A stretch of DNA of 64,000 bases. Source: Lepidodermella squamata. Taxonomy: Eukaryota > Animalia > Gastrotricha. Positions within the stretch are counted from its first letter, which is position 1, and each line of letters opens with the position of its first letter. This document shows positions 1 to 64,000 of this stretch, piece by piece. Made by a program: the position numbers and the translations under genes. The notes beneath the pieces are model-generated. The model was not told where the DNA came from, made no database searches, and saw only the letters and a program-made list of their open reading frames with translations. The stretch is taken from the NCBI GenBank assembly GCA_047495785.1, contig JBLDXI010000055.1, forward strand, positions 868,001 through 932,000. The letters are read 5' to 3'.

Positions 1-905
1 CCAAAGATTCTACATCAAACATGGAAAATCCGCGACGAATTACCGCCAAAATACGATAGATATCGTGCCATTTGGCTCGAATTTCATCCTGAAGGCGAAT
101 GGACCCATCATTTATGGACTGATGAGGAAAATCGCGAGTTGATAAAAAGGTATTGGAGTTTAATTCAATTAATAGTTTTTTGATGATATTTTTTATTTAG
201 ACATTACTCATGGATCCTCGGGGTCTACGATGCCATGCCTGTAGGGGTGATGCGTTCAGATATCATTCGATACGCATTGATGCATCGCTACGGTGGTGTT
301 TACGCTGACCTTGACATGGAACCCTTACGTCCTATCGACAGCTTGATCGAAAACGCAGTCACGCCAGTCACACTAGCTTACATGGCGAAGGCTTCAGAAT
401 TGATGGAACAAGAACTAGAGCACAATCTTCCGGCTTGTTTCCTGATTTCAGCTCCTGGTCACACTCTATGGATATCGACGCTTGTCCTTAGCATGCAAGC
501 ATTCAAGGTGCTTCCGATAAAATCGAGACCTGAATACGTCACAGGTGCTTTGAATGTTTTTCCCATCATTTTTTACGTGAATTTTTCTTAGGGCCTGCTG
601 TGTTTCACCAAGCAATAACGCATTATTTAAAGCAAATTTCGGAGTTGAGGAAAACAGAGCCAGATGGCGATTTAGCAAATAATTCACCGCGCATCTTCGA
701 TATTTCTTTCATTGAAGCTGGGCTGATATATCCATACCATTGGCGGTACTTCGATCAAGAAATTGGCCAACTTTGCGGCGGAACTTCGCCACGTCAGAAT
801 GAAACAGCCTGCAAGGCTCATTTTCCGGACGCTTTGACTATTCAATATTCAGGTTACTCGTGGAAAAATGAATGGGAAACATTTATGAAAAGCGAAATAA
901 ACTGA
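1..905 (+). CDS. GT32-family (DXD sugar-binding, Och1/Sur1-like) glycosyltransferase, 5'-partial; exons <1-149, 201-544, 592-905
   Basis: PKILHQTW, LWTDEENRELI, RSDIIRYALMHRYGGVYADLD (DxD) and YVTGP (after splicing) motifs. GT-AG introns 150-200 and 545-591 restore one frame. Confidence 0.85.
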
Positions 906-1189
906 GGTGTGGTCCTTATATATCGGTCATTTTTTACTCAGGTATTGATGAAGACATGTGAAAGGATTCCATCGGTAACTCGGCAGTTGAAAATCCCGTT
1001 TCATCTCGGTATGAATTTCCAGAAACGCAGCCAAATTAGGAATACTTTTTTCTCTCGGCACGAGATAAATTCATCAATCGATTTTTATAGAGCACGCGTT
1101 TATCTATTTTAATTGACCGGCTCACGTTGCTCTTAAAATGATTCTTGAAAACCTGAATTTCGTGAAACCAACAGTTTTCGACTTTGAAA

Positions 1190-2509
1190 ATGGTAGCTAA
1201 CGCCATCAAACTGATGCTCACCCTTCGGAAGCCACGTTTTTCTGGCTTCAATTTCAACGCTTTTTACCTTATTGCTCTGCTATGCTGTGCCGTGTTGCTG
1301 ATTCTGAATTCGATTCCGATCCTAGGGCCGAACACCAAACGGTGCCTGGTATATTTCCCCCTTATTTTAGAGTAATATTTTAGAGGTATTTTCCTTTTTG
1401 TAGATTGATGATAAAACAGCACAGCAAATTCAGTTGAGAAAAACGCTGGTTCGGGAATTTTGCAATCGGTCAATTGACAGCTTTGGAGACCATCCGCCGC
1501 ACAAATCCGTCGATTGGACGCATTTCGAAAAATTCCGCCACCTCGGATTCAAAGCCTAGTAATTTATTTGTCCATTTCTCTCGATTTTTGTATTCAATTT
1601 ATTTATTCCAGTGACCATTTGATTTGGTGGAACGATCTCTACGTCAATGAGCAGTACAAAATGATATTTTGCGCGTAAGCTAGATTTCAAAATGCAATTT
1701 TGGGAAAATTATCCAACATTTTAGGGCGCCGAAAAATGGCAATACCAACGTTCGCCACTACATCATGCACATGAGCCAGCATCCGGACATCGACACTTAC
1801 GAGTATAACCGGACTGAAATGATGAAGGTTCACGTCAAAGGTTACAAATCGCCCTATTTACGCCGACTTTCCGAGTATAACACCGAGGAGGCTCAGGCTA
1901 TTTTTGCTAATTATTCGAAATTTGCCTTCGTTCGCGAACCAGTCGATCGAATGCTGTCAGCTTGGCATGAAAAGTTTTCGACAGTCGAGTCAGATGGCAT
2001 CGGAGCGGAACATTACAAAGTAAAATTGATAGATTATTGTTATTATATTAGGAAATTTAAAAAATATTTTTTAGATTGTTGGGGGCGATATAATTTCAAG
2101 ATTTAGACCTAACGCAACCCAACAAGAGATCGATCAAGGCTTACCGGTTAGCCTGAGTGAATTTCTCAGGTTTCTCAACGAATGGGACAATACTCGAGAC
2201 CTTGAAATGCACTGGCGGCCGCAACTTCACGTATGCCATTTCTGCGCCATCGATTACGATTTCATCGGGCTGTTCGAACATTTCAACTGCGAATTGGAAC
2301 ACTTTGCACGCCGCATTAGTGGTCGTGAAAAGGTTCCGCGTGTCCCTACGCCTAGTCACAAATCCAACAGCAAGACAACTATCGATCATAACAGGGGCTA
2401 CCTCAAGTCATTGGGCGCGGCTGACTTGGATCTGTTGCAGCGGGTTATTGAGAAACATTACTCGAATGATTACATGATGTTCCCATATGAAAGGCCGGCT
2501 TTCTTTTAA
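1190..2509 (+). CDS. Golgi carbohydrate sulfotransferase (Sulfotransfer_2, CHST11/HNK-1ST-like), 5 exons
   Basis: N-terminal TM segment; 5'-PSB CAAPKNGNT, 3'-PB KFAFVREPVDRMLSAW, and HWRPQ..C..C..DYDFIG motifs. Introns 1349-1403, 1559-1611, 1675-1724, 2020-2074. The start could instead be the ATG at 1214. Confidence 0.88.
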
Positions 2510-2607
2510 TTTTTTGACTAATAAAATATGCGCTCAATTTATTTTATTCCATCAAATGAAATAATAATCAAAGAATATGAAAATTTTCAGTCCTAATATA
2601 GGAGAAA

Positions 2608-5009
2608 TCACCAGGTTTGAGGGCATGATGTTGGATAAGCTACACCGGGAACAGCACAGGCGATTTTCTCGACGATCCACTTTTGATATTTGCTCAAATC
2701 AGAGAACCATCTCGGCTGTGAAGGATCACAAGTCGTATCGAGGTTGTAGAAAACGCCAACCTGAAGAATTAGGTCACCTTAAAAAGCTCATCTTAATTTG
2801 CCTATTATTTTACCTGAACAAGTCTAGCGGATCGAAAATCCTGTGAATTTAGGCTGGCTGGGGCTAGAAGTGGGGAGCCTTCGTCCTCGTTGCAAGGGAC
2901 TGTTTCATTGGGGGCTAGACTTCGGAAACAAATGTCAACATCCCCTCCACATTGCAGACCAGGGATATAGCGCGGCAGTGTCCGGCTGCTCAGAGCTGGC
3001 CGACCGTCGAGGCCCCATCCAAACACGAAATTTTCAGCATTTTGCGTGATTTGCTCGAAATGGCATGCGTCATTGACGTAAATATTCGTTAAATCTATCG
3101 GATTTGTCAACTGAATCAGCACGATATCACGTGTTGAAGTCGCTCCACCATCGCCATTTGAGAAGATCAATTTTTCCACGGAATGCTGCCTTTCAAACGA
3201 CTCTTTCACGGCCAAATCATGCTCGCCGACTACAACAGAGTAGGCTGATGGCTTTTTCGACTCCTGGAAGCAATAGGCCGATGAAATTAGCCAAAATTCG
3301 TCGATAATCGTGGCTGAGCATGTGTGTCGCGAGCCCAAGCGAAGAGAGGCTACGTAAGGAAATTGGCCCGCCTTAGCAATAGAAGGCTCTCCTTGCTGCG
3401 AAATCGTCGGAATAACAGGAAGAGGGACTCTTGGAGATCCGCAGGAGGGTGACTCTAAAATCGAACGGCATGCATCAAACAGCTGCTTCACTTCATCGCG
3501 ATTCAAAGCTGCTGAGTAAACTGATAAGCAGGAAACTGCATCAGTTGGTCGCAAACCCTTCTGCCAACTCGAACCCCAGCCAAAACGAATGCCAAGATTC
3601 GAATGTTGTCGTGACTGCTCGATTTGAGGGTGGTAAGTAGCCGGAACAACAACGCCGTGTCTGCCGAAGATCGTTAGAATTTCCTGATCGCCATCATAGA
3701 CCAATGAGACGAAGGTCGAAGCTCCTTTTTGCTGGAACATTGCGTAACTTCCAATAGTTTGCCCATTTGCTCGAATTTCAAGCGTGGAATCATCAGCAAA
3801 CCCAACTTGGAACGCCTTATTATCGTTGCCGTACCCATCGGCAAATTCGAAAATTCCACCCGAATCATCAGATGGTTGTCCCCGGCGGGAAATGAAAAAG
3901 CTGACAGTGAATGATTCCGGCATTTTCAAGTTTGAAGCTGCCATTAGTATGGTTCCAGCTTGTTGGTTCGTTACTGCGGTTTCTGACACTCCGAATGAAC
4001 CGTAGGTAAATATTGGCGATAGGGTACCCACTATGCCGTGATTCTTATAATCGCTGAGATCGTTGAACTTATGATAATAGCTCAGAGGCCAAAGTCCGGC
4101 TAGGTCACGTGGCCTTGGCCAAGGTTCAATAGGTTTAGTGGTTGTTCCTTGCGTTGTAGTAGTGGTCTTCGGGGTTGTAGTAGTTGTGGTAGAAACTGTA
4201 GTCGTTGTAGTTGGCTTTTTCGTTGAAGTCGTTGTTGTTGTAGTTGTAGTTGAAGATGTCGAGTTGGTTGTAGGTTCAGGACCTCTCGTGGTACCCTGGC
4301 CCTTGGTCTCGCAAACATAAGGCAATTGACTGATTTCCCAGCCGGTTAGGGCTGTCTTGTAATACATCAAACAAGCAATCGCATCGCTGCTTTTCATGTA
4401 ACTGGCCGTTCCATTTCGATCACCCAACCCCACGTTAAAATTAGCTGTACCATACGTGCTCAGTATCGGCTGGCCAGAAATAGACCCGACAATATCGCCA
4501 TTCTCGTTGAATATCTCAAATTTGTCATTATATGACTCATAGACGACTGAGATGAAATTCCAACTGTTCGCCTTCAAAATAGGGAATCGGGCGACTGATG
4601 TAGGTCTGCCCGACGTCCCCCAAATTTCAAGGTAGTTCGGCTCCAAGTAGCCCAAACTGAACTTTTTAGACTGAAACAACAGCATCGCCCCACTACCCCT
4701 CATACGAGTGTAGTAGTAGAATGAAACAGTGAAATCAATATCCAGATAAATTGGGTAGTACTTAGCTAACCAATTGCCGTCCCAAACAACACTCATCGCA
4801 GTTTTGGGTTGCCCGAATGGTCCGTCAATGTCCTCCATTAATTGGGCAGAGCTGCTTGAAAACGGGTAGATATTGTAGGCAATGTCTGTCAGCCACGATG
4901 TGGCGTCAAATGGCCAAAAGCCGACGAGTTTCGATGGTTTGGGCCATGATTGCTGAGTATTCACAGCTACTGCAAAGCAAATCAACAGAACAAAAAGGTC
5001 TGATCTCAT
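2608..5009 (-). CDS. Secreted protein: two LamG/ConA-like (pentraxin-like) domains, Thr-rich linker, C-terminal non-catalytic trypsin-like domain
   Basis: Signal peptide MRSDLFVLLICFAVAVNT; two repeats starting WP.P..L.G.WP and ending DA..CL..Y..AL...E..QL...C; trypsin features GQFPYVASL, HTCSATII, VGEHD, DIVLIQL. Intron 2761-2813 adds the last exon (VGVFY...KYQKWI). Confidence 0.8.
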
Positions 5010-6054
5010 TTTTTGCAGCAATTAAAATGTGCTAATTTATGACAGTTCAACTAGTATAAGTAAGTGCATTCAGCTTTTATCAGCTTAGATAACGCAGGAA
5101 TCATGCTGATTGCGTAGGATTTTAATCACGCCTTAAAGTGGAACAAAGAAACCTTTGTTTTTTCTTTTTTTGTTCTCAATTTGTATGCTTTATGCTTCAT
5201 ATTAAAGCAAGTATTTTTGCATCCTATCCACAGTTGAAAGAATCAAGTTTAAAGCTACCGTCAGTTACGAACGAAATTTCGAAAATGAACTATTATTTTA
5301 GGTAATATTGCAGACCACAAATATGGCGATTTCAGCCGTTTCGTTGCAAACTGCTTTCATTCTTAGAACCAAACTAGGTCAGGCAATAGTATTTTGGGTT
5401 AAAATGGACCATTTAGGAAAAATTATTGTCATTTAGGCGACCTTAAGGCTTCGAGTTGTTAGTTCATGGCGACGCTTGAAATATCATTGGATAGGCTGTC
5501 AAACATTCGATTGAATAAAAAATAAATCTCATCGATTTTTCCAGACAGAATAGTACGTGGGATGCAGAATTGAACAGATGCGCTGTCGGATGTATCTCTT
5601 GGCGGTTCAAAGTTCAGAAAATTCAATCTCGAACTAAAACAACAGCGAGACTCTGCTTTGATCACCGTGTTATTCATAACGCAGGGGCGTTTCAAGAATT
5701 TGATATTGTCTGTTGACAGTCCGGTTGAATGTTGAAACTAGCATTCAAGCCTTATTTGGTGTATAATTTCATGCTAACAGGAAACCATGCCAAGGTAAAA
5801 TTCGAAAAAAGCCGGAAATTTACACTCTCTTAAAAGCGGAATTTCGCTTACTTGGCAGTGTTAGACCTATTTATTGGCCACGACTAAGTGTTTTTTTCAT
5901 GCGAGCCACTTCCCGTCACGGAATATAAGGCATGAATAAGATCAAAGGCTTACTTATAGGAAAAGATGTTATATATCACTCAGTCAGTGCACGAAATTTT
6001 TCTACGTCCTGCTATTCCCTGAACTTCGCGTTCGTTACTATAATTCGATCTTCG

Positions 6055-6338
6055 ATGCTCACTAAACTAGCTACCTTATCGATAGCAGTACTTTCAATAA
6101 GCACCGCCATTCAACCAATATGGGCTAGAAGAAAACCATACGAGCTGCGAATGCTCAATTTGAGAATATCTCCGCCAACAGGCAGTTGCGCCTCGGTTCA
6201 AGAAATGGTTCTCGCAATGGTAAATGACCGTAATGACATTTTGCCCGATTACCACGTCACCCTGGTCAACGAAAACGAAGGCGGAAACAGCGTATTCGCT
6301 GCACGGCTGATGGTCGAGTTCGACCGCAGTTTTGCGGA
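6055..6338 (+). pseudogene. 5' part (signal peptide + start of Venus flytrap domain) of class C GPCR-like gene, interrupted by LINE
   Basis: RKPYELRMLNLR...VNDRNDILPDYHVTL...VEFDR matches the N-terminus of the intact paralogue at 21012-23417; homology stops at the LINE 5' end. Confidence 0.85.
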
Positions 6339-6527
6339 CATTCAATCTATTTTTTCCTCTTTTCAACTTAACTTTTATTCTTTTCTAACACTATTCAATA
6401 AAATAACATACTGGCACTAAGCCAACTAAATTAACATAGCATTACCTGCTACTCCCAAACAGTTTCTAAACCTAGGAAGCCGGGCCTAACCTAGCTTCTT
6501 CCCCCCTATTTTATTCTAGAAGCCCTG

Positions 6528-8051
6528 ATGAGTCATTTCGAAGGCTCACAGGAAGCGGATGGTTGGGATTTCCCGAACCAGACTTTCATGGATCAGTCTG
6601 TGGAAGAAGCCAGGACGCAATCTTCACCGATTTTCACCAGAACAGGTGCGACGGGTTCGACAGCGCCGCCCGAGACTGGTTCGAAGACCCGCGGTGGCGT
6701 GAAGAGAGCAGGCGCTCAGAATGCTGGACCGACGAACTCGCCGCCCGCAATGAAGGCCGATTCGAGGCGGGAAGAGAGGCAGCGAGCCATTGAGCGAGCC
6801 ACCATTGTGTTAGACGACGCCGATCCTTCTTATAAGGACGATGAAAGTGTTGAATTAGAGCTTAAGCGAGCTGGAAAAGGTTTGCTGAGAATTCTAAAAA
6901 TCAAATTTCTGGGCAAAGGTGGCATACGGGTAACTTTTATCACGCCGGAAATGGCCGAGATGGCGATGAAACGCGACGGCTGGCCGAAAGACGCATTTGG
7001 AGGAAAAGTCCGAGTTCACAGGTCAGGGCTCTTCTACAAGCTCTTTCCTGAGCTAGGACCGCCGCCGGTTGACGCGCAGCAGGTATCTACAAACCCGCAA
7101 CAGCGAGCAATAGCCGAAGGAAGAGCAGTTTTCTGCCACAACTTTCCGCAATCCATCACCGCCGAGCAAATCAAGCTACATTGGGCCGAACACGTGGAGG
7201 AAGTTACCGTAATTAGAAAAGACCAGAGATTGACTGTAATGTGCTTCATGAAGACGACGGAATTAGCTGCAAAAATAGTCAGTGGAGGCGGCCTGGATTG
7301 GAAGGGCATTCGAGCCATCGTTGGGAATGAAGTCAAGCTAAAGCTCAACCCTGATCGCTGCAGCAACTGCCAAAGCTTTGATCACACAACAACTGCTTGC
7401 AACGCGGAAACAAAGTGTGGCTGGTGTGCTGAGGATCATTTTACCGCCAAATGCCCAAATCGAAACAAGCTTGAGACCCGACACTGTGCTAACTGTGACG
7501 AACCACATGCGGCTGGTTACCACGGCTGCAAGCACGTCAAAGCAGCTTGGTCAAAAATGGCCAACAAAACTCGTACCGCTATTCACAACATTCTAGGAGA
7601 AGCTTCTCAATCGACTATCGAAGGTCCCAAGAAGCTGCGAGCTGCCCCGCCGCCAACGAGCAACGTCTGGCTCACATTGCAGCATCAGCAGTTGGCCTCT
7701 TCTGCACCAAAACCGCCGCCCGGAGCGAAGCCGCCGCTAGCTGCGGCGTCGCTTACCGATGATCAGTTCCAAGAGCTGATAGACCGCTTGGTGCCGAAAA
7801 TTGTCGAGCGAGTCCAAACACAGCTGGCCGACCAAATTCACGCGCTTGTCGAGGCGCAAAACGCGCAAATACGCCAACTCAACGAACGGTTTGATAGGTT
7901 TTTCGCTCAATTGTCTGTTAAGTTTGAAGAGCGAAATACGCTCTTGAACGGCGACTACTTTGTCGACGTCGCCAACAAGCAGAGCTCAGGGGTAGGTCAT
8001 ACAGCCGCTGAAAGCAACCAGGGTATGCGACTTTCTACCTCTAAAACATGA
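6528..8051 (+). CDS. LINE ORF1 (gag-like; RRM-like region plus three CCHC zinc knuckles, coiled C-terminus)
   Basis: CSNCQSFDHTTTAC, CGWCAEDHFTAKC, CANCDEPHAAGYHGC; its stop overlaps the ORF2 start (ATGA 8048-8051). Confidence 0.9.
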   Translation: MSHFEGSQEADGWDFPNQTFMDQSVEEARTQSSPIFTRTGATGSTAPPETGSKTRGGVKRAGAQNAGPTNSPPAMKADSRREERQRAIERATIVLDDADPSYKDDESVELELKRAGKGLLRILKIKFLGKGGIRVTFITPEMAEMAMKRDGWPKDAFGGKVRVHRSGLFYKLFPELGPPPVDAQQVSTNPQQRAIAEGRAVFCHNFPQSITAEQIKLHWAEHVEEVTVIRKDQRLTVMCFMKTTELAAKIVSGGGLDWKGIRAIVGNEVKLKLNPDRCSNCQSFDHTTTACNAETKCGWCAEDHFTAKCPNRNKLETRHCANCDEPHAAGYHGCKHVKAAWSKMANKTRTAIHNILGEASQSTIEGPKKLRAAPPPTSNVWLTLQHQQLASSAPKPPPGAKPPLAAASLTDDQFQELIDRLVPKIVERVQTQLADQIHALVEAQNAQIRQLNERFDRFFAQLSVKFEERNTLLNGDYFVDVANKQSSGVGHTAAESNQGMRLSTSKT

Positions 8052-10954
8052 CCATTATAGGGCAGTGGAACAGCGGGCATGGTCAGATTTTCAACCGATT
8101 AGCTGAACTCATCTTTATGATTCAAACATTATTTCTCGATATTGTATTAATTAACGAAATTTGGCTAGATAACAACCAAATTCTAGAAATTCCAGGTTTT
8201 ACAGTGTTTCAGGTCGTCAGAGAAAGCCGCTCATCTAATGATGCCAATTACGGAGGCGTCGCAATAGCTGTTAAAAATAACATTAGGATAATTGATCAAT
8301 TCTCTTACCGAACTCAGTACAGCGAGTGGTGCGCCGTTAGGGTAGCTGGCAAAAATGGCAAGACACTGTTAGTATCAACAGGCTACTGCTCACCGAAAGA
8401 GAAGCTTGACACGTCCTTTCTCCAATTGTGTCTGGGCGGAGTTACGGATGCCAATGAGCCCTGTCTCTTTGCAGGCGACCTAAATTGCTGGCACCCTCTG
8501 CTTTCGGCCCCGGACGACCGGGAAAATCCCTCGGGCACCCGGTTAATCGAATGGTTGGCTTGTGAGGGTCACACTCTCATCAGCTCGGGCGAGCCAACTC
8601 ATTTCTCACATACAGGTCGAGGTCGCCAAATCGACATTTGGCTCGCAAATCAAGCCGCTCTTCCGATGGTCGTGGACGCACCGGCGGTCGAAGACAAATT
8701 TGGTAGCGACCATTGCTGCACTCGATTAAATGTGAAATTTTCTAGCTCACCCGACATTCCACGCCCTACCACCTCCGAACCTCGGTTTAACTACTATAAA
8801 GCGAGCTGGACACAATTTGAAGCTCGGCTCAAATTCTACCTCGAGATTCTTGCCGCACCGCTGAAACCGAAACCGGGCGACCCTGTCAGCTCTTTGGACG
8901 ACTATGTCAATGCGATTTTGGACTCCCTGACAAGGGCAGCTAAGGAGACGATTCCCATGTGCACCGAGGCGACACTGCCGTCGTGGAAACTAACTCCAGA
9001 GATTGCAGGCAAGCTGGAACAGCGGAATAGGCTACAGAGGCTTCGAGATCACGCAGCGAATTCGGCCGACAGAGAACTGCTCAAAGCCGAAATCAATACG
9101 CTGAGCAATATCATCAGGCGCCTAGTGCTGAATCAAAAAATCGCCGAGTGCGAAAAATTTCTCAGGAAAATTGCGAAGCTTTTTAATGAAAGTAAAAGCA
9201 GGTCAGCATGGCAGGCCGTCAATTCGAAGCTGTCACGTCGACGCCGCCAGAGGAAAATTGCCACTCTTCGCAATGCACAAGGTACGAATATTTTAGAAGA
9301 CAGGGGTAAGGCCGAGCTCTTAGCGGAAACGTTCGGCAAAGTCGCCGAAGGACCGCCTGTCACTTCAAACAAGGCAGAAGATGTTAAATTCTGGCAGCAG
9401 GTCAGCTCTGAGGTGGCGAACGACGACAGCCTGAAGCCGCTCGAGACGATACCGACGGACCAGTCAGTTGATGTGCCCAAATGGGCGGTGCGTCAAATGC
9501 TCAAAGGTTTGAAGTGGAAGGCCCCTGGGCATGATAACGTTTCAAACGTGCTTCTAAAGCGCGGGGGCTCGCCTCTGGTTAAACACCTGCGATGTCTCTA
9601 TAAGTTGAGTTTGAACAGCGGCTACGTACCGTTAGTTTGGAAAATTGCTATTATTGTACCTATTTTGAAAGAAGGGAAAGATTCGCGTCTCCCAGAGTCA
9701 TATAGGCCCGTGTCGCTCCTGCCAACGCTGGCCAAAGGTTTGGAAATTATTGTTGCTAAATTTCTATACTATTTTATCGAAAAACACAAACTTCTGCCTG
9801 CCCACCAATTCGGTTTTCGCTCACTTAGGTCCACCATCGATGCAATTTTCCTTTTCATCAGTGATATTGGTATAGCCCTGTCTAAAAAATATAAATTAGT
9901 TGCTCTTCTGTTGGATTTCAAAGCCGCTTTCGACTGCATCTGGCACGATGGTCTTAGGTACAAACTAAAACAGTCTGGTGTTCCTACTTCAATTGTTAGA
10001 TGGATTTCCGACTTCTTAAAAGACAGGTCATTCCGGGTAAGAGTAGGATCCGAACTCAGCGATAGTAAAAATATTTTTTGCGGCGTACCACAGGGGTCGC
10101 CTTTGTCTCCTCTACTTTTTATTTTTTACGCGGCAGAAATGCAGCCAAAGTCTTTCGCCCCGGACGACGGCATGCGCCGAGTTGGGAAGGCGACCTTCGC
10201 CGACGACGCGATTAATTGGGCATACGGGAAAGACTACGCCTCATGTGTCAAGCGGCTCCAGCGACGCCTCACGGCGACTGAAAAATGGTGCAATCGTTGG
10301 CGCTTGAAACTTAACCCTTGCAAATGTGAGGCGATGATCTTTGGACATTACGGTGGAACACCGCCAACTGTGCTACTTCAGCTCTATGGGCAACCCATTC
10401 CTCAAGTGACTAAGGTGCGATATTTGGGCCTTAACTTAACGCCACAACTGTCGTGGAACTATCATGTTAATTGTATCGCGGCTAAACTTAAGCCCCGCGT
10501 CGGTGCCTTGTATGGCCTGGCGCGGCGCCATGTCCTCGAAAAGCGGCTGTGTTTGTCTTTTTATAGGACGCTTTTAGAATCTGTTATTATTTACGCGGCG
10601 CCCGCGTTTTACTGCCAGCCTCCCTCGACAAAACAGCACCTTCTTGATCTACAGGCCCACGCCCTTCGAGCCCTCCTTGACTTGCCCTATGAGACCGACC
10701 CTATCGACGTCATTGCCTATGCCCGCGTCGAAGCTATTGATGATGTTTTTGAAAACGCCCTTAAGAACTATGGCTCTCGCTCCATGGCATGCGGCCTTGA
10801 GGTGGCTGAATACCTGAAGTTCGTCGCGGAAATACAGCCTGCCAATGAAACAGCGCGACAAGTGCTTGAAAGCAAATGCCCTGCGTGGCACCTTCGAAAC
10901 GCAGTAGCTTCCTCAGCCGCGACAATTGATAGCCGCCAATGGATTTTAATATAA
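8048..10954 (+). CDS. LINE ORF2: APE endonuclease + reverse transcriptase, no RNase H recognised
   Basis: APE motifs QWN, INE, GGVAIAV, AGDLN, PTH, SDH; RT motifs KAPGHD, YRPVSLL, QFGFR, LDFKAAFD, GVPQGSPLSP, FADD, YLG. Confidence 0.95.
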   Translation: MTIIGQWNSGHGQIFNRLAELIFMIQTLFLDIVLINEIWLDNNQILEIPGFTVFQVVRESRSSNDANYGGVAIAVKNNIRIIDQFSYRTQYSEWCAVRVAGKNGKTLLVSTGYCSPKEKLDTSFLQLCLGGVTDANEPCLFAGDLNCWHPLLSAPDDRENPSGTRLIEWLACEGHTLISSGEPTHFSHTGRGRQIDIWLANQAALPMVVDAPAVEDKFGSDHCCTRLNVKFSSSPDIPRPTTSEPRFNYYKASWTQFEARLKFYLEILAAPLKPKPGDPVSSLDDYVNAILDSLTRAAKETIPMCTEATLPSWKLTPEIAGKLEQRNRLQRLRDHAANSADRELLKAEINTLSNIIRRLVLNQKIAECEKFLRKIAKLFNESKSRSAWQAVNSKLSRRRRQRKIATLRNAQGTNILEDRGKAELLAETFGKVAEGPPVTSNKAEDVKFWQQVSSEVANDDSLKPLETIPTDQSVDVPKWAVRQMLKGLKWKAPGHDNVSNVLLKRGGSPLVKHLRCLYKLSLNSGYVPLVWKIAIIVPILKEGKDSRLPESYRPVSLLPTLAKGLEIIVAKFLYYFIEKHKLLPAHQFGFRSLRSTIDAIFLFISDIGIALSKKYKLVALLLDFKAAFDCIWHDGLRYKLKQSGVPTSIVRWISDFLKDRSFRVRVGSELSDSKNIFCGVPQGSPLSPLLFIFYAAEMQPKSFAPDDGMRRVGKATFADDAINWAYGKDYASCVKRLQRRLTATEKWCNRWRLKLNPCKCEAMIFGHYGGTPPTVLLQLYGQPIPQVTKVRYLGLNLTPQLSWNYHVNCIAAKLKPRVGALYGLARRHVLEKRLCLSFYRTLLESVIIYAAPAFYCQPPSTKQHLLDLQAHALRALLDLPYETDPIDVIAYARVEAIDDVFENALKNYGSRSMACGLEVAEYLKFVAEIQPANETARQVLESKCPAWHLRNAVASSAATIDSRQWILI

Positions 10955-11143
10955 CGCTCCAACTACATTGAACGTTTTTACATTGTGAATTCTAATAGAC
11001 AGCTACGAATGGCATGATACCACTTCTACCCTCATTTTAGATATTTTTACACTACATACATGATTGTTTTGATACATTTTACTCGTTATGAGGCTCGAGT
11101 CAACGCGCCGAGAGCGTCTATGACGGATGGTGGTACAAATAAA

Positions 11144-13196
11144 ATCCTTCACATGCCAATCGAAAAATGTCTTCCAAGCTCCCCTAGTTTCCGGCCCAGC
11201 TTTGACGCCGGGTTGCCGGGCGTTGGGCACAACCGTTCACCACTTCGGAATGCTGAATCTTGCAACAGCATGTCTAAATCCAAGGTTCACAATGAACCGA
11301 AAGCTCCTACCCGGAATGTATCGAATTCGAGCATCGAGTGAAGCAGGTAACCCGCCTGTGGTTGCTTTCATGAAGCAACTTGGGAGGTGGAAGAAAATCG
11401 CAATCATCGCAAATGGAGAGAACGAGTTCAATACAGCTGTAGCTATTCACTTACATCAAACTGCTGTTACTGAGGGGATAAAAGTTGTATGGTTCGATGC
11501 TACTCCTTCAATAGATGAGAACTACATACGAATGCTTCAAGAAAGCGGTGCGAGGGTTGTCTATGTCCAAGCCATCGAATTCGCCTACTTCATGAATTTT
11601 TTATGCTTCGCCTACAACGCGGGAATGACAGGGCAGAGATATGTATTTCTAGTTCCATTTTCACTGGGTGGTCGCGATCCATTGTTATCCGTACCATCAA
11701 CTGGATCTTGTACGAGATCCATGATTAGTGAACAAATCAAAAGCATCTTGTACGTCGGTCCTACGAGTATTGCGATGGAAAATAACGGGCCAACTAGGCT
11801 CGGATATGACCTGCCAGCTTTTGAAGAGCAATACTTAAAGTATGTCAATGGGACCAAAAAAGAGGACTACGCCGATCGCCATCTTTGCCACGATCGACTA
11901 CTACATCCTCTCCTAGCGCTTCATGAGACCGAACTAGCCTTGGCCAAACTAAATAAGTCCCTGAGAAGTTTTCGAGAGGATAGATACCTTGTCCAGCAGG
12001 TTCTGAATCAAACAATAGCCAGCATGCCATTCACGAGTATTCGCATCGGGAATATGTCCTACAGTGATCGGTTAGAGATTGAGAATGATATATCCTTCAT
12101 CTCGACACACGCTGCGATTCAGCGTCCGGCTTATGTTCTGAAAATCGCCGAAAAATCGGAAAATAATACGATAAAATATCGATTCATAAGCTCTCCTTCA
12201 CTGCCCTTTCGATGGAATTCTCCGGACGGCAAACCTCCAAGAGACAGTGCTTCGGTGTCAATTTTGTTGAAACAAATTCCATCAATCGTATTTGCAATCT
12301 ACTCTGCTTTTGCCGTAATTTCTTCAGTAGCAAAACTATTGGCAGTTTTTCTGATAATTATCAAGGCATATTATCGGGAAATTCCTAATTGGGATCTATT
12401 TTTCAAGGGAGATGTAATTCTGCTGACCATTGGATGCGTTCTTCTTGATGCTTCATCGATTTTTACTGCGAAAAGCTCAGAAGGAGATGAAGTCAGTGTT
12501 GCAATTTGCACCATTCGAAATTCTCTAGCAGTCATAGGCCTAGTGATAATTCACGGTCTAATGCTCGCGTGGGTTGCCGTCAGCTCAATCGGAACTTCAT
12601 CGGGCAAAACATCTCGAGACGTAACTTTCCTTGGACTTCCGAAATCTGTGTCCAGTGTTTTACCGAAGAGGCAAACTTCAACGGTAGTAAGACTTAGTAT
12701 CAAAGCCCCGCCTCGTAATGCGATCGCCGCCATAATAGCTGTTTTCGCTGCTGTCAACATAGCAACGTTAATTGTCCTACTAACAGATAATGGAGGCTTC
12801 GAAATTCGAAAGACGAGGCTTGAGGACGATTCCTACTACGACGATGTCACAGATACTGTCTACGAGGTTTTCCAAGTTTTTTGCGCTGCGCCAGCCTATG
12901 GGACATTCTTCATAATGACGATCACAAGTAACACCCTTCTGCTGCTCTTGATATCCCTTAGAGCTTATCAGTTGAAGAATGCTGAAAACTCGTCTGGTTT
13001 GGCTTCGGTTAACCACTTACGTCTGGTTATTTCTGGAGAAGCAACTCTTTGGATATCTGGAGTTTTGATGGTAGTAGTGCTTTCTTCCACCCATGCGATG
13101 GCTCAACAACTAGCAGTTGCAACATCTCTACTTCTGATATCTGCCTTGGTATCGGCTGGAATGTTTTACCGTCCTATCTCATTCCTATTCACTTGA
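11144..13196 (+). pseudogene. 3' part of LINE-interrupted class C (GABA-B-like) GPCR: rest of Venus flytrap domain + 7TM
   Basis: Open frame colinear with 21012-23417 (PLVSGP..TPGC, CLNPRFT.NR, HLCHDR, W...GKPPRD) followed by seven hydrophobic segments. Confidence 0.85.
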
Positions 13197-13337
13197 AGAA
13201 GATACTCAGAATAATTTAAACTTTTGTGCTGCATGCGTAACGTGCTGAATCACTCTCATTTAACGTTTAGCGTGGTATCGTTATAGCTACCAGCGTAGAG
13301 GTAACTTCTTATTGGAAGAATGATAGTAACGTATAAC

Positions 13338-14799
13338 ATGAAAAGATTAAAGCTCGTCTTTTTTCATTGCTTCTTTCTTGTAAGCTTGGGGTACGATTTT
13401 GCCTCAGCTGGCTGTAGTGTTTATCGAACCTCCGAAGCCCATCAAGGCGATGCTGAGAGATCTCCAATGGCGTTGGAACGGCACGACGTTAGCTGCCCAA
13501 CGGGGAAATATCTTTCACAGTTCAAGCTCAACAGAAATAGCCCTTTCATTTACTATACGTACACTTGCTGTGATGTAAGCTCAAAAGTCGATGAATGTTC
13601 GAAGTTTATTAATAATTTCACTATTGAAAGGCTGATCTAGACTCGTGTGAAAATTTGAATACTCAAATCAATCGGAACATAGGTGTTGTATCGCTTGATC
13701 GCCACTACGTCACATGTCCTAGCTACGAAAAAGTCCTAACCCGATTCAAGCTAGAGGGCGAACTTTCTTTTGCATACACTTGCTGCAGGGTATAGATAGG
13801 AAAATGGACATTTTTCAAGTTTCAATAATATCTTTTCTAGTTGACCTCAAATGAATGCTATCTCACTCAGACCAGCTGGAATACAACAGGTGGAACGGAT
13901 CGAGGGAATTTAATTAATTTGGAAAGACAAGACGTTGCCTGCCCGAAGTAATTTTTTCATTCTTAAATTTTCTTCAAATTTCTCACTAATGTTCTCATAG
14001 CAATGGCGCTATGGGTTCGTTTCACCTAGACCGGGAGGGTGATTTTATGCGGTATACCTACAGCTGCTGTAACCTAGCTGAACCCCCGCCTTGTGATGTA
14101 CCTGTCGATATGAAAGAACTCGTCGCGGCTTGTTCGACCCTCGAATCTTCAATATCCATGCGATGCGATTACCAACGAGAAATCGGCACCATGGACATGA
14201 ATCTCACAGCTCAGAGTAAAATGGTGGGAACAACAGTCTCGGCTGATATTGCCGCCGGTCTTCGACAGGTTTTCGAATTCAAGTTGGGCATCAGTGCTAC
14301 AACGCAATTCGATTGGCACACGCAAAGCTCGTACTCGTTCACGACGAAGCAGTCATCAACAGCCACCTTTGATTGCCCGCCTCGGACAATTTGCATGCTA
14401 TACCAAATCGTTGGAATTTGCGGGAAGTACAGCGTGAAGACGAATTACTTCGAATTGCGGACTTCGGACTCGACTACATCGATGATTACTCGGCGGGTGA
14501 CAACCCCGGTAACAACTACACCAGAGACGACGGCAGTGACAATTATGAGACTTATTTCTGACTCGATGACTAGTATGCACATGCTGGTGACGGATCGGAA
14601 AGTTGACACGCTGAACCGGTCGACGTTCGAACCGACGTTGATTACTTCAAATACAACGCTAGCGCCTACAACGCAGAGTTCGAACTCGACTTTTATGCCG
14701 TCGGATTTAGTAGCTTTATCAGGGGCTCTGAGAAACGCGACAACAACAGCAAAGCAGAGTGTAACACAAGTAACAACTACTAAAAAGCCTCCTGGTTAG
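13338..14799 (+). CDS. Secreted protein: three Cys-rich repeats, aerolysin/ETX-MTX2-like Ser/Thr-rich beta region, Thr-rich tail; 4 exons
   Basis: Signal peptide; repeats L(E/D)R(H/Q).V.CP....L..F.L....Y(T/S)CC. Introns 13575-13630, 13790-13840 and 13948-14000 give one frame. The pore-forming-like assignment is by pattern only. Confidence 0.7.
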
Positions 14800-14973
14800 G
14801 AACAATAAAATTAATGTAAGATCGCAATAAATTTTGGAAGGCTTCAAACACATGAACTGTCTCATTAAAAATCTGAGGAAATGCGTCTTGGTAAAAATAG
14901 GAAAAGCGAATAAAAACGCAGCTGAAAAAGGACGAAAGGGTTCTCATAAAACTTTTCGCATCGAATTTTTAAA

Positions 14974-15983
14974 ATGCCGGCAAACAAGAAACTGATAGCT
15001 GTTGTTGGCGCAAATGGTTCTCAGGGCGGAGGGTTGGCTAGGGCCATCTTGAAAGCGGGTGACAAGACAGATTTCGGCGTTCGAGCTATTGTCCGCGATC
15101 CAAACTCACATGGCGCTCAAGCCTTGAAATCCTGGGGTGCTGAGGTCGTTCAGGCCGATATCAACGACGAAGCTTCTATGGTGAAAGCCTTCCAGGGATG
15201 CTACGGCGCCTATTGTGTCACCTTTTTCTGGGAGAGGATGGACCCTGAGGAGGAGAAGCGCCAGGCGATGAACATGGCTAAAGCTGCTCAGTTAAGATAA
15301 ATCCTCGAGAGTTTATTCATTCATCTTTTTTTTACTTCAGAAAAGCTGGTTTGAAACATGTTGTTTGGTCAACGTTGGAAGATACCAGAAAGGTGATTCC
15401 ACTAGAAAGCCCCAGCATGCCAACTCTTATGGGCAAGTACAAGGTGCCTCATTTCGACGCCAAGGGCGAGGCAGATCACTACTTCATGGAGCTAGCTGTG
15501 CCAACAACCTTCATGGTCGCAACCTTCTTCTGGGACAACTTCATCGCATTCGGTATGGGGCCGAAGAAAATGCCTGATGGTACGATGGCCATCTCTCTAC
15601 CTCTCGGCAAAACGCATTTGCATGGAATTGCCGCTGAAGATATCGGAAAGTGCGCTCTTGGAATTTTCAATCGCCCTGATGAGTTTATAAATCGACGCGT
15701 GGGCGTTGCTGGTGAGTCGCTGACTGGCGAACAAATGGCGAAGAAAATGTCCCAAGTTCTTGGCAAGGAGATTCGCTACAACGAGCTTGGCTTTGATGAG
15801 TACCGAAAACTCAGCTTTCCTGGGTCTAAGGAGCTCGGCAACATGTTTCAGTACTACCACGACGCTGCTGCTGAGCTGGCTGCTATTCACAATGTCGAAC
15901 TGTCACGCGAGCTGAACCCTGAGCTGATGAATTTCGAACAGTGGCTCAAGAAAAACAAGGACCGCATTCCGATCGGTGAATGA
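14974..15983 (+). CDS. NmrA/HSCARG-like NAD(P)-binding protein, copy 1 (intron 15291-15340)
   Basis: VVGANGSQGG Rossmann motif, VVWSTLEDTR, VPHFDAKGEAD, EDIG, GNMFQY, LNP.L..FEQWL. Confidence 0.92.
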
Positions 15984-17117
15984 AAAAACCAATTGTCACC
16001 AAAATCACCAAGAACTGAATAACTTGAAGAGCAACTGTAAAGTTACGCCCCAATTTCATTTCCATGCTCAATGTTAAATCTTGATTACTTCATAAAATAA
16101 AGATACGAGTAAAGATTACAGTGAAATTTTAATTAAATTCGAGTTCGAAGTTGGATAAAGCTGAGATGGCACCATTTTTGGATAAAGTAGGATTTAAAAA
16201 TATTATTTGCGAAAATTTCCCTTTTTCAGTCTTCAACCTTTGTTACCTGAGAATTGTTGAACCTTTAGAAAATGCTGGAATGCTTCAAAAAATGATTAAT
16301 GAAAAGGGCTGAGCACATGCGCAATGAGAAAATTTTCCAAAATCTTGCTGTCACTCAATTTTGAAAAATTCTTCATGACAGAGAAAGCTCATGCAAAGGT
16401 CCGATGTGGGCTCTGTTTTTATCACTAATTTCGGCCGCTTCCTGGATCCGACCGCTGCGACCTAACTTCAGCCTCAGGCCGATATTTGGACACCAAGTGC
16501 TGTGTAGCGGTTTTTTGCGCGCAACTCAAGAAATTTGCATTGTGAAGCAAAGGTAAACAAAGGCGATTTCCAAGCTTGCCGGGACGAATTAAGGGTATCA
16601 AACTTAAGGTATTAGCGTAACTGGATGAGGTGGCCGAAATTAGGGCAACCGGTCCCTAATTCCGGCCAGGAGTCTAGGTGACTACAAAATTAGTTTTAAA
16701 TCGAGGTAAAATCATTCGGACTTGCGAAAACCGGCATTTGATAGTCCAAGGACTCTGTATTTGCCGAATATTTTCTAAAAATTATTCACCTGATTGGCAA
16801 AGTTGGAAAGACCCTAATAAGTGGCCAAACTTAGGGTGTGATGCTTTATAGACATGAAACATGAAATCACCGATTTACAGCTGCGTACAACCTATCTGCG
16901 TAAATCCAAACGAAGAAATGAACAATTTTTCAATTAAAATTTTTAAAATGAACAATCACGAATCACGGTGTTACGCTTTATAATTATTTGAAACCTGTCT
17001 CCTGTTGTCGCACCAGCTGTTGCGAGAGCTCGCGTGACCAATTTTCTCAACTCTTTTGGTCATTTTCTCAAATTTCACTCAAATTCAAAACAAAGTTGTT
17101 ACGCCTTTAGTTTAGCA

Positions 17118-20100
17118 ATGAAGTCGATAGTTCTCCTACTAACTTGTTTATTACTAGTTTTCACGCTCGATTTCGCCGATGGTATACGAGCATCTTCGCG
17201 CAATAATGCACGAAAAAAGCAGCAGATCAGCGAAGCTCTGAAGACTGAACTGCTAGCAGCAATTCAAAGCGACGAGACTTATTCAGTTGCTGACGTGCTG
17301 CAAAGATTTCCAAGTGGCCATTCAGTCAATTCGATAATAACTTACTCATTACGCCAGATTGACGCCAAGGAGCCGGCTGAGGAACCGGTTGACGAGCAGG
17401 AAATAGCCGACGAAGAGGTCGACACCTCGCCGACAGTCGCTGTTGATGTCACGCCGTTGTTTCTCGCCGCTCATTTTGACAAAGAAAATGTCGCTAAATA
17501 CCTGATTTCTCAGGGCGCTAATTTTACTGGTCGCTCGAATTTCTTCTTCGAACGCACTGCATTCCTTCAAGCCGCGGCTCGATCAAGCTTGAACACCTTC
17601 GATTTGTTCCTGAGGCAACAACGCCACTGGAAAGAAATCGTCACCGCTGTCAGTTTGGAGTTACGTGAGACCGTGTTTCATATCATAGCTGCCGATAAAT
17701 CAGAGGAAAACAGTCGCCAAATGTTGGAGAAATTGGAGGCGCTGTTCAAAAAGAAGAAGGCGAAATCTGTTATGGTGGAAATGTTGAATTCGCACGACAT
17801 CCACGGCCAAACGCCAATTCATCGAGCTGTAATCAATGGCAACGCGAACACAGCCCGTCTCCTTCTTATCATGGGTGCAGATTGCCATCGGTGGAACTTG
17901 GACAACGGCAGGTCAGCCCTGCATTTAGCAGCTTATCTCCGAAAGGTTGACGTTGTCAAGGTTTTGCTCGAGTCGAATCGTTGCGATCCTGAAACTCAAG
18001 ATTCTTGCGAGTTTTCTCTTGAAGATTACGCCGCCCGATCGCCATCCATCAGGCAGATCTTCGACAAATTCCAACCACAAAATCTTGAAATTCCGCTATC
18101 AAGCGAGAAGCTGAATATACCCTGCCTTGGCAAGCCGAAACAAGACGCTAATACTGGAGATGGCAAACGTATTCTCGCTGAAGTTGAAGCTTTGAAGCAG
18201 AAAAACAAAGAATCGGCAGCTGAAATACTCGAATTGAAGGCCGACTTGGAGAAGAAAAATCAGTTGACCTCGAAAATTTCCGATCTCGAAAAGACTGTTG
18301 CCGAGAAGACTGAGAAGATGGACGAGTTGAAAAACGAAACTGCTGAAAATCTCAGGCTGAAAAATGAAGAAATTACGGATTTGAAGCAAACTGTTGGCGC
18401 CAAGGTCGAAGAAATCAAAACGCGTGATGGGGAAATTTTGAGCTTGAAGTCGGCGGTCGAGAAGAAAGCCGAAGCTCTTCGAAGCCGAGAACAAGAAATC
18501 GCAGAGCTGAAGAAGAAGTGCAGCATTACAGATAATTCACAACGAATTTTGCCAACTACAACTACGCCAACAAACGAGCTTCCGAGTACAACTTCGGCCC
18601 ATTCAGAAGGTAAATTGATACAGATAATCAAAATTCCTCAACTTCAACTTTTACCAGAAACACCAGAGGCTCATACAACAGAGTCATCCTTGCCTCTTGA
18701 GGTCAAGACTACAACCGAAGAAGTGCCTGTTATTCCTTCGAGCACGTCTCCTTCGCCAACTTTGTCAATTACTGATCATGTTCCAGATGAGCAACTCCCT
18801 GAGTACACTTTTCAGCCAGATGTCGAGCAATTGCCGGGTTCGAATGGTGACGCTGATCCAGGCCATAGTTCGGCAAAGACTAGGCGTTCGGCCATTCTCA
18901 ATGGGCCAATCGAGTCTCTTGTCGTTATTGGATCTTCCGACGAGACATCCGCAGAGGAGAAGCCGCCGGTTGTATTTCAGCCACCACGAACAGCTCCGCA
19001 ATTCAAGCATACTACTTCCACAGTGGCACCACCGTCTGAGACGGAACCCTTTGTCGAGTATGCCCGAGTTGTTGTCGAAACCTACAACGAATCGTCACTT
19101 CCACTTGGCGCTGCGAAAGACGCCCATGACACGAAATTGGCGATATCAAGTAAAATAGACAGTGAAAATAATACTACGGAATGCATCGGCGGTATCGACA
19201 CGGCTACAGTCAAAGCGTTGAGGAATCAAGTTCATAATTTGTCGTTATTGCTGGATCGTGAGCGGCAGTTGTGGAAAAGCGATCGCGATTTCGTCGCAAT
19301 CACGACAAAGCGCCACACAAACGCGGCGCTGTTGATTGAAAAAGCGTTGAAATTCACCGGAATTATCGAGAGTATCCGGAAAGGCGCTGATGCTGGTGAC
19401 TCGGAAGACCTTTGGATTCGAAACCACCTCATTCGAGTCGATATTCACAATTTGGTGCAAATCCCTGTAAGCTTCTGAAAAGCCGTTGGAAATGTATAAT
19501 CTCGCCCTATTTTTGTTACCTAGAGACCGATCATGCCGGGCCAAAAGCATGCGCCCCCACCTTTGTCCAAGGTCGTGTTCACAATTTACGGCAATGGATT
19601 CACGGCGTCGGAAGCCTCTCGCTTATGTGGTCGTTTTGAAGGCGGTGTACTCGCTAATGTTCGCTCGAAATTCGAAGCAGACCTGCTCGAGCTTCCAAGT
19701 ATGAAAATTGTTAATTGAATTTTCAATTTTTTATTAATGATAATTTTTAGATGATGCACTTGATGACGGTCTCTGGGTTGGCCTGGTTCAAGGCCCGACA
19801 ATGGTGACCAACTCGACACTGACCAAATTCTGGTGGGCTGATGGATCGCCGCTATTCATCGCACCGGATGACATTTCAAATAGAAATTTCGCTGGACAGC
19901 TGGTGACATTTCATAATGAAGATCCAATGGTTGTTTTCGCCCGGTCTACAACCGAGCAGGACTCAAACGAACCTGGCTGTGGTAAACTGATCGGCATGAT
20001 CGAAGCGGTTTGAATTATTTTCTGAAATCCTATTGGTCAATTAATTGGTTTATTTCAGAAACTAGTTCCAGAGCAATGTGAGGCTCGATTAACGGCCGCG

Positions 20101-20875
20101 ATTTGCGAGCTCCCTCTAGTAAGTCAATTGATCCTCTATCTAGTTCGATGATTTATTAGTTTTTTAGTCGAAGCCTTGGTTCATGATTGCGACCGATAAC
20201 ACAGTTAATGAAACTAAGGGCATGAGTTGGACTCGAGCACTTGAGCTTTGCGCGACGAAGCAGGAGCTTGTCGACATTCACACCATCACTTTTCGCGACG
20301 ATGACGTGCATTTGGCATGTAAGTTTTCGTTCTTTATCCCCAGCAGATTTTGGAAATTTAATTTTGGAAATATTCAGCTCTTCTGGAGCCTCTTTTACAT
20401 CAATTGGCTGTTGCCAAAGTTCCGTCTATAATTTATGAAGCTGCAACTGCTATTGGAGGTGAGTATAAAACCTGATGAGCCGTTTTCTTTTACGATTTTT
20501 TCGTTTCTCAGCTTGGCGCTTTGATGAACCGTGCTGGGTCGGTCTTCGCGAAGAACGTCGTCCAAACATGCCATATGCCGATGTTCTGCGATGGATAGAC
20601 GGCGCCGTTGTCGTCAACTCAACGGCAACGCCCCTATTCGATTGGTACCAAGATATGATCGATCGATCTGAAGATCCGAATCTACCACCTCGCTGCGTTG
20701 CTTTCAGTGCCTCATCGGCCAGCTTGAAAAAAGTAAGCTCATGAAATTCATTTGAGGCCAATTTTTAAATAATTTTAACCAGGAACAACTTGGGGTCAAG
20801 GTCAACCTGATTCCGTGCCACTTGGAAATTAAATGTGCCCTTTGCCAGACTGCTTTGCCGAACAATGTCTACTGA
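17118..20875 (+). CDS. Secreted ankyrin-repeat / coiled-coil / Pro-Thr-rich / two C-type lectin domain protein, 8 exons
   Basis: Signal peptide MKSIVLLLTCLLLVFTLDFADG; ankyrin motifs TPLFLAA, GQTPIHRAV, GRSALHLAA; CTL motifs LWVGL..W.DG and CWVGL..WIDG. Introns 19467-19523, 19699-19750, 20008-20058, 20119-20167, 20319-20377, 20459-20511, 20733-20782 maintain frame. Confidence 0.78.
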
Positions 20876-21011
20876 GCTTTTCTATACTGACTTCATAGCT
20901 CACCTCTTCATGTCCATTTATATTAGTATTGTTGAATTTTTATTTCGGTTAGCCATTTGACACAATAAATTTGTTTTTTTACCTCTCAATCTTGGGATCT
21001 GTATCGACCTA

Positions 21012-23417
21012 CTAGTGCATACTTGAGAAGGGACGTTGTGGTGTCACTGTTTGACGCGGAAAAGCTCTGTAAAGCATCAACGCCGGAGTCGAAGTGGCCA
21101 TAATAAGTAGGAAAGTGGCGACCGTTAACTGTTGCAAACTCGCTGAGCTGGACGACAACGCGACTACGGACAAAATAGCAGCAGCAACAAGAGTGAATTC
21201 GCTCGCTATAGCTAACCGGATTTGATTACTGTTCGCGAGAGTGACCTCAGCTGGTTCTTTCTTGTGCCTCAACCGATAAGCCATGAAAGCCGAGACGAAC
21301 AGCAACATCCCATGGCTAGCAAGAACTACGCCAAAGAACGTGTTGATCTTATCAGACCGGCAGTAAAATTCGAAAACATCGTTAAAAGTATCTCTAGGTT
21401 CGTCGTAATTCGACTCCTTTTCCACCTTAATTATCCAAACCTTGCTAGGCCCGTTCCAAAACAGGATGACCAGAGCGGTTACATTAAGGATTGAAAAGAT
21501 GAAAATAGCTGCAACAAAAAGCCATCGATTATGCTTGATATCCGAGCTGTTAAAGTGCCATTTCGATGATCGATTACTGCTGTGATGATGGTGTCGCGTC
21601 ATATTACCATCCTGATGAGCAGTTGAGGAAGCCATTAGAGCCGACGGCATCCTAGAAGAAGCACGACTGTAAGAATGCGTGGCTGATGAAGCGTGACGAG
21701 CGGCAACCCAGCTGAACAAAAGTCCGTGCAGCACAGTGAAGCCAAGTGTCGCGAAAATCATCCTCAGACTGCAGTACGTTGATCCTTCACCGTCTAATCC
21801 GGGGCTTTTCGCGAATAAAAAAGACGCGAAATTCAAGGTAAATGCAGCAACGATTAAAGGAATCGCATCGCCCTTGAAAATAAGTACAGATGTGAAGCTA
21901 CGAAATTTAGAGCGGAAAATAACTGCAGATAGCACAGCAGCTAGGATGGCACATGAGATAGTTGCCATTACAATGAATAAAATGAAAATATTTTGAGAAA
22001 TTCGCTTGATATTTTCCTTGTAAATAGCGCGGTCTCTAGGCGGCTTTCGATCAAGAGTGTGCCATTTGAAAGGATCGATTTGCGAATTTACAAAGGTGAA
22101 ATCACGCTTGGTTGAATCGTTATTATTCTGAAACAATATTTTAATGTTGAAAGCTTGGTTCAACGCGGCGGCTTGCGTTGAGACGTAGCAAGCATCATCT
22201 TCGATCTCGAGACGTGGGCTGTATTCAAATCTTCCCATTCTCAAGCCGACGAAGGGCGTCGTAGCTATCGTTTCATTCAGCACCTTCTGTATAGTTTTCC
22301 TATTACTCGCGAAATCTCTGAGAGACATATTGATCTTCACTAGCCTTTTCTCTAGCTCGTCAAGAACTAACAGGGGCTGTAAAACTCGATCGTGACATAG
22401 ATGGCGCTCGGGATAATCGTCCCGTTTGGTTCCGTTTACAAACTTCAGGAATAGCTCGTTGAATCCTTCAAGGTCGTAACCAAGCTGCGTTTTTCCAAAA
22501 TTTTCCATCGAGTAAACAACAGCCCCGACGTAGTAAATTGTTTTCATCAGCTCGTTAACCATTTTCTTGTTACATGGCGCAGAATCGCTGGCAGAAGCTA
22601 ATAAAGACGGATCGCGATTAGCTTGGTTGTACGGGGCGAGAAAGACAAATCGCTGCCCAACAACACCGCCTTTGTGACATAAGCAAAGGAAGTTTGTGAA
22701 GAACGGGAATTCGATGGCTTGAACGAAAATCACGCGGATTTGGCTGTTTTTCAGCATTCGAATAGAATTTTCGTCGACAAATGGCGTTGCCTCGAACCAG
22801 GCGACCTCAATATTTTCATCCAAAGCTGTCTGATAGAGATGAATAGCAACTGCGGTGTTGTATTCGTTTTCGGAATTTGCAATTATTCCAATTCTCTTCC
22901 ATAGGCCGATTCGTTTGATGAAAGCGATTACAGGATAGTTCGCAACTTCAGCCGAAGCTCGGCCTCGATAGACGCCCGGGTAGAGGCGCCTGTTATTTGT
23001 GAATCTCGGATTCAGGCAAGAAGTTGCGAGACTAATCAGGTCCAAGTGGTGAATAAAAGGTGCCACAGCTTTGCAACCTGGTGTAAAAGCTGGTCCGGTC
23101 ACAAGCGGGGATTCGTATACCGTGGTATCAGCAATCACCTGTGATGAAGTGTAGTTTCGGTCGAATTCTACCACTAGCTTGGCAGCGTAAATGCCATTGG
23201 CGCCCTCGTAATCGCTGTAAAGTGTCACGTGGTAATCGGGTAGAACGTCTGTTCGATTGTTGACAATTTCAACAACCATATCCTGGGCTGCATTGCAGCT
23301 GAATCCTGGGACTTGGTTTCTTAGGTTCAGCATCCTCAGCTGGTAGGGTTTTCTAGTTTGCCCCTGCTTGATTTGGAGAACCAGCATAATGGCTAGTATG
23401 AAAGTGTTGATATTCAT
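21012..23417 (-). CDS. Intact intronless class C GPCR-like receptor (Venus flytrap + 7TM, GABA-B-type architecture)
   Basis: Signal peptide, VNNRTDVLPDY, W+RIGII, IRVIFV, W..RKPPRD linker without a Cys-rich domain, seven TM segments with TM3/ECL2 cysteines. Confidence 0.85.
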   Translation of the reverse strand: MNINTFILAIMLVLQIKQGQTRKPYQLRMLNLRNQVPGFSCNAAQDMVVEIVNNRTDVLPDYHVTLYSDYEGANGIYAAKLVVEFDRNYTSSQVIADTTVYESPLVTGPAFTPGCKAVAPFIHHLDLISLATSCLNPRFTNNRRLYPGVYRGRASAEVANYPVIAFIKRIGLWKRIGIIANSENEYNTAVAIHLYQTALDENIEVAWFEATPFVDENSIRMLKNSQIRVIFVQAIEFPFFTNFLCLCHKGGVVGQRFVFLAPYNQANRDPSLLASASDSAPCNKKMVNELMKTIYYVGAVVYSMENFGKTQLGYDLEGFNELFLKFVNGTKRDDYPERHLCHDRVLQPLLVLDELEKRLVKINMSLRDFASNRKTIQKVLNETIATTPFVGLRMGRFEYSPRLEIEDDACYVSTQAAALNQAFNIKILFQNNNDSTKRDFTFVNSQIDPFKWHTLDRKPPRDRAIYKENIKRISQNIFILFIVMATISCAILAAVLSAVIFRSKFRSFTSVLIFKGDAIPLIVAAFTLNFASFLFAKSPGLDGEGSTYCSLRMIFATLGFTVLHGLLFSWVAARHASSATHSYSRASSRMPSALMASSTAHQDGNMTRHHHHSSNRSSKWHFNSSDIKHNRWLFVAAIFIFSILNVTALVILFWNGPSKVWIIKVEKESNYDEPRDTFNDVFEFYCRSDKINTFFGVVLASHGMLLFVSAFMAYRLRHKKEPAEVTLANSNQIRLAIASEFTLVAAAILSVVALSSSSASLQQLTVATFLLIMATSTPALMLYRAFPRQTVTPQRPFSSMH

Positions 23418-23713
23418 AGCTGTGATTATGATTTTAGGAAAAATTCTAAATGCAGTTTGCAAATATTGCTTTTACTGCCTAAAATAAAGCCAACGCCAAC
23501 TTGTTCCGATGAGGGGTATTTTCCATCTCTCTCAAGGATCAGGTTACCAAAATAATGTAAAATGGAAAATAGATGCGTGTCGGCGGACAATGCATCCATA
23601 GCACGTTAATATCCTACTCATTTTAATATTCGAGCCAAATAATATTTAGCTTGAAATTTTAGGTTGAAAAGACAAAATAAGCGGCTAAAGTCAATTTATT
23701 CAGTTAATAGTTC

Positions 23714-24460
23714 TCAACAGAGGCTCCAGCCATCATGGCCTCGAACAAAAAATGGCTGGATGAATCCCTGGTTCTCAGTAGGATAAAATAGGCAACCTTC
23801 AAACTTCATAATCTTTTCCTCGTCGCTTACAATCAGAACTCGGGATCGAAAGTTCATAAAATCGTCTCGCATGATTTTCAACACGCTATAGGCCAATTTC
23901 CGCAGACAGCGCGGTAACGGTTGGGTTCTAGCCATAGCCGCAAGTTCATCAGCCAGTTCCAATTCGAGTTCCACGGGAGAGAAGTGCTCAGTGATGTCGT
24001 CGAAATTATGCAGCTCTGGTAGCCATTTTTCTTGAAATTTTGCAATATCTGCCAGCATTTCAGCATTCAGATTACTGCTCCGGTAACTTTACTTTTCCAT
24101 CAATCACAGCACAAGCAAAATCGGCATCAAGCCTTAATTTCCGAGTGGTTAGAGCATAGGTCTTTTCGATGAAAAAAATTGAAGAAAAAGCTGGGTGAAC
24201 TACGTGTTTGTATATCGGAAATAGACAGGGACACTTATCGAAATCTAACTCGAGCTCTTTCGACAGCGGACAGCGGGTGACATTGGCGACATCCTGTTGC
24301 GAAGACAATCACGTCAACTTTTGCCGTAGTCCCACCTACGAAAAAGGCCGTTTCGCCAGCAGCTTTCACGAGATTAGGCCGAAGTTTGACAGGGCACTTG
24401 TCGTTTTCCAAAATCCAGAAAGGCTTGCAACGATGCCATGATAAATACACCTCAGGGCAT
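23714..24460 (-). pseudogene. Truncated, frameshifted duplicate of the 3' half of the FMO at 25178-26512
   Basis: Three ORF fragments in different frames (YLSWHRCKPFW, FPIYKHVVHPAF, MLADIAKF) nearly identical to the neighbour; the 5' half is absent. Confidence 0.85.
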
Positions 24461-24563
24461 ATCTTTTATTAGTCTCATTAGTCTGAGTATTCTGACCTGG
24501 ACGCACTGTATAGGAGGGAAAAGACGCGCGCATCTCGATTGGCACGTTGTACATTTTCAAAAT

Positions 24564-24900
24564 AATGGCCAGCAACAGAAATACGGCTTCGGCATCGATC
24601 GAGCCTCGAGCCGCGATTTCGAGATTGGGGATTTGGGATTATTTATTTATGAGCGTTAATGGATTAGATATTATGCTAAATCGACACTTCGTTAATGTGA
24701 TTGCTGTGCTTACCGAGGGAAGAGCAACAGTCTGGGTTGTAATCTTTGTCAAATTGGCAGAAGAAGTCGGGGAAGGAAAAGGCTGAACTATTTTCGCCTC
24801 GCAACAAGACACCTTGGTGATCATATCCTTCGGTACCTGGCCGTGAGATTCCCTCAGTATCGGAAGATCCAACAAGGATCTCAATAAAACAAGGAGAGCG
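24564..24900 (+). pseudogene. Deleted and frameshifted duplicate of orphan gene 26785-27387
   Basis: Shares N.YGFGIDR, NRHFVNVIAV, ATVWV.IFV.LAEEVGE and EDP..IK segments, with an internal deletion and frameshifts. Confidence 0.75.
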
Positions 24901-25177
24901 CAATTCCCTAGCAAATCTCTGAATGTTTTAGTAGTAATATTGTTTTGCATCGACTGAAAAAATGGTCAACGCCAACTTGTTCCAATTAGGGTTATTTTTC
25001 ATCTCTATCTCAAAGATCAGATTACTAAACTGTCAAATCGAAAATTGACTCTTGCCGGCGGAACGGAATACTCGCATTCGAGGTATGATAATGCTACTAT
25101 TCATATTCATACTATTCAAGTCGAGTCAAATAGGTTGAAAAAACAAAACAAGCGGCTATATTCAATTTATTCAATTT

Positions 25178-26512
25178 TTAGTTCTCTACCGGAACAAACG
25201 GACAACCGTCGCATTTCATCAGCTTTTCCTCGTCATGTTCAATTTGAACGTAGGATTGAAAGTTCATAAAATCGTCACGCATGATTTTCAACAGGCCATA
25301 CACCAATTTCCGCATACAACGCGGTAGAGGCTGGGTTTTTGTCATAGCTGCAAGTTCGTCAGCCAGTTCCAATTCAAGCTCCACAATAGGGAAATACTTC
25401 GTTACGTCAACTTCAGCAACTTTCGGCAGCTCTGGTAACCATTTTTCGTGAAACCTAGCAATATCTGCCAGCATTTCGGATTGATTCGGTAACTTGATAG
25501 ACCCGTCAATCACATCGCAAGCAAAATCGGCATCAAGCCTCAGTTTACGAGTTGTAAATGCAAAGGCTTTTCCAATGAAGAATATCGAAGTAAAAGCTGG
25601 ATGAACAACGTGTTTGTAAATCGGAAAGAGACATGGGCATTTATCGAAATCCAACTCGAGCTCTTTCGACAGCGGATGACACTGTCGATACCCTGTTGCG
25701 AAGACAATTGCGTCAACATTTGCCGTAGTCCCATCTACAAAGAACGCCGTTTCGCCAACAGCCTTGACAAGGTTCGGCCGAAGTTTAACAGGGCATTTGT
25801 CGTTTTCCGAAATCCAGAATGGCTTGCAACGATGCCAGGATAAATACACCTCAGGGCAGAGCTTTGCCAAATTTGAAGTTATATCCATAGCACCAAATGA
25901 GGTGCCAACAATTAGCACCCTCTTGCCTGAGAGTGAAGCCGGCTCGTGAAGTTCTTGAAAATGTGAAATCGATCCAGAAAATCGCTTTATGTCAAATTCG
26001 GGTGGTATGAAAGGCTTGCGATGCTGCCCACAGCAGAAGAAAACGTAGTTGAATGGCTCGGCCTGAACCTCACCGGTCGCAAGATTTTTGAACTCAACCA
26101 TCGGCGTTTCATGGTCAGCTGGGTTTCGATAAACGTTCTTCACCAGGGTGGAGAACCGGATATATTGCAAGAGATTGAATTTCAGCGCGAATTCTTGCAG
26201 ATATCGAAGATGTTCATAATGCATAAGGAATGTTCTGTTGGTAATGTGTTCGGGCATTGGAAAGTCCGGATGTATCTCCATATTAAATCGATAGGTATTT
26301 GCCTGCAAGCCATGGTACATGCTGCTTTTGATCGGAAAGCCTTCGCTCGATGTGTCTGGCTTTTCGACGCTCGGTATCCATTCGCCGCCAGCCTGATCAG
26401 AACCTTCGAAACAAACAACTTCAAGGTCAGGAAAGATCGGGAGAAGCCGCTTTTGAATAGTGTACAAGGCGACCAAACCGGCAGGTCCAGCTCCAATCAC
26501 AGCTATTCTCAT
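25178..26512 (-). CDS. Class B flavin-containing monooxygenase (FMO-like), intronless
   Basis: GAGPAG FAD motif, GGEW, SSMY.GL..N, FSGSISH (FMO motif), second Rossmann region LIVGTSFGA, FATGY, PIYKHVVHP. Confidence 0.9.
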   Translation of the reverse strand: MRIAVIGAGPAGLVALYTIQKRLLPIFPDLEVVCFEGSDQAGGEWIPSVEKPDTSSEGFPIKSSMYHGLQANTYRFNMEIHPDFPMPEHITNRTFLMHYEHLRYLQEFALKFNLLQYIRFSTLVKNVYRNPADHETPMVEFKNLATGEVQAEPFNYVFFCCGQHRKPFIPPEFDIKRFSGSISHFQELHEPASLSGKRVLIVGTSFGAMDITSNLAKLCPEVYLSWHRCKPFWISENDKCPVKLRPNLVKAVGETAFFVDGTTANVDAIVFATGYRQCHPLSKELELDFDKCPCLFPIYKHVVHPAFTSIFFIGKAFAFTTRKLRLDADFACDVIDGSIKLPNQSEMLADIARFHEKWLPELPKVAEVDVTKYFPIVELELELADELAAMTKTQPLPRCMRKLVYGLLKIMRDDFMNFQSYVQIEHDEEKLMKCDGCPFVPVEN

Positions 26513-26784
26513 ATTGATGCTCTAAATATGAAGACGTAAACAGTAGAAAAAGAAGGAAGGGATGCAACAAATTTTACTATCTATACTGGGAATCCGAACG
26601 CGTGGCAAAATTTGTTCAAACACGTGGCCTCGCAAAAATCAAGCGATGTTTTTGTTGTAACGAAAATGGGTCACGTGATGGCACAAAGATAATTAGCTAA
26701 TTATTGATGCAACAATATGCAAGTCTTGTTTCCCATTTCCCATCGAATTCATTTCCGAAATTTTATTGGCTATTTTCATAAAGC

Positions 26785-27387
26785 ATGGCCGGCAACGGAA
26801 ATTACGGCTACGGCATCGATCGGACTTCGATTTCGGGCTGTATTCATTGGCAAATCCTTCTGCAGACAAATGACAGTCAAATACTTAACCGAAACTTTGT
26901 CAACGTCATTGCTGTTGTTACCAAGGGCAGAATGGAATCTCAAGAACTACAACGGCAAATCGCTAGATCGTGCGTGACAAACAGCCATTTCAGCACGCAA
27001 GCAATCGTTCGCCGACGAATTGAGAATTGCGATATTTTTATCGAAGAAAAATTCGCCGATCAGCTGGAAATCATGTCGTTCCGATTACTATCAACATCGA
27101 GTAAAATGCCGAAGACCACCGAAGAGAACGCAACAGTCTGGGTGGCAATCTTTGTCAGCTTGGCAGAAGAAGTTGGGGAAGCAAAAATTGAACTGAAGGG
27201 CATTTTCGCCTCGAAACAAGACGCCTTAGACTGTATATCTTCGATCCCTAAATTTGAGAATCTTCCAGTTTCGGAAGATCCATTCTCAATAAAACGAGAT
27301 GAGATCAATTCTGGCGGCTTTATCTTGTTTGAACGCCATCTCAATGTCATCTCACCAACAATAAAGCTGGAAAAGGTTGCCTGTTAA
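26785..27387 (+). CDS. Orphan intronless protein (200 aa), family member 1
   Basis: Clean ORF; colinear similarity to 27656-28201 (NF..VI.V.T.G, G.F.S, EDP..IK, GGFILFER.LN) supports coding status. Confidence 0.75.
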   Translation: MAGNGNYGYGIDRTSISGCIHWQILLQTNDSQILNRNFVNVIAVVTKGRMESQELQRQIARSCVTNSHFSTQAIVRRRIENCDIFIEEKFADQLEIMSFRLLSTSSKMPKTTEENATVWVAIFVSLAEEVGEAKIELKGIFASKQDALDCISSIPKFENLPVSEDPFSIKRDEINSGGFILFERHLNVISPTIKLEKVAC

Positions 27388-27655
27388 TGTTTCTGGTGCT
27401 CTCATTACTTCTCATTTTTATTTCGCAAAAATACTATAATCGAATTTATCTAATTGAAAGTTTTCTTCTATGATACGTGATGTGCTTTATCCGACCATTA
27501 ATAAACAGATGCTATACACATCTTGAGCCTCGTAAATGTCCCACGATAATCTGAAACTATGCATTTACAACCAACGCAGCTGTTACCTGAATTTCCATGA
27601 TTAAAAAATTCACAGGTGGTCCTGCTTTCAGCCCAGAAATTCGTTTCAGCTCGCG

Positions 27656-28201
27656 ATGTCTGGGCTAAATAGCAACAGCAAGCCATGGTATATTCTAGTC
27701 CAGTGGCATGATTTCAGACGCGAAAATTTCGCCAAGGTCATCAGCGTTATCACGACAGGCCTGGACGATGCCCTGGAAAAGCAGTTGCAGGTAGCTAAGA
27801 CTTACCTAATCACCAGCTGGATGATTCGTTCAAACCGTATACCGGCCATAGTTCGCAATGGCTGCGATCTGTACATCGACCCATCAAACGATCTGACCCC
27901 TCAGCAGATGAAATTTTCAATTTTTGAAGTCGAACCGCACGACATGACGGCTGATAAAATCTGTGTAGCACTTTTCGTGAAATGGAACGGCCTTGGAGGG
28001 ACGAATATTTGCAAGGTTGCCGGGGTTTTCGACTCGCTAACTCAAGCGAAGGAGACCATCATTGCTAAATACGATGCTGTTACTTCAGCGCTGATATTTG
28101 TGGAAGATCCCCGAGCTATTAAACATGGCGCCCATCACGAGGGTGGGTTCATTTTATTTGAGCGACGCCTCAACGAAATGGTACCGCATGTTAAACATTG
28201 A
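27656..28201 (+). CDS. Orphan intronless protein (181 aa), family member 2
   Basis: Paralogous to 26785-27387; AATAAA immediately after the stop. Confidence 0.75.
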   Translation: MSGLNSNSKPWYILVQWHDFRRENFAKVISVITTGLDDALEKQLQVAKTYLITSWMIRSNRIPAIVRNGCDLYIDPSNDLTPQQMKFSIFEVEPHDMTADKICVALFVKWNGLGGTNICKVAGVFDSLTQAKETIIAKYDAVTSALIFVEDPRAIKHGAHHEGGFILFERRLNEMVPHVKH

Positions 28202-28237
28202 ATTTGAAATAAATTTCACGAGCAGAACGGAGCGTAA

Positions 28238-29321
28238 TTATTCAAGATTTTTTAGCGGAATTTTATGACCATTTTCAGCTAGCCATTCGTCGAAATTAGC
28301 TGGTTTGAAGTTCAACCTGGCCTGCAAATCATCAACACTTCGAGCGGCCATGTATTTGCCGTGAAAATCGTGGCAAAATTGAAACATGTTTCCAAGGAAT
28401 TGGAACATGTTGATCAAGTCTTCGGAGCCACTGGCGGCGCCGTAATTCCGATATTCGTCCCATGAAACGGCTTTGTAGACAATTTTCTGTTGCAGTGCTT
28501 CCGACATTTTCTCTGCCATCTCTTCTCCAGTTAGATGGCCGCCAGCCACTCCAATGCGTTTTCCCTTGGTTTCAGTAGGGTGCTTAAAAATTGAAAGAGC
28601 AACTTTCCCGATATCTTCAGCAGCGACTCCAGACATAGGCCGATCGCCGAGAGGAAGACTCAGGCACAGCCTGCCATCAGGTTCTCTTTTCGGGCCAAAT
28701 CCGAAGTTGATGAAGTTTTCCCAATAAAACGAAGGTAGCAGATAAGTTGCTGGTAGGTCGGCAAACAGAGCATCAGCTTCACCCTTAGCATCAAATTGGG
28801 GAACATTGAACCGTTCCTGTAAAATTGGCATTCGTTCCCCAATTGTTATGAATTGCCGGGTATCTTCAGATGTCGACCAGATGACGTGCTTCAAATCTGA
28901 TTTCCTAAAAAAAAAGGAATTAGGATTCGAGTCGGTTTTATAACCTGGAGATACTTTGCAGCATTAGCCAGATTCCTAGCTTGTTGGAGCTCTTTTTGCC
29001 CATTCCAATGGTTCCAGAAAAACGTGACAAAATAAGCCCCATAAGCGCCTTGCAGAGCTTTAGCTACTGATTGCTCATCGTCGATGTCAGCCTGTACAAC
29101 TTCAGCTCCTAATTCTTCGAGAATTTTACTCTGTCCAAAGGTGAACAAATGTGAGACCGATTTAGCGGAAAATTATATGGTAAAACCTTGGCAGAGTTGA
29201 TATCCCGGGTGATGGCGCGGGCTCTGAATTCTCCGGAGATATCATTGAGGATTTCCCGTACAAGGCCGCCTCCTTGGGCACCCGTGGCGCCGAAAACAGC
29301 TATTATCTTTTTATCATGCAT
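28238..29321 (-). CDS. NmrA/HSCARG-like protein, copy 2 (introns 29131-29186, 28905-28954)
   Basis: VFGATGAQGG, HVIWSTSEDTR, VPQFDAKGEAD; splicing joins three ORF-track fragments. Confidence 0.9.
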
Positions 29322-29492
29322 GAGAAAGTGTTAAAGAGGCAAATTTAGAAAAATTCGAAAAAATATTCAAGCCAGCTTCTCGTGCTTTACTACATTCGCG
29401 TGCCTTAGTACTTCTTTAATTTATCGATGGAATATTTTGTTTTCTTTGTTGATTTGGATCGCCAACTTCTTCATCCTTCATCGGGATTCTTC

Positions 29493-30811
29493 CTAACTCT
29501 CCAAATAGTCTCCGCCAGCAGGAATCTCAGCGTAATTTGGAACCAATCGGCAGTGTCTGTAATTGATCACGTCGTATTTGATTGTTCTCATCCAGTTGTA
29601 AAACAGAGGCTTAATGTAGGGCGCAGCTTTCTCCTCTCCTGTCATCGCAGCTAACTGATCGATCAACTCCATCTCGAGTTCCCATTGCGGGAAATAAACA
29701 GTCATGTCGCTTATCTGACGCATTTCTTCCAGCCACTTCTTTTGGAAAGTTGTGATGTCGTTCTCCATTTCTATTCGCCCAGGTAGTTCAATCCTTCCGG
29801 TAATAATTGCACAAGAAAAAGCAGCTTGAAATCGCATTGGACCAATTATGTCACAATAGGAATTGCCGATGAAAAACAACGAAGTGCAAGCAGGATGAAC
29901 AACGTGGTGTAGTAGAGCGGAAATAAAAACCGGCTGTCATCAAAGTTCAAAAGTAGGTCATCTGGCAGGGGGTCATATCGGTGGAATCCCGTTGCGTACA
30001 ATAGAACGTCAATTTCGCAAGTGGAACCATCCGCAAAATGCGCAGTATTTCCGGTCGCTTTCACAAAATTTTGTTTCAGGATAACTTTTCGGCCCAATGC
30101 TTGTTCGTTGTACCAAAATGGCTTTTCCTTGTGCCAAGACAAGTAAAGCTGACTTGCTTTTCCGATTGCAGTGATTGCCATGTCGAGTGCTCCGAAACCT
30201 ATCCCGATAATCAGAACGCGCTTATTCGCTAGACGATCAGGGTCGCGCAAATCGTGGTAATGAAAACGCTCGCCGGTAAATTCCGAATAGTCACATTCGG
30301 GTGGGAAATAGGGACGGCGATGCTGGCCATTACAGAGTAGAACATGATCGAAATCGTCCACCTCAATGCTCCCACTAGTAGTGTTTTTCAAGGTCAATCG
30401 CAGTCGAGTTTGGCCAGGGTCAATTCGTTCGATTTTCATTACCAAAGTTGAAAATCTTACAAAACGCTCAAGTTGGAATGTTTTAGCGAACGCTTTAAGA
30501 TAGGCAAGAAAGTCTTCTCTCATAGGAAATGCAGGTGTGTCATCAGGCCATGGAAAATCGGGGTGGATCTGTGTGAACAGTTTCACGTTGTTCGATTGAA
30601 GTCCGCGATACATGCTGCCGTGGAGTGAGAAACCAAACTCGGCCCCAGGGTCCAGTTCGCCAGGGCTTGGAATCACCCATTCGCCGCCAATTCGGTTGCT
30701 TCCTTCGAAAGCTACAACTTCGAAATTTGACGAGCCGATTGCTTTTTGAAGCGTGTATAGGCTGATTAGACCGGCAGGTCCAGCACCGATAACTGCAATT
30801 CTTTTATTCAT
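29493..30811 (-). pseudogene. FMO-like gene with a single frameshift at ~29907
   Basis: All FMO motifs present. Two extra nt between PLYY and HVVHP shift the frame (paralogues read P(L/I)YKHVVHP). Could be an assembly error. Confidence 0.75.
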
Positions 30812-31215
30812 TAATTATTAGATAATCCGAATTTTCCGAAATTTCGCCGACGCTGTGATAGAGAACAACACCATGATATAAACATCGGTAAACAAAATGT
30901 CATAGGGATCAAAATCCGTACTGTATACTCTGTACTAAAAACTATAATCTGTTAGGCTCGGCCATAGAGCTAGGTTTAAGATAGAGGTTTGATGAATCAG
31001 ATCGGATGGAAAAGTAAATAAATCAAGTGATTTTCGATTGCACATTATTCTTGAACGATTAATCACAATCAATAATTTCCGGCGGCTCGAGATATCTCAT
31101 GAAACGAAAATGAAATTGATCAATTAATAAAACATGGCAACTCCAATATAAGACAGCTAAATAGAAGCGCGTTAATGTGCCACAAAAATCTGATCAAGCT
31201 CTACATGGACGCAAC

Positions 31216-32046
31216 TTTTTTCCGCAGCAAATAACTTCTTTTCGCAGTAAAATATTTTTCCCGTAGTAAAGACTTTTTTCTCGCAGTATAATTTTAAATT
31301 ACGCAAATTGCCTTGCAAATTTCGCCAAAAGATTTATAGTTCAAAACTGAGTAGGAAAATATATCGCTGTTGTTCAAGGGTCAAAAGTCACAATGTTTTG
31401 ATCGAATTATACGAATAAGAGCTAATAATTTATGTCATACTCTACAAAAAGTTGAAAGGACGTTTGGGAATTGGTTATTGCTGTATATAATTATTTTCTA
31501 TTTCTGCCTAAGCCCCTTGAAACGGTTGTCTAGAATCGCTCAAAACGCCGTCGACTCATAAGCCAGGGATGTCTTGCTTAACTATAGTTCAAATAGCTCT
31601 TCCCAGGAACGTTCACTTGGATACCTTTTTAGCTTAAAAGTATTGAATACTTTTTCCCTCCTGGGAGTCGGCGAAAACCTCCCATTTTTTATTCAGGCGA
31701 AAAGAATTTTTTCATCGGAAGTTTAGATTACATTCTGGTCAAATGTTATGCATTAAGATGTAATGAGTAGTCAATCAAAGTAGTGAAATCAGTAGTGAAA
31801 TCAAATAACCATCGACAAGGCAGCCCGAGTCACAGGTCGCGTGCGAGAACAAGGAAAACGCTATAAGCCTGTCGGAATGAGACATTTTCTGTTTCAATTT
31901 TGTGAAAGGAATCGTTTAAAAAAATGTGCTACAAAATATGCGCTAATTTAGATTATACTGCGAGAAAAAGTCGATTTGCTGCAGAGAAAAGTCCAGACTG
32001 CGCGAAAAAGTGTATTACTGCGAAAAGAAGATATTTACTGCGGGGT
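31216..32046. repeat. Degenerate long inverted repeat built of short TTTTCGCAGTA-like units; probable old foldback/MULE-type element
   Basis: TTTTCTCGCAGTATAATTTTAAATTA (~31275-31301) is inverted relative to TAATTTAGATTATACTGCGAGAAAA (~31944-31968). Ends and TSD not resolved. Confidence 0.45.
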
Positions 32047-32497
32047 AAAGTTTTTAAAGCTCTGAAAATTTCGAAAAAATACGGAAAAAATTTGGAAGTA
32101 ATCGTTGTGTTCACCATTCAAAGTGCTATCTGGTCCCACCGAATTTTCGATTATGCGAGCAATCGCGACCGTGAAATGTCGGGGATAATAAAATCGCCTG
32201 ATTTGTTTACTTTTCCAACCACTCGATGGCGCCCATAGCTTTGGTCAGAAGGAGAAACTTCAATTTTAAAATAGCTCTATGGGTTCGGCTGCTTCTTCTA
32301 TATCATACGACGGCTTGAATGGTTATATTTGTCCTCAACAGGGCTCCGTAAAGCTCAACGTGATAAGAAGAGATAAAAAGTTGCAACCATAAACTTGTGG
32401 TTTTATTCTACAAGCCACATACATTTTCTTCACCAGAAAATTAATAGGTCCAGTGAAAGCATAGATAATAGCGGCATACATAGCAGATTGCTCTTTT

Positions 32498-33552
32498 TTA
32501 GGCTACTGGAATTTTATCTTTGTTAGTAGCCAGCCACTTATCAAAATTACTCGGTTCGAACTTCAAGTCGTTGCGCAAAGTGTCAAGGCTGCGAGCGGCG
32601 ATGAATTGATCGGCACAATCGTGGTAGAACTGAAACATGTTGGCAGCGTCATCAACGCCTGGAAAACCGAAACCGCGATAGGCTTCCCACGAGACCTCGT
32701 TGTAGTGGATTTCATTGCCAAGAGCCTTGGACAGTTTCTCAGCGAGCTGAGCACCTGTCAAATTCTCGCCAGTAACTCCGATCCGCCTGCCAATGGTTTC
32801 GGGGTGCTTGAAAATGGCGTAAGCAGCGTTGCCGATGTCTTCAACAGCTACTCCAGACAGTGGCCGCTTTCCAAGAGGCATAGTAATGTACAACTTGCCA
32901 TCAGGGCCTTTCTTCGGGCCAGTGCCAGTCGCGGCGTTGGTGAAGTTATCCCAATAGAAAGCCGTCAACAGGTAGGTGGTCGGGAGGTCGGCGAAATACT
33001 TATCAGCCTCGCCTTTGCCATCGAAATGGGGAACGTTGTACTTTCCGTGCAGGGTTGGCATTGTGGTGCCTAGAGGTACGAGCTTGCGGGTATCCTCCAG
33101 AGTTGACCAGATGACGTGCTTCACACCGGCTTGTCTAATGATGATTAATGATTTAGAAGGATGTTGTTGATAATTAAGCGACTCACTTGGCAGCACTAGC
33201 CAGAGTTTTAGCCTGCTCCATCTCCTTCTCTGGGCTGAAATGTTCCCAGAAGAAGGTGACGAAAAAGGCGCCGTAGGCTCCCTGCAAGGCTTTGACAACA
33301 GACTCCTCATCATTAATATCAGCCTGGACGACCTCGGCGCCGGAACTCTTCAGAGCTTTACTCTGAAATGGAAATGCATGAGAAATAGTTTGAAGGAAAC
33401 AAGGCCAAAATTCGAACCTTTTCCGAGTTGACGTCGCGAGTGATAGCACGGGCAGCGAATTGGCCAGAGGCGTCGTTGAGAATGGCTCGAACTAGAGCGC
33501 CTCCTTGAGCTCCGGTAGCTCCGACTACAGCGATGATTTTCTTAGCTGACAT
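32498..33552 (-). CDS. NmrA/HSCARG-like protein, copy 3 (introns 33363-33417, 33135-33186)
   Basis: VVGATGAQGG, WSTLEDTR, VPHFDGKGEAD, GFPGVDDAANMF. Confidence 0.92.
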
Positions 33553-34600
33553 GTTATCAAAACCGCAAACAAATTAACAGTGGAATAGAATTCTAGAATG
33601 CAAAACACGCTTCTGACGGATCAGTGGATTATTAGCGTGCTTTTATACACGTGCTAAGCGGGATATGAGGTTGAAAAAAATTGACCGACTCTTGGCTAAT
33701 AGTAGCCAGCTTACAGACACTGCATTGATATCCTAGTCCAAAGCGTCATGGTTTTTTTCCTTTGTTTTTGACCCTGGGACTACAATATATACTGGATTAA
33801 TATTATGCAGGATTGCCTTATCGCCGGTTTCATTTCCAGAATACAGGGTTCTAGGATTTGCAGTGTCAAAGTCCAACTATTTTTTACAGAGGGGTCGGGC
33901 GGTCTTTGGCACAGGCTGAGTAGCGGTGGTAGCGACTGCAATGTTGTTTAGCACAGTAGTTGCAAACAGCAAATGGGTCTTTATAACTGTTCCGGTTTTG
34001 AATAGGACAAAGGAAAGCGAAGAAAGGTCATCATCTACCCCACTGTCGAAGATTCTGCTTTTTGTTTAAAATGGATCATTCCAATCGAGTTGACACCATT
34101 CCTCTTTTTCAAATAGCGGAGCCAATTCCGCTAATTGGAGATCAGGAACAATTTTTATCGCGAAATCCTTTTCGCCGGTTTGCTTTCTTTTGTCTTGTTT
34201 CTTGGCCTATCATGATGCGCAGTAAAAATGTGATATAATCTCTGAAAACGCCGTCTGTCATATTTACATAAAATAATGATATAGGAACCTGAATGTATAT
34301 CAGTTATAGGGGAGTGTATATAACAGGTGGTTTTATCAGCGTCGTAAATTTAAGGCGGGACGTTGTTGAAGTGACTCCAGGACTCGCCGGAGATATGGCG
34401 AACACGCACGAACGCCAGCTCGATATTAGGTATAACGGCTAGCCAAAACCTGGAACGTCATTATCGAAACCTACTAGCAGGGGTGGAGGAGGGCACGCAG
34501 CCATAGGATCGTAAAAACGAGGAAAACGGGTAACGAAAACAATTCACGGCAGCAGAAACATGCATCAAGAACTCGCGGCATGTCGCCACCCCGCCACCTA

Positions 34601-34755
34601 CAGGGTGGCCAAAAAATTCTGCAGAAGGCGAATTTGATGCGCATCAGTTTAATGAGGAGTTCCCATTGGCAAAAGAATGCTTCAAATTTTTCAACTTCTT
34701 AACACTCCTCATTAAATTGATGCGCATCGAATTGCAGAATTTGTTGGCCACCCTG
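34601..34755. mobile_element. Tc1/mariner-type palindromic MITE (155 bp)
   Basis: TA-CAGGGTGGCCAA...TTGGCCACCCTG-TA; arms are inverted over most of the length. Confidence 0.8.
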
Positions 34756-35416
34756 TAGGCATCAGGTGGGATCGATTATCCTCCTCATCGGTGACGATTT
34801 TGACTGGTAATTTCGATGTTTCAAAGTTGGGTGAGTACTCTTTGTCTCGAAAAGTGGTTTTATGCGGAGATGTTAGCGCGGAGCGGAATTACCCTCAGCG
34901 CCTAGCAAACCCGGCTGAATGAGTGCCGTTTCGGCGTGTTGCGTTACCGCTGCTCCGATTTTTTATTACCCGCGCTTCATCTTCATCCGCCTGGCGCACC
35001 TTTTCCGCCTCGGATTTCGGGCATCCTCATCGATAATATGCGCCGGCGTATCAACCGCGTCGCTTAGCACTTGACATTTCAGGCATTTCGGACACCTCGT
35101 GACCTTATTTCACAATTGCTGCACTCAAGCTGTGTATTGAATCCCAAAAGTGCACCCCCAAAATTAACCTGTAAAATAAATTAGTGATGAGCGATTTCGA
35201 GCCGTTAGGTACATAACGCCAAAAACGCTGCCAACCTCAATCCAGTGGATCATCCGTAAATGGCTCCGTAAAGCGGATATGATAAAAAGATGATACAAGA
35301 AGTTGCGACACTAAACTTTATTTTACAAAGCCACGTGCATTCGATTACCAAAAAACATTAATTAGTTGAGTGACTGCTTAAATAATAGAGGCCTAAATAA
35401 TAGAATGTTGGTCTTT

Positions 35417-36475
35417 TCAAGCGTCGAGTGGAATTTTGTCCTTGTTCTTAGCCAGCCACTTGTCGAAATTGTTCGGTTCAAACTTCAAGTCTTTGCGCAG
35501 AGTGTCAATGTTACGAGCAGCGATGAACTGATCGGCACAGTCATGGTAGAACTGGAACATGTTGCCCAAGTCGTCAGCACCGGGAAAACCGAACTTACGA
35601 TAGGCATCCCATGAGACCTCGTTGTAGTGGATTTCTTTGCCAAGAGCCTTCGACAGTTTCTCAGCCAGCTGGGCGCCCGTCAAATGCTCGCCGGCAACTC
35701 CGATCCGCCTGCCGATGGTTTCGGGGTGTTTGAAAATGGCGAAAGCAGCGTTGCCGATGTCTTCAACAGCGACCCCAGACATTGGCCGCTTGCCAAGAGG
35801 CAGAGTAACGTACAACTTGCCATCAGGGCCTTTCTTCGGGCCGAGGCCAAGGCCGATGAAGTTATCCCAATAGAAAGTGGTCAAGAGGTAGGTGGTGGGA
35901 AGGGCGGCGAAATATTGATCAGCCTCGCCTTTCCCATCGAAATGGGGAACGTTGTACTTTCCGTGCAGGGTTGGCATTGTGGTGCCCAGAGGCACGAACT
36001 TGCGGGTATCCTCCAGAGTTGACCAGATCACGTGCTTGATGCCGGCTTTTCTAATGAAAATATTGTTATAAAAAGACGATTGATAATTAAGCAAACGGCA
36101 ACTCACTTGGCAGCGCTAGCCAGGGTTTTAGCTTGCTCGATCTCCTTCTCCGCGCTGAAATGGTCCCAGAAAAAGGTGACAAAATAGGCGCCGTAGGCTC
36201 CTTGCAAGGCTTTGACGAGAGATTCCTCATTGTTGATGTCAGCCTGGACGACCTCGGCGCCAGAGCTCTTCAAAGCTTTGCTCTATAATAGGAATAGATG
36301 TTAAGTAGCTTCAAGACAATTTTCAGGTTAAAACTATTACCTTGTCAGAGTTGATGTCGCGAGTGATAGCACGAGCAGCGAATTGACCAGAGGCGTCGTT
36401 GAGAATGGCTCGAACTAGAGCGCCACCTTGAGCTCCGGTAGCTCCGACTACAGCGATGATTTTCTTAGCAGACAT
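35417..36475 (-). CDS. NmrA/HSCARG-like protein, copy 4; recent tandem duplicate of copy 3 (introns 36283-36340, 36051-36106)
   Basis: Near-identical exons to copy 3; flanking noncoding DNA is also alignable. Confidence 0.92.
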
Positions 36476-36890
36476 GTTTTCAAAACCGCAAATTTAATCA
36501 ATATTTAGCGCAATGAATGAGTTTTAGAATGCAAAAAATGCTTCTGATGGATTAGTGAATTTTGAGCGTGCTTTTATACACGTGCTACGCGCGCTATAAA
36601 TTAGCAATGAGAATACTGTTATGCGCGTGTCAATGCGGTTAAAAAAAATTGACCGACTCTTGGCTATACTAGTAGCAAGCTAGCAGACATTGCAATGATA
36701 TTCTTGTGCGGCGAAGTGTCAAGGTTATTTTGTCTTGTTTTTGACCCACGTGGACAACAGCATACATACTTAATAATAAACAGAACGGCCTTATCACACA
36801 TTTCATTATCAGAGGTACACAAAGGAGCTTGAAATAGCAAATAAACGTTCTGCCGTTCTCATTATTCAACCGATTTCATGCATAAAATTA

Positions 36891-37575
36891 GGACGAGGCT
36901 ATTCGGACACAGCGAAATGTGTGTCACGCAATGGCTATTCGAACACATTGTGGTTGCGCTTTTCGCTATTTGAACACACTGTGTATGCGTGATTGGCTAC
37001 TTGAACACAGCGGTGTGTGTGCGGAAGCGGCTATTCGAACACACCCCTCGAAGTCGAGGAATAACGGTAATATGCTAGCGATAAGACGGTAATTGACCGG
37101 ATTTAAGACGGATTAAGCGTTTTTAGCATAATTCCAAAGACTATCCCTGCTCTAGTGTCGTGTGTTCTTGATTTTCAACCTATCCTCACCGCCCGCGCCT
37201 CCAATGGTATCAAGGGGTCTTACCTCGCCGCGCACATTTAAGACCGCCGGCAAGCCAAATTGAAATAAAACCGAAAGCTGACGTTCGGCGGAGACAAGTT
37301 CGAGCTATAAAATCGCTAATTATCAGTTGCAATCACGCCGCGCAGCAGCATGTTATCGGAATTTCGCAGTTTTAGCATTTTCCGGACTAACAAAAGAGTA
37401 GTTAAAATCCGGATTTCGGTGATTTGCAGGTGACTTGAGATGCTGTGTTCAAATAGCCGAATGCGCGCACACACCACTTCACGCCCACATGTGTTCGAGT
37501 AGCCAGTCACGCACACACACTGTGTTCGAATAGCCATTGCGTGACACACAATTTTGTGTCCGAATAGCCACATCC
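36891..37575. mobile_element. Non-autonomous Mutator/MULE-like element (685 bp)
   Basis: TIRs GGA(C/T)G(A/T)GGCTATTCGGACAC with internal GCTATTCGAACAC repeats; 9-bp TSD ATAAAATTA (36882-36890, 37576-37584). Confidence 0.82.
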
Positions 37576-37692
37576 ATAAAATTAGTGCTGCAAATGACAA
37601 AGAAAAACCTACGAATAGACGTTTTTAGTTGGATTCTATGTACTCCGTCGGATTTGACTTGAAATTTTCGTAAAGGAATCATTCATGTCAAC

Positions 37693-37764
37693 GGCTCAGT
37701 AGCTTAGTGGTAGAGCGTCTGTCTCGTAAACAGAAGATCGCGGGTTCAATTCCCGCCTGGGCCT
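37693..37764 (+). tRNA. tRNA-Thr (anticodon CGT)
   Basis: Cloverleaf: acceptor GGCTCAG/CTGGGCC, anticodon arm TCTGT-CTCGTAA-ACAGA, T arm GCGGG-TTCAATT-CCCGC; T-run downstream. Confidence 0.95.
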
Positions 37765-38100
37765 GAATGTACACAATATTTTTGGGTGAATTTATTCTCT
37801 GATCCCACCTGTTTTATTACACCACGATTCAATTCTGCACGGAAAATAACTCCCAGCCCTGGTACTTAATGCTGAAATTTCCTAATGCCGTAGCAATAAT
37901 GACTTTCGTTTGTAGTTATTTTCATGGAGATCCTGAAACCGTGAAAGATCGCAGAGAGTCTGCATCTCAATTATGCTGTTTTGTAACAAAGGAAATGCGG
38001 TCCTTGTTGCATGATTTTGAGAAGCCGCCTCTATAACAATCAATTGGATTGTTTCAATGATTTCTTCACGTTGCTAATTTCCACTGAATTTAACTTTGAA

Positions 38101-39205
38101 ATGCCTCAAGCTGATTACCCACATCAAAAGGTGATTGCTGTCATTGGCGCTACTGGTTTGCAAGGCGGTGGCTTGGTTCGAGCCATCTCGCAAGAACGCG
38201 ATCGAAGCCCAAATGCCTGTGAATTTTCTGTTCGGGCAATCGCACGCCACACGTTGTCAGAGAAGGCTTATCACCTGAAAAACTGCGCTATCGAAGTTCG
38301 CGAGGCTGATTTGAACGATGAATCATCACTGATCAAAGCCATCGAAGGCTGTTATGGCATGTTCTGCGTATCTATTTCCTCGATGAACCCGGAAAACGAA
38401 CACTTTCAAGCTCGCAACATGGCTTTTGCAGCTAGGTAATTTTGGCTTGATATAGCGCTAATGATGGCAGCAAATTATTTTGAAACAGGGATGCAAAAAT
38501 CCAACATGTAATATGGTCAACTTTGGAAAACACGAAAGACCATTTGGCCGGTGTACAGATGCCGACTTTGCAAGGCAGTTACAAAGTACCTCATTTTGAA
38601 GCCAAAGCCGAGAGTGATCGTTATTTTGCCGAAGCTAACGTACCAACGACGTACCTTATCACGTCATTCTATTGGGACAATTTTCTTTTGAATGAAATGT
38701 TGCGACCTCGAAAGTCACGCGTTTTCTTCGGCCACGATGAAAAGTGGGAAATTGCAATGCCTATGGGCGATAAAAAGCTGGCTGGGATCGCTTCTGAAGA
38801 TATTGGTAAATTCTAAATTCAGCATTTCCGTTATTTGAATCTTGACTATTTTTTCAAGGAAAATGTGCTTTCGGAATTTTTAAACGCCGCGATGAAATGG
38901 CCAATCAACGAGTTGGGATAATGAGCGAAGCGTTGACTGGCCACGAAATAGCCGCTACTATGACTAAGGTATTCGGGAAGCAAGTCAGCTACAACAGTTC
39001 GATGGACTTCGATCAGTATCGATCGCAAATGCACCCGGGTATTGCCGAGTTGGGCAACATGTTTCAGTATTTTCACAACTGCGAAGAAGAGGCGATTAGC
39101 CATCGAAGTTCGGACGCTGCTCGTACGCTCAACCCTGAACTGTTGACTTTTGAACAGTGGCTCGAGAAAAATAAGGACTCTTTCAAATCGACTTTTGCAG
39201 CTTGA
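38101..39205 (+). CDS. NmrA/HSCARG-like protein, copy 5 (introns 38436-38488, 38806-38858)
   Basis: VIGATGLQGG, WSTLENTK, VPHFEAKAESD, LGNMFQYF. Confidence 0.9.
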
Positions 39206-39876
39206 TAAATGATGAATAAATATCGGTCAAATTAAACCTTGTGCTTCAACGTTTTCTAGTTGAAGATATTGATACCTGATTTCAGAATTTTTTGAGGCCA
39301 TTTGAGATTGATGTACTCAATTCGACTACCGTACTGACCGAAAATCAAGTTAGGTAATGCCATTCATCATTTTCATCACGGACTCTGTCATTTCACCTAA
39401 TTGAGTTGTTTGACGTCTGGTCTTCGTGCATGTCATAATTTATTATTTTTAACTCGATAGTAGAATCGAATTAAAAAACAGACAGCGACATTTTCGAGGC
39501 GCTTCGCATATTTATACGCGTCGGTTATTTTCTCAGCTCTACCTAAATTTGAAGTTAATTGGTCAGGCGAAAATTCCTGTCATAGCCTGGATATTACACC
39601 TAATAATAAATATGCTGGATTTTAAAGACGCATAACAAAAAACCAGGTCATCATACTGAATCTTATTCCACACAAATTATTCATCGATTTTATTTATGAT
39701 AACTGCAGTTATCCAGGATTCAGTGAAGTTGGGAAGCTAATTAGTCGTTGTTGTTTCGACTTGATTTACATTTTAATTCGATTCAAAAGTTCCGATGGCT
39801 TCGGTTAACCAAACAAAGTAATATTATTTCCCGGTATAAATGATGGTTTATAAGAGGTTCGAGAGTCTGCTGAGAA

Positions 39877-40173
39877 GGGACTACTCCAAAACAAATGACA
39901 ACGAAACAGCCAAGTACGTCAAAACAAATGACGCCATAAAAAATGAGGTCAAAAACTTGATAATTAAGGCAATGTGACGCGCGCACATGGTTTTTTCGAT
40001 AAATATCAGTAAAAAACAGTAAAAAACCATTGTCAAACGCTCATTTTAACTTTGGCGGTTCTGGTATCATTTGTTTATTTTTTTGCCTGTTTTGACGTTT
40101 TTAGAAATTTGGGTGTTTTGGTGCATTCTTTTTGGCGTCTTTTGTTTTGTCTTGGTCGTTTTGGAGTAGTCCC
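39877..40173. mobile_element. 297-bp MITE, 8-bp TSD, GG-terminal TIR (Merlin-like), copy A
   Basis: TIR GGGACTACTCCAAAAC; TSD GCTGAGAA (39869-39876, 40174-40181); near-identical inverted copy at 41483-41779. Confidence 0.9.
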
Positions 40174-41482
40174 GCTGAGAAATATCATCGGTTAGATGCT
40201 TTCATGTTACTTAATTTCGATAATTTCGTTGCTGCAGCTGCTATTTGTAGCTTGCTTTTAAACCAAACCCGACATTCGTGTGATTTGCAATTTTCATTTA
40301 TTTGTCGATTAATTATCTTCATCGCAATTATCTTCATCGATTGAGGCTGTCACTTATTGCAGGCCGACTCTATTTTCGGTTTTCGGGCTGTACGGGTGCA
40401 CGGTAATTGAATTTTTTACCGATACTAGCAGATCGGACATATATAAATTAGCTGAAAATTGAGCTGCATTCTGTCTGCACTTTGATGCACCTTCATGCTT
40501 TCATGGTTGAATCTCGCGTCCAAAGTCCAATGATATATCTTCTCAGCATTAGGTCGAATTTGAACTTCTGTATGACAAAATGATTCTTATTTTGAAAATA
40601 GCCGTGTTAGGCCTTCTCTGCTTTGACGAGGCCGAGTCAAAGAAATACAAGCTGAGAATGTTGGCGTTATGGTGGCTTCCTAGATACCCAGCGTGCAATG
40701 CCACCTTCCAACTACTAATCGACCATGCTAATAATCGGAGTGACATCCTACCCGATTACGATCTCGAACAGGAAGTTCAAGATCAGGGCCCTGTCAATGC
40801 GAACATCATCAAGTTTTTCGAGCAATCTCTACCCTCAAACACCTTCTTTGCACCGATAGTAACTGGGCCAACCGGGGACTGCAACTACAACGCCCTAACC
40901 TTGAAGGCGCTTGGAGTCGCTGAGATCACACATGGCTGCTCAGGCCCATTGATATGGTCGAGAAGAAAGAGCCTCTACGACAATCTATTCGTGACAACAA
41001 TGTCACAGCTACACTACGTCATCGCTATTCACGATATCATAACAAAAATCGGAAAATGGCAACAGGTTTCAATTTTCACCAGTTCTTATAATGGCAACAA
41101 CTACATGACAGCTTTATCGATTCAATCATATGTCAATTCTCGAGGAATTGACGTCGTTCAATTTTTGAATATTCACTGGATGGATGATTTGAATAACTCG
41201 ACAATTTCGCCGATGCTGCAAAGTAGGATTATCGTTCTTGCCCTCATTTCCGGCTACGACTGTCAGTTTTTTCTCTGCGCCGCTTACTTCGCCGGTATCC
41301 GACCTCCTTTATACGCATTTATTGCCCTTGGAGATGGCTGTTTCACCCTGACTTTGAACCCAGCAACGCCTCTGCCTTGGACATGCCAGGGCGATAGATC
41401 TGTTCTACTTTTCCAAATTACTGGCCTATTTTCGGTCTCATTAGCCACGAGTGGACCTGGCTTGAATGCTACGACTACATTC

Positions 41483-41779
41483 GGGACTACTCCAAAACGG
41501 CCAAGACAAAACAAAAGACGCCAAAAAGAATGCACCAAAACACCCAAATTTCTAAAAACGTCAAAACAGGCAAAAAAATAAACAAATGATACCAGAACCG
41601 CCAAAGTTAAAATTAGCGTTTAACAATGGTTTTTTACTGTTTTTTATTGATATTTATCGAAAAAACCATGTGCGCGCGTCACATTGCCTTAATTATCAAG
41701 TTTTTGGCCTCATTTTTTATGGCGTCTTTTGTTTTGACGTACTTGGCTGTTTTGGTGTCATTTGTTTTGGAGTAGTCCC
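41483..41779. mobile_element. 297-bp Merlin-like MITE, copy B
   Basis: Same TIR as copy A; TSD CTACATTC (41475-41482, 41780-41787). Confidence 0.9.
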
Positions 41780-41795
41780 CTACATTCGGCTATAC

Positions 41796-43123
41796 GGTAT
41801 ATTGGAACATGCGCAAAGTAACTTGCGCACAAGAGTAATTTAGGTAACTTGCGCATTAGCCTTTTGCGCACTTTTAGTAACTTGCGCACATGAGTATTTT
41901 TAGTCACTTGCGCACGCAGCGTGAATAATATTCGAAAAAGTCATTTTAGCACATTTCCATTATTCAATGCCGATTGTGACCCTAGTCCGGGTTTGCAGGG
42001 TGACCTAGGCCTTTAAAAAAATTATATTATATATAAAATTAAATAAACTTTAAAAAATCGCAATTTTTAGTCATTTTATTCGATGTTTATCGCAATCATA
42101 TCCACATTCCGCGACTTCTCTGTGTATCTGCGTATCAATTTTCGAATTCTAAGATTGCGCCGAATGTATATATGATTGTGATCAACATCTAAAAAAATGA
42201 CTCAAAATTGCGATTTTTTACAGTTTATTCTATTTTATATTTAATTTTTAAAAGATCGCGCTGAAATTGGCCGAGCAGTGATAAATTATTCACAATTTAG
42301 CGAAACTTTAATCTGTTACGTCTCGATAAAAGGTCAGGGTTTTGGCTGCGCTTTTCAGGAATAAAAGTTTGGGATGTGCTCTACCAGATGGTATAGGTCC
42401 CTCGGAGGGCTTTTGAGTTGCTCAAAGTAGGCATACTCGGCCCATAAAACCATCACTTCTATAGGTCCTAAGGCGATTTGGCATGCACCATCGTGTTCAG
42501 CATGGTCGAATTACCTGAGGTGTGAAGTTTGACACCGATAGGTTGAGAAATCGACAAACAGTTTTAGGAAACATGGAGAGAAAATTATCGCTAAAATTAA
42601 ATAAACTCACTAAAAACTAGAAGGAAAAATTATTAAAATTCCTCCTTAATAGAAAAATGCGAAAATACTTTTTGTAGAGTTTTCTGCATGAGTTTCCTCT
42701 CTGGTTAATCTGAACCTTAGAGTGCACCTCTGTGTAATACTATGGTGTCATTGGTGAGGGAGAGGTGTATGGCTTGTCAGATACCTTTCACTTGGTAACT
42801 TGCGCATTTACCATTAGTACGCGATCATGCGCTGTAAAACATGTTCTATGGGAGCGCGGTTGTTTGTTTACCTGTACACCAAGACACTTGTGCGCAAGTT
42901 TGTTGATATTTGCTGCTAAATCCGACGAGGGCGTGTTTGTAACTCACATACAAATACGAGTGCGCACACCTATGCGCAAATTATTAAAATAATTAGAATT
43001 ACAGCATGCGCAAATGACTAAAAATACTCGTGTGCGCAAGTTACTAAGTGCGCAAAAGGCAAATGCGCAAGTTACCTAAATTACTCTTGTGCGCAAGTTA
43101 CTTTGCGCATGTTCCGATAATTC
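41796..43123. mobile_element. ~1.33-kb non-autonomous long-TIR (MULE/foldback-like) element with an internal palindrome at ~42011-42254
   Basis: ~120-bp TIRs made of AACTTGCGCA units; flanking duplication (ATTC)GGCTATAC; exact TSD length (8-12 bp) is ambiguous. Confidence 0.82.
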
Positions 43124-45916
43124 GGCTATACATTCGCGAATTTTGACCAAGCTTTGAAAGATTTTACGGCGAATAGAACGGATATTTCATTCGATTACCC
43201 GTCAAGATACGCCTGTCATGATGTTATTATGCACTCAATATTGACACTAAATGAATCTGATGCGATTTTGAAGCAGCAACATCAACTATCTCTAAAGGAC
43301 TGAATATCGAATCGGGATATAGTCTTCAAGGTTGTCAAAAATGCTGCAGCAAAGGTTAAATTCGTCGGCGCGAGGGTAGGGCCTATGGCCTGGGACGAAA
43401 ACGGCGAACTGAATGAGGACATGTTCGTGCGACAAGTCGTCGGAAGAAAAGTTCGATCGGTCGCAAAACTGGAATACAATGAAAATAACGGCAGTATGCA
43501 AGGTGTCTACAGCTACAAATTGATCGAACCACCAGTTTTTGCGACTCATTTCGGGGGATCTCCTAAAGACTTATCGGCGATCGAAAATAGGATCGCGCAA
43601 TGTGGCGAAATTCTGATAGCTTCAAGCTTCATCGTAGCTGCCTTAATTTCAATTTCACAACTCTGCATTTTCTCAAAGTCTCTCATGAATGGCTCTAAAG
43701 TTGAGGGGTACCAGCTTTTTTATGGGGTTAAGGCTAAAACTGGCATTTTGTTATCACTTATCATCTCCAATGTTTCCGCTGTTCTCATTTTAGTTGGGGT
43801 TGACTACTTTCCTTGGCTAGAATGCCAACTAAGACCTTTATTTGTCGCCTTTGGCCCAAGTTACATACACAGCTTTCTTATTAGTCACCTCGTGGCCTTT
43901 GCAAAATGTATGACATTCAGACTAAGACGACGTAGGAGAAGGGCGAGATCATGGGGTGTTATCCCTAAATCTCTGAAAATGGACATCGAAATAACATCCA
44001 ACCCTCGACAAACCGCTAGACAAATAATTGCTGTTTTCGCCTTAATTTTTCTGCCTTGCATGCTTGGTTTGATTGTGTGGATATCAGGAGATAGTCTGCA
44101 GTTACAGCTGTCTATATCCGAGACCGCGTTTGACGACGAAGAGGACACCTATTTCACAGTCACGTCGCCCGAATGTGGTTCAACTGATGGGCAATTCTGG
44201 ACTGCAGCTATTTCAGGGTACCATGCGTTTTTACTGGTCCTGGCGAATGGATTATCACTAGAGTTGCGCCGGAAAACATTTCCGAGAGTGGTCGAGTTCA
44301 GTGTCCGCTTGGTTCGCCTCGCTTCGTTAAACGCCCTGGGTAACGTGGTGGCGTTGGTTTTGATCATCGCTGTCTTATCGACCTCGACGATGCATTGCAT
44401 TCGACCGGCCATATTTTGCTTCGGCTTGCTCACTTACTCGCTAATTACCGGTATTATTTTGTTGTTTCCTCACCCAGTGAGCAAAAAGAGACAAAGCCGC
44501 AAGGTGTCGGATCCATTTCCTCTTAATAATTGAGGCTTTTAATAATTTTTCAATAAAATTGTCTTGGTTCAATGCATAATTAACGGAAAATCTTGCTGCA
44601 AATGTACAGTAGCCTGAACAAATCGAGAACAACTTTATTATCCGACATGTCTGTTCTATCCGGCTAATTTGAGTTGTTTTGTTCAACAACTCAAAATGCG
44701 TGGCTTATGACAACAAATATTGCCTTACGAAAAGCCGAAATCTGCTAATCAGACCGCCTGATAGACTTTCGATATACGTGTCAGCAGTTCAACCTAATTT
44801 ACGCCATGAATTCGCGAAAACGAGTAAAACTGTCCGATCGAACTTCAATCACAACAGACGTCGAAAAACGCCTGACGATCGGAAAACTATTGGATGAAAT
44901 TAGACCTTGGTTGGATGAAAAATGTCGGACCCGAAAAATACCAGAATAATGGGTATTATTTGGAAAAATACTTGATCTTTGAAAATCTAAACACCAATTC
45001 GATGAAATAATAATTAACTCCCCCTTCTCCCTAACCTATACTGCGGGGCATTTGGCTCAGAAAGCCGTGCCGATCGGGCCATTAAAGTAGCCCCCTACAG
45101 CGTCACCTGTGACGGAAGATCACAGACGGACCGTGGCCAGGTGGGACCTGCTTAAACCACCCTCCGTCAGATTGAACCTAAACTATCCCGTGTTCCCTAA
45201 GAAGTTTCCCATATAGGCTACTAGGATTTCGTTAGAAATCCCAGTTACACCCGACCCGTCTTGAAATTGCGTCGCAATTTCCCATGAAACTTTCGTTTCG
45301 GCCAGTCTTTTAAATAAAGAAAGAAATGTAAAATGTTCAGAGGATTTACGTACATTTTAATGAATCTATATATCATTATAACTGAGTATGGCTCAATTTC
45401 GGGCTCTCATTTGCTTGTGTAAATTTTGCTTCATGCGACCATCGGAGGCTCCATGGAGAGATTCCACGCAAAAAATCATCAAGCTGTGACCAGAAATAAA
45501 TAGGTTGTTGAAAAAATGCTACCTTTAACCCCTACTTTTTGTCAGCCTTAGCCATCTCGAAACCTGGAAACGTGTAACTACAGGCTTGAGGTCGTGGGGC
45601 CGGATCATTAGCTGTTTTGTTATAACATCAGGTTAAACATTAAATTCACATTAGCGCCAATTTTTACATGGTTGTATGATACCGGGCTGCTATTATCCCA
45701 CAGGCTCGTGGCGCTCGTGCCGTCTAATCTTCCCTGTTGCGAACAGGCCGGCCGCGCCATATAGCAGGCAGGCATGTGACAAAAACAGCTTACATTACAT
45801 GCTGCTGGCTCTCCACTTCCTACGCTCTTTAACAGCTCAAGTGATGAACGCGATGATGACAAATACAAAGCTGGGATTCCTTCACCCCACGAGCAGTTGT
45901 ATAGCTCGATAGAAAA

Positions 45917-48900
45917 ATGAAAATCCCCGGACTTGTGCTTCAATTAATCGCAATTGGTTAGTATGGCTATTTTCGATTTTTAAACTGAATTTTGAAAATC
46001 ATTTAACAGGTATTGTATCTTGTCAAAAGTACGCGGAGTTGGCGGCTAAAAAATGCGTGGGAGGAGATGATATTGGCGGGCCTTTCGATTCGTACGAAAC
46101 TTGCGTCGATGCTTGTAACAGCTTACGAACATGCCTTGGATTCAACTGGGAGGAAGCTACTAAGCTTTGCACTCCGAAGCCCAACGATTGCGAAATTATC
46201 GATGATCAATCTTCAACTTTTCACTTCAAGCCGAGGGTTATCCAAAACTCACCCCCACGGTCCCAACTATCGAGTGTTGTCGAGGTAAATTCCCTAAACG
46301 TTGAACCTGACAGTGTCGATACGACGAGATCAGCTGTGGCTTCAACGGGTAATCCGTTGAAATACGGCGATTATGACGTTAAAATGGGCTATCGGTGTTC
46401 TGGAGGATACAGCTGGCGGTTGGGTGATCCAAAGAACACGCTTATCGAATGTCGGGAATTATGCAACACCATCGCTAATTGTTACGGCTTCACCTGGGAC
46501 CTGGCCTATGGGCAATGTTACACAACTACAGGCGGATGCATCCTAAGCCCAATGCCGCATTACATTTTCTACGTCAGGCCGGCTTTTTACGCCCAACTGC
46601 TTCAGACCACAACGCTGCCGACTACGACAGAAGCGCCAGACGTTAGGTTGAACTATCAAACTGTCAACAACGCATTTTGTACCGGCGAAAACAGCGCGTT
46701 AACTGAGCCTAAGGACGACTTGGATAAATGCTTAGAATACTGTGAACCTAATGGTCGCTGCCTTGGTATTAACCTGATTAAAACCAATAACACATGCGTC
46801 CCAGTGTCGACTGGTTGCTCGGTATCAGCTGATAGCACTAAAGATTTCTACAAGAAAATCAAGCAATTAGTAACTACTACGTCAACTGTCCCGCCCAGTA
46901 CCACTTCTACTGAATTTAGGGTGGATGATTTGTTCAACAAAAAAGCTGAACCAGCGTCTTATTTCGCAGCGATTGGAACGCGATGTGTCTCATCGCGAGA
47001 TAGCATCATCGACTCTGGGCCGCATCCTGATTACTGCAGGCAGAAATGTGATGCTAGGATCGACTGTGTTGGCTATAATTGGATGCAGTCGGCAAGTGTA
47101 TGCCAGGTGGTCACTCTCGGATGTACCGAAGGGTCCAATTCAGCCTATATTTACTACCGGAAAGAGACGAAAAACAAAACAGCTGATGCGATTGATTTGT
47201 TGAACAAAATGTCAGCTCAGGACATTTTAATCAGCCGTATTAAATGGGAAAGTAGTGTCGTCCTACCGAGCTATCGCGTCGCTACGGGTTGGGCCTGTAC
47301 CGGCGACGAGTCGACCCGAATTAGTACTGACCAAAAAACTGCTCTGCAATGCGCGGCGATTTGCGACAAAGCTCCGTCTGGTATCTGCCAGGGTTTTACG
47401 GTCTATCCTAATAAGCGACTCTGCGTTGTTAGAACCCTCGACTGTACTATTGAGCAGGATGACGAAAATGGCGCGATTCTTTACCGGAAGAAGCTGATTT
47501 CGTATCCGACTGTTCCGACGACTACAACAACAACGCCGGCGCCCACGACGACTACAACCACAGCCTATACTACAACGATTCCTCAACCTCTTGAGGTTAA
47601 CCCGATGGCGGAGAATGCTCCTCAAATTTTCTACTTCAGAGATTACGAAGTTCGCCCGTCCGTTAGATGTACTGGTGGCTTATCTACGCAACTATATTCC
47701 CTCGCAGTCCCCCTTCGTGACTGCTTCGATCGCTGTGATAAAATGGAAAGCTGTATAGGGTTCAATTGGCATTTAGAGACAGCTCTTTGCATCGCGATGT
47801 CTAAGGGTTGCAACATGATGCGGAACAACCCCGGTTTCGCGTTTTACCTAAAACCCGGCCAGGGTAATGACGCTGCGATTGATATTGGAACTACGACTCA
47901 AGTTCCGAGAACGACAGAACGGCAATCTAGTAACTTCTACCCTACAAAGGATAGTCGGTGCATCGGCGGGAAATCGGAGATGATTGGCCGACCGAAATCT
48001 TCGATTTACCAATGTTTAGAGGAATGCGATATAGCTGATGGCTGTTTCGGGGTGAACTGGATCCCGCGCGGCGAGTGTCACCTAATTTCATATGGCTGTG
48101 CTATGAATCTTGCTAGTAACTTCATTTTTCTCATGAAGACGTCAAACCAGAGCTTTGATGTCTACGGCTACATCAGATCTGAGTTAAGACCGTCTACCAC
48201 GACTACGACTGAAGCTACAACAACGACTAGGCCGACGTATGGCTACGTGATTCAGTTCGGATATCGCTGCTCTGGGGTTCGCCAGGCTTTGAATGATCCG
48301 ATGCTTTTGCTGAAAAACTGCGCTGAGGCTTGTAACGGAAATGATGCATGCCTAGGTTTCAACTACGATTATACATCCGAGCTTTGTATTACAACATCCG
48401 CGTATTGCGACCTTGAGCCTTATCCTTACTACGAGTTCTATCGAAAACCGAATCGCTACCCAGCTACTACGTCGACGACCCCGCGGTATACTAGTACAAC
48501 ACCGACGACAGAGATGGCGAAGAGTGAACGCGACCTGGGCGCGAATTACCTGAGAAGATTTGGCTCCCTATGCGCGGGCAGTCGGACGATTGGCGAGTTC
48601 CTGCGCGACCTTGACGAGTGTTTTGCGATGTGTGATAATTTGCCGGAGTGTTACGGCATCAACTGGCGGCCAACCCAGCGGCAATGTGCTGCTAGGGTCA
48701 AGGGCTGCGTGTTTGTTGAAGATCGAGGATCTGTTTTCTACGAAAGGGTATTCACTATGACGACCGAAGACGTGAGGGCTATAGGGATGATAGTGGACGA
48801 GCTTCCGACCACCGAATGGTTCTATCCAACCACCACAACTACTACGACGACAAGAACGACGCCGACAACGAGAACTACCAGACCGACGACTCCCAGCACA

Positions 48901-49197
48901 ACTTCGACTACGACCACCACCACTACGACTACTACTACGACCACAACCCGGCCGACGACTACCACTACGTTGAGAAGAACAACAACGACGACGACCAGAC
49001 CAAGGACTACAACAACGACGACTGTGCCAACTACAACTGAGGAAGAAATAGCGCTACTAACCGAGCCAGTTAGTACTTGGGCGACTAGGCGCAGGAGATC
49101 GACGACTGCTGCTCCAACGACGACTACGACCCAGTTGGCGACGGTAATGCTTATCACACGTCGTCGTCGAACAATGGCTCCCTTAAGACGAGGATGA
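45917..49197 (+). CDS. Secreted protein with nine PAN/Apple-like six-Cys repeats and Thr/Arg-rich mucin-like tail (intron 45957-46009)
   Basis: Spliced signal peptide MKIPGLVLQLIAIGIVSC; repeated C...CxxxC....CxG(F/I/V/Y)(N/T)W...C...C...FY units; poly-Thr linkers. Confidence 0.85.
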
Positions 49198-49383
49198 GCA
49201 ACAGTTTATATATCATAAACATTGTTTATTTGAACACCATCTCGTGTTTAACGAAATAAAAAATTAGACCCACATGTGATTCAAAGCTGATGATTGACCT
49301 TTGAAGTCGATTGACTTCTCACCTCAAATTTTTCGTGATAATCAAGCTCGTGATTAAGTTCAAATTCTAGCGTATTATCCAAA

Positions 49384-49455
49384 GGCTCAGTAGCTTAGTG
49401 GTAGAGCGTCTGTCTCGTAAACAGAAGATCGCGGGTTCAATTCCCGCCTGGGCCT
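49384..49455 (+). tRNA. tRNA-Thr (anticodon CGT), identical second copy
   Basis: 72 nt identical to 37693-37764. Confidence 0.95.
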
Positions 49456-50208
49456 TTCGAACAAGTTGTTGCTCTTCGCGAGGTGCCATCTCTAACTGAA
49501 AAACATATGATCGCCAGCGAAGCCCCTTTTGTTTATTGAACCTTGGAAGTCGCTAAGACGCTACATCGCGAACAAAGAGCTTTTTATCATAGCCACGACA
49601 CAGGACACAAAGAGAGTAGGAATAGAATGGCAACATCATCAGAAGCTAATAATAAGTTCCAAATTCTGCTCTTTTTAGACTTGACGATAAGAATCTTGAG
49701 GTTTTTGCGAGGTGATGCTTTGTAATAAATGACAAAGGGTAGCGTCCAAAACGGTTATAAAAATAGTAAAGCATGTTTTGCATTAAGGTTTCGGAAAGTT
49801 CTATATAAGCCAAAGTTCTCTCTGGCGCTTGAGAACGAGGGGTACATCATCTATTTAATTTCAATTGTTCGAGCTTGTTTTACTTAGCTTTCACCGCTCA
49901 TGGTAATTATTCCAAAAGTTTTTCGAATTAATCGTTCTTGGGAATCCGCAAAGTCCTAACTTGGGATCTCTGCTAATAATTACTCCAGCTTCTCAATGAC
50001 AATCAAAAAAAGATAATTGGAATCCAAATCGTCATCATCAATTAGGACAATGTAAGTTCGCAATTTCTAGCAACGGATAATGAACTGCAAGCGCCTATTT
50101 AAGCCGCGAAATTCTGTTAGAAAAATCATCAATCAATCTCTTCGCTTTCATTAGCCAATTCTTCATTTTTCAGCTTCTTTCTTCCTTTCTTCGTCCAAGC
50201 AACCAATA

Positions 50209-51211
50209 ATGCCTGCTGACAAGAAGACCATCGCTGTTATTGGCGGCACTGGCCACCAAGGCATCGGCCTCATCCGCGCCATCATGACCGAGGCTGACAA
50301 GGGCGAGTTCGCCGTCCGCGCCATCACCAAGGACGTCACCTCGCAAACCGCGCAGTGGCTGAAGAAGAACGGCGTCGAAGTTCGCGATGTCGATGTTGTC
50401 GACGAAGACAAACTGGCCGAAGCTATCAAGGGATGCTATGGCCTGTACGCTGTTACCTTCTACTGGCACACCATGAACCCCGAAGAAGAGCTGCGCCAAG
50501 CTCGTAGCATGGCGAATGCCGCCAAGTAAAAACTCCAGCTTAAAATATTTAACCCTGATTTTTTCGTAATACAGGAAAGCCGGTGTCAAGCATGTCATCT
50601 GGTCAACCCTTGAGGACACTCGGGAAGCTCTGAAAGACACTGACGTCCCGACGCTGTTCGAAAAGTTCAAGGTGCCGCCATTCGATGCCAAGGCTGAGGC
50701 TGATCGCTTCTTCTCGGAAAGCGGCGTCCCAACCACGTACTTCATCACGCCGTTCTACTGGGAGAACTTCATCGATATGGGCATGGAGCCGAAGAAGTCG
50801 TCGGATGGCAACTTCGAAATCGCCGTTCCGATGGGCAACAAGCGAATTGGCGGCATGGCGGCCGAGGACGTTGGCCGATGCGCCCTGACCATTTTCAAGA
50901 ACCCAAGCGAGTACGCCAACAAGCGAGTCGGAGTTATGAGCGAGGCGTTGACTGTCAACGAAATCGCTGAGAAGATGTCGCGCGTTCTTAGCAAAACAAT
51001 CCGCTATCGCGATATCAGCGTCGATGACTACCGCAAGACCAGCATTCCTGGTGTTAAGGAGCTCGCCAACATGTTCGTCTACTACAACAAGTGTGAGGAC
51101 ACTGTTTTGAAGATTCGCTGCCCGGACACTGCCCGCAAGCTGTGCCCGAACGTCATGAACTTTGATGCCTGGCTCAACAAGTACAAGGACCTCATCCCGA
51201 TTCGCGCCTGA
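50209..51211 (+). CDS. NmrA/HSCARG-like protein, copy 6 (intron 50526-50574)
   Basis: VIGGTGHQGIG, WSTLEDTR, VPPFDAKAEAD; strongly C/G-ending codons. Confidence 0.92.
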
Positions 51212-52071
51212 AAAACCCGAACTCCCATTTGCAAGAAACCAATTGAATTTGAACATTGACTTTCGAATAATTTAAGTAATTTAATTGAAAAATTGTGATG
51301 TGAAATTACCATGAATCGTTGATAAAATATCAACGAAATTTTGAAAATCTGAAATAAATTTGCTGCTACCTCGCTTCAACCTCATTGTTTTCCTATTCAC
51401 GCGCATCGAAGCTGGTTATTCTCCGATTTCACCTTGCCACGACCTTTTTCAAGATTCTTAACACATATAGTTACCGGTCCCAAAATTTGGACACTTTGAG
51501 CTTTGGCCCTGAATATATATTTGTGCACAACTGATAAAAAGTGGCGAATCGCACTAAAAAATAGCTCGCCTGTTAAGCTTTCCAACGGTACCAAATTTGC
51601 CAATACTTTTATCCATTGATTTGGGAAAAATCTCCGAAGCTCGATCACTCAGAAAGGTGTTTTGGGACTCCCTTGCCAAACGCTCAACTGTAAACAGCTG
51701 GGACTGAAACATTATTTGCGCTCACAGGGATTTACCTAAACTAAATGCTGTGAAAAAATCAAAAACGCATAAAAATTGGCAATTACACGATATAATATCT
51801 ATTTGCATATGCAAATGAGGTGTCCAAATTTAAAGGTTTATTCACCTATTTCTCCTATCAAGGTGAGCTTAGAAATTTTTCAACATTTACCAGTCGATCT
51901 TCGCCCCAAGGTTTCACATCTTTTACAAATTTTTCAGACGAAAGGTTAATTTTTTCAAATTTAAAAACGTGTTTTGTCCAAAACCAGGACCCGTTACGGA
52001 CCCAATAATTCAAACTTTCATTCGATAAATTTACAAACAACAAAGCTTTTGTATAATAGGCATTTATTTAA

Positions 52072-52459
52072 CCCTTAGCCGCCGGCGCAATGACGTGTTA
52101 ACTCGAGCACCTTTCTGAAAATCCCAGAAAATCAAGAAACGGCTAAAATCAAATTCTGAGTCGGCAGAAAGCCTTACATTTAGCCGAACCTCTTTTTCAC
52201 AAGAAATGTACCTGGGTTGCCGTTGCTATGACGTGTTAACGCGTTTTCATGACGTGTTAACAAGTCATTTAAAATTTTTCTCACTGTTTTCGACCTGGTC
52301 GGAATGGCTTTGAAAATTTGGATTTTCGGGGAGTGCTTGTTTCTTGCTATTGATTTATCATAATTTATGACGCAAAAATGGGTTCGATAGCCCAAATCCT
52401 CCGACCACGGTGAATTTTCTCCGGAATTAACGCGTGTACACGTCTTCGGCGGCTAAGGG
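52072..52459. mobile_element. piggyBac-type MITE (388 bp)
   Basis: TTAA-CCCTTAGCCGCCG...CGGCGGCTAAGGG-TTAA; internal TGACGTGTTAA repeats. Confidence 0.88.
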
Positions 52460-52622
52460 TTAAAACAGTTACATAACATATAGTTTCTATTTCGCAACAT
52501 ATAAAATTGTTGTCCCTGCAACAATCTAGCGGGTCACAAGTTATTACCGTGTTTTCAAAACACATTCGTCGAACTTTTCTATTGCAAACTCAACCTTTTT
52601 AATCATTTTCAGAAATTGGAAA

Positions 52623-53621
52623 ATGCCTCAAGAAAAGAAAATTATTGCAGTTGTTGGTGCAAATGGTAAACAAGGCGGTGGTTTGATTCGAGCTATTCTG
52701 AACGAAGGCGAGTCAAGTGAGTTCAAGGTACGCGCTCTGGTGCGAAACGTCAATTCAGAGCATGCTCGATTTTTGAAACACCAACCCAATGTCGAGGTCT
52801 GCGCCACGAATATTACCAATGAAGAGTCTGTCCGTCATGCGGTCAAGGGCGCTTATGGCCTGTATGCTGTTTCATTCTACTACGACCACCTGAACCCGGA
52901 GGAGGAGATCAATGAAGCGAAAAACATGGCTGCAGCTGCCAAGTAATACCCAACCTTAACGATAGAATATTTTTAAATTTTATTCAGAGCCGCGGGCGTG
53001 CAACACGTGATCTGGTCGACCTTTGAAGACAGCCGCAAACTCTTTGAAAATCCCGATGAAATTGAAACCATGAAAGAGCGATTCAAGGTACCGATGTGCG
53101 ATGCGAAAGCTGAAGGTGATCAGTTCTTCGACCCATCAATTACAACGTATCTGCTGCCATCATTCTACTGGGAGAATTTCATCGACAGCGGCTATCAGCC
53201 TCGCAAAACATCACCCGGTCACTGGTCACTGTGGATGCCACTCGGCGAGAAAAAGTTGCCTGGAATTGCGGCTGAAGATATCGGAAAATGCGCGTTGGCT
53301 ATTTTCAAAAATCGAGGCGATTACATTGGAAAACGGGTTGGAATAATGAGCGAGGCTTTGAGTGGTAACGAAATGGCGCTACAAATCGGTAAAGCTATCG
53401 GTCGCGAGGTTGACTACAAGCCATTTTCACTGGACGAATATCGCAAGTCTGGCTTCGCTATCCCGCCCGAGCTCGTCAATTTATTTGCTTTTTACGAAAA
53501 ATGTGAGGCGAAATTGTTGGCAAATCGTAACGTAGACGAGACACGCCGCCTCGTCCCAGATTTGCTGAGCTTTTCATCGTGGCTGGCTAAATATGGCAAA
53601 TTCATGCCTGTTGCTGTTTGA
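52623..53621 (+). CDS. NmrA/HSCARG-like protein, copy 7 (intron 52943-52987)
   Basis: VVGANGKQGG, WSTFEDSR, VPMCDAKAEGD, AAEDIGKCA. Confidence 0.92.
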
Positions 53622-53859
53622 CGATTGCGCAATAAACGCTGCTGTGTGCGCGCACTGACTCTTCTAGAAACTTCTATTAATAGAACATTCCAGATGCGCG
53701 CGTGTAAACACATTATGCAATGTACTTACGCTACACTATAAATACCCCGCTTGGCTCGCATTCAATTTTAATAATAATCACGCTTTGTTTTGCTTTTGTC
53801 ACTAATAGATACTTTCGAAATTTCAATTCTCCTGCTTTATTGTTGCTGACTACTAAATC

Positions 53860-54892
53860 ATGCGATTTCAAATCTCACGTGAAAATTCTGAAAATGAGCC
53901 GAAAATTATCGCTATTGTTGGCGCGACTAGCCGACAAGGCGGCGCCCTCGCCCGGGCGATTCTGCGCGATGGCGAATTCAGAGTGCGAGCCATTGTTCGA
54001 ACTCCATCGTCTCCGAGCGCCCAGCAATTGAAGAAAATGGGCGCTGAGTTATTCGTTGCCGATACGAACGACGGCAAGCATCTCACCGAGGCATTTACGG
54101 GTTGCTTTGGCTTGTTTGGCATGACCTTTTACTGCAATAATCTCAATCCAAATGAAGAGCTACGGCAGGGGCGCAATATGGCTAACGCAGCAAGGTGAGT
54201 TTTTGAGAAAATTATTTATTTCTAAATTGTTCATTCATCAATAATACAGATCAGCTGGCGTGAAACACGTGATTTGGTCGACTATGGAAGATACTCGAGA
54301 ATTTCTGCCAACCGCCCGCTTGCCTACCCTGGATAGCAAGTACAAAGTGCCGCAATTCGACGCGAAAGGCTCAATGGACTACTATTTCTCCGAGCTCGAA
54401 ATTCCGACAACTTTCCTGAAATCCTCGTTCCTCTACGACAATTTTCTCGCGACTCCTTTCGCCCCGAAATTCGGCCCTGAAGGCTATTCGGCGCTGCGGC
54501 TGCCGATCAAGGCAAACAAACGAATCGCTTGCATTTCAGTCGAAGACATCGGCAAATGCGCTCTAGGAATATTCAAGCGTTCCGACGAGTACATCAACAA
54601 AAGCGTTGGCATTGTCGGCGATGTGTTGACGCCGGAGGAAATCGCCGCGAAAATGTCGACGGCTCTTGATCAAGACATCCGATTCGAAGAAGTCCCATTT
54701 GAAGACTACCGGCAGTTGCGGGTTAAAGGCGCTAAACCAATTGCTAACATGTTTCGATTTTTCAGCGACTGCGAAACCGAACTGCTGGCAGTTCGGAGCC
54801 GGGATGAATCACGGAAATTGAACCCGGAACTGCGGTCATTCGATTGCTGGCTCGAAGAACACAAGGACGAAAGTTCGACATTTTCGGCATGA
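53860..54892 (+). CDS. NmrA/HSCARG-like protein, copy 8 (intron 54195-54249)
   Basis: IVGATSRQGG, WSTMEDTR, VPQFDAKG, ANMFRFF; start codon uncertain. Confidence 0.88.
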
Positions 54893-55425
54893 CTATAATT
54901 GGTTTTTTGTTGAAATTTTACCTCTAAATCACAATACTCTTGTTCTTTCGTTGTATATCGCTCAGAATTTTTATCTCATAAATTTGGCTAATAAAATTGT
55001 TTTGTTTTAAAACGTCTGTTGGCTCGGAATTTTGTTCGGGTTTTTTTATTGAAATTTAGACGGATGAAGGTTTTGTTTACACTTGTAGCGAGGTTTATTA
55101 CGCTCACGTTGAGAGCTAGGAAATTAGCAGGTGCAATAGAGACTATTTTGTTGTGGTACCTATTGTCTCGCACTCGAGCACCGGAACAGCACGCAACTGC
55201 TCAGTTTTAGGGCTTACAAACAAGCATAAAAATATTATGCTTAAAAATTCTGCAGAATTTTCGCATGCGAAACACTTTATCTTGTTATCTTTTATAAAAT
55301 AGATTTTATCTATATCACTTATCTCTAGAGCGGTTCTATCTGACGATTACGCAATGAGGATAACAACTATCTGGCCTGTTTCGGCAGACATAACAGTTAT
55401 TCTTTAACATCACAAACGTCTTACG

Positions 55426-56748
55426 ATGCGTATAGCTGTAGTGGGAGCTGGACCAGCGGGCTTAACAGCTCTGAGAGTGATCCAGAGCCGGATCGAGTCG
55501 AAACACCCCGATGTCGAAATAATCTGCTACGAAGGCTCAGACCGGGTTGGCGGCGAATGGGTCCTGAGCGCCGAGAAGCCGGACACTTCCAACGAAGGCG
55601 TGCCTATCGCTAGCAGTATGTACAAAGGCCTGCAGGCTAACTCGTTCAAAAACTCTTTCCGCCTCCATCCTGACTTTCCTTGGACCGATGAAATGACGCA
55701 ACGAACTTTCCCGATGCAATACGAACTCTTGAATTATCAACGAGAGTTCTGTAAGCACTTCAACCTGGACAAATACATCCGCTTCAACCACCTGGTTCTT
55801 AATGTCAGCCGTGATCCGGCTAAGTCTGGCGGTCTTCTTGTCGACGTAAAAGATTTGACTCGAGGCGAGAAGAGGACGGAAAGTTTCGATTATTTATTCA
55901 TGTGCAATGGCCAGCATCGGAAGCCGTATATCCCTAATACTGATACTTCCGAATTTAATGGCCTGGCGATTCATTACCATGTACTTCACGACCCAGCCAG
56001 ACTTGCTGGCAAGCGAACACTAATCATCGGCAGTGGCATGGGGGCTGCTGATATTTTCATCGCTTTCGCCAAAGTCTGTTCAAAGGTGTCGGTCAGCTAC
56101 AACACGCAGAAACCATTCTGGCTGCGAAAAGATTACTTGGAAAAATATCAACTGAAGCCGAAAATGACTAAAGCTGTTGGAGATACAGTGTATTTTAGCG
56201 ACGGAACATTGGATCAATTCGATGCCATAGTTTACGCGACTGGTTTTCTACAACATCACCCGTTTTCGCCTGATCTCGAGCTAGATTTCAGTCACGGCTG
56301 CCTGTACCCCCTCTACAAACACGTCGTCCATCCTAAGTGCCCCTCAATTTTTTTCGTGGGGAAAGGTCGCATTGTCACCCCAAGGATGTTATGGCCTAAC
56401 GCAGAATTCGCAGCTGGTGTGATTAATGGAAACATAAAATTACCCAGTGAGCAGAAAATGCTGGATGATATCGATAGATTTCAAGACTATTGGCGAGCTG
56501 AATTGGACAAATCGGATCAATATAACCCATTGGAATTTATCCCACTATTCGAGAGTCAATTAGCTGTCGCTAATGAACAGGCAAAATTAGCCGGTATAAC
56601 GCCTTTGCCGGAAATGTTTCGAAAACAAACCTACGCTGGCTTAGGAATAATGATGAAAGATATATTCAATTTTCGTAATTACAAGTTGTTGTATCCCGAT
56701 GAAAATGACAATGAGCATTTTAATGACGAATTATTTGCTTTAGAATAA
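55426..56748 (+). CDS. Class B flavin-containing monooxygenase (FMO-like), intronless
   Basis: GAGPAG, GGEW, SSMYKGLQAN, FNGLAIH, IIGSGMGA, YATGF, PLYKHVVHP. Confidence 0.9.
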   Translation: MRIAVVGAGPAGLTALRVIQSRIESKHPDVEIICYEGSDRVGGEWVLSAEKPDTSNEGVPIASSMYKGLQANSFKNSFRLHPDFPWTDEMTQRTFPMQYELLNYQREFCKHFNLDKYIRFNHLVLNVSRDPAKSGGLLVDVKDLTRGEKRTESFDYLFMCNGQHRKPYIPNTDTSEFNGLAIHYHVLHDPARLAGKRTLIIGSGMGAADIFIAFAKVCSKVSVSYNTQKPFWLRKDYLEKYQLKPKMTKAVGDTVYFSDGTLDQFDAIVYATGFLQHHPFSPDLELDFSHGCLYPLYKHVVHPKCPSIFFVGKGRIVTPRMLWPNAEFAAGVINGNIKLPSEQKMLDDIDRFQDYWRAELDKSDQYNPLEFIPLFESQLAVANEQAKLAGITPLPEMFRKQTYAGLGIMMKDIFNFRNYKLLYPDENDNEHFNDELFALE

Positions 56749-56766
56749 AAAATTGAGAATTTATTC

Positions 56767-58083
56767 CTATTCAATTAATTGATTGAGCAAGGTCAAGTTC
56801 CAATTATGAGGGCATCGATCCATTAAGCGGAGTCTCTTCGTATGGGCTTCCAACGTGCCAGGCAACGCGTAGAAGTAGTCAGTTTCGAAAATCCACTCCA
56901 ATATGTTGAAATTTTCATATCGATCTCCGAATTCGCTGCAATTCACATTGATCTCGTTTGTTTTTGGAGTGGAGAAACAGACTCCCTTGCGAAGCACGTA
57001 ATTGATGGCCCCGAAACTTTGCTGATATGTGTAGTGAATAGCAATTTGCGGTTTTCTATATCTTAAAATCGACTCGTTCCGTCCTCCGCCAATCAGAGAT
57101 GAAAGGCTTTGCTTCGGCCCATCTGCTGGTTCAACTTCAGTCACCAGCCAGTAATATTCATCGCGAAATAGATGCCAAAGGAACGTGCAAACGATGCTGA
57201 ATTCCGAAACTCGATCAGTCAATACCATTTTAGCAAAAGCCTCGTCGAAACTGCTTTGATTCATGTGCCTCGTTATCTCGTCTCTCATCGCCTTGAAATG
57301 TGAGACATTTACAATGACAGGAAAGTAGCTCATACAGTAAAATGGTTCTATAATTTGGCAATGATAGCTATTTTTGTGATAGAAATAACAGAACTCACCC
57401 TTCAACCCCGTGAATTTGAAAGTTGCAGCTGGAACCTGAGACCAGTAAGCACCTACATCTTTGGCTCGGCCGAAAACAGGCCTCACAATCGGTTTACCAC
57501 GATGGAACAGGTCACTCAGCATGACTCTTGTGACGAAAACAGTGTCTGTGTCAAGAAAGCCGACGTAATCGGCATCGGTGAAATTTTCCGCCAAAAACCT
57601 GAGCCATTGTGATTTGTACCAGCCAGGTTTCTTAGTTTCGAATCTTACTGAGGGCGGCGGGGTTTTTCTGATATCGACTCGTAGTCCGAACCTGCTGTAA
57701 GATTCGGCGGTGACGTTGGCTATGAAAAAATCCGATTTCGCGTCCTCTTGATCGGTTAAAATAGTGAGATTTAGATGCTGCCTCGGCCAGAAAAGTGATA
57801 TGGAAGGTAGAAGCCAGCTTAACAATTCATCTTGGCTACGTATTTCTGAGCTAGATGGCACCATAAGTTGTAACCGCGGCCAAGGATGATGGCAATTATC
57901 TGGTAGAACTGGTATGTTTCGATTAATGGCAAAGAAATAAGATGAGCCGATATGAAACGCGAGATTAGGATTGGCGAATTGGAACTGAAGCAGCAAAAGA
58001 AAAATACCAGATAACAAGACTAGAATCCATCTTAGATACACCTTTCCATGTAAGATGTTATTTGATGAATGCGAATTGGCCAT
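56767..58083 (-). CDS. Type II membrane protein, probable GT-A fold glycosyltransferase (in-frame 51-nt intron 57348-57398)
   Basis: Single N-terminal TM segment and YVGFLDTDTVF (DxD). The intron is supported by an intron of different length at the same site in the paralogue. Confidence 0.7.
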   Translation of the reverse strand: MANSHSSNNILHGKVYLRWILVLLSGIFLLLLQFQFANPNLAFHIGSSYFFAINRNIPVLPDNCHHPWPRLQLMVPSSSEIRSQDELLSWLLPSISLFWPRQHLNLTILTDQEDAKSDFFIANVTAESYSRFGLRVDIRKTPPPSVRFETKKPGWYKSQWLRFLAENFTDADYVGFLDTDTVFVTRVMLSDLFHRGKPIVRPVFGRAKDVGAYWSQVPAATFKFTGLKGEFCYFYHKNSYHCQIIEPFYCMSYFPVIVNVSHFKAMRDEITRHMNQSSFDEAFAKMVLTDRVSEFSIVCTFLWHLFRDEYYWLVTEVEPADGPKQSLSSLIGGGRNESILRYRKPQIAIHYTYQQSFGAINYVLRKGVCFSTPKTNEINVNCSEFGDRYENFNILEWIFETDYFYALPGTLEAHTKRLRLMDRCPHNWNLTLLNQLIE

Positions 58084-61066
58084 TTCAGTTTTAAATTCAG
58101 CGTTTCTAAGTAAGACAAAAGAATTGCTCTTGCTCTTAAACAATCGAATAATTTTGTGCCGCATTAATTTATCTAATTAATCTATCTAATTTAGGGTACG
58201 TTACCTATCATGGTAAAAAAAACCAATTAGGTAACTCCATTTGAACCACTTTGAACCCCTTTTACGGCAATAGGGACGATTTCGGAATTTGACTTTGAAA
58301 GTGTACTGCAATTTCAGTTTGATGAACGTTTGATCGCCCTTTTAGCAATATTACTTTTCCATGCTGGCTATACAAGAATATTAAACATTCAGACCGCTAT
58401 TTCTCATGCTGAACAAGAAAACTAGAAAACCAGAAGGATTGATGAATGACGTTATTTTGTCGCCATGTTCGGGTTCAGCATTAAGAAATTAGACAACGTA
58501 CAAATAAGCACAGCAAGATTCGCTTTCGCCTGTTTTGGCGTTAGGTTGAGAGTTTGGCAGACTAGGATTATAGGTTATGTATATGGCAGGAAGTGTGCCA
58601 CATGATCTTCTTATGCCCCATATTAAAATATTATGAATGAAAATAATTTTGACATCGATACCCCTGTAGTATCGAATTAATTTTAGAATTAAAAAAACCG
58701 TATTTTTTTCAAGTCAGCGGACCAAACGCGAGCTGAACCACGTGCCATGTGCGCGGCATTCAAAAATAACACGAAGCAGCGCCAGGGTTACGTAAAGACG
58801 TAAACAGTCAACGTGTCAACGTGTCAGTGAAATAAGGGCGCTCACGAGCTGAGCAAAATCCACCATTTAGTTCGATTTTGTTTTTTTGCCATTTTCGTCA
58901 CCACTCTCCCAGTAGATCGGCTAGACTTCTCTCTAGATTTTCCATTTCGAATTAGAAGGCGAGTTGCCAGATGGTAGACCGCCTATCATAAACTGGAAAA
59001 TTAAAATGATGGCTGCAGAAGTCATTGATTGATAAGCGGGAACAAGGTCAATAAATTACGAACAACAAAGAGGTTTTGCCATAATTATGCTACCATTTTT
59101 AATTACTGAAATAGCGCCTATGAACTTTTTGAAGTTTTCATTTTACAGTTTCAAAATATCGAAATATACAAGTTTTTCATATGTTAAAAATTACAATGCT
59201 GCCAACAAGGCAACATAATTTTGGCAATCTATGTAGTTCAGATACATAATATATTACATCAATTTTGATTCCCAGGCACATATTAAAAATGGTTAGTTTA
59301 TCGAGCCATTGTAAATGACAAAAGGTGTAAAAAAATATGTCCACGTCAGATAAATAAAATAAAAAAACGGCATTTTACATGAGGAAGAACGCAGGTTCCA
59401 AGTCGAAAAGTCGCTAGTTACTAGCAAAATTAAAATCGAAAAAATGAGTCAGTGGCGCTGTTCATCCGCCAGTTAGTGAATGAGGGGTAGGAGAAGAAAC
59501 AAAACGACGGAGGCCAATAATAATAGGACAGTTCTTATTTTCCAGTTTCAAAGGAATACAAAAAAAGAAGTGGCTAGTAGTACATATATTTTTGAAAAAA
59601 TTCTAAACTTATGCTAACTGATGCCATGTGTATAATTGTTGAGATAACACGTTGAATTTTTTACTTTAGATCGGAAATTGAGTGAATTTAGAACCCTGAA
59701 AAATTATCAGCTCCGTGGGAAGGGATAAATGATGAATCGGTTTTAGGCCCATTCCGGAAGATAGGTTGGTCCCAGCATGTCAGGTTTTGTGTCACAACTT
59801 CTGCACAATCAGGCACATCTTCACCTACATTTTCAAGTCTGTGTGAGCTACCGATAAAATTCAGCATCGAATTCAATATCAGCAAAAAATCAGCTGAAAA
59901 CACGTACGAAAAATGGGCTAAATACCGCTTGTGAGATTAGCTCATTAAAATCGTCGCATTCGAGATCGCAATTTTCTGGCGAAGTAAAAATTTAAGGAAG
60001 AATTAACAGGACATTTTAAGAAGCCACTATGCAATTAAGCAACGATGTGAAGTCTTTAGTAGTCAACTAGTTGTAGCCCCGCTGCTGGTGGTTTTTGATT
60101 AGCTGCTTTACCCAACGGCGAACGTCTTCCTTATAATTAAGCTCGAATATGTCTTCTCGCTTTCGTGGGATCAAATATATCACAGTTTTAACAATTCTAT
60201 CAATTTCAACATGAAAACTGGAGGTGTTGTCATGCTCGTCCTCGCGTTGGCTGTCGGGTATGTTTTGAGATAAATTGAGGTCAAGTAGCCACCCGAAATC
60301 ACTTGTCACTTGCGTTATGATTATGCCATATTTTTTGTAGCGATGTTGACAAGTGATTTATAGGTCACGCGACCATGAAAGCCAAAACTGGAATCATAAA
60401 TGTACTAGCGTGTCAGATCTCTCTTTTTTATTTATCTATGTCCGAAACCTGCAAGCGAGCCTATACCAACGCTAGACGCAAAGGCCTTTTAGCCGCACTG
60501 CTGATGACCGACCCGCAACTCTATCGGCGTCCACTCGAAGGCCAAGTTTAGGAGGTGTCGGCTGTCTCAACGAAGTTCGAAGTTGCTCGGTTTCAATTTG
60601 CAGCTTCCAGAGTGCCTCATCGTGCTCAGAGGCCGCCACGCGGTCATTGAAGACGGCTTAGCGTATGGTGATGATGGCGGCTGCAAATTCGGAAATTGTA
60701 GGCAATTTCGGTTTGAATGCGACGATACTCTCGTAGTTGGAGACAACAACTTTTACAACTTCAGGTAATTAAAAACCCCAATTATATTTTCGTAATGCAT
60801 GCTGCAGATATTGATGCCTTATGCAGGTGAGATGAATCACGCATTTATCTCTTTCCGTACGGCCCGGAGGTTGGGGCGAGAAGAACGGGCCGAAGAACGC
60901 TTGTTCACTAAAATTGAGCGCTGAATAAAATTTTAACTAGTCTGAAACGAGGAAAATCACAGCTTAACAACGTTTCATTCATCAGGTGGCTTTTTGCATC
61001 CTCTTTTGACTGGGCTGTTGACAATACCGCATACAGCCTTTGCAGGAAATGTTCAACCCACGGTGG

Positions 61067-61137
61067 TACAGGAATAATGATGAAAAATATATAATGATGA
61101 TGAGCATATTAATGACGAATTATTTGCTTTGGAATGA
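61067..61137 (+). pseudogene. Remnant of an FMO 3' end (duplicate of ~56643-56750)
   Basis: AGGAATAATGATGAAA...GAGCAT.TTAATGACGAATTATTTGCTTT.GAAT matches the end of 55426-56748 with an internal deletion. Confidence 0.65.
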
Positions 61138-61148
61138 AAAATTAAAAT

Positions 61149-61877
61149 TTATTCATATTCAATTAATTGATTGAGCAGGGTCATGTTCCAATTATGAGGG
61201 CATAGATCCATTGAGAGGAGTCGCTTCTTATGGGCTTCCAACGTGCCAGGCAATGCGTAGAAGTAGTCAGTTTCGAAAATCCACTCCAACGTGTTGAAAT
61301 GTTCAAATCGATCTCCGAATTCGGTACAATTTACATTAATCTCGAATGTTTTTGGAGTGGAGAAACAGACTCCCTTTCGAAGCACGTAATTGATGGCCCC
61401 GCAACTTTGCTGATACGTGTAGTGAATAGCAACTTGAGGTTTCCTATAGCTTAAAAGTGTCTCATTCCGACCATCGGCAATCAGAGATGAAAAGTTTTGC
61501 TTCGGCCCATCTGCTGGTTCAACTTCAGTCAACAGCCAGTAATATTCGTCGCGAAATAGATGCCAGAGGAACGTGCAAATGATACTGAATTCCGACACTC
61601 GATCAGTCAATACCATTCTCGCAAAAGCCTCGTCGAAATTGCTTTGGTTCATGTGCCTCGTTATCTCGTCTCTCATCGTCTTGAAATGTGAGACGTTTAC
61701 AATAACAGGGAAGTAGCTCAAACAATAAAATGGTTCTATAATTTGGCAATGATAGTTTACTTTTTCGCGGAATTCGATAAAGTAACTCACCTTTCAAACC
61801 CGTGAATTTGAAGGTTGCTGCTGGAACCTGTGACCAGTAAGGGCCTACATCTTTGGCTCGGCCGAAAACAGGCCTTA
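61149..61877 (-). pseudogene. 3' half of a paralogue of 56767-58083, interrupted by a transposon at 61878 (intron 61736-61790)
   Basis: High identity to 56767-57485; homology ends abruptly at AACAGGCC-TTA. Confidence 0.85.
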
Positions 61878-62226
61878 TGCTGGATTTATAAACGACTTCG
61901 GACGGCCATCCGAAGTTCGGACGGCCGAAGTTGCGTAATACGCTCCGAAGTTGGGCGCGCGCACGTCCGAAGAACGAGATCGTCATTTATAAACGCGCAC
62001 AACTTCGGACGACGCGAGCAACGCGAGAACAATAGGGCGCGCCGAAGTATCCGAAGTGCGAGAACAATAGACTTCGGACCGCCGTGCTTCGGACAGGCCG
62101 TACGAAGCGTCCGAATCCGAAGAGCCGAAATTACACGCAATACAAAGCCAGTCACTCATTTTAATTACCGCAATATACGTTTTAATTATCGCAAACAAAA
62201 CAAACAAAAAGCGCCTTAAAACATGT

Positions 62227-63340
62227 TTATTTCAGCTTGTGCCTAATAACATCAAGAATATCGAAGGTTAGCAAAGAAATTTCAGAGGGAGAAAGAGTCG
62301 AATGTTCAATCACAGATAAAACAGTTGAAAAATGTTCGTTGATAATGCGGCGCCGTTCGCTAACGGCCGGCTGTTCAGTCGCGACAAGAGTCTGCATAAT
62401 GGCCGCGATGTTGGGATCGACGCCGTTGTCGCTGTTGCTGCCCGCCTTCCGCTTCCTCGAACCGGCCGGTGTCGGAGTTGAAGCGGCCGAAGCGGGTGTT
62501 GAGCCGGAAGTTGATACTTGAGTTGCTTGACTTTCGAGGAAGGGTAGATCGTCATCGGGCGCGGGTGTGCTTGCACCGGAACTCGGCACGGACGCAGCCG
62601 AATCAGGCCTTGCACGCGGATCACCGGGTAAGTTCGACTTGGTGCTGTAAAAAAATAAGAAAAAAATTATTAAAACAAAATTATCAAAACAAAATTATCA
62701 AAATTATCAAATTAACACACCTTGTTTTGTAAATGATTGTGTCAGCCAAGAAGGTCATTGCCAAGTAATACGGAAACCCGCCCGACTTCGATTCGTCGGG
62801 GTTGGCGGCGGAACCGCTGGCCGTGCGCGTCTTGTGAGCTTTCGAGAACCGGTCGCGTAGATCGTTCCAAATGTCGCAGACGTCTTTGGCGGTGTACGGT
62901 CGCGACGGCTCCTTCGAAGTGGCCGGCATCCAGGGCAGACGAACAGCCAGCTCATTCCACAGCTTCGACCTGTGAACGCTGTCCTTGTAGAGAGCGTCCT
63001 TCGTGTTCCAGAGCGGCGGGTGGTATTTATCGAAATTGATGATGTCGATATTGACGGCGTGCTTGTGTTCGGGTAGACTCAGCACCGGCGACGAAATAGT
63101 CGAATGGCTGGCCTCGGCTTGCTTGGCAGGGTGGTACGACAGCGACTGGCTCGACTGTGGATAAGACGGCTGGCTCGGCTGTGAGTAGGGCGGCTGACTG
63201 CTCGAAATTTGCGAAAAAACCGGCTGGGTGTTCGGAATCGGCGAATAAACAGGCTGGCTGTCATCGAACTGACCCGAGACTTGCTCCGCTTGGCTTGAGC
63301 TACGAATCGGCGGGTAATAGTGCAGCATATTTTGTTGCAT
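62227..63340 (-). CDS. MADF (Myb/SANT-like) DNA-binding protein with BESS-like C-terminus (intron 62645-62720)
   Basis: HPPLWN..D..YKD....KLWNELA....CDIWNDLRDRF....SGSAA....FPYYLAMTFL is the MADF pattern; the spliced exon 2 joins ORF 62227-62589. Confidence 0.85.
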
Positions 63341-63706
63341 TTTGAAAAATGATGATGAACAACTGAGAGAGAAACTTTGCTTTATTAGATCTAGTTAGAA
63401 AATAAACACCATCAGCCCTCAGGCTAAGTATGATGTACCGAGTTGCAAGTAGACCTATTACATCTAACAGATTTTTATAATTTTCAACACACAGCTTTCA
63501 TGCAATAAATGAAAAGCTGCTCACACTTAACCACATGAAATGTTTATGATTTACAATGAACGTTCAGTTTAACCATTAACTCCGCAACAACCTTACTTAC
63601 TTCAGCTACCTGCTGCCCCGGGCCACCGCCTAAGCGCGTCGCCACCCGGGGCCCAACAGCTGCCAGCATCGACGACCTCTGCTGTCAGCAACCATTAACT
63701 TCCACT

Positions 63707-64000
63707 TCAGCCCGCCGAAGGTCGGCGCGCTGGGCAATCCCTCCAACTTGCAGTATGCCCGCCGCCACAGTTGCAGCAGCGAACAACCCGCATGCAGAAC
63801 TTGACGTTGTGATCACGGCCGCACCTTAGACATCGTTCTTCGTTCAGACAGTCCCGCGCCAGGTGGCCAAATTGCTGGCATCGGTAACATTGGACAACGT
63901 CAGGGGGCTTAAGAACAAAGGGACGAAAGCGTAACAAGAACGGCTTCATAGCGAAACCGTCCTTAAGACATCGTTCAGCCAGGTCGAAATCGTTCAGTTC
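63707..64000 (-). CDS. C-terminal part of a gag/ORF1-like protein with three CCHC zinc knuckles (5'-partial)
   Basis: QCYRCQQFGHLARDC, CLRCGRDHNVKFC, CCNCGGGHTASWRDC; the frame is open to the window edge. Confidence 0.8.
   Translation of the reverse strand, partial: ELNDFDLAERCLKDGFAMKPFLLRFRPFVLKPPDVVQCYRCQQFGHLARDCLNEERCLRCGRDHNVKFCMRVVRCCNCGGGHTASWRDCPARRPSAG

Follow-up and report, generated by a model that had tools for sequence, protein, structure and literature searches.

The window, by which we mean the whole 64,000-nt stretch of Lepidodermella squamata DNA analysed here, contains an island of 42 kb (positions 14974–56748) in which NmrA genes (eight) and FMO genes (three) are mixed with members of a small family restricted to the lineage; the genome is that of an invertebrate with small introns. 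Gene content was established using Pfam profiles and tblastn, and the features are collected in Table 1.

Table 1 Features of the island and its flank, in window positions.
Feature	Position	Strand	Description
NmrA1	14974–15983	+	2 exons (14974–15290, 15341–15983), 319 aa
FMO remnant	23771–24465	−	residues 217–444, frameshifts; tblastn 68–89% identity to FMO_A
Orphan remnant	24582–24867	+	third orphan member, degenerate copy of orphan 1; tblastn and self-blast (24724–24906 versus 27130–27311)
FMO_A	25178–26512	−	intact single-exon class B FMO, 444 aa
Divergent intergenic region, FMO_A/orphan 1	26513–26784		272 nt, two CACGTG boxes (26621, 26672)
Orphan 1	26785–27387	+	200 aa
Orphan 2	27656–28201	+	181 aa
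NmrA2	28238–29321	−	3 exons (29321–29187, 29130–28955, 28904–28238), 325 aa
FMO_B	29493–30811	−	broken at codon 300 (near 29907–29911) in both haplotypes, rest open
NmrA3	32498–33552	−	3 exons, 315 aa
NmrA4	35417–36475	−	3 exons, 314 aa
NmrA5	38101–39205	+	3 exons, 332 aa
NmrA6	50209–51211	+	2 exons, 317 aa
NmrA7	52623–53621	+	2 exons, 317 aa
Heat-shock-element unit cluster	53657–53695		upstream of NmrA8; only perfect trimeric HSE in the window
NmrA8	53860–54892	+	2 exons, 325 aa, long branch, GxxSxxG instead of GxxGxxG
FMO_C	55426–56748	+	intact single-exon FMO, 440 aa
Type-II-membrane-like protein	56767–58164	−	465 aa; partial copy 61093–61875

Gene content of the island

An earlier note on this DNA had listed eight NmrA-like genes, and Pfam, tblastn and gene models bear this out: all eight splice into intact proteins of 314–332 residues across GT-AG introns of 45–58 nt. 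The FMO set consists, as that note had it, of two intact genes and a broken one, and the remnants it gave in the plural come down to a single truncated copy. Its three-member orphan family corresponds to three loci, two of them intact and the third a pseudogene. Both of the direct same-strand FMO–NmrA pairs it described are present, with NmrA2 171 nt downstream of FMO_B and NmrA8 533 nt upstream of FMO_C, and their order is reversed, the FMO coming first in the minus-strand pair and the NmrA gene first in the plus-strand pair; NmrA2 is also convergent with orphan 2, with 36 nt between them. The adjacent gene at 56767–58164, which the note had called glycosyltransferase-like, loses that identity, having no Pfam match and, in a protein language-model atlas, features that suggest DUF6492 and hypothetical-protein clusters of molluscs and cnidarians (0.95–0.98). 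It probably stands outside the arrays.

Interspersed with the arrays are three class-C-GPCR-like genes, a PAN mucin and an ankyrin gene (identified by Pfam), and a LINE element and MADF genes are likewise interleaved with the NmrA genes. No GHR or CBR gene was detected in the window. The closest database matches of the NmrA genes are bacterial, as they would be if bacterial contamination or mis-assembly mimicked an animal cluster. Against such an artefact stand these interleaved LINE, class-C GPCR, PAN-domain and MADF sequences; the spliceosomal GT-AG introns at a common position in all eight NmrA genes, one of which (the 50-nt intron of NmrA2) is spliced out in the RNA-like run X2; and a DNA run that spans the whole tested stretch and in which two haplotypes are seen. 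The likelihood of an artefact is negligible.

NmrA, FMO and orphan proteins

The NmrA family profile (PF05368; cut-off of 27 bits) gives 82–83 bits for each exon, with 82 in those of NmrA1. The Rossmann motif GxxGxxG is present in seven of the eight copies, NmrA8 being the exception, and the proteins are predicted to bind NAD(P)H. The catalytic tyrosine of the SDR motif YxxxK is replaced in every copy, as it is by histidine in HSCARG and by methionine in NmrA: a histidine aligned with HFDGK of HSCARG occupies the position in NmrA1, NmrA3, NmrA4 and NmrA5, a glutamine in NmrA2 and NmrA8, a proline in NmrA6 and a methionine in NmrA7. The two glutamine-bearing copies are those that adjoin an FMO, a coincidence of 1 in 28 when assessed post hoc.

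Human HSCARG/NMRAL1 (PDB entries 2exx and 3dxf), an atypical-SDR NADPH sensor, belongs to the same Pfam family (E of 8e-28) and shows the same HxxxK where SDRs have YxxxK, with the Rossmann GxxGxxG and the arginine-rich NADP site kept. The window copies differ from it in the replacement of the histidine by Q, Q, P or M in four of the eight, in number (at least eight, compared with a single gene in humans) and in being nearer to bacterial NmrA/HSCARG proteins of 316 residues, with up to 60% identity. These bacterial proteins (from Terriglobales, Manganitrophus, Hymenobacteraceae and others) have equal length and motifs at 44–61% identity; NmrA1 is the window copy nearest to them, with an exon 2 that is 60% identical, and with NmrA8 exon 2 as query only bacterial-type full-length proteins were recovered. 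Unlike the bacterial proteins, the animal copies possess spliceosomal introns, have expanded in tandem and form a tree group of their own (94/94), which includes the NmrA gene on a distant relative's contig, L002. One intron position is common to all eight window genes, and the same single position is found in the L002 gene. The sequences indicate that the NmrA/HSCARG-type genes are of bacterial descent and that one intron was gained before the family expanded.

The FMO profile (PF00743) scores 150 bits for FMO_A, 128 bits for FMO_C and 127 bits for the N-terminal part of FMO_B, against a cut-off of 22. All three carry the FAD-site motif GAGPAG and a second dinucleotide (NADPH) motif (GTSFGA in FMO_A, GIGFGA in FMO_B and GSGMGA in FMO_C) that aligns with GSSYSA of the Methylophaga FMO. 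In the FMO-identifying motif FxGxxxHxxx[Y/F], the F, G and H are present and the last position is leucine, both in the three window copies and in the FMOs of L002 and of a second locus, L001. The asparagine of SSMY.GLQAN aligns with the flavin-hydroperoxide-stabilising asparagine of SSMYRYLWSN (PDB entry 2xve), and FATGY or YATGF is present. Since FMO_A and FMO_C retain every cofactor motif, their most likely activity is the FAD-, NADPH- and O2-dependent oxygenation of nucleophilic small molecules. The assembly allele of FMO_B has 5 nt in place of one expected lysine codon, and the other haplotype, which lacks 29907 and 29909, is reconstructed as an in-frame TAA. An intact FMO_B on the second allele was considered and ruled out by this stop at the same codon.

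Methylophaga mFMO (2xve; trimethylamine monooxygenase type) and the FMO of insect pyrrolizidine-alkaloid N-oxygenase type (PDB entry 5nmw) are also short soluble class B proteins of about 440 residues, and share with the window FMOs the GxGxxG FAD site, the GxSxxA/GxGxxA NADPH site, the conserved asparagine and ATGY/F (E of 1e-42 to 1e-45). FMO_C aligns over its full length with the insect-type protein of 425 residues (5nmw) and with bacterial FMOs. The window FMOs are, however, only about 30% identical to 2xve and 5nmw, and together with those of L001 and L002 they make up a long-branch clade of their own (100/100), to which neither the bacterial Tmm clade nor the FMOs of insects and vertebrates belong. 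A scan of JGI metagenomes with an FMO profile gave nothing above 30% identity. A joint bacterial origin of the NmrA–FMO pair was rejected, the FMOs being about 31–33% identical to bacterial Tmm and outside its clade.

Orphans 1 and 2 share 31% identity (E of 2e-18) and represent a lineage-restricted family of about 190 residues, for which neither Pfam (no match) nor the language-model atlas (features of 0.83 at most) suggests a function. Among 1.8 billion representative proteins, the sole homologue of orphan 2 is P0241, from a relative, whose gene has receptors for neighbours, one Cys-loop and one nuclear, with no FMO or NmrA gene adjoining. The first structure model of the family was poor (pLDDT of 58); that of P0241 (pLDDT of 80) predicts a two-lobed α/β protein, with no clear match in the PDB (best Z-score of 5.3), no Foldseek match at an E of 0.001 or better, and a resemblance in shape to an unnamed Ascomycota family (TM-score of 0.64).

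Duplication, linkage and expression

Self-blast shows that the block 23491–24906 is a copy of 24967–27311, at 80% identity and with an internal deletion of 1264 nt. The 3′ half of FMO_A and orphan 1 were copied together in this block, the divergent region between them falling within the deletion of the remnant copy, and in the tree the FMO remnant is the sister of FMO_A (100/99). NmrA3 and NmrA4 constitute a further block duplication, with 80% nucleotide and 88% amino acid identity; their dN/dS is 0.16, and the surviving copies are under purifying selection. Physical neighbours are sisters in the NmrA tree, in the groups (2,(3,4)) with support of 100/99 and (5,(6,7)) with 95/78. With neighbouring paralogues as nearest relatives, remnants of FMO and orphan genes and a broken FMO_B, the island has the features of a birth-and-death array. 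A recent duplication of the FMO–NmrA pair was rejected (p-AU of 0.0009 for a clade of NmrA2 and NmrA8); an older one, joining NmrA2, NmrA3 and NmrA4 with NmrA8, is neither shown nor rejected (p-AU of 0.22).

Two or more same-strand FMO–NmrA adjacencies arise in about 30% of gene orders shuffled within the island, and direct adjacency there is therefore not beyond chance; the non-random part is the co-location of the families only. On L002, 1.2 kb separates an NmrA gene from an FMO that belongs to the clade of the window FMOs, and an HSP20 gene lies in between. That FMO is only 38% identical, and none of the other genes of L002 has a homologue in the window. As such co-location is improbable under random placement of the families, the NmrA–FMO linkage is old, and it may have been kept by selection. 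Gene order and orientation differ among the two window pairs and L002. None of 23 microbial loci places an FMO beside the NmrA type of the window, or the reverse (FMO in none of three bacterial NmrA loci; the window NmrA type in none of 20 microbial FMO-like loci).

FMO_A, orphan 1 (weakly), orphan 2, NmrA2 and FMO_B, that is, five of the five genes tested, are covered by X2 (as presence, from contigs), and the tested island genes are transcribed. Candidate promoters are varied: an HSE and a TATA box are predicted for NmrA8, CACGTG and TATA for NmrA3 and NmrA4, and a common divergent region between FMO_A and orphan 1, and HSE-like elements precede both NmrA8 and FMO_B. CACGTG occurs 15 times in comparison with 9.7 expected, several of these within the coding KHVIWS motif. 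The promoter word GGTCAAATTT is not enriched in the window (13 one-mismatch matches compared with 8.9 expected, and no exact match), and an unbiased search for enriched 5–7-mers in 11 independent upstream regions found nothing significant (best p of about 1e-3 for 490–2187 tests).

We favour, with a probability of about 0.6, tandem arrays of NADPH-linked stress or xenobiotic genes, each with a birth-and-death history of its own, combined with an old NmrA–FMO linkage. Each family would have grown by local tandem and block duplication, with decay, in a duplication-prone neighbourhood; the genes would not have been assembled for one pathway, each having its own promoter except that FMO_A and orphan 1 share one. 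The families may serve environmental responses (stress or xenobiotic), using the NADPH pool, and may have become interleaved incidentally, through repeated unequal crossing-over in the vicinity of the old NmrA–FMO neighbourhood.

Several observations run against the separate-array reading, namely the L002 linkage, the 272-nt region common to FMO_A and orphan 1 and the co-copying of these two genes, the glutamine coincidence and the p-AU of 0.22.

The earlier note had proposed a co-regulated biosynthetic or detoxification cluster. Transcription of the tested genes, the proximity on L002 and the FMO_A/orphan 1 unit agree with it, and chance-level adjacency, the lack of a promoter word and of a scaffold enzyme, the separate positions of NmrA2 and NmrA8 in the tree, the reversed order of the two pairs, the location of the relative's orphan homologue away from FMO and NmrA genes, and the HSCARG-type absence of the SDR catalytic tyrosine, which is variably replaced among the copies, do not. 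Its co-regulation part retains the joint presence of the five tested genes in one RNA-like run and the promoter region common to FMO_A and orphan 1, with no shared promoter k-mer. Synteny in relatives, which it had named as a check, is partial: NmrA, HSP20 and FMO lie together on L002, the 4.2-kb L001 has an FMO without NmrA, and the orphan homologue lies elsewhere; the searches with an FMO profile and with NmrA8 exon 2 added no other relatives.

A tentative alternative, which we consider doubtful, is a functional, co-regulated NADPH-linked module for detoxification or redox stress, with linkage kept by selection for a common chromatin or regulatory domain. The FMOs would oxygenate xenobiotics or dietary toxins, the NmrA/HSCARG-like proteins would sense the NADPH/NADP+ ratio perturbed by the FMOs or reduce quinone-like products, and the orphans would be accessory binders. 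The recurrence of NmrA–FMO proximity in the different gene neighbourhood of L002, the detection of all five tested genes in one run, the divergent promoter common to FMO_A and orphan 1 and the copying of these genes as a unit, and the CACGTG boxes (FMO_A/orphan 1, NmrA3, NmrA4) and HSE-like elements argue for such a module; moreover, true NAD(P)H-dependent enzymes do occur in the NmrA family, and NmrA1 matches one of these, KstA11, with an E of 1e-24. It is opposed by the adjacency at chance level and promoter words that do not exceed chance across families, by the differing order and orientation in the two window pairs and L002, by the position of the relative's orphan homologue away from FMO and NmrA genes, by the dead FMO in one of the two FMO–NmrA pairs, by the variability of the SDR catalytic position (H, Q, P or M) and by the 23 microbial loci without the pairing. 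A bolder version, which seems unlikely, would have an ancient NmrA–FMO partnership, with one member of bacterial descent and linked since before divergence from the L002 organism, operate as a working redox and detoxification cluster, with the glutamine-bearing NmrA copies as specialised partners of the adjacent soluble FMOs and the orphans as new accessory subunits whose expression is driven by the promoter shared with an FMO.

Comparison with known systems

One-pathway clusters of unrelated enzymes are rare in animals, and a genuine one would be notable, all the more so if it derived partly from a horizontally acquired gene. A true biosynthetic cluster for a specialised metabolite, in which the FMO and NmrA proteins would tailor the product and the DUF6492-like protein would conjugate it, is highly improbable here. 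At least three unrelated families do lie within 42 kb, two of them enzyme-like (FMO and NmrA) and the third that of the orphans, and NmrA-family and flavin enzymes tailor bacterial polyketides (PMC10108166); however, no scaffold enzyme (PKS, NRPS, terpene cyclase or similar) or transporter was found among ORFs of at least 120 residues and the gaps. The many redundant paralogues, rather than one gene per step, and the interleaved receptor, mucin and ankyrin genes also count against it, as does the spread of the DUF6492-like family over molluscs and cnidarians, with a partial tandem copy of its own here. A bacterial parallel is provided by the Streptomyces tailoring enzymes ActVA-ORF4 and KstA11, which have the NmrA fold, act on quinone-type substrates in an NAD(P)H-dependent manner and are encoded beside oxygenases (PMC10108166). 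Those polyketide clusters, in contrast to the window, include a polyketide synthase and have a single gene for each step.

What is documented is the case of an NmrA gene of bacterial type: it acquired an intron, multiplied to at least eight copies (transcription being seen for NmrA2) and, in two organisms or more, has remained close to soluble FMOs of a divergent clade. The linkage and the predicted heat-shock-type promoter of one NmrA copy are leads on NADPH-linked stress handling. With adjacency at chance level and families that expanded separately, dense interleaved tandem arrays can look like a pathway cluster and are easily mistaken for one.

Tandem arrays of xenobiotic and stress genes are well known in animals, as in the CYP, GST and UGT families and the mammalian FMO cluster. 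Separate birth-and-death arrays, as favoured here, would resemble these in turnover, in pseudogenes beside intact copies, in purifying selection and in per-gene promoters. Unlike them, the island interdigitates two unrelated NADPH-linked families with orphan genes, and its NmrA family is of bacterial descent.

Gene content, integrity and transcription

The NmrA, FMO (class B flavin monooxygenase) and orphan gene content claimed in the earlier note is borne out: a list of ORFs, Pfam profiles and tblastn agree on it. An artefact is, in practical terms, excluded. From each of the eight NmrA loci, gene models built with a small spliced-alignment script give an intact protein (314-332 aa). The introns, 45-58 nt long, have canonical GT-AG ends, and one intron position, between an AAK motif on the 5' side and a KHVIWS motif on the 3' side, is common to all eight genes.

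Two of the three FMO genes, FMO_A (444 aa) and FMO_C (440 aa), consist of one intact exon each. In the third, FMO_B, a single Lys codon of the other two is represented by 5 nt (tacac on the coding strand, 29911-29907). A second haplotype in the DNA run lacks 29907 and 29909, from which the second allele is reconstructed as an in-frame TAA, so that FMO_B is broken on both alleles. Self-blast identifies 23491-24906 as an 80% copy of 24967-27311 minus 1264 nt internally, a deletion that took out the intergenic region together with the 5' halves of the two genes on either side of it, the FMO and orphan 1. The block comprises a dead third member of the orphan family and a single FMO remnant, to which the several remnants reported previously are reduced.

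Three sequencing runs were aligned to 25100-31000 (5,901 nt). Run X1 covers this region fully, with two haplotypes. At 27880-28800 the two haplotypes in the DNA run show numerous differences in every 100 nt, locally well above 5%, and the sequenced sample is accordingly either highly heterozygous or mixed. Run X2 is RNA-like: one joint in it leaves out the NmrA2 intron to the nucleotide (50 nt, GT..AG ends, minus strand). Its contigs, which carry no comparable expression levels, cover FMO_A, orphan 2, NmrA2, FMO_B and, weakly, orphan 1; within the same region they cover neither the spacer between orphans 1 and 2 nor the outer flanks.

Relatives of the three families

Exon 2 of NmrA1 is about 60% identical to bacterial NmrA/HSCARG proteins of 316 aa, and NmrA8 is 45-54% identical to bacterial members of this family. 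The window copies share 39-65% identity, with the exception of NmrA3 and NmrA4 (88%; dS 0.39, dN/dS 0.16). When 16 bacterial sequences are included in the tree, the eight copies lie on one side of a branch (94/94) together with the NmrA of L002, a relative's metagenome contig of 6.6 kb, and the L002 gene has the same intron position. These comparisons fit a single old acquisition of NmrA from bacteria that would have been followed by intron gain and expansion, in agreement with a sponge in which NmrA-like domains are listed among horizontally acquired genes (PMC4784904).

The NmrA proteins align to human HSCARG (E 8e-28), with which they have in common HxxxK where SDR has YxxxK. NmrA1, 3, 4 and 5 retain the His. 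Its place is taken by Pro in NmrA6, by Met in NmrA7 and by Gln in NmrA2 and NmrA8, exactly those two copies that directly adjoin an FMO. A match to KstA11 (E 1e-24) is also found; KstA11 is related to ActVA-ORF4, an NAD(P)H-dependent enzyme (PMC10108166). Judged by these two likenesses, the proteins may act either as sensors or as enzymes.

The window FMOs retain both dinucleotide motifs (FAD and NADPH) as well as the conserved Asn and ATGY/F. They can be aligned to bacterial FMOs and, along their whole length, to an insect-type FMO of 425 aa. The FMOs of L002 and of a second contig, L001, join them in a long-branch clade of their own (100/100), placed by the tree outside the bacterial trimethylamine-monooxygenase clade and outside the FMOs of insects and vertebrates. 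L003, a eukaryote-like metagenome contig of 558 kb, encodes at 10001-11281 an FMO of 426 aa that takes a basal position, along with a Capitella FMO, in the bacterial trimethylamine-monooxygenase clade (100/100); these two represent a second, different lineage of invertebrate FMOs.

The orphan family has one homologue among 1.8 billion representative proteins, P0241 of a relative (E 7e-23). Its predicted structure is confident (pLDDT 80, pTM 0.80) and has two alpha/beta lobes, with no convincing match in the PDB (best Z 5.3).

Linkage, gene order and promoters

With a probability of about 0.6, the region is a duplication-prone neighbourhood in which separate birth-and-death arrays of NADPH-linked stress/xenobiotic genes surround an old NmrA-FMO linkage. 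On L002, NmrA(-), HSP20(+) and FMO(+) lie within 3.5 kb. Identity to the window copies is 38% for its FMO and about 40% for its NmrA. The window contains no homologue of the remaining genes on L002, which are HSP20, cathepsin L and Miga. Such proximity is improbable if both families are randomly placed, and the linkage therefore looks old.

NmrA near FMO amid otherwise different genes also speaks for a functional cluster as proposed in the earlier note, as does the divergent arrangement of FMO_A and orphan 1 across 272 nt, which self-blast shows to be duplicated as a unit. The Gln of the FMO-adjacent NmrA copies is listed on the same side, but is provisionally regarded as a post hoc coincidence. 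The interpretation in the earlier note is thus supported in part: a co-regulated detoxification or redox module is a less likely but plausible reading, and several results count against a functional cluster. When gene orders are shuffled within the island, about 30% of the orders contain at least two same-strand FMO-NmrA adjacencies. The NmrA tree groups physical neighbours, (2,(3,4)) and (5,(6,7)); a sister relation of NmrA2 and NmrA8 is rejected (p-AU 0.0009), though the test leaves an older duplication of an NmrA-FMO pair tenable (p-AU 0.22). The order is reversed between the pairs, FMO preceding NmrA across a gap of 171 nt in FMO_B/NmrA2 and following it in NmrA8/FMO_C, and none of 23 microbial loci hints at an NmrA-FMO operon. 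The P0241 gene has a nuclear receptor and a Cys-loop receptor as neighbours and neither FMO nor NmrA within 2.6-8 kb, and no orphan-like gene lies upstream of the L001 and L002 FMOs.

The promoters likewise count against a functional cluster, having no word in common beyond chance and looking individual: NmrA8 has an HSE cluster and a TATA box, and NmrA3 and NmrA4 have CACGTG and TATA. FMO_B is preceded, at 18-22 nt, by a weaker HSE-like pair. Neither a scaffold enzyme nor a transporter was found in the window, a further point against a functional cluster; one of biosynthetic type is unlikely.

Interleaved genes and elements

Positions of further features in the window
Feature	Position	Remarks
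LINE element	6528-10954	ORF1 6528-8051; ORF2 8048-10954, 968 aa
Class-C-GPCR-like gene 1	11127-13196	ANF_receptor domain
Class-C-GPCR-like gene 2	21012-23462	ANF_receptor domain
Class-C-GPCR-like gene 3	40580-44533	ANF_receptor domain
ORF without Pfam family	14011-14799	262 aa; just before NmrA1
Ankyrin-repeat and coiled-coil gene	17034-19478	follows NmrA1; no kinase domain found by Pfam
tRNA-Thr(CGT), first	37693-37764	98.7% identical to second over 76 nt
tRNA-Thr(CGT), second	49384-49455
PAN/apple-repeat protein	46039-49197	1052 aa; Thr/Pro-rich mucin-like linkers between repeats
Trimeric HSE	53657-53695	window's only perfect one, with two one-mismatch units; 177-203 nt upstream of NmrA8, ahead of TATAAATA box
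DUF6492-like membrane protein gene	56767-58164
Partial copy of DUF6492-like gene	61093-61875	3' half; 89.5% identical

Unrelated families are interleaved with the arrays (the three class-C-GPCR-like genes, 23-41% identical among themselves, the PAN mucin and the ankyrin gene), which again counts against a functional cluster. Exon 1 of the third class-C-GPCR-like gene is flanked by an inverted repeat pair of 298 nt and 97% identity (39877-40174, 41482-41779). ORF2 of the LINE contains endonuclease and reverse-transcriptase and is apparently intact. For the 262-aa ORF, language-model features point only weakly (0.82) towards aerolysin-like pore-forming proteins of molluscs. The tRNA-Thr(CGT) genes, whose flanks have no similarity, each precede an NmrA gene: the first lies 337 nt from NmrA5, the second 753 nt from NmrA6. 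Read as birth-and-death arrays around an old NmrA-FMO linkage, the window represents one more case of a kind of array that is already known.

What the first reader, a model, noticed from the sequence alone, without database searches (positions are those of the whole stretch)
14974..54892. NmrA array looks bacterial-type: candidate horizontal acquisition followed by eight-fold expansion
Seen: all copies carry an insert WSTLEDTR..(P)L...MPTL.GKYKVPHFDAKGEAD and the tail FFWDNFI.FGMGPKK.PDG...I.LP.G. From my recollection of the family, vertebrate NMRAL1 has a shorter YSGLENIK..T.G...AAHFDGK segment, while the longer signature is typical of a bacterial NmrA/HSCARG subgroup. Spliceosomal introns and animal-type neighbours argue against contamination. 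Horizontal transfer is an inference.
Basis: partly seen in the sequence, partly recalled or inferred. Interest (0 to 1): 0.8.

Follow-up and report, generated by a model that had tools for sequence, protein, structure and literature searches.

The report
Bacterial-like NmrA genes expanded in animal
Eight intact, intron-bearing NAD(P)H-binding NmrA/HSCARG genes in this animal window belong to a family of at least 40 copies whose closest relatives are soil-bacterial proteins, so an old bacterial gene transfer followed by duplication is likely, but the tree tests do not prove it.

Summary
The window has eight intact NmrA (PF05368) genes with GT-AG introns of about 50 nt, set among eukaryotic neighbours.

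The genome has at least 40 such loci on about 10 contigs.

- **For a bacterial origin:** three searches of 5.8 billion proteins listed only bacterial or metagenomic proteins, at 49-63% identity. The human NMRAL1 match is far weaker (101 against 307 bits). The ML tree puts the family in a shallow bacterial radiation that spans many phyla.
- **For one ancestral gene:** all copies checked, and an environmental relative, share one phase-2 intron. A single-clade tree is not rejected (AU p 0.43).
- **Against a firm verdict:** a tree joining the family to eukaryotic NMRAL1-like proteins is not rejected either (AU p 0.19). Likelihood mapping is star-like (35/33/32%). The genome has no separate NMRAL1 gene.
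- **The "insert" is not a bacterial marker.** Diatom-type eukaryotic homologues have it too. Human NMRAL1 simply has a 10-residue deletion there.

Verdict: an old single bacterial transfer followed by expansion, about 0.7. A slowly evolving vertical gene is about 0.2.

NmrA-like genes are already listed among sponge transfer candidates. This scan also reported the same reading for the neighbouring array on other DNA of this genome.

The parts
14974..15983 (+). NmrA copy 1. Exon 1 is 14974-15290, a phase-2 GT-AG intron is 15291-15340 (50 nt), and exon 2 is 15341-15983.
   Evidence: Sequence read. Pfam NmrA hits: 9.5e-23 for exon 1 and 4.3e-23 for exon 2. Best bacterial hit is 61% identical.
28238..29321 (-). 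NmrA copy 2. It has three exons: an extra intron near bacterial residue 45, plus the shared phase-2 intron.
   Evidence: tblastn pieces, junctions, Pfam.
32498..33552 (-). NmrA copy 3, with three exons. It is a recent tandem partner of copy 4 (87% amino-acid identity, dN/dS 0.18, dS 0.40).
35417..36475 (-). NmrA copy 4, with three exons. It is the most bacteria-like copy (64% identity to P0163).
38101..39205 (+). NmrA copy 5. It has the shared intron plus a private phase-1 intron inside DIG|KC (about 38811-38857). The frame stays intact once these are spliced out.
50209..51211 (+). NmrA copy 6, with two exons. Its closest paralogue lies outside the window at C55:950 kb (79% identity, dN/dS 0.10).
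52623..53621 (+). NmrA copy 7, with two exons. The shared intron is a multiple of 3 nt long and holds two TAA stops. This is the most divergent copy (36-47% identity to the others).
53860..54892 (+). NmrA copy 8, with two exons. Its glycine motif reads GATSRQG, so the second glycine is replaced by serine.
25178..26512 (-). FMO-like gene (444 aa, single exon) interleaved with the NmrA copies. Further copies lie at 29493-30811 (-) and 55426-56748 (+). These are context only and are not shown to be functionally linked.
   Evidence: Pfam PF00743 hits of 8.7e-44, 1.4e-36 and 6.4e-37.

Best explanation
These are real animal genes for NAD(P)(H)-binding atypical short-chain dehydrogenase-fold proteins of the NmrA/HSCARG family.

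The most likely history has four steps:
1. A single bacterial gene, of the widespread soil and freshwater type of about 316 residues, entered an ancestor of this animal lineage.
2. It gained a phase-2 spliceosomal intron after the codon following the conserved A-A.
3. It then duplicated repeatedly, by tandem and block duplication and by dispersal, to at least 40 copies.
4. This began before the lineage split from at least one other species known only from environmental sequence.

The copies are kept under purifying selection.

By homology (inferred, not shown), the proteins bind NADPH through the N-terminal GxxGxxG Rossmann motif and a conserved arginine. They would act either as redox (NADPH/NADP+) sensors like human HSCARG, or as reductases of small electrophiles such as quinones. 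Paralogues probably differ in partner or substrate, because the residue four before the invariant lysine varies.
For: **Closest relatives are bacterial**
- Copy 1 exon 2 finds proteins of 57-63% identity (E 2.6e-86, 307 bits).
- A profile of 31 own copies finds the same kind of proteins.
- So does the most derived subfamily, at 49-55% identity.
- All named hits are bacterial. None comes from EukProt or from an annotated animal.
- At least 582 bacterial species genomes from more than 10 phyla carry homologues of 56-62% identity.
- Human NMRAL1 scores only 101 bits.

**Similarity pattern and tree**
- Each copy is as close or closer to bacteria than to its deep paralogues.
- In the careful ML tree the clade holding all window copies has support 97/90. 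Its stem is about 0.1 substitutions per site and it joins the bacterial polytomy.
- Orthologues in the related species are 0.56-0.66 apart.

**Single origin**
- The same phase-2 intron is found in all 8 window copies, in C34-type and C48-type copies, and in the environmental relative L032.
- A tree with all own copies as one clade is not rejected (AU p 0.43).

**Age and integration**
- L032 is syntenic with the genome.
- P0349 is 61% identical to its orthologue.
- dS is saturated for all pairs except c3/c4, and dN/dS is 0.10-0.18.
- The genes are integrated: they have introns, eukaryotic neighbours and lie on a 2.08-Mb contig.
- An independent DNA data set covers the gene across its intron.
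Against: - **Tree tests.** Topology tests do not exclude vertical descent. Forcing the family together with the eukaryotic NMRAL1-like proteins costs 16 lnL units but gives AU p 0.19. Likelihood mapping of 4000 quartets gives 35.4/32.6/32.1% for the three groupings.
- **Possible bias in similarity.** The bacterial group has very short branches. High identity to it could partly reflect its closeness to the family's ancestral sequence.
- **No separate NMRAL1.** The genome has no other NMRAL1-type gene. That is what vertical descent would predict. Under transfer it requires an extra loss.
- **Limited eukaryote sampling.** The only metazoan NMRAL1 I could compare was the human one.
- **No RNA evidence** was obtained for the window copies.
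- **No specific donor** can be named.
Confidence: 0.7

Rival explanations
1. Vertical descent. The family is this lineage's own NMRAL1/HSCARG gene, inherited from early eukaryotes. It stayed close to the slowly evolving ancestral, bacteria-like sequence and expanded, while vertebrate NMRAL1 diverged and lost 10 residues.
For: - The genome has no other NMRAL1-type locus.
- The AU test does not reject a tree joining own copies and eukaryotic NMRAL1-like proteins (p 0.19).
- Quartet mapping is star-like.
- The long segment also occurs in eukaryotic homologues.
- A eukaryotic NMRAL1-like representative is up to 48% identical to copy 4.
Against: - No annotated animal or EukProt protein appears among the best 120 hits of three searches, while hundreds of bacteria do.
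- The stem of the clade is about 0.1 substitutions per site, against 0.3-0.8 within the clade and 0.56-0.66 between orthologues of two related species. Vertical descent would therefore need more than a billion years of near-stasis followed by sharp acceleration.
- The constrained tree is 16 lnL units worse.
Confidence: 0.22
2. Several independent transfers from bacteria gave rise to the different subfamilies (C55-type, C34-type and others).
For: - The two main own clades are not joined in the ML trees.
- Each copy is about as close to bacteria as to deep paralogues.
Against: - All subfamilies checked share the same phase-2 intron at the same codon. Bacterial genes cannot bring this with them.
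- Monophyly of all own copies is not rejected (AU p 0.43, 5 lnL units).
Confidence: 0.05
3. Contamination or misassembly: the genes are bacterial DNA in the assembly.
For: The only support is the high similarity to bacterial proteins.
Against: - The genes have GT-AG (and one GC-AG) introns.
- They have eukaryotic neighbours on both sides.
- They lie on a 2.08-Mb contig.
- More than 40 diverged copies sit on many contigs.
- A separate DNA run covers copy 1, intron included.
Confidence: 0.01

Closest known systems
Bacterial 'NmrA/HSCARG family protein' of about 316 aa (uncharacterised; JGI labels it YbjT/DUF2867 family). Found in Acidobacteriota, Bacteroidota, Nitrospirota, Gemmatimonadota and other phyla.
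   Same: Same length and colinear over the whole protein. Identity is 47-64% in the exon-2 region, with the same GxxGxxG start and the same WSTLEDTR...KVPHFDAKGE segment.
   Different: The animal genes carry spliceosomal introns, have eukaryotic neighbours and exist in more than 40 diverged copies. The bacterial genes are single, intronless and have no conserved neighbourhood. No member of this bacterial group has a tested function that I know of.
Human NMRAL1/HSCARG (PDB 2wm3, 2exx, 3dxf), an NADPH sensor.
   Same: Same family and fold class, alignable end to end, with the NADPH-binding glycine motif and arginine conserved.
   Different: It scores only about 101 bits against copy 1 exon 2, compared with 307 bits for bacteria. 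The human protein lacks 10 residues of the WSTLEDTR...HFD segment and 5 residues near the C-terminus. It is single-copy in humans.
NmrA-like genes listed among candidate prokaryote-derived genes of the sponge Amphimedon queenslandica (Conaco et al. 2016, PMC4784904).
   Same: Same Pfam family proposed as a bacterial acquisition in an animal. That paper names NmrA-like among the commonest Pfam domains of its transfer set; it describes tandem clusters and introns for other genes in the set, the metallopeptidases, not for the NmrA-like genes.
   Different: I could not compare the sequences. No sponge protein appeared among the best hits of any search here, so this may be a separate event. The paper gives no NmrA tree or copy count.
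Enzymatic NmrA-like proteins with solved structures: KstA11-type 'monooxygenase' (5f5n) and CtdP (7uf8).
   Same: Same fold and family. 5f5n scores 90.7 bits against copy 1 exon 2.
   Different: They are distant relatives that act in bacterial or fungal natural-product pathways. No such pathway context is seen here.

Membership tests
NmrA/HSCARG family (Pfam PF05368, atypical SDR) | Match to the family profile above the curated cut-off | tested here: met
   All ten pieces tested score 27.4-83.8 bits against a cut-off of 27. A genome-wide search with the profile finds 88 exon-level matches.
NmrA/HSCARG family (Pfam PF05368, atypical SDR) | N-terminal GxxGxxG dinucleotide-binding motif, plus the arginine that binds the 2'-phosphate of NADP(H) (role known from HSCARG structures; my own knowledge) | tested here: met
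   GA(N/T)GxQG is present in 7 of 8 copies; copy 8 has GATSRQG. The (T/V)R(D/N) arginine is present in 7 of 8 copies; copy 6 has lysine (translations). Actual binding was not tested.
NmrA/HSCARG family (Pfam PF05368, atypical SDR) | Classical SDR catalytic YxxxK replaced (HxxxK in HSCARG) | tested here: inconclusive
   The lysine is invariant in 31 own copies (K38). The residue four before it is H in c1, c3, c4 and c5, Q in c2 and c8, P in c6 and M in c7. What this means for catalysis is unknown.
Metazoan NMRAL1 orthologue | Closest relatives are animal NMRAL1 proteins | tested here: not met
   The best 120 hits of three searches are bacterial or metagenomic. Human NMRAL1 is more distant than all 150 listed cluster representatives for copy 7.
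Metazoan NMRAL1 orthologue | The 10-residue deletion seen in human NMRAL1 between SxLE and HFD | tested here: not met
   All own copies have the long form. Whether non-vertebrate animal NMRAL1 proteins share the deletion could not be checked.
Metazoan NMRAL1 orthologue | Groups with eukaryotic NMRAL1-like proteins in a tree | tested here: inconclusive
   They are not grouped in the ML trees. However, the grouping is not rejected (AU p 0.19) and quartets are star-like.
Horizontally acquired bacterial gene in an animal | Physically integrated in the host genome (introns, host neighbours, long contig) | tested here: met
Horizontally acquired bacterial gene in an animal | Far stronger similarity to bacteria than to other animals (alien-index type criterion) | tested here: met
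   E 2.6e-86 (307 bits) for bacteria against 8e-28 (101 bits) for human. No named animal protein is in any top list. Caveat: the best non-human animal hit is unknown.
Horizontally acquired bacterial gene in an animal | Nested within a bacterial clade with statistical support | tested here: inconclusive
   The clade of own copies plus the bacterial group has SH-aLRT 86 and a stem of 0.047. AU and likelihood mapping are not decisive.
Horizontally acquired bacterial gene in an animal | Patchy distribution: absent from other animals and close unicellular relatives | tested here: inconclusive
   Only three environmental sequences join the clade: P0349, P0350 and P0354. Clustering at 50% identity could hide animal members inside clusters represented by bacterial proteins.

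The most novel reading that the evidence does not exclude
A single bacterial NADPH-binding gene was taken up by an animal lineage and amplified to more than 40 maintained copies. Many sit in arrays interleaved with FMO-like, Xi-class GST and carbonyl-reductase genes. On this reading the foreign gene became the core of a lineage-specific, diversified redox or xenobiotic defence system and replaced the animal's own NMRAL1.
Probability: 0.15. Interest if true: 0.6.

Novelty: new member of a known kind. Interest (0 to 1): 0.38.

Why it matters
If the transfer is real, this would be one of the larger expansions of a bacterial-derived gene in an animal: more than 40 copies, old, and under purifying selection. 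It would also be a case where the foreign gene may have replaced the native NMRAL1.

It also gives a caution for the scan. For this family, best-hit or alien-index evidence looks overwhelming, yet tree-based tests stay undecided, because the bacterial group sits close to the centre of a star-like family tree.

The biology itself is not surprising. Transfer-derived redox genes in small invertebrates are well documented, and NmrA-like genes are already listed among transfer candidates for a sponge.

Tried and rejected
- **Split NmrA ORFs in the hit list.** I suspected P0038 and P0100 were eukaryotic exon-2 ORFs. L001 turned out to be a bacterial contig with a one-base frameshift and a Shine-Dalgarno site. 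L002 is bacterial and cut off by the contig end.
- **RNA evidence.** The one read-laying run gave only DNA-like contigs over copy 1, with the intron retained, and no splice joint. Expression of the window copies therefore remains untested.
- **Diagnostic columns.** Only 5 columns separate the bacterial consensus from the eukaryotic one. That is too few to polarise.
- **Bacterial gene neighbourhoods.** I looked at them for a functional hint. Nothing is conserved: neighbours are SpoIIE, APH, an RNA methyltransferase and redoxin.
- **NCBIfam.** No specific family matched.
- **ESM Atlas feature search.** It listed NmrA clusters from both domains with equal scores, which is uninformative for origin.
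- **Organism identity.** The nematode SL1 and a rotifer spliced-leader sequence recalled from memory both gave no match. The eukaryotic SSU rRNA search failed. The organism stays unidentified; other scan notes guess a rotifer-like animal (unchecked).
- **Literature.** The only NmrA-as-transfer listing found for animals is the Amphimedon paper.
- **Joined protein models.** All searches and trees use the exon-2 region (about 206 columns), which limits tree power.
- **Protein complex job.** None was sent, because no binding claim is made.
Full report
**What is there**

The ORF list, Pfam scan and a tblastn with a full-length bacterial homologue show eight NmrA/HSCARG-family genes in the window. 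Their coordinates are under 'parts'.

- **Introns.** All eight are intact. Copy 1 was read base by base: exon 1 is 14974-15290, a 50-nt GTTAAG...TTCAG intron follows, and exon 2 is 15341-15983. The intron interrupts a codon after its second base. The same phase-2 intron, right after the conserved A-A, is present in all eight copies. Copies 2-4 have a second intron near residue 45, and copy 5 has a private one inside DIG|KC.
- **Neighbours.** They are eukaryotic: an ankyrin-repeat protein, two ANF_receptor genes, a PAN-domain mucin and three FMO-like genes.
- **Not contamination.** The contig is 2.08 Mb long. Contigs of an independent DNA run cover copy 1 across its intron at about 97% identity.

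**Scale**

- The window is C55:868001-932000 of a 121-Mb assembly. A six-frame search of that assembly with copy 1 exon 2 gives 50 matches, equal to at least 40 loci. About 19 lie on C55 between 850 and 987 kb, about 13 on C34, and others on C4, C13, C28, C48, C10, C15, C23 and C54.
- Window copies are 36-87% identical to each other. Only c3/c4 is a young pair (dS 0.40); the other pairs are saturated at synonymous sites. dN/dS is 0.10-0.18.
- In the trees the window copies interleave with those of the array 30-55 kb further on: c6 pairs with L005, c4 with L006 and c8 with L004. The history is therefore old subfamilies plus block duplication, not one local eight-fold burst.

**Closest relatives**

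I ran three word-indexed searches of 5.8 billion proteins: copy 1 exon 2, a profile of 31 own copies and the most derived C34-type copy.

- Each listed 120 best hits at 49-63% identity. Every named hit is bacterial: Terriglobales, Chitinophagaceae, Niastella, Hymenobacter, Nitrospira-like, Gemmatimonadota, Eremiobacterota, Terrimicrobiaceae and others.
- No hit comes from EukProt or from an annotated animal.
- At least 582 bacterial species genomes from more than ten phyla hold homologues of 56-62% identity.
- Human NMRAL1 scores 101 bits (E 8e-28) against copy 1 exon 2, compared with 307 bits for the best bacterial protein.
- Each own copy is as close or closer to bacteria than to its deep paralogues. 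For example, c1 is 60.8% identical to bacteria and 60.1% to its best paralogue.

**Relatives of the animal family**

An exhaustive search of 1.84 billion cluster representatives with copy 7 found 901 proteins at E of 0.001 or better. In the tree, three of them fall inside the clade of the window copies.

- **P0349 and P0350.** They sit on 1-kb JGI contigs without the intron. P0350's contig ends in a 3' UTR with AATAAA, so it is probably mRNA.
- **P0354.** It sits on an 8.5-kb ENA metagenome scaffold (L032) next to PfkB and 7tm_1 genes. Its ORF reads through an in-frame intron at exactly the shared position and phase.
- **Synteny.** L032's downstream gene matches the gene beside own copy L011 at 71% nucleotide identity. 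P0349 is 61% identical to its orthologue L003.
- **Conclusion.** The subfamilies, and therefore the origin of the family, predate the split from at least one fairly distant related species.

**One origin or several**

The phase-2 intron is also present in C34-type copies (as a GC-AG intron) and in C48-type copies. A tree with all own and environmental copies held as one clade is only 5 lnL units worse (AU p 0.43). I take this as one ancestral gene.

**Bacterial transfer or vertical descent**

*The trees.* The careful ML tree has 86 rows and 208 columns and uses LG+C20+F+G4.
- The clade holding all window copies has support 97/90, and the C34-type clade has 100/100.
- Both attach to an unresolved polytomy of the bacterial group of about 316-residue proteins.
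- The eukaryotic NMRAL1-like representatives stand apart. P0449 scores 186 bits to human NMRAL1. The P0430 cluster holds a Chaetoceros protein.

*Why this is weak.* The backbone is short. The stem uniting the own copies and the bacterial group is 0.047 with SH-aLRT 86.
- Forcing own copies together with the eukaryotic NMRAL1-like proteins costs 16 lnL units but is not rejected (AU p 0.19).
- Likelihood mapping of 4000 quartets drawn from own, bacterial 316-residue, eukaryotic and other bacterial groups gives 35.4/32.6/32.1%.
- Topology therefore does not decide the question.
- The genome has no other NMRAL1-type locus. That fits vertical descent as well as it fits replacement.

*What still favours transfer.*
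- Many bacteria carry close homologues, while no comparable protein appears in any annotated eukaryote.
- The stem of the own clade is about 0.1 substitutions per site. Within the clade the distances are 0.3-0.8, and orthologues of two related species are 0.56-0.66 apart. Vertical descent would need very long stasis followed by acceleration.
- I put transfer at about 0.7 and vertical descent at about 0.2.

The long WSTLEDTR...MPTL.GKYKVPHFDAKGE segment is real. Human NMRAL1 does lack 10 residues of it, and 5 more near the C-terminus. But the long form also occurs in the eukaryotic NMRAL1-like representatives, including the diatom cluster. Only a few representatives, such as P0466, share a human-like deletion. 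P0466 lies on a compact eukaryotic contig. So the long form is ancestral for the family and does not mark a bacterial origin. The second motif (FFWDNFI...GPKK.PDG) is family-wide.

**Likely function (inferred)**

- The glycine motif and the arginine that binds the NADP(H) phosphate are kept in 7 of 8 copies.
- The lysine of the HxxxK motif is invariant in 31 copies, while the H position varies.
- I expect NADP(H)-binding proteins that act either as redox sensors like HSCARG or as small-molecule reductases, and I expect the paralogues to have diverged in function.
- GC3 of the copies (0.45-0.75) is somewhat above that of neighbouring genes (0.45-0.52). I cannot say whether this reflects expression bias or residual donor composition.

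**Prior knowledge**

- Conaco et al. 2016 (PMC4784904) name NmrA-like among the commonest domains in the prokaryote-derived gene set of the sponge Amphimedon.
- This scan already reported the same reading for the neighbouring eight-copy array (s1-430943) and for NmrA genes paired with pseudokinase genes (s1-374001). My analysis agrees on the bacterial similarity. It adds the genome-wide count, the shared intron, the environmental orthologues, and the negative result of the topology tests.

**Limits**

Trees rest on the exon-2 region only.
- The organism is unidentified.

Noticed in passing
window 23714-26512, 29493-30811, 55426-56748: Three intact FMO-like genes (PF00743) are interleaved with the NmrA copies. 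A fourth copy at about 23714-24450 is spread over several frames and looks degraded.
   Followed up: partly
window 26785-27387 and 27656-28201: Two adjacent ORFs (200 and 181 aa) have no Pfam match and share a ...GGFILFER.LN... C-terminal motif. They may be a lineage-specific orphan family. L032's unannotated neighbour gene also has several copies on C55 (863.6, 988.1, 990.7, 993.9 and 996.0 kb); I did not compare it with the two window ORFs.
   Followed up: partly
window 16364-16954: This intergenic stretch has very high contig depth in run X1 (up to about 4900, against about 100 elsewhere) and many rearranged joints. It is probably a high-copy repeat or mobile element.
   Followed up: no
window 21012-23462 (-), 40580-41581 and 43385-44533 (+): These look like class-C-like receptor genes. 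One 816-aa ORF combines an ANF_receptor domain with a hydrophobic C-terminal half. A second ANF_receptor ORF is followed 1.8 kb later by a multi-pass membrane ORF and may be one split gene.
   Followed up: partly
L116 (G000:C34:403400-405000): The shared intron of this C34-type NmrA copy uses a GC-AG donor (AG|GCAAGT) and is about 320 nt long, much longer than the roughly 50-nt introns in the window. C34-type copies also have an extra intron after residue 16, inside the glycine motif.
   Followed up: partly
window 14000-19900 against run X1: The only DNA run that holds this stretch differs by about 3% throughout, in both genes and spacers. It comes from another strain, haplotype or sister species, not from the assembled individual.
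   Followed up: no
P0357 cluster: A bacterial-type homologue with a long N-terminal extension (416 aa) clusters with a Euglena mutabilis transcript from EukProt. At least one other eukaryote may therefore carry the bacterial-type gene, or that transcriptome is contaminated.
   Followed up: no
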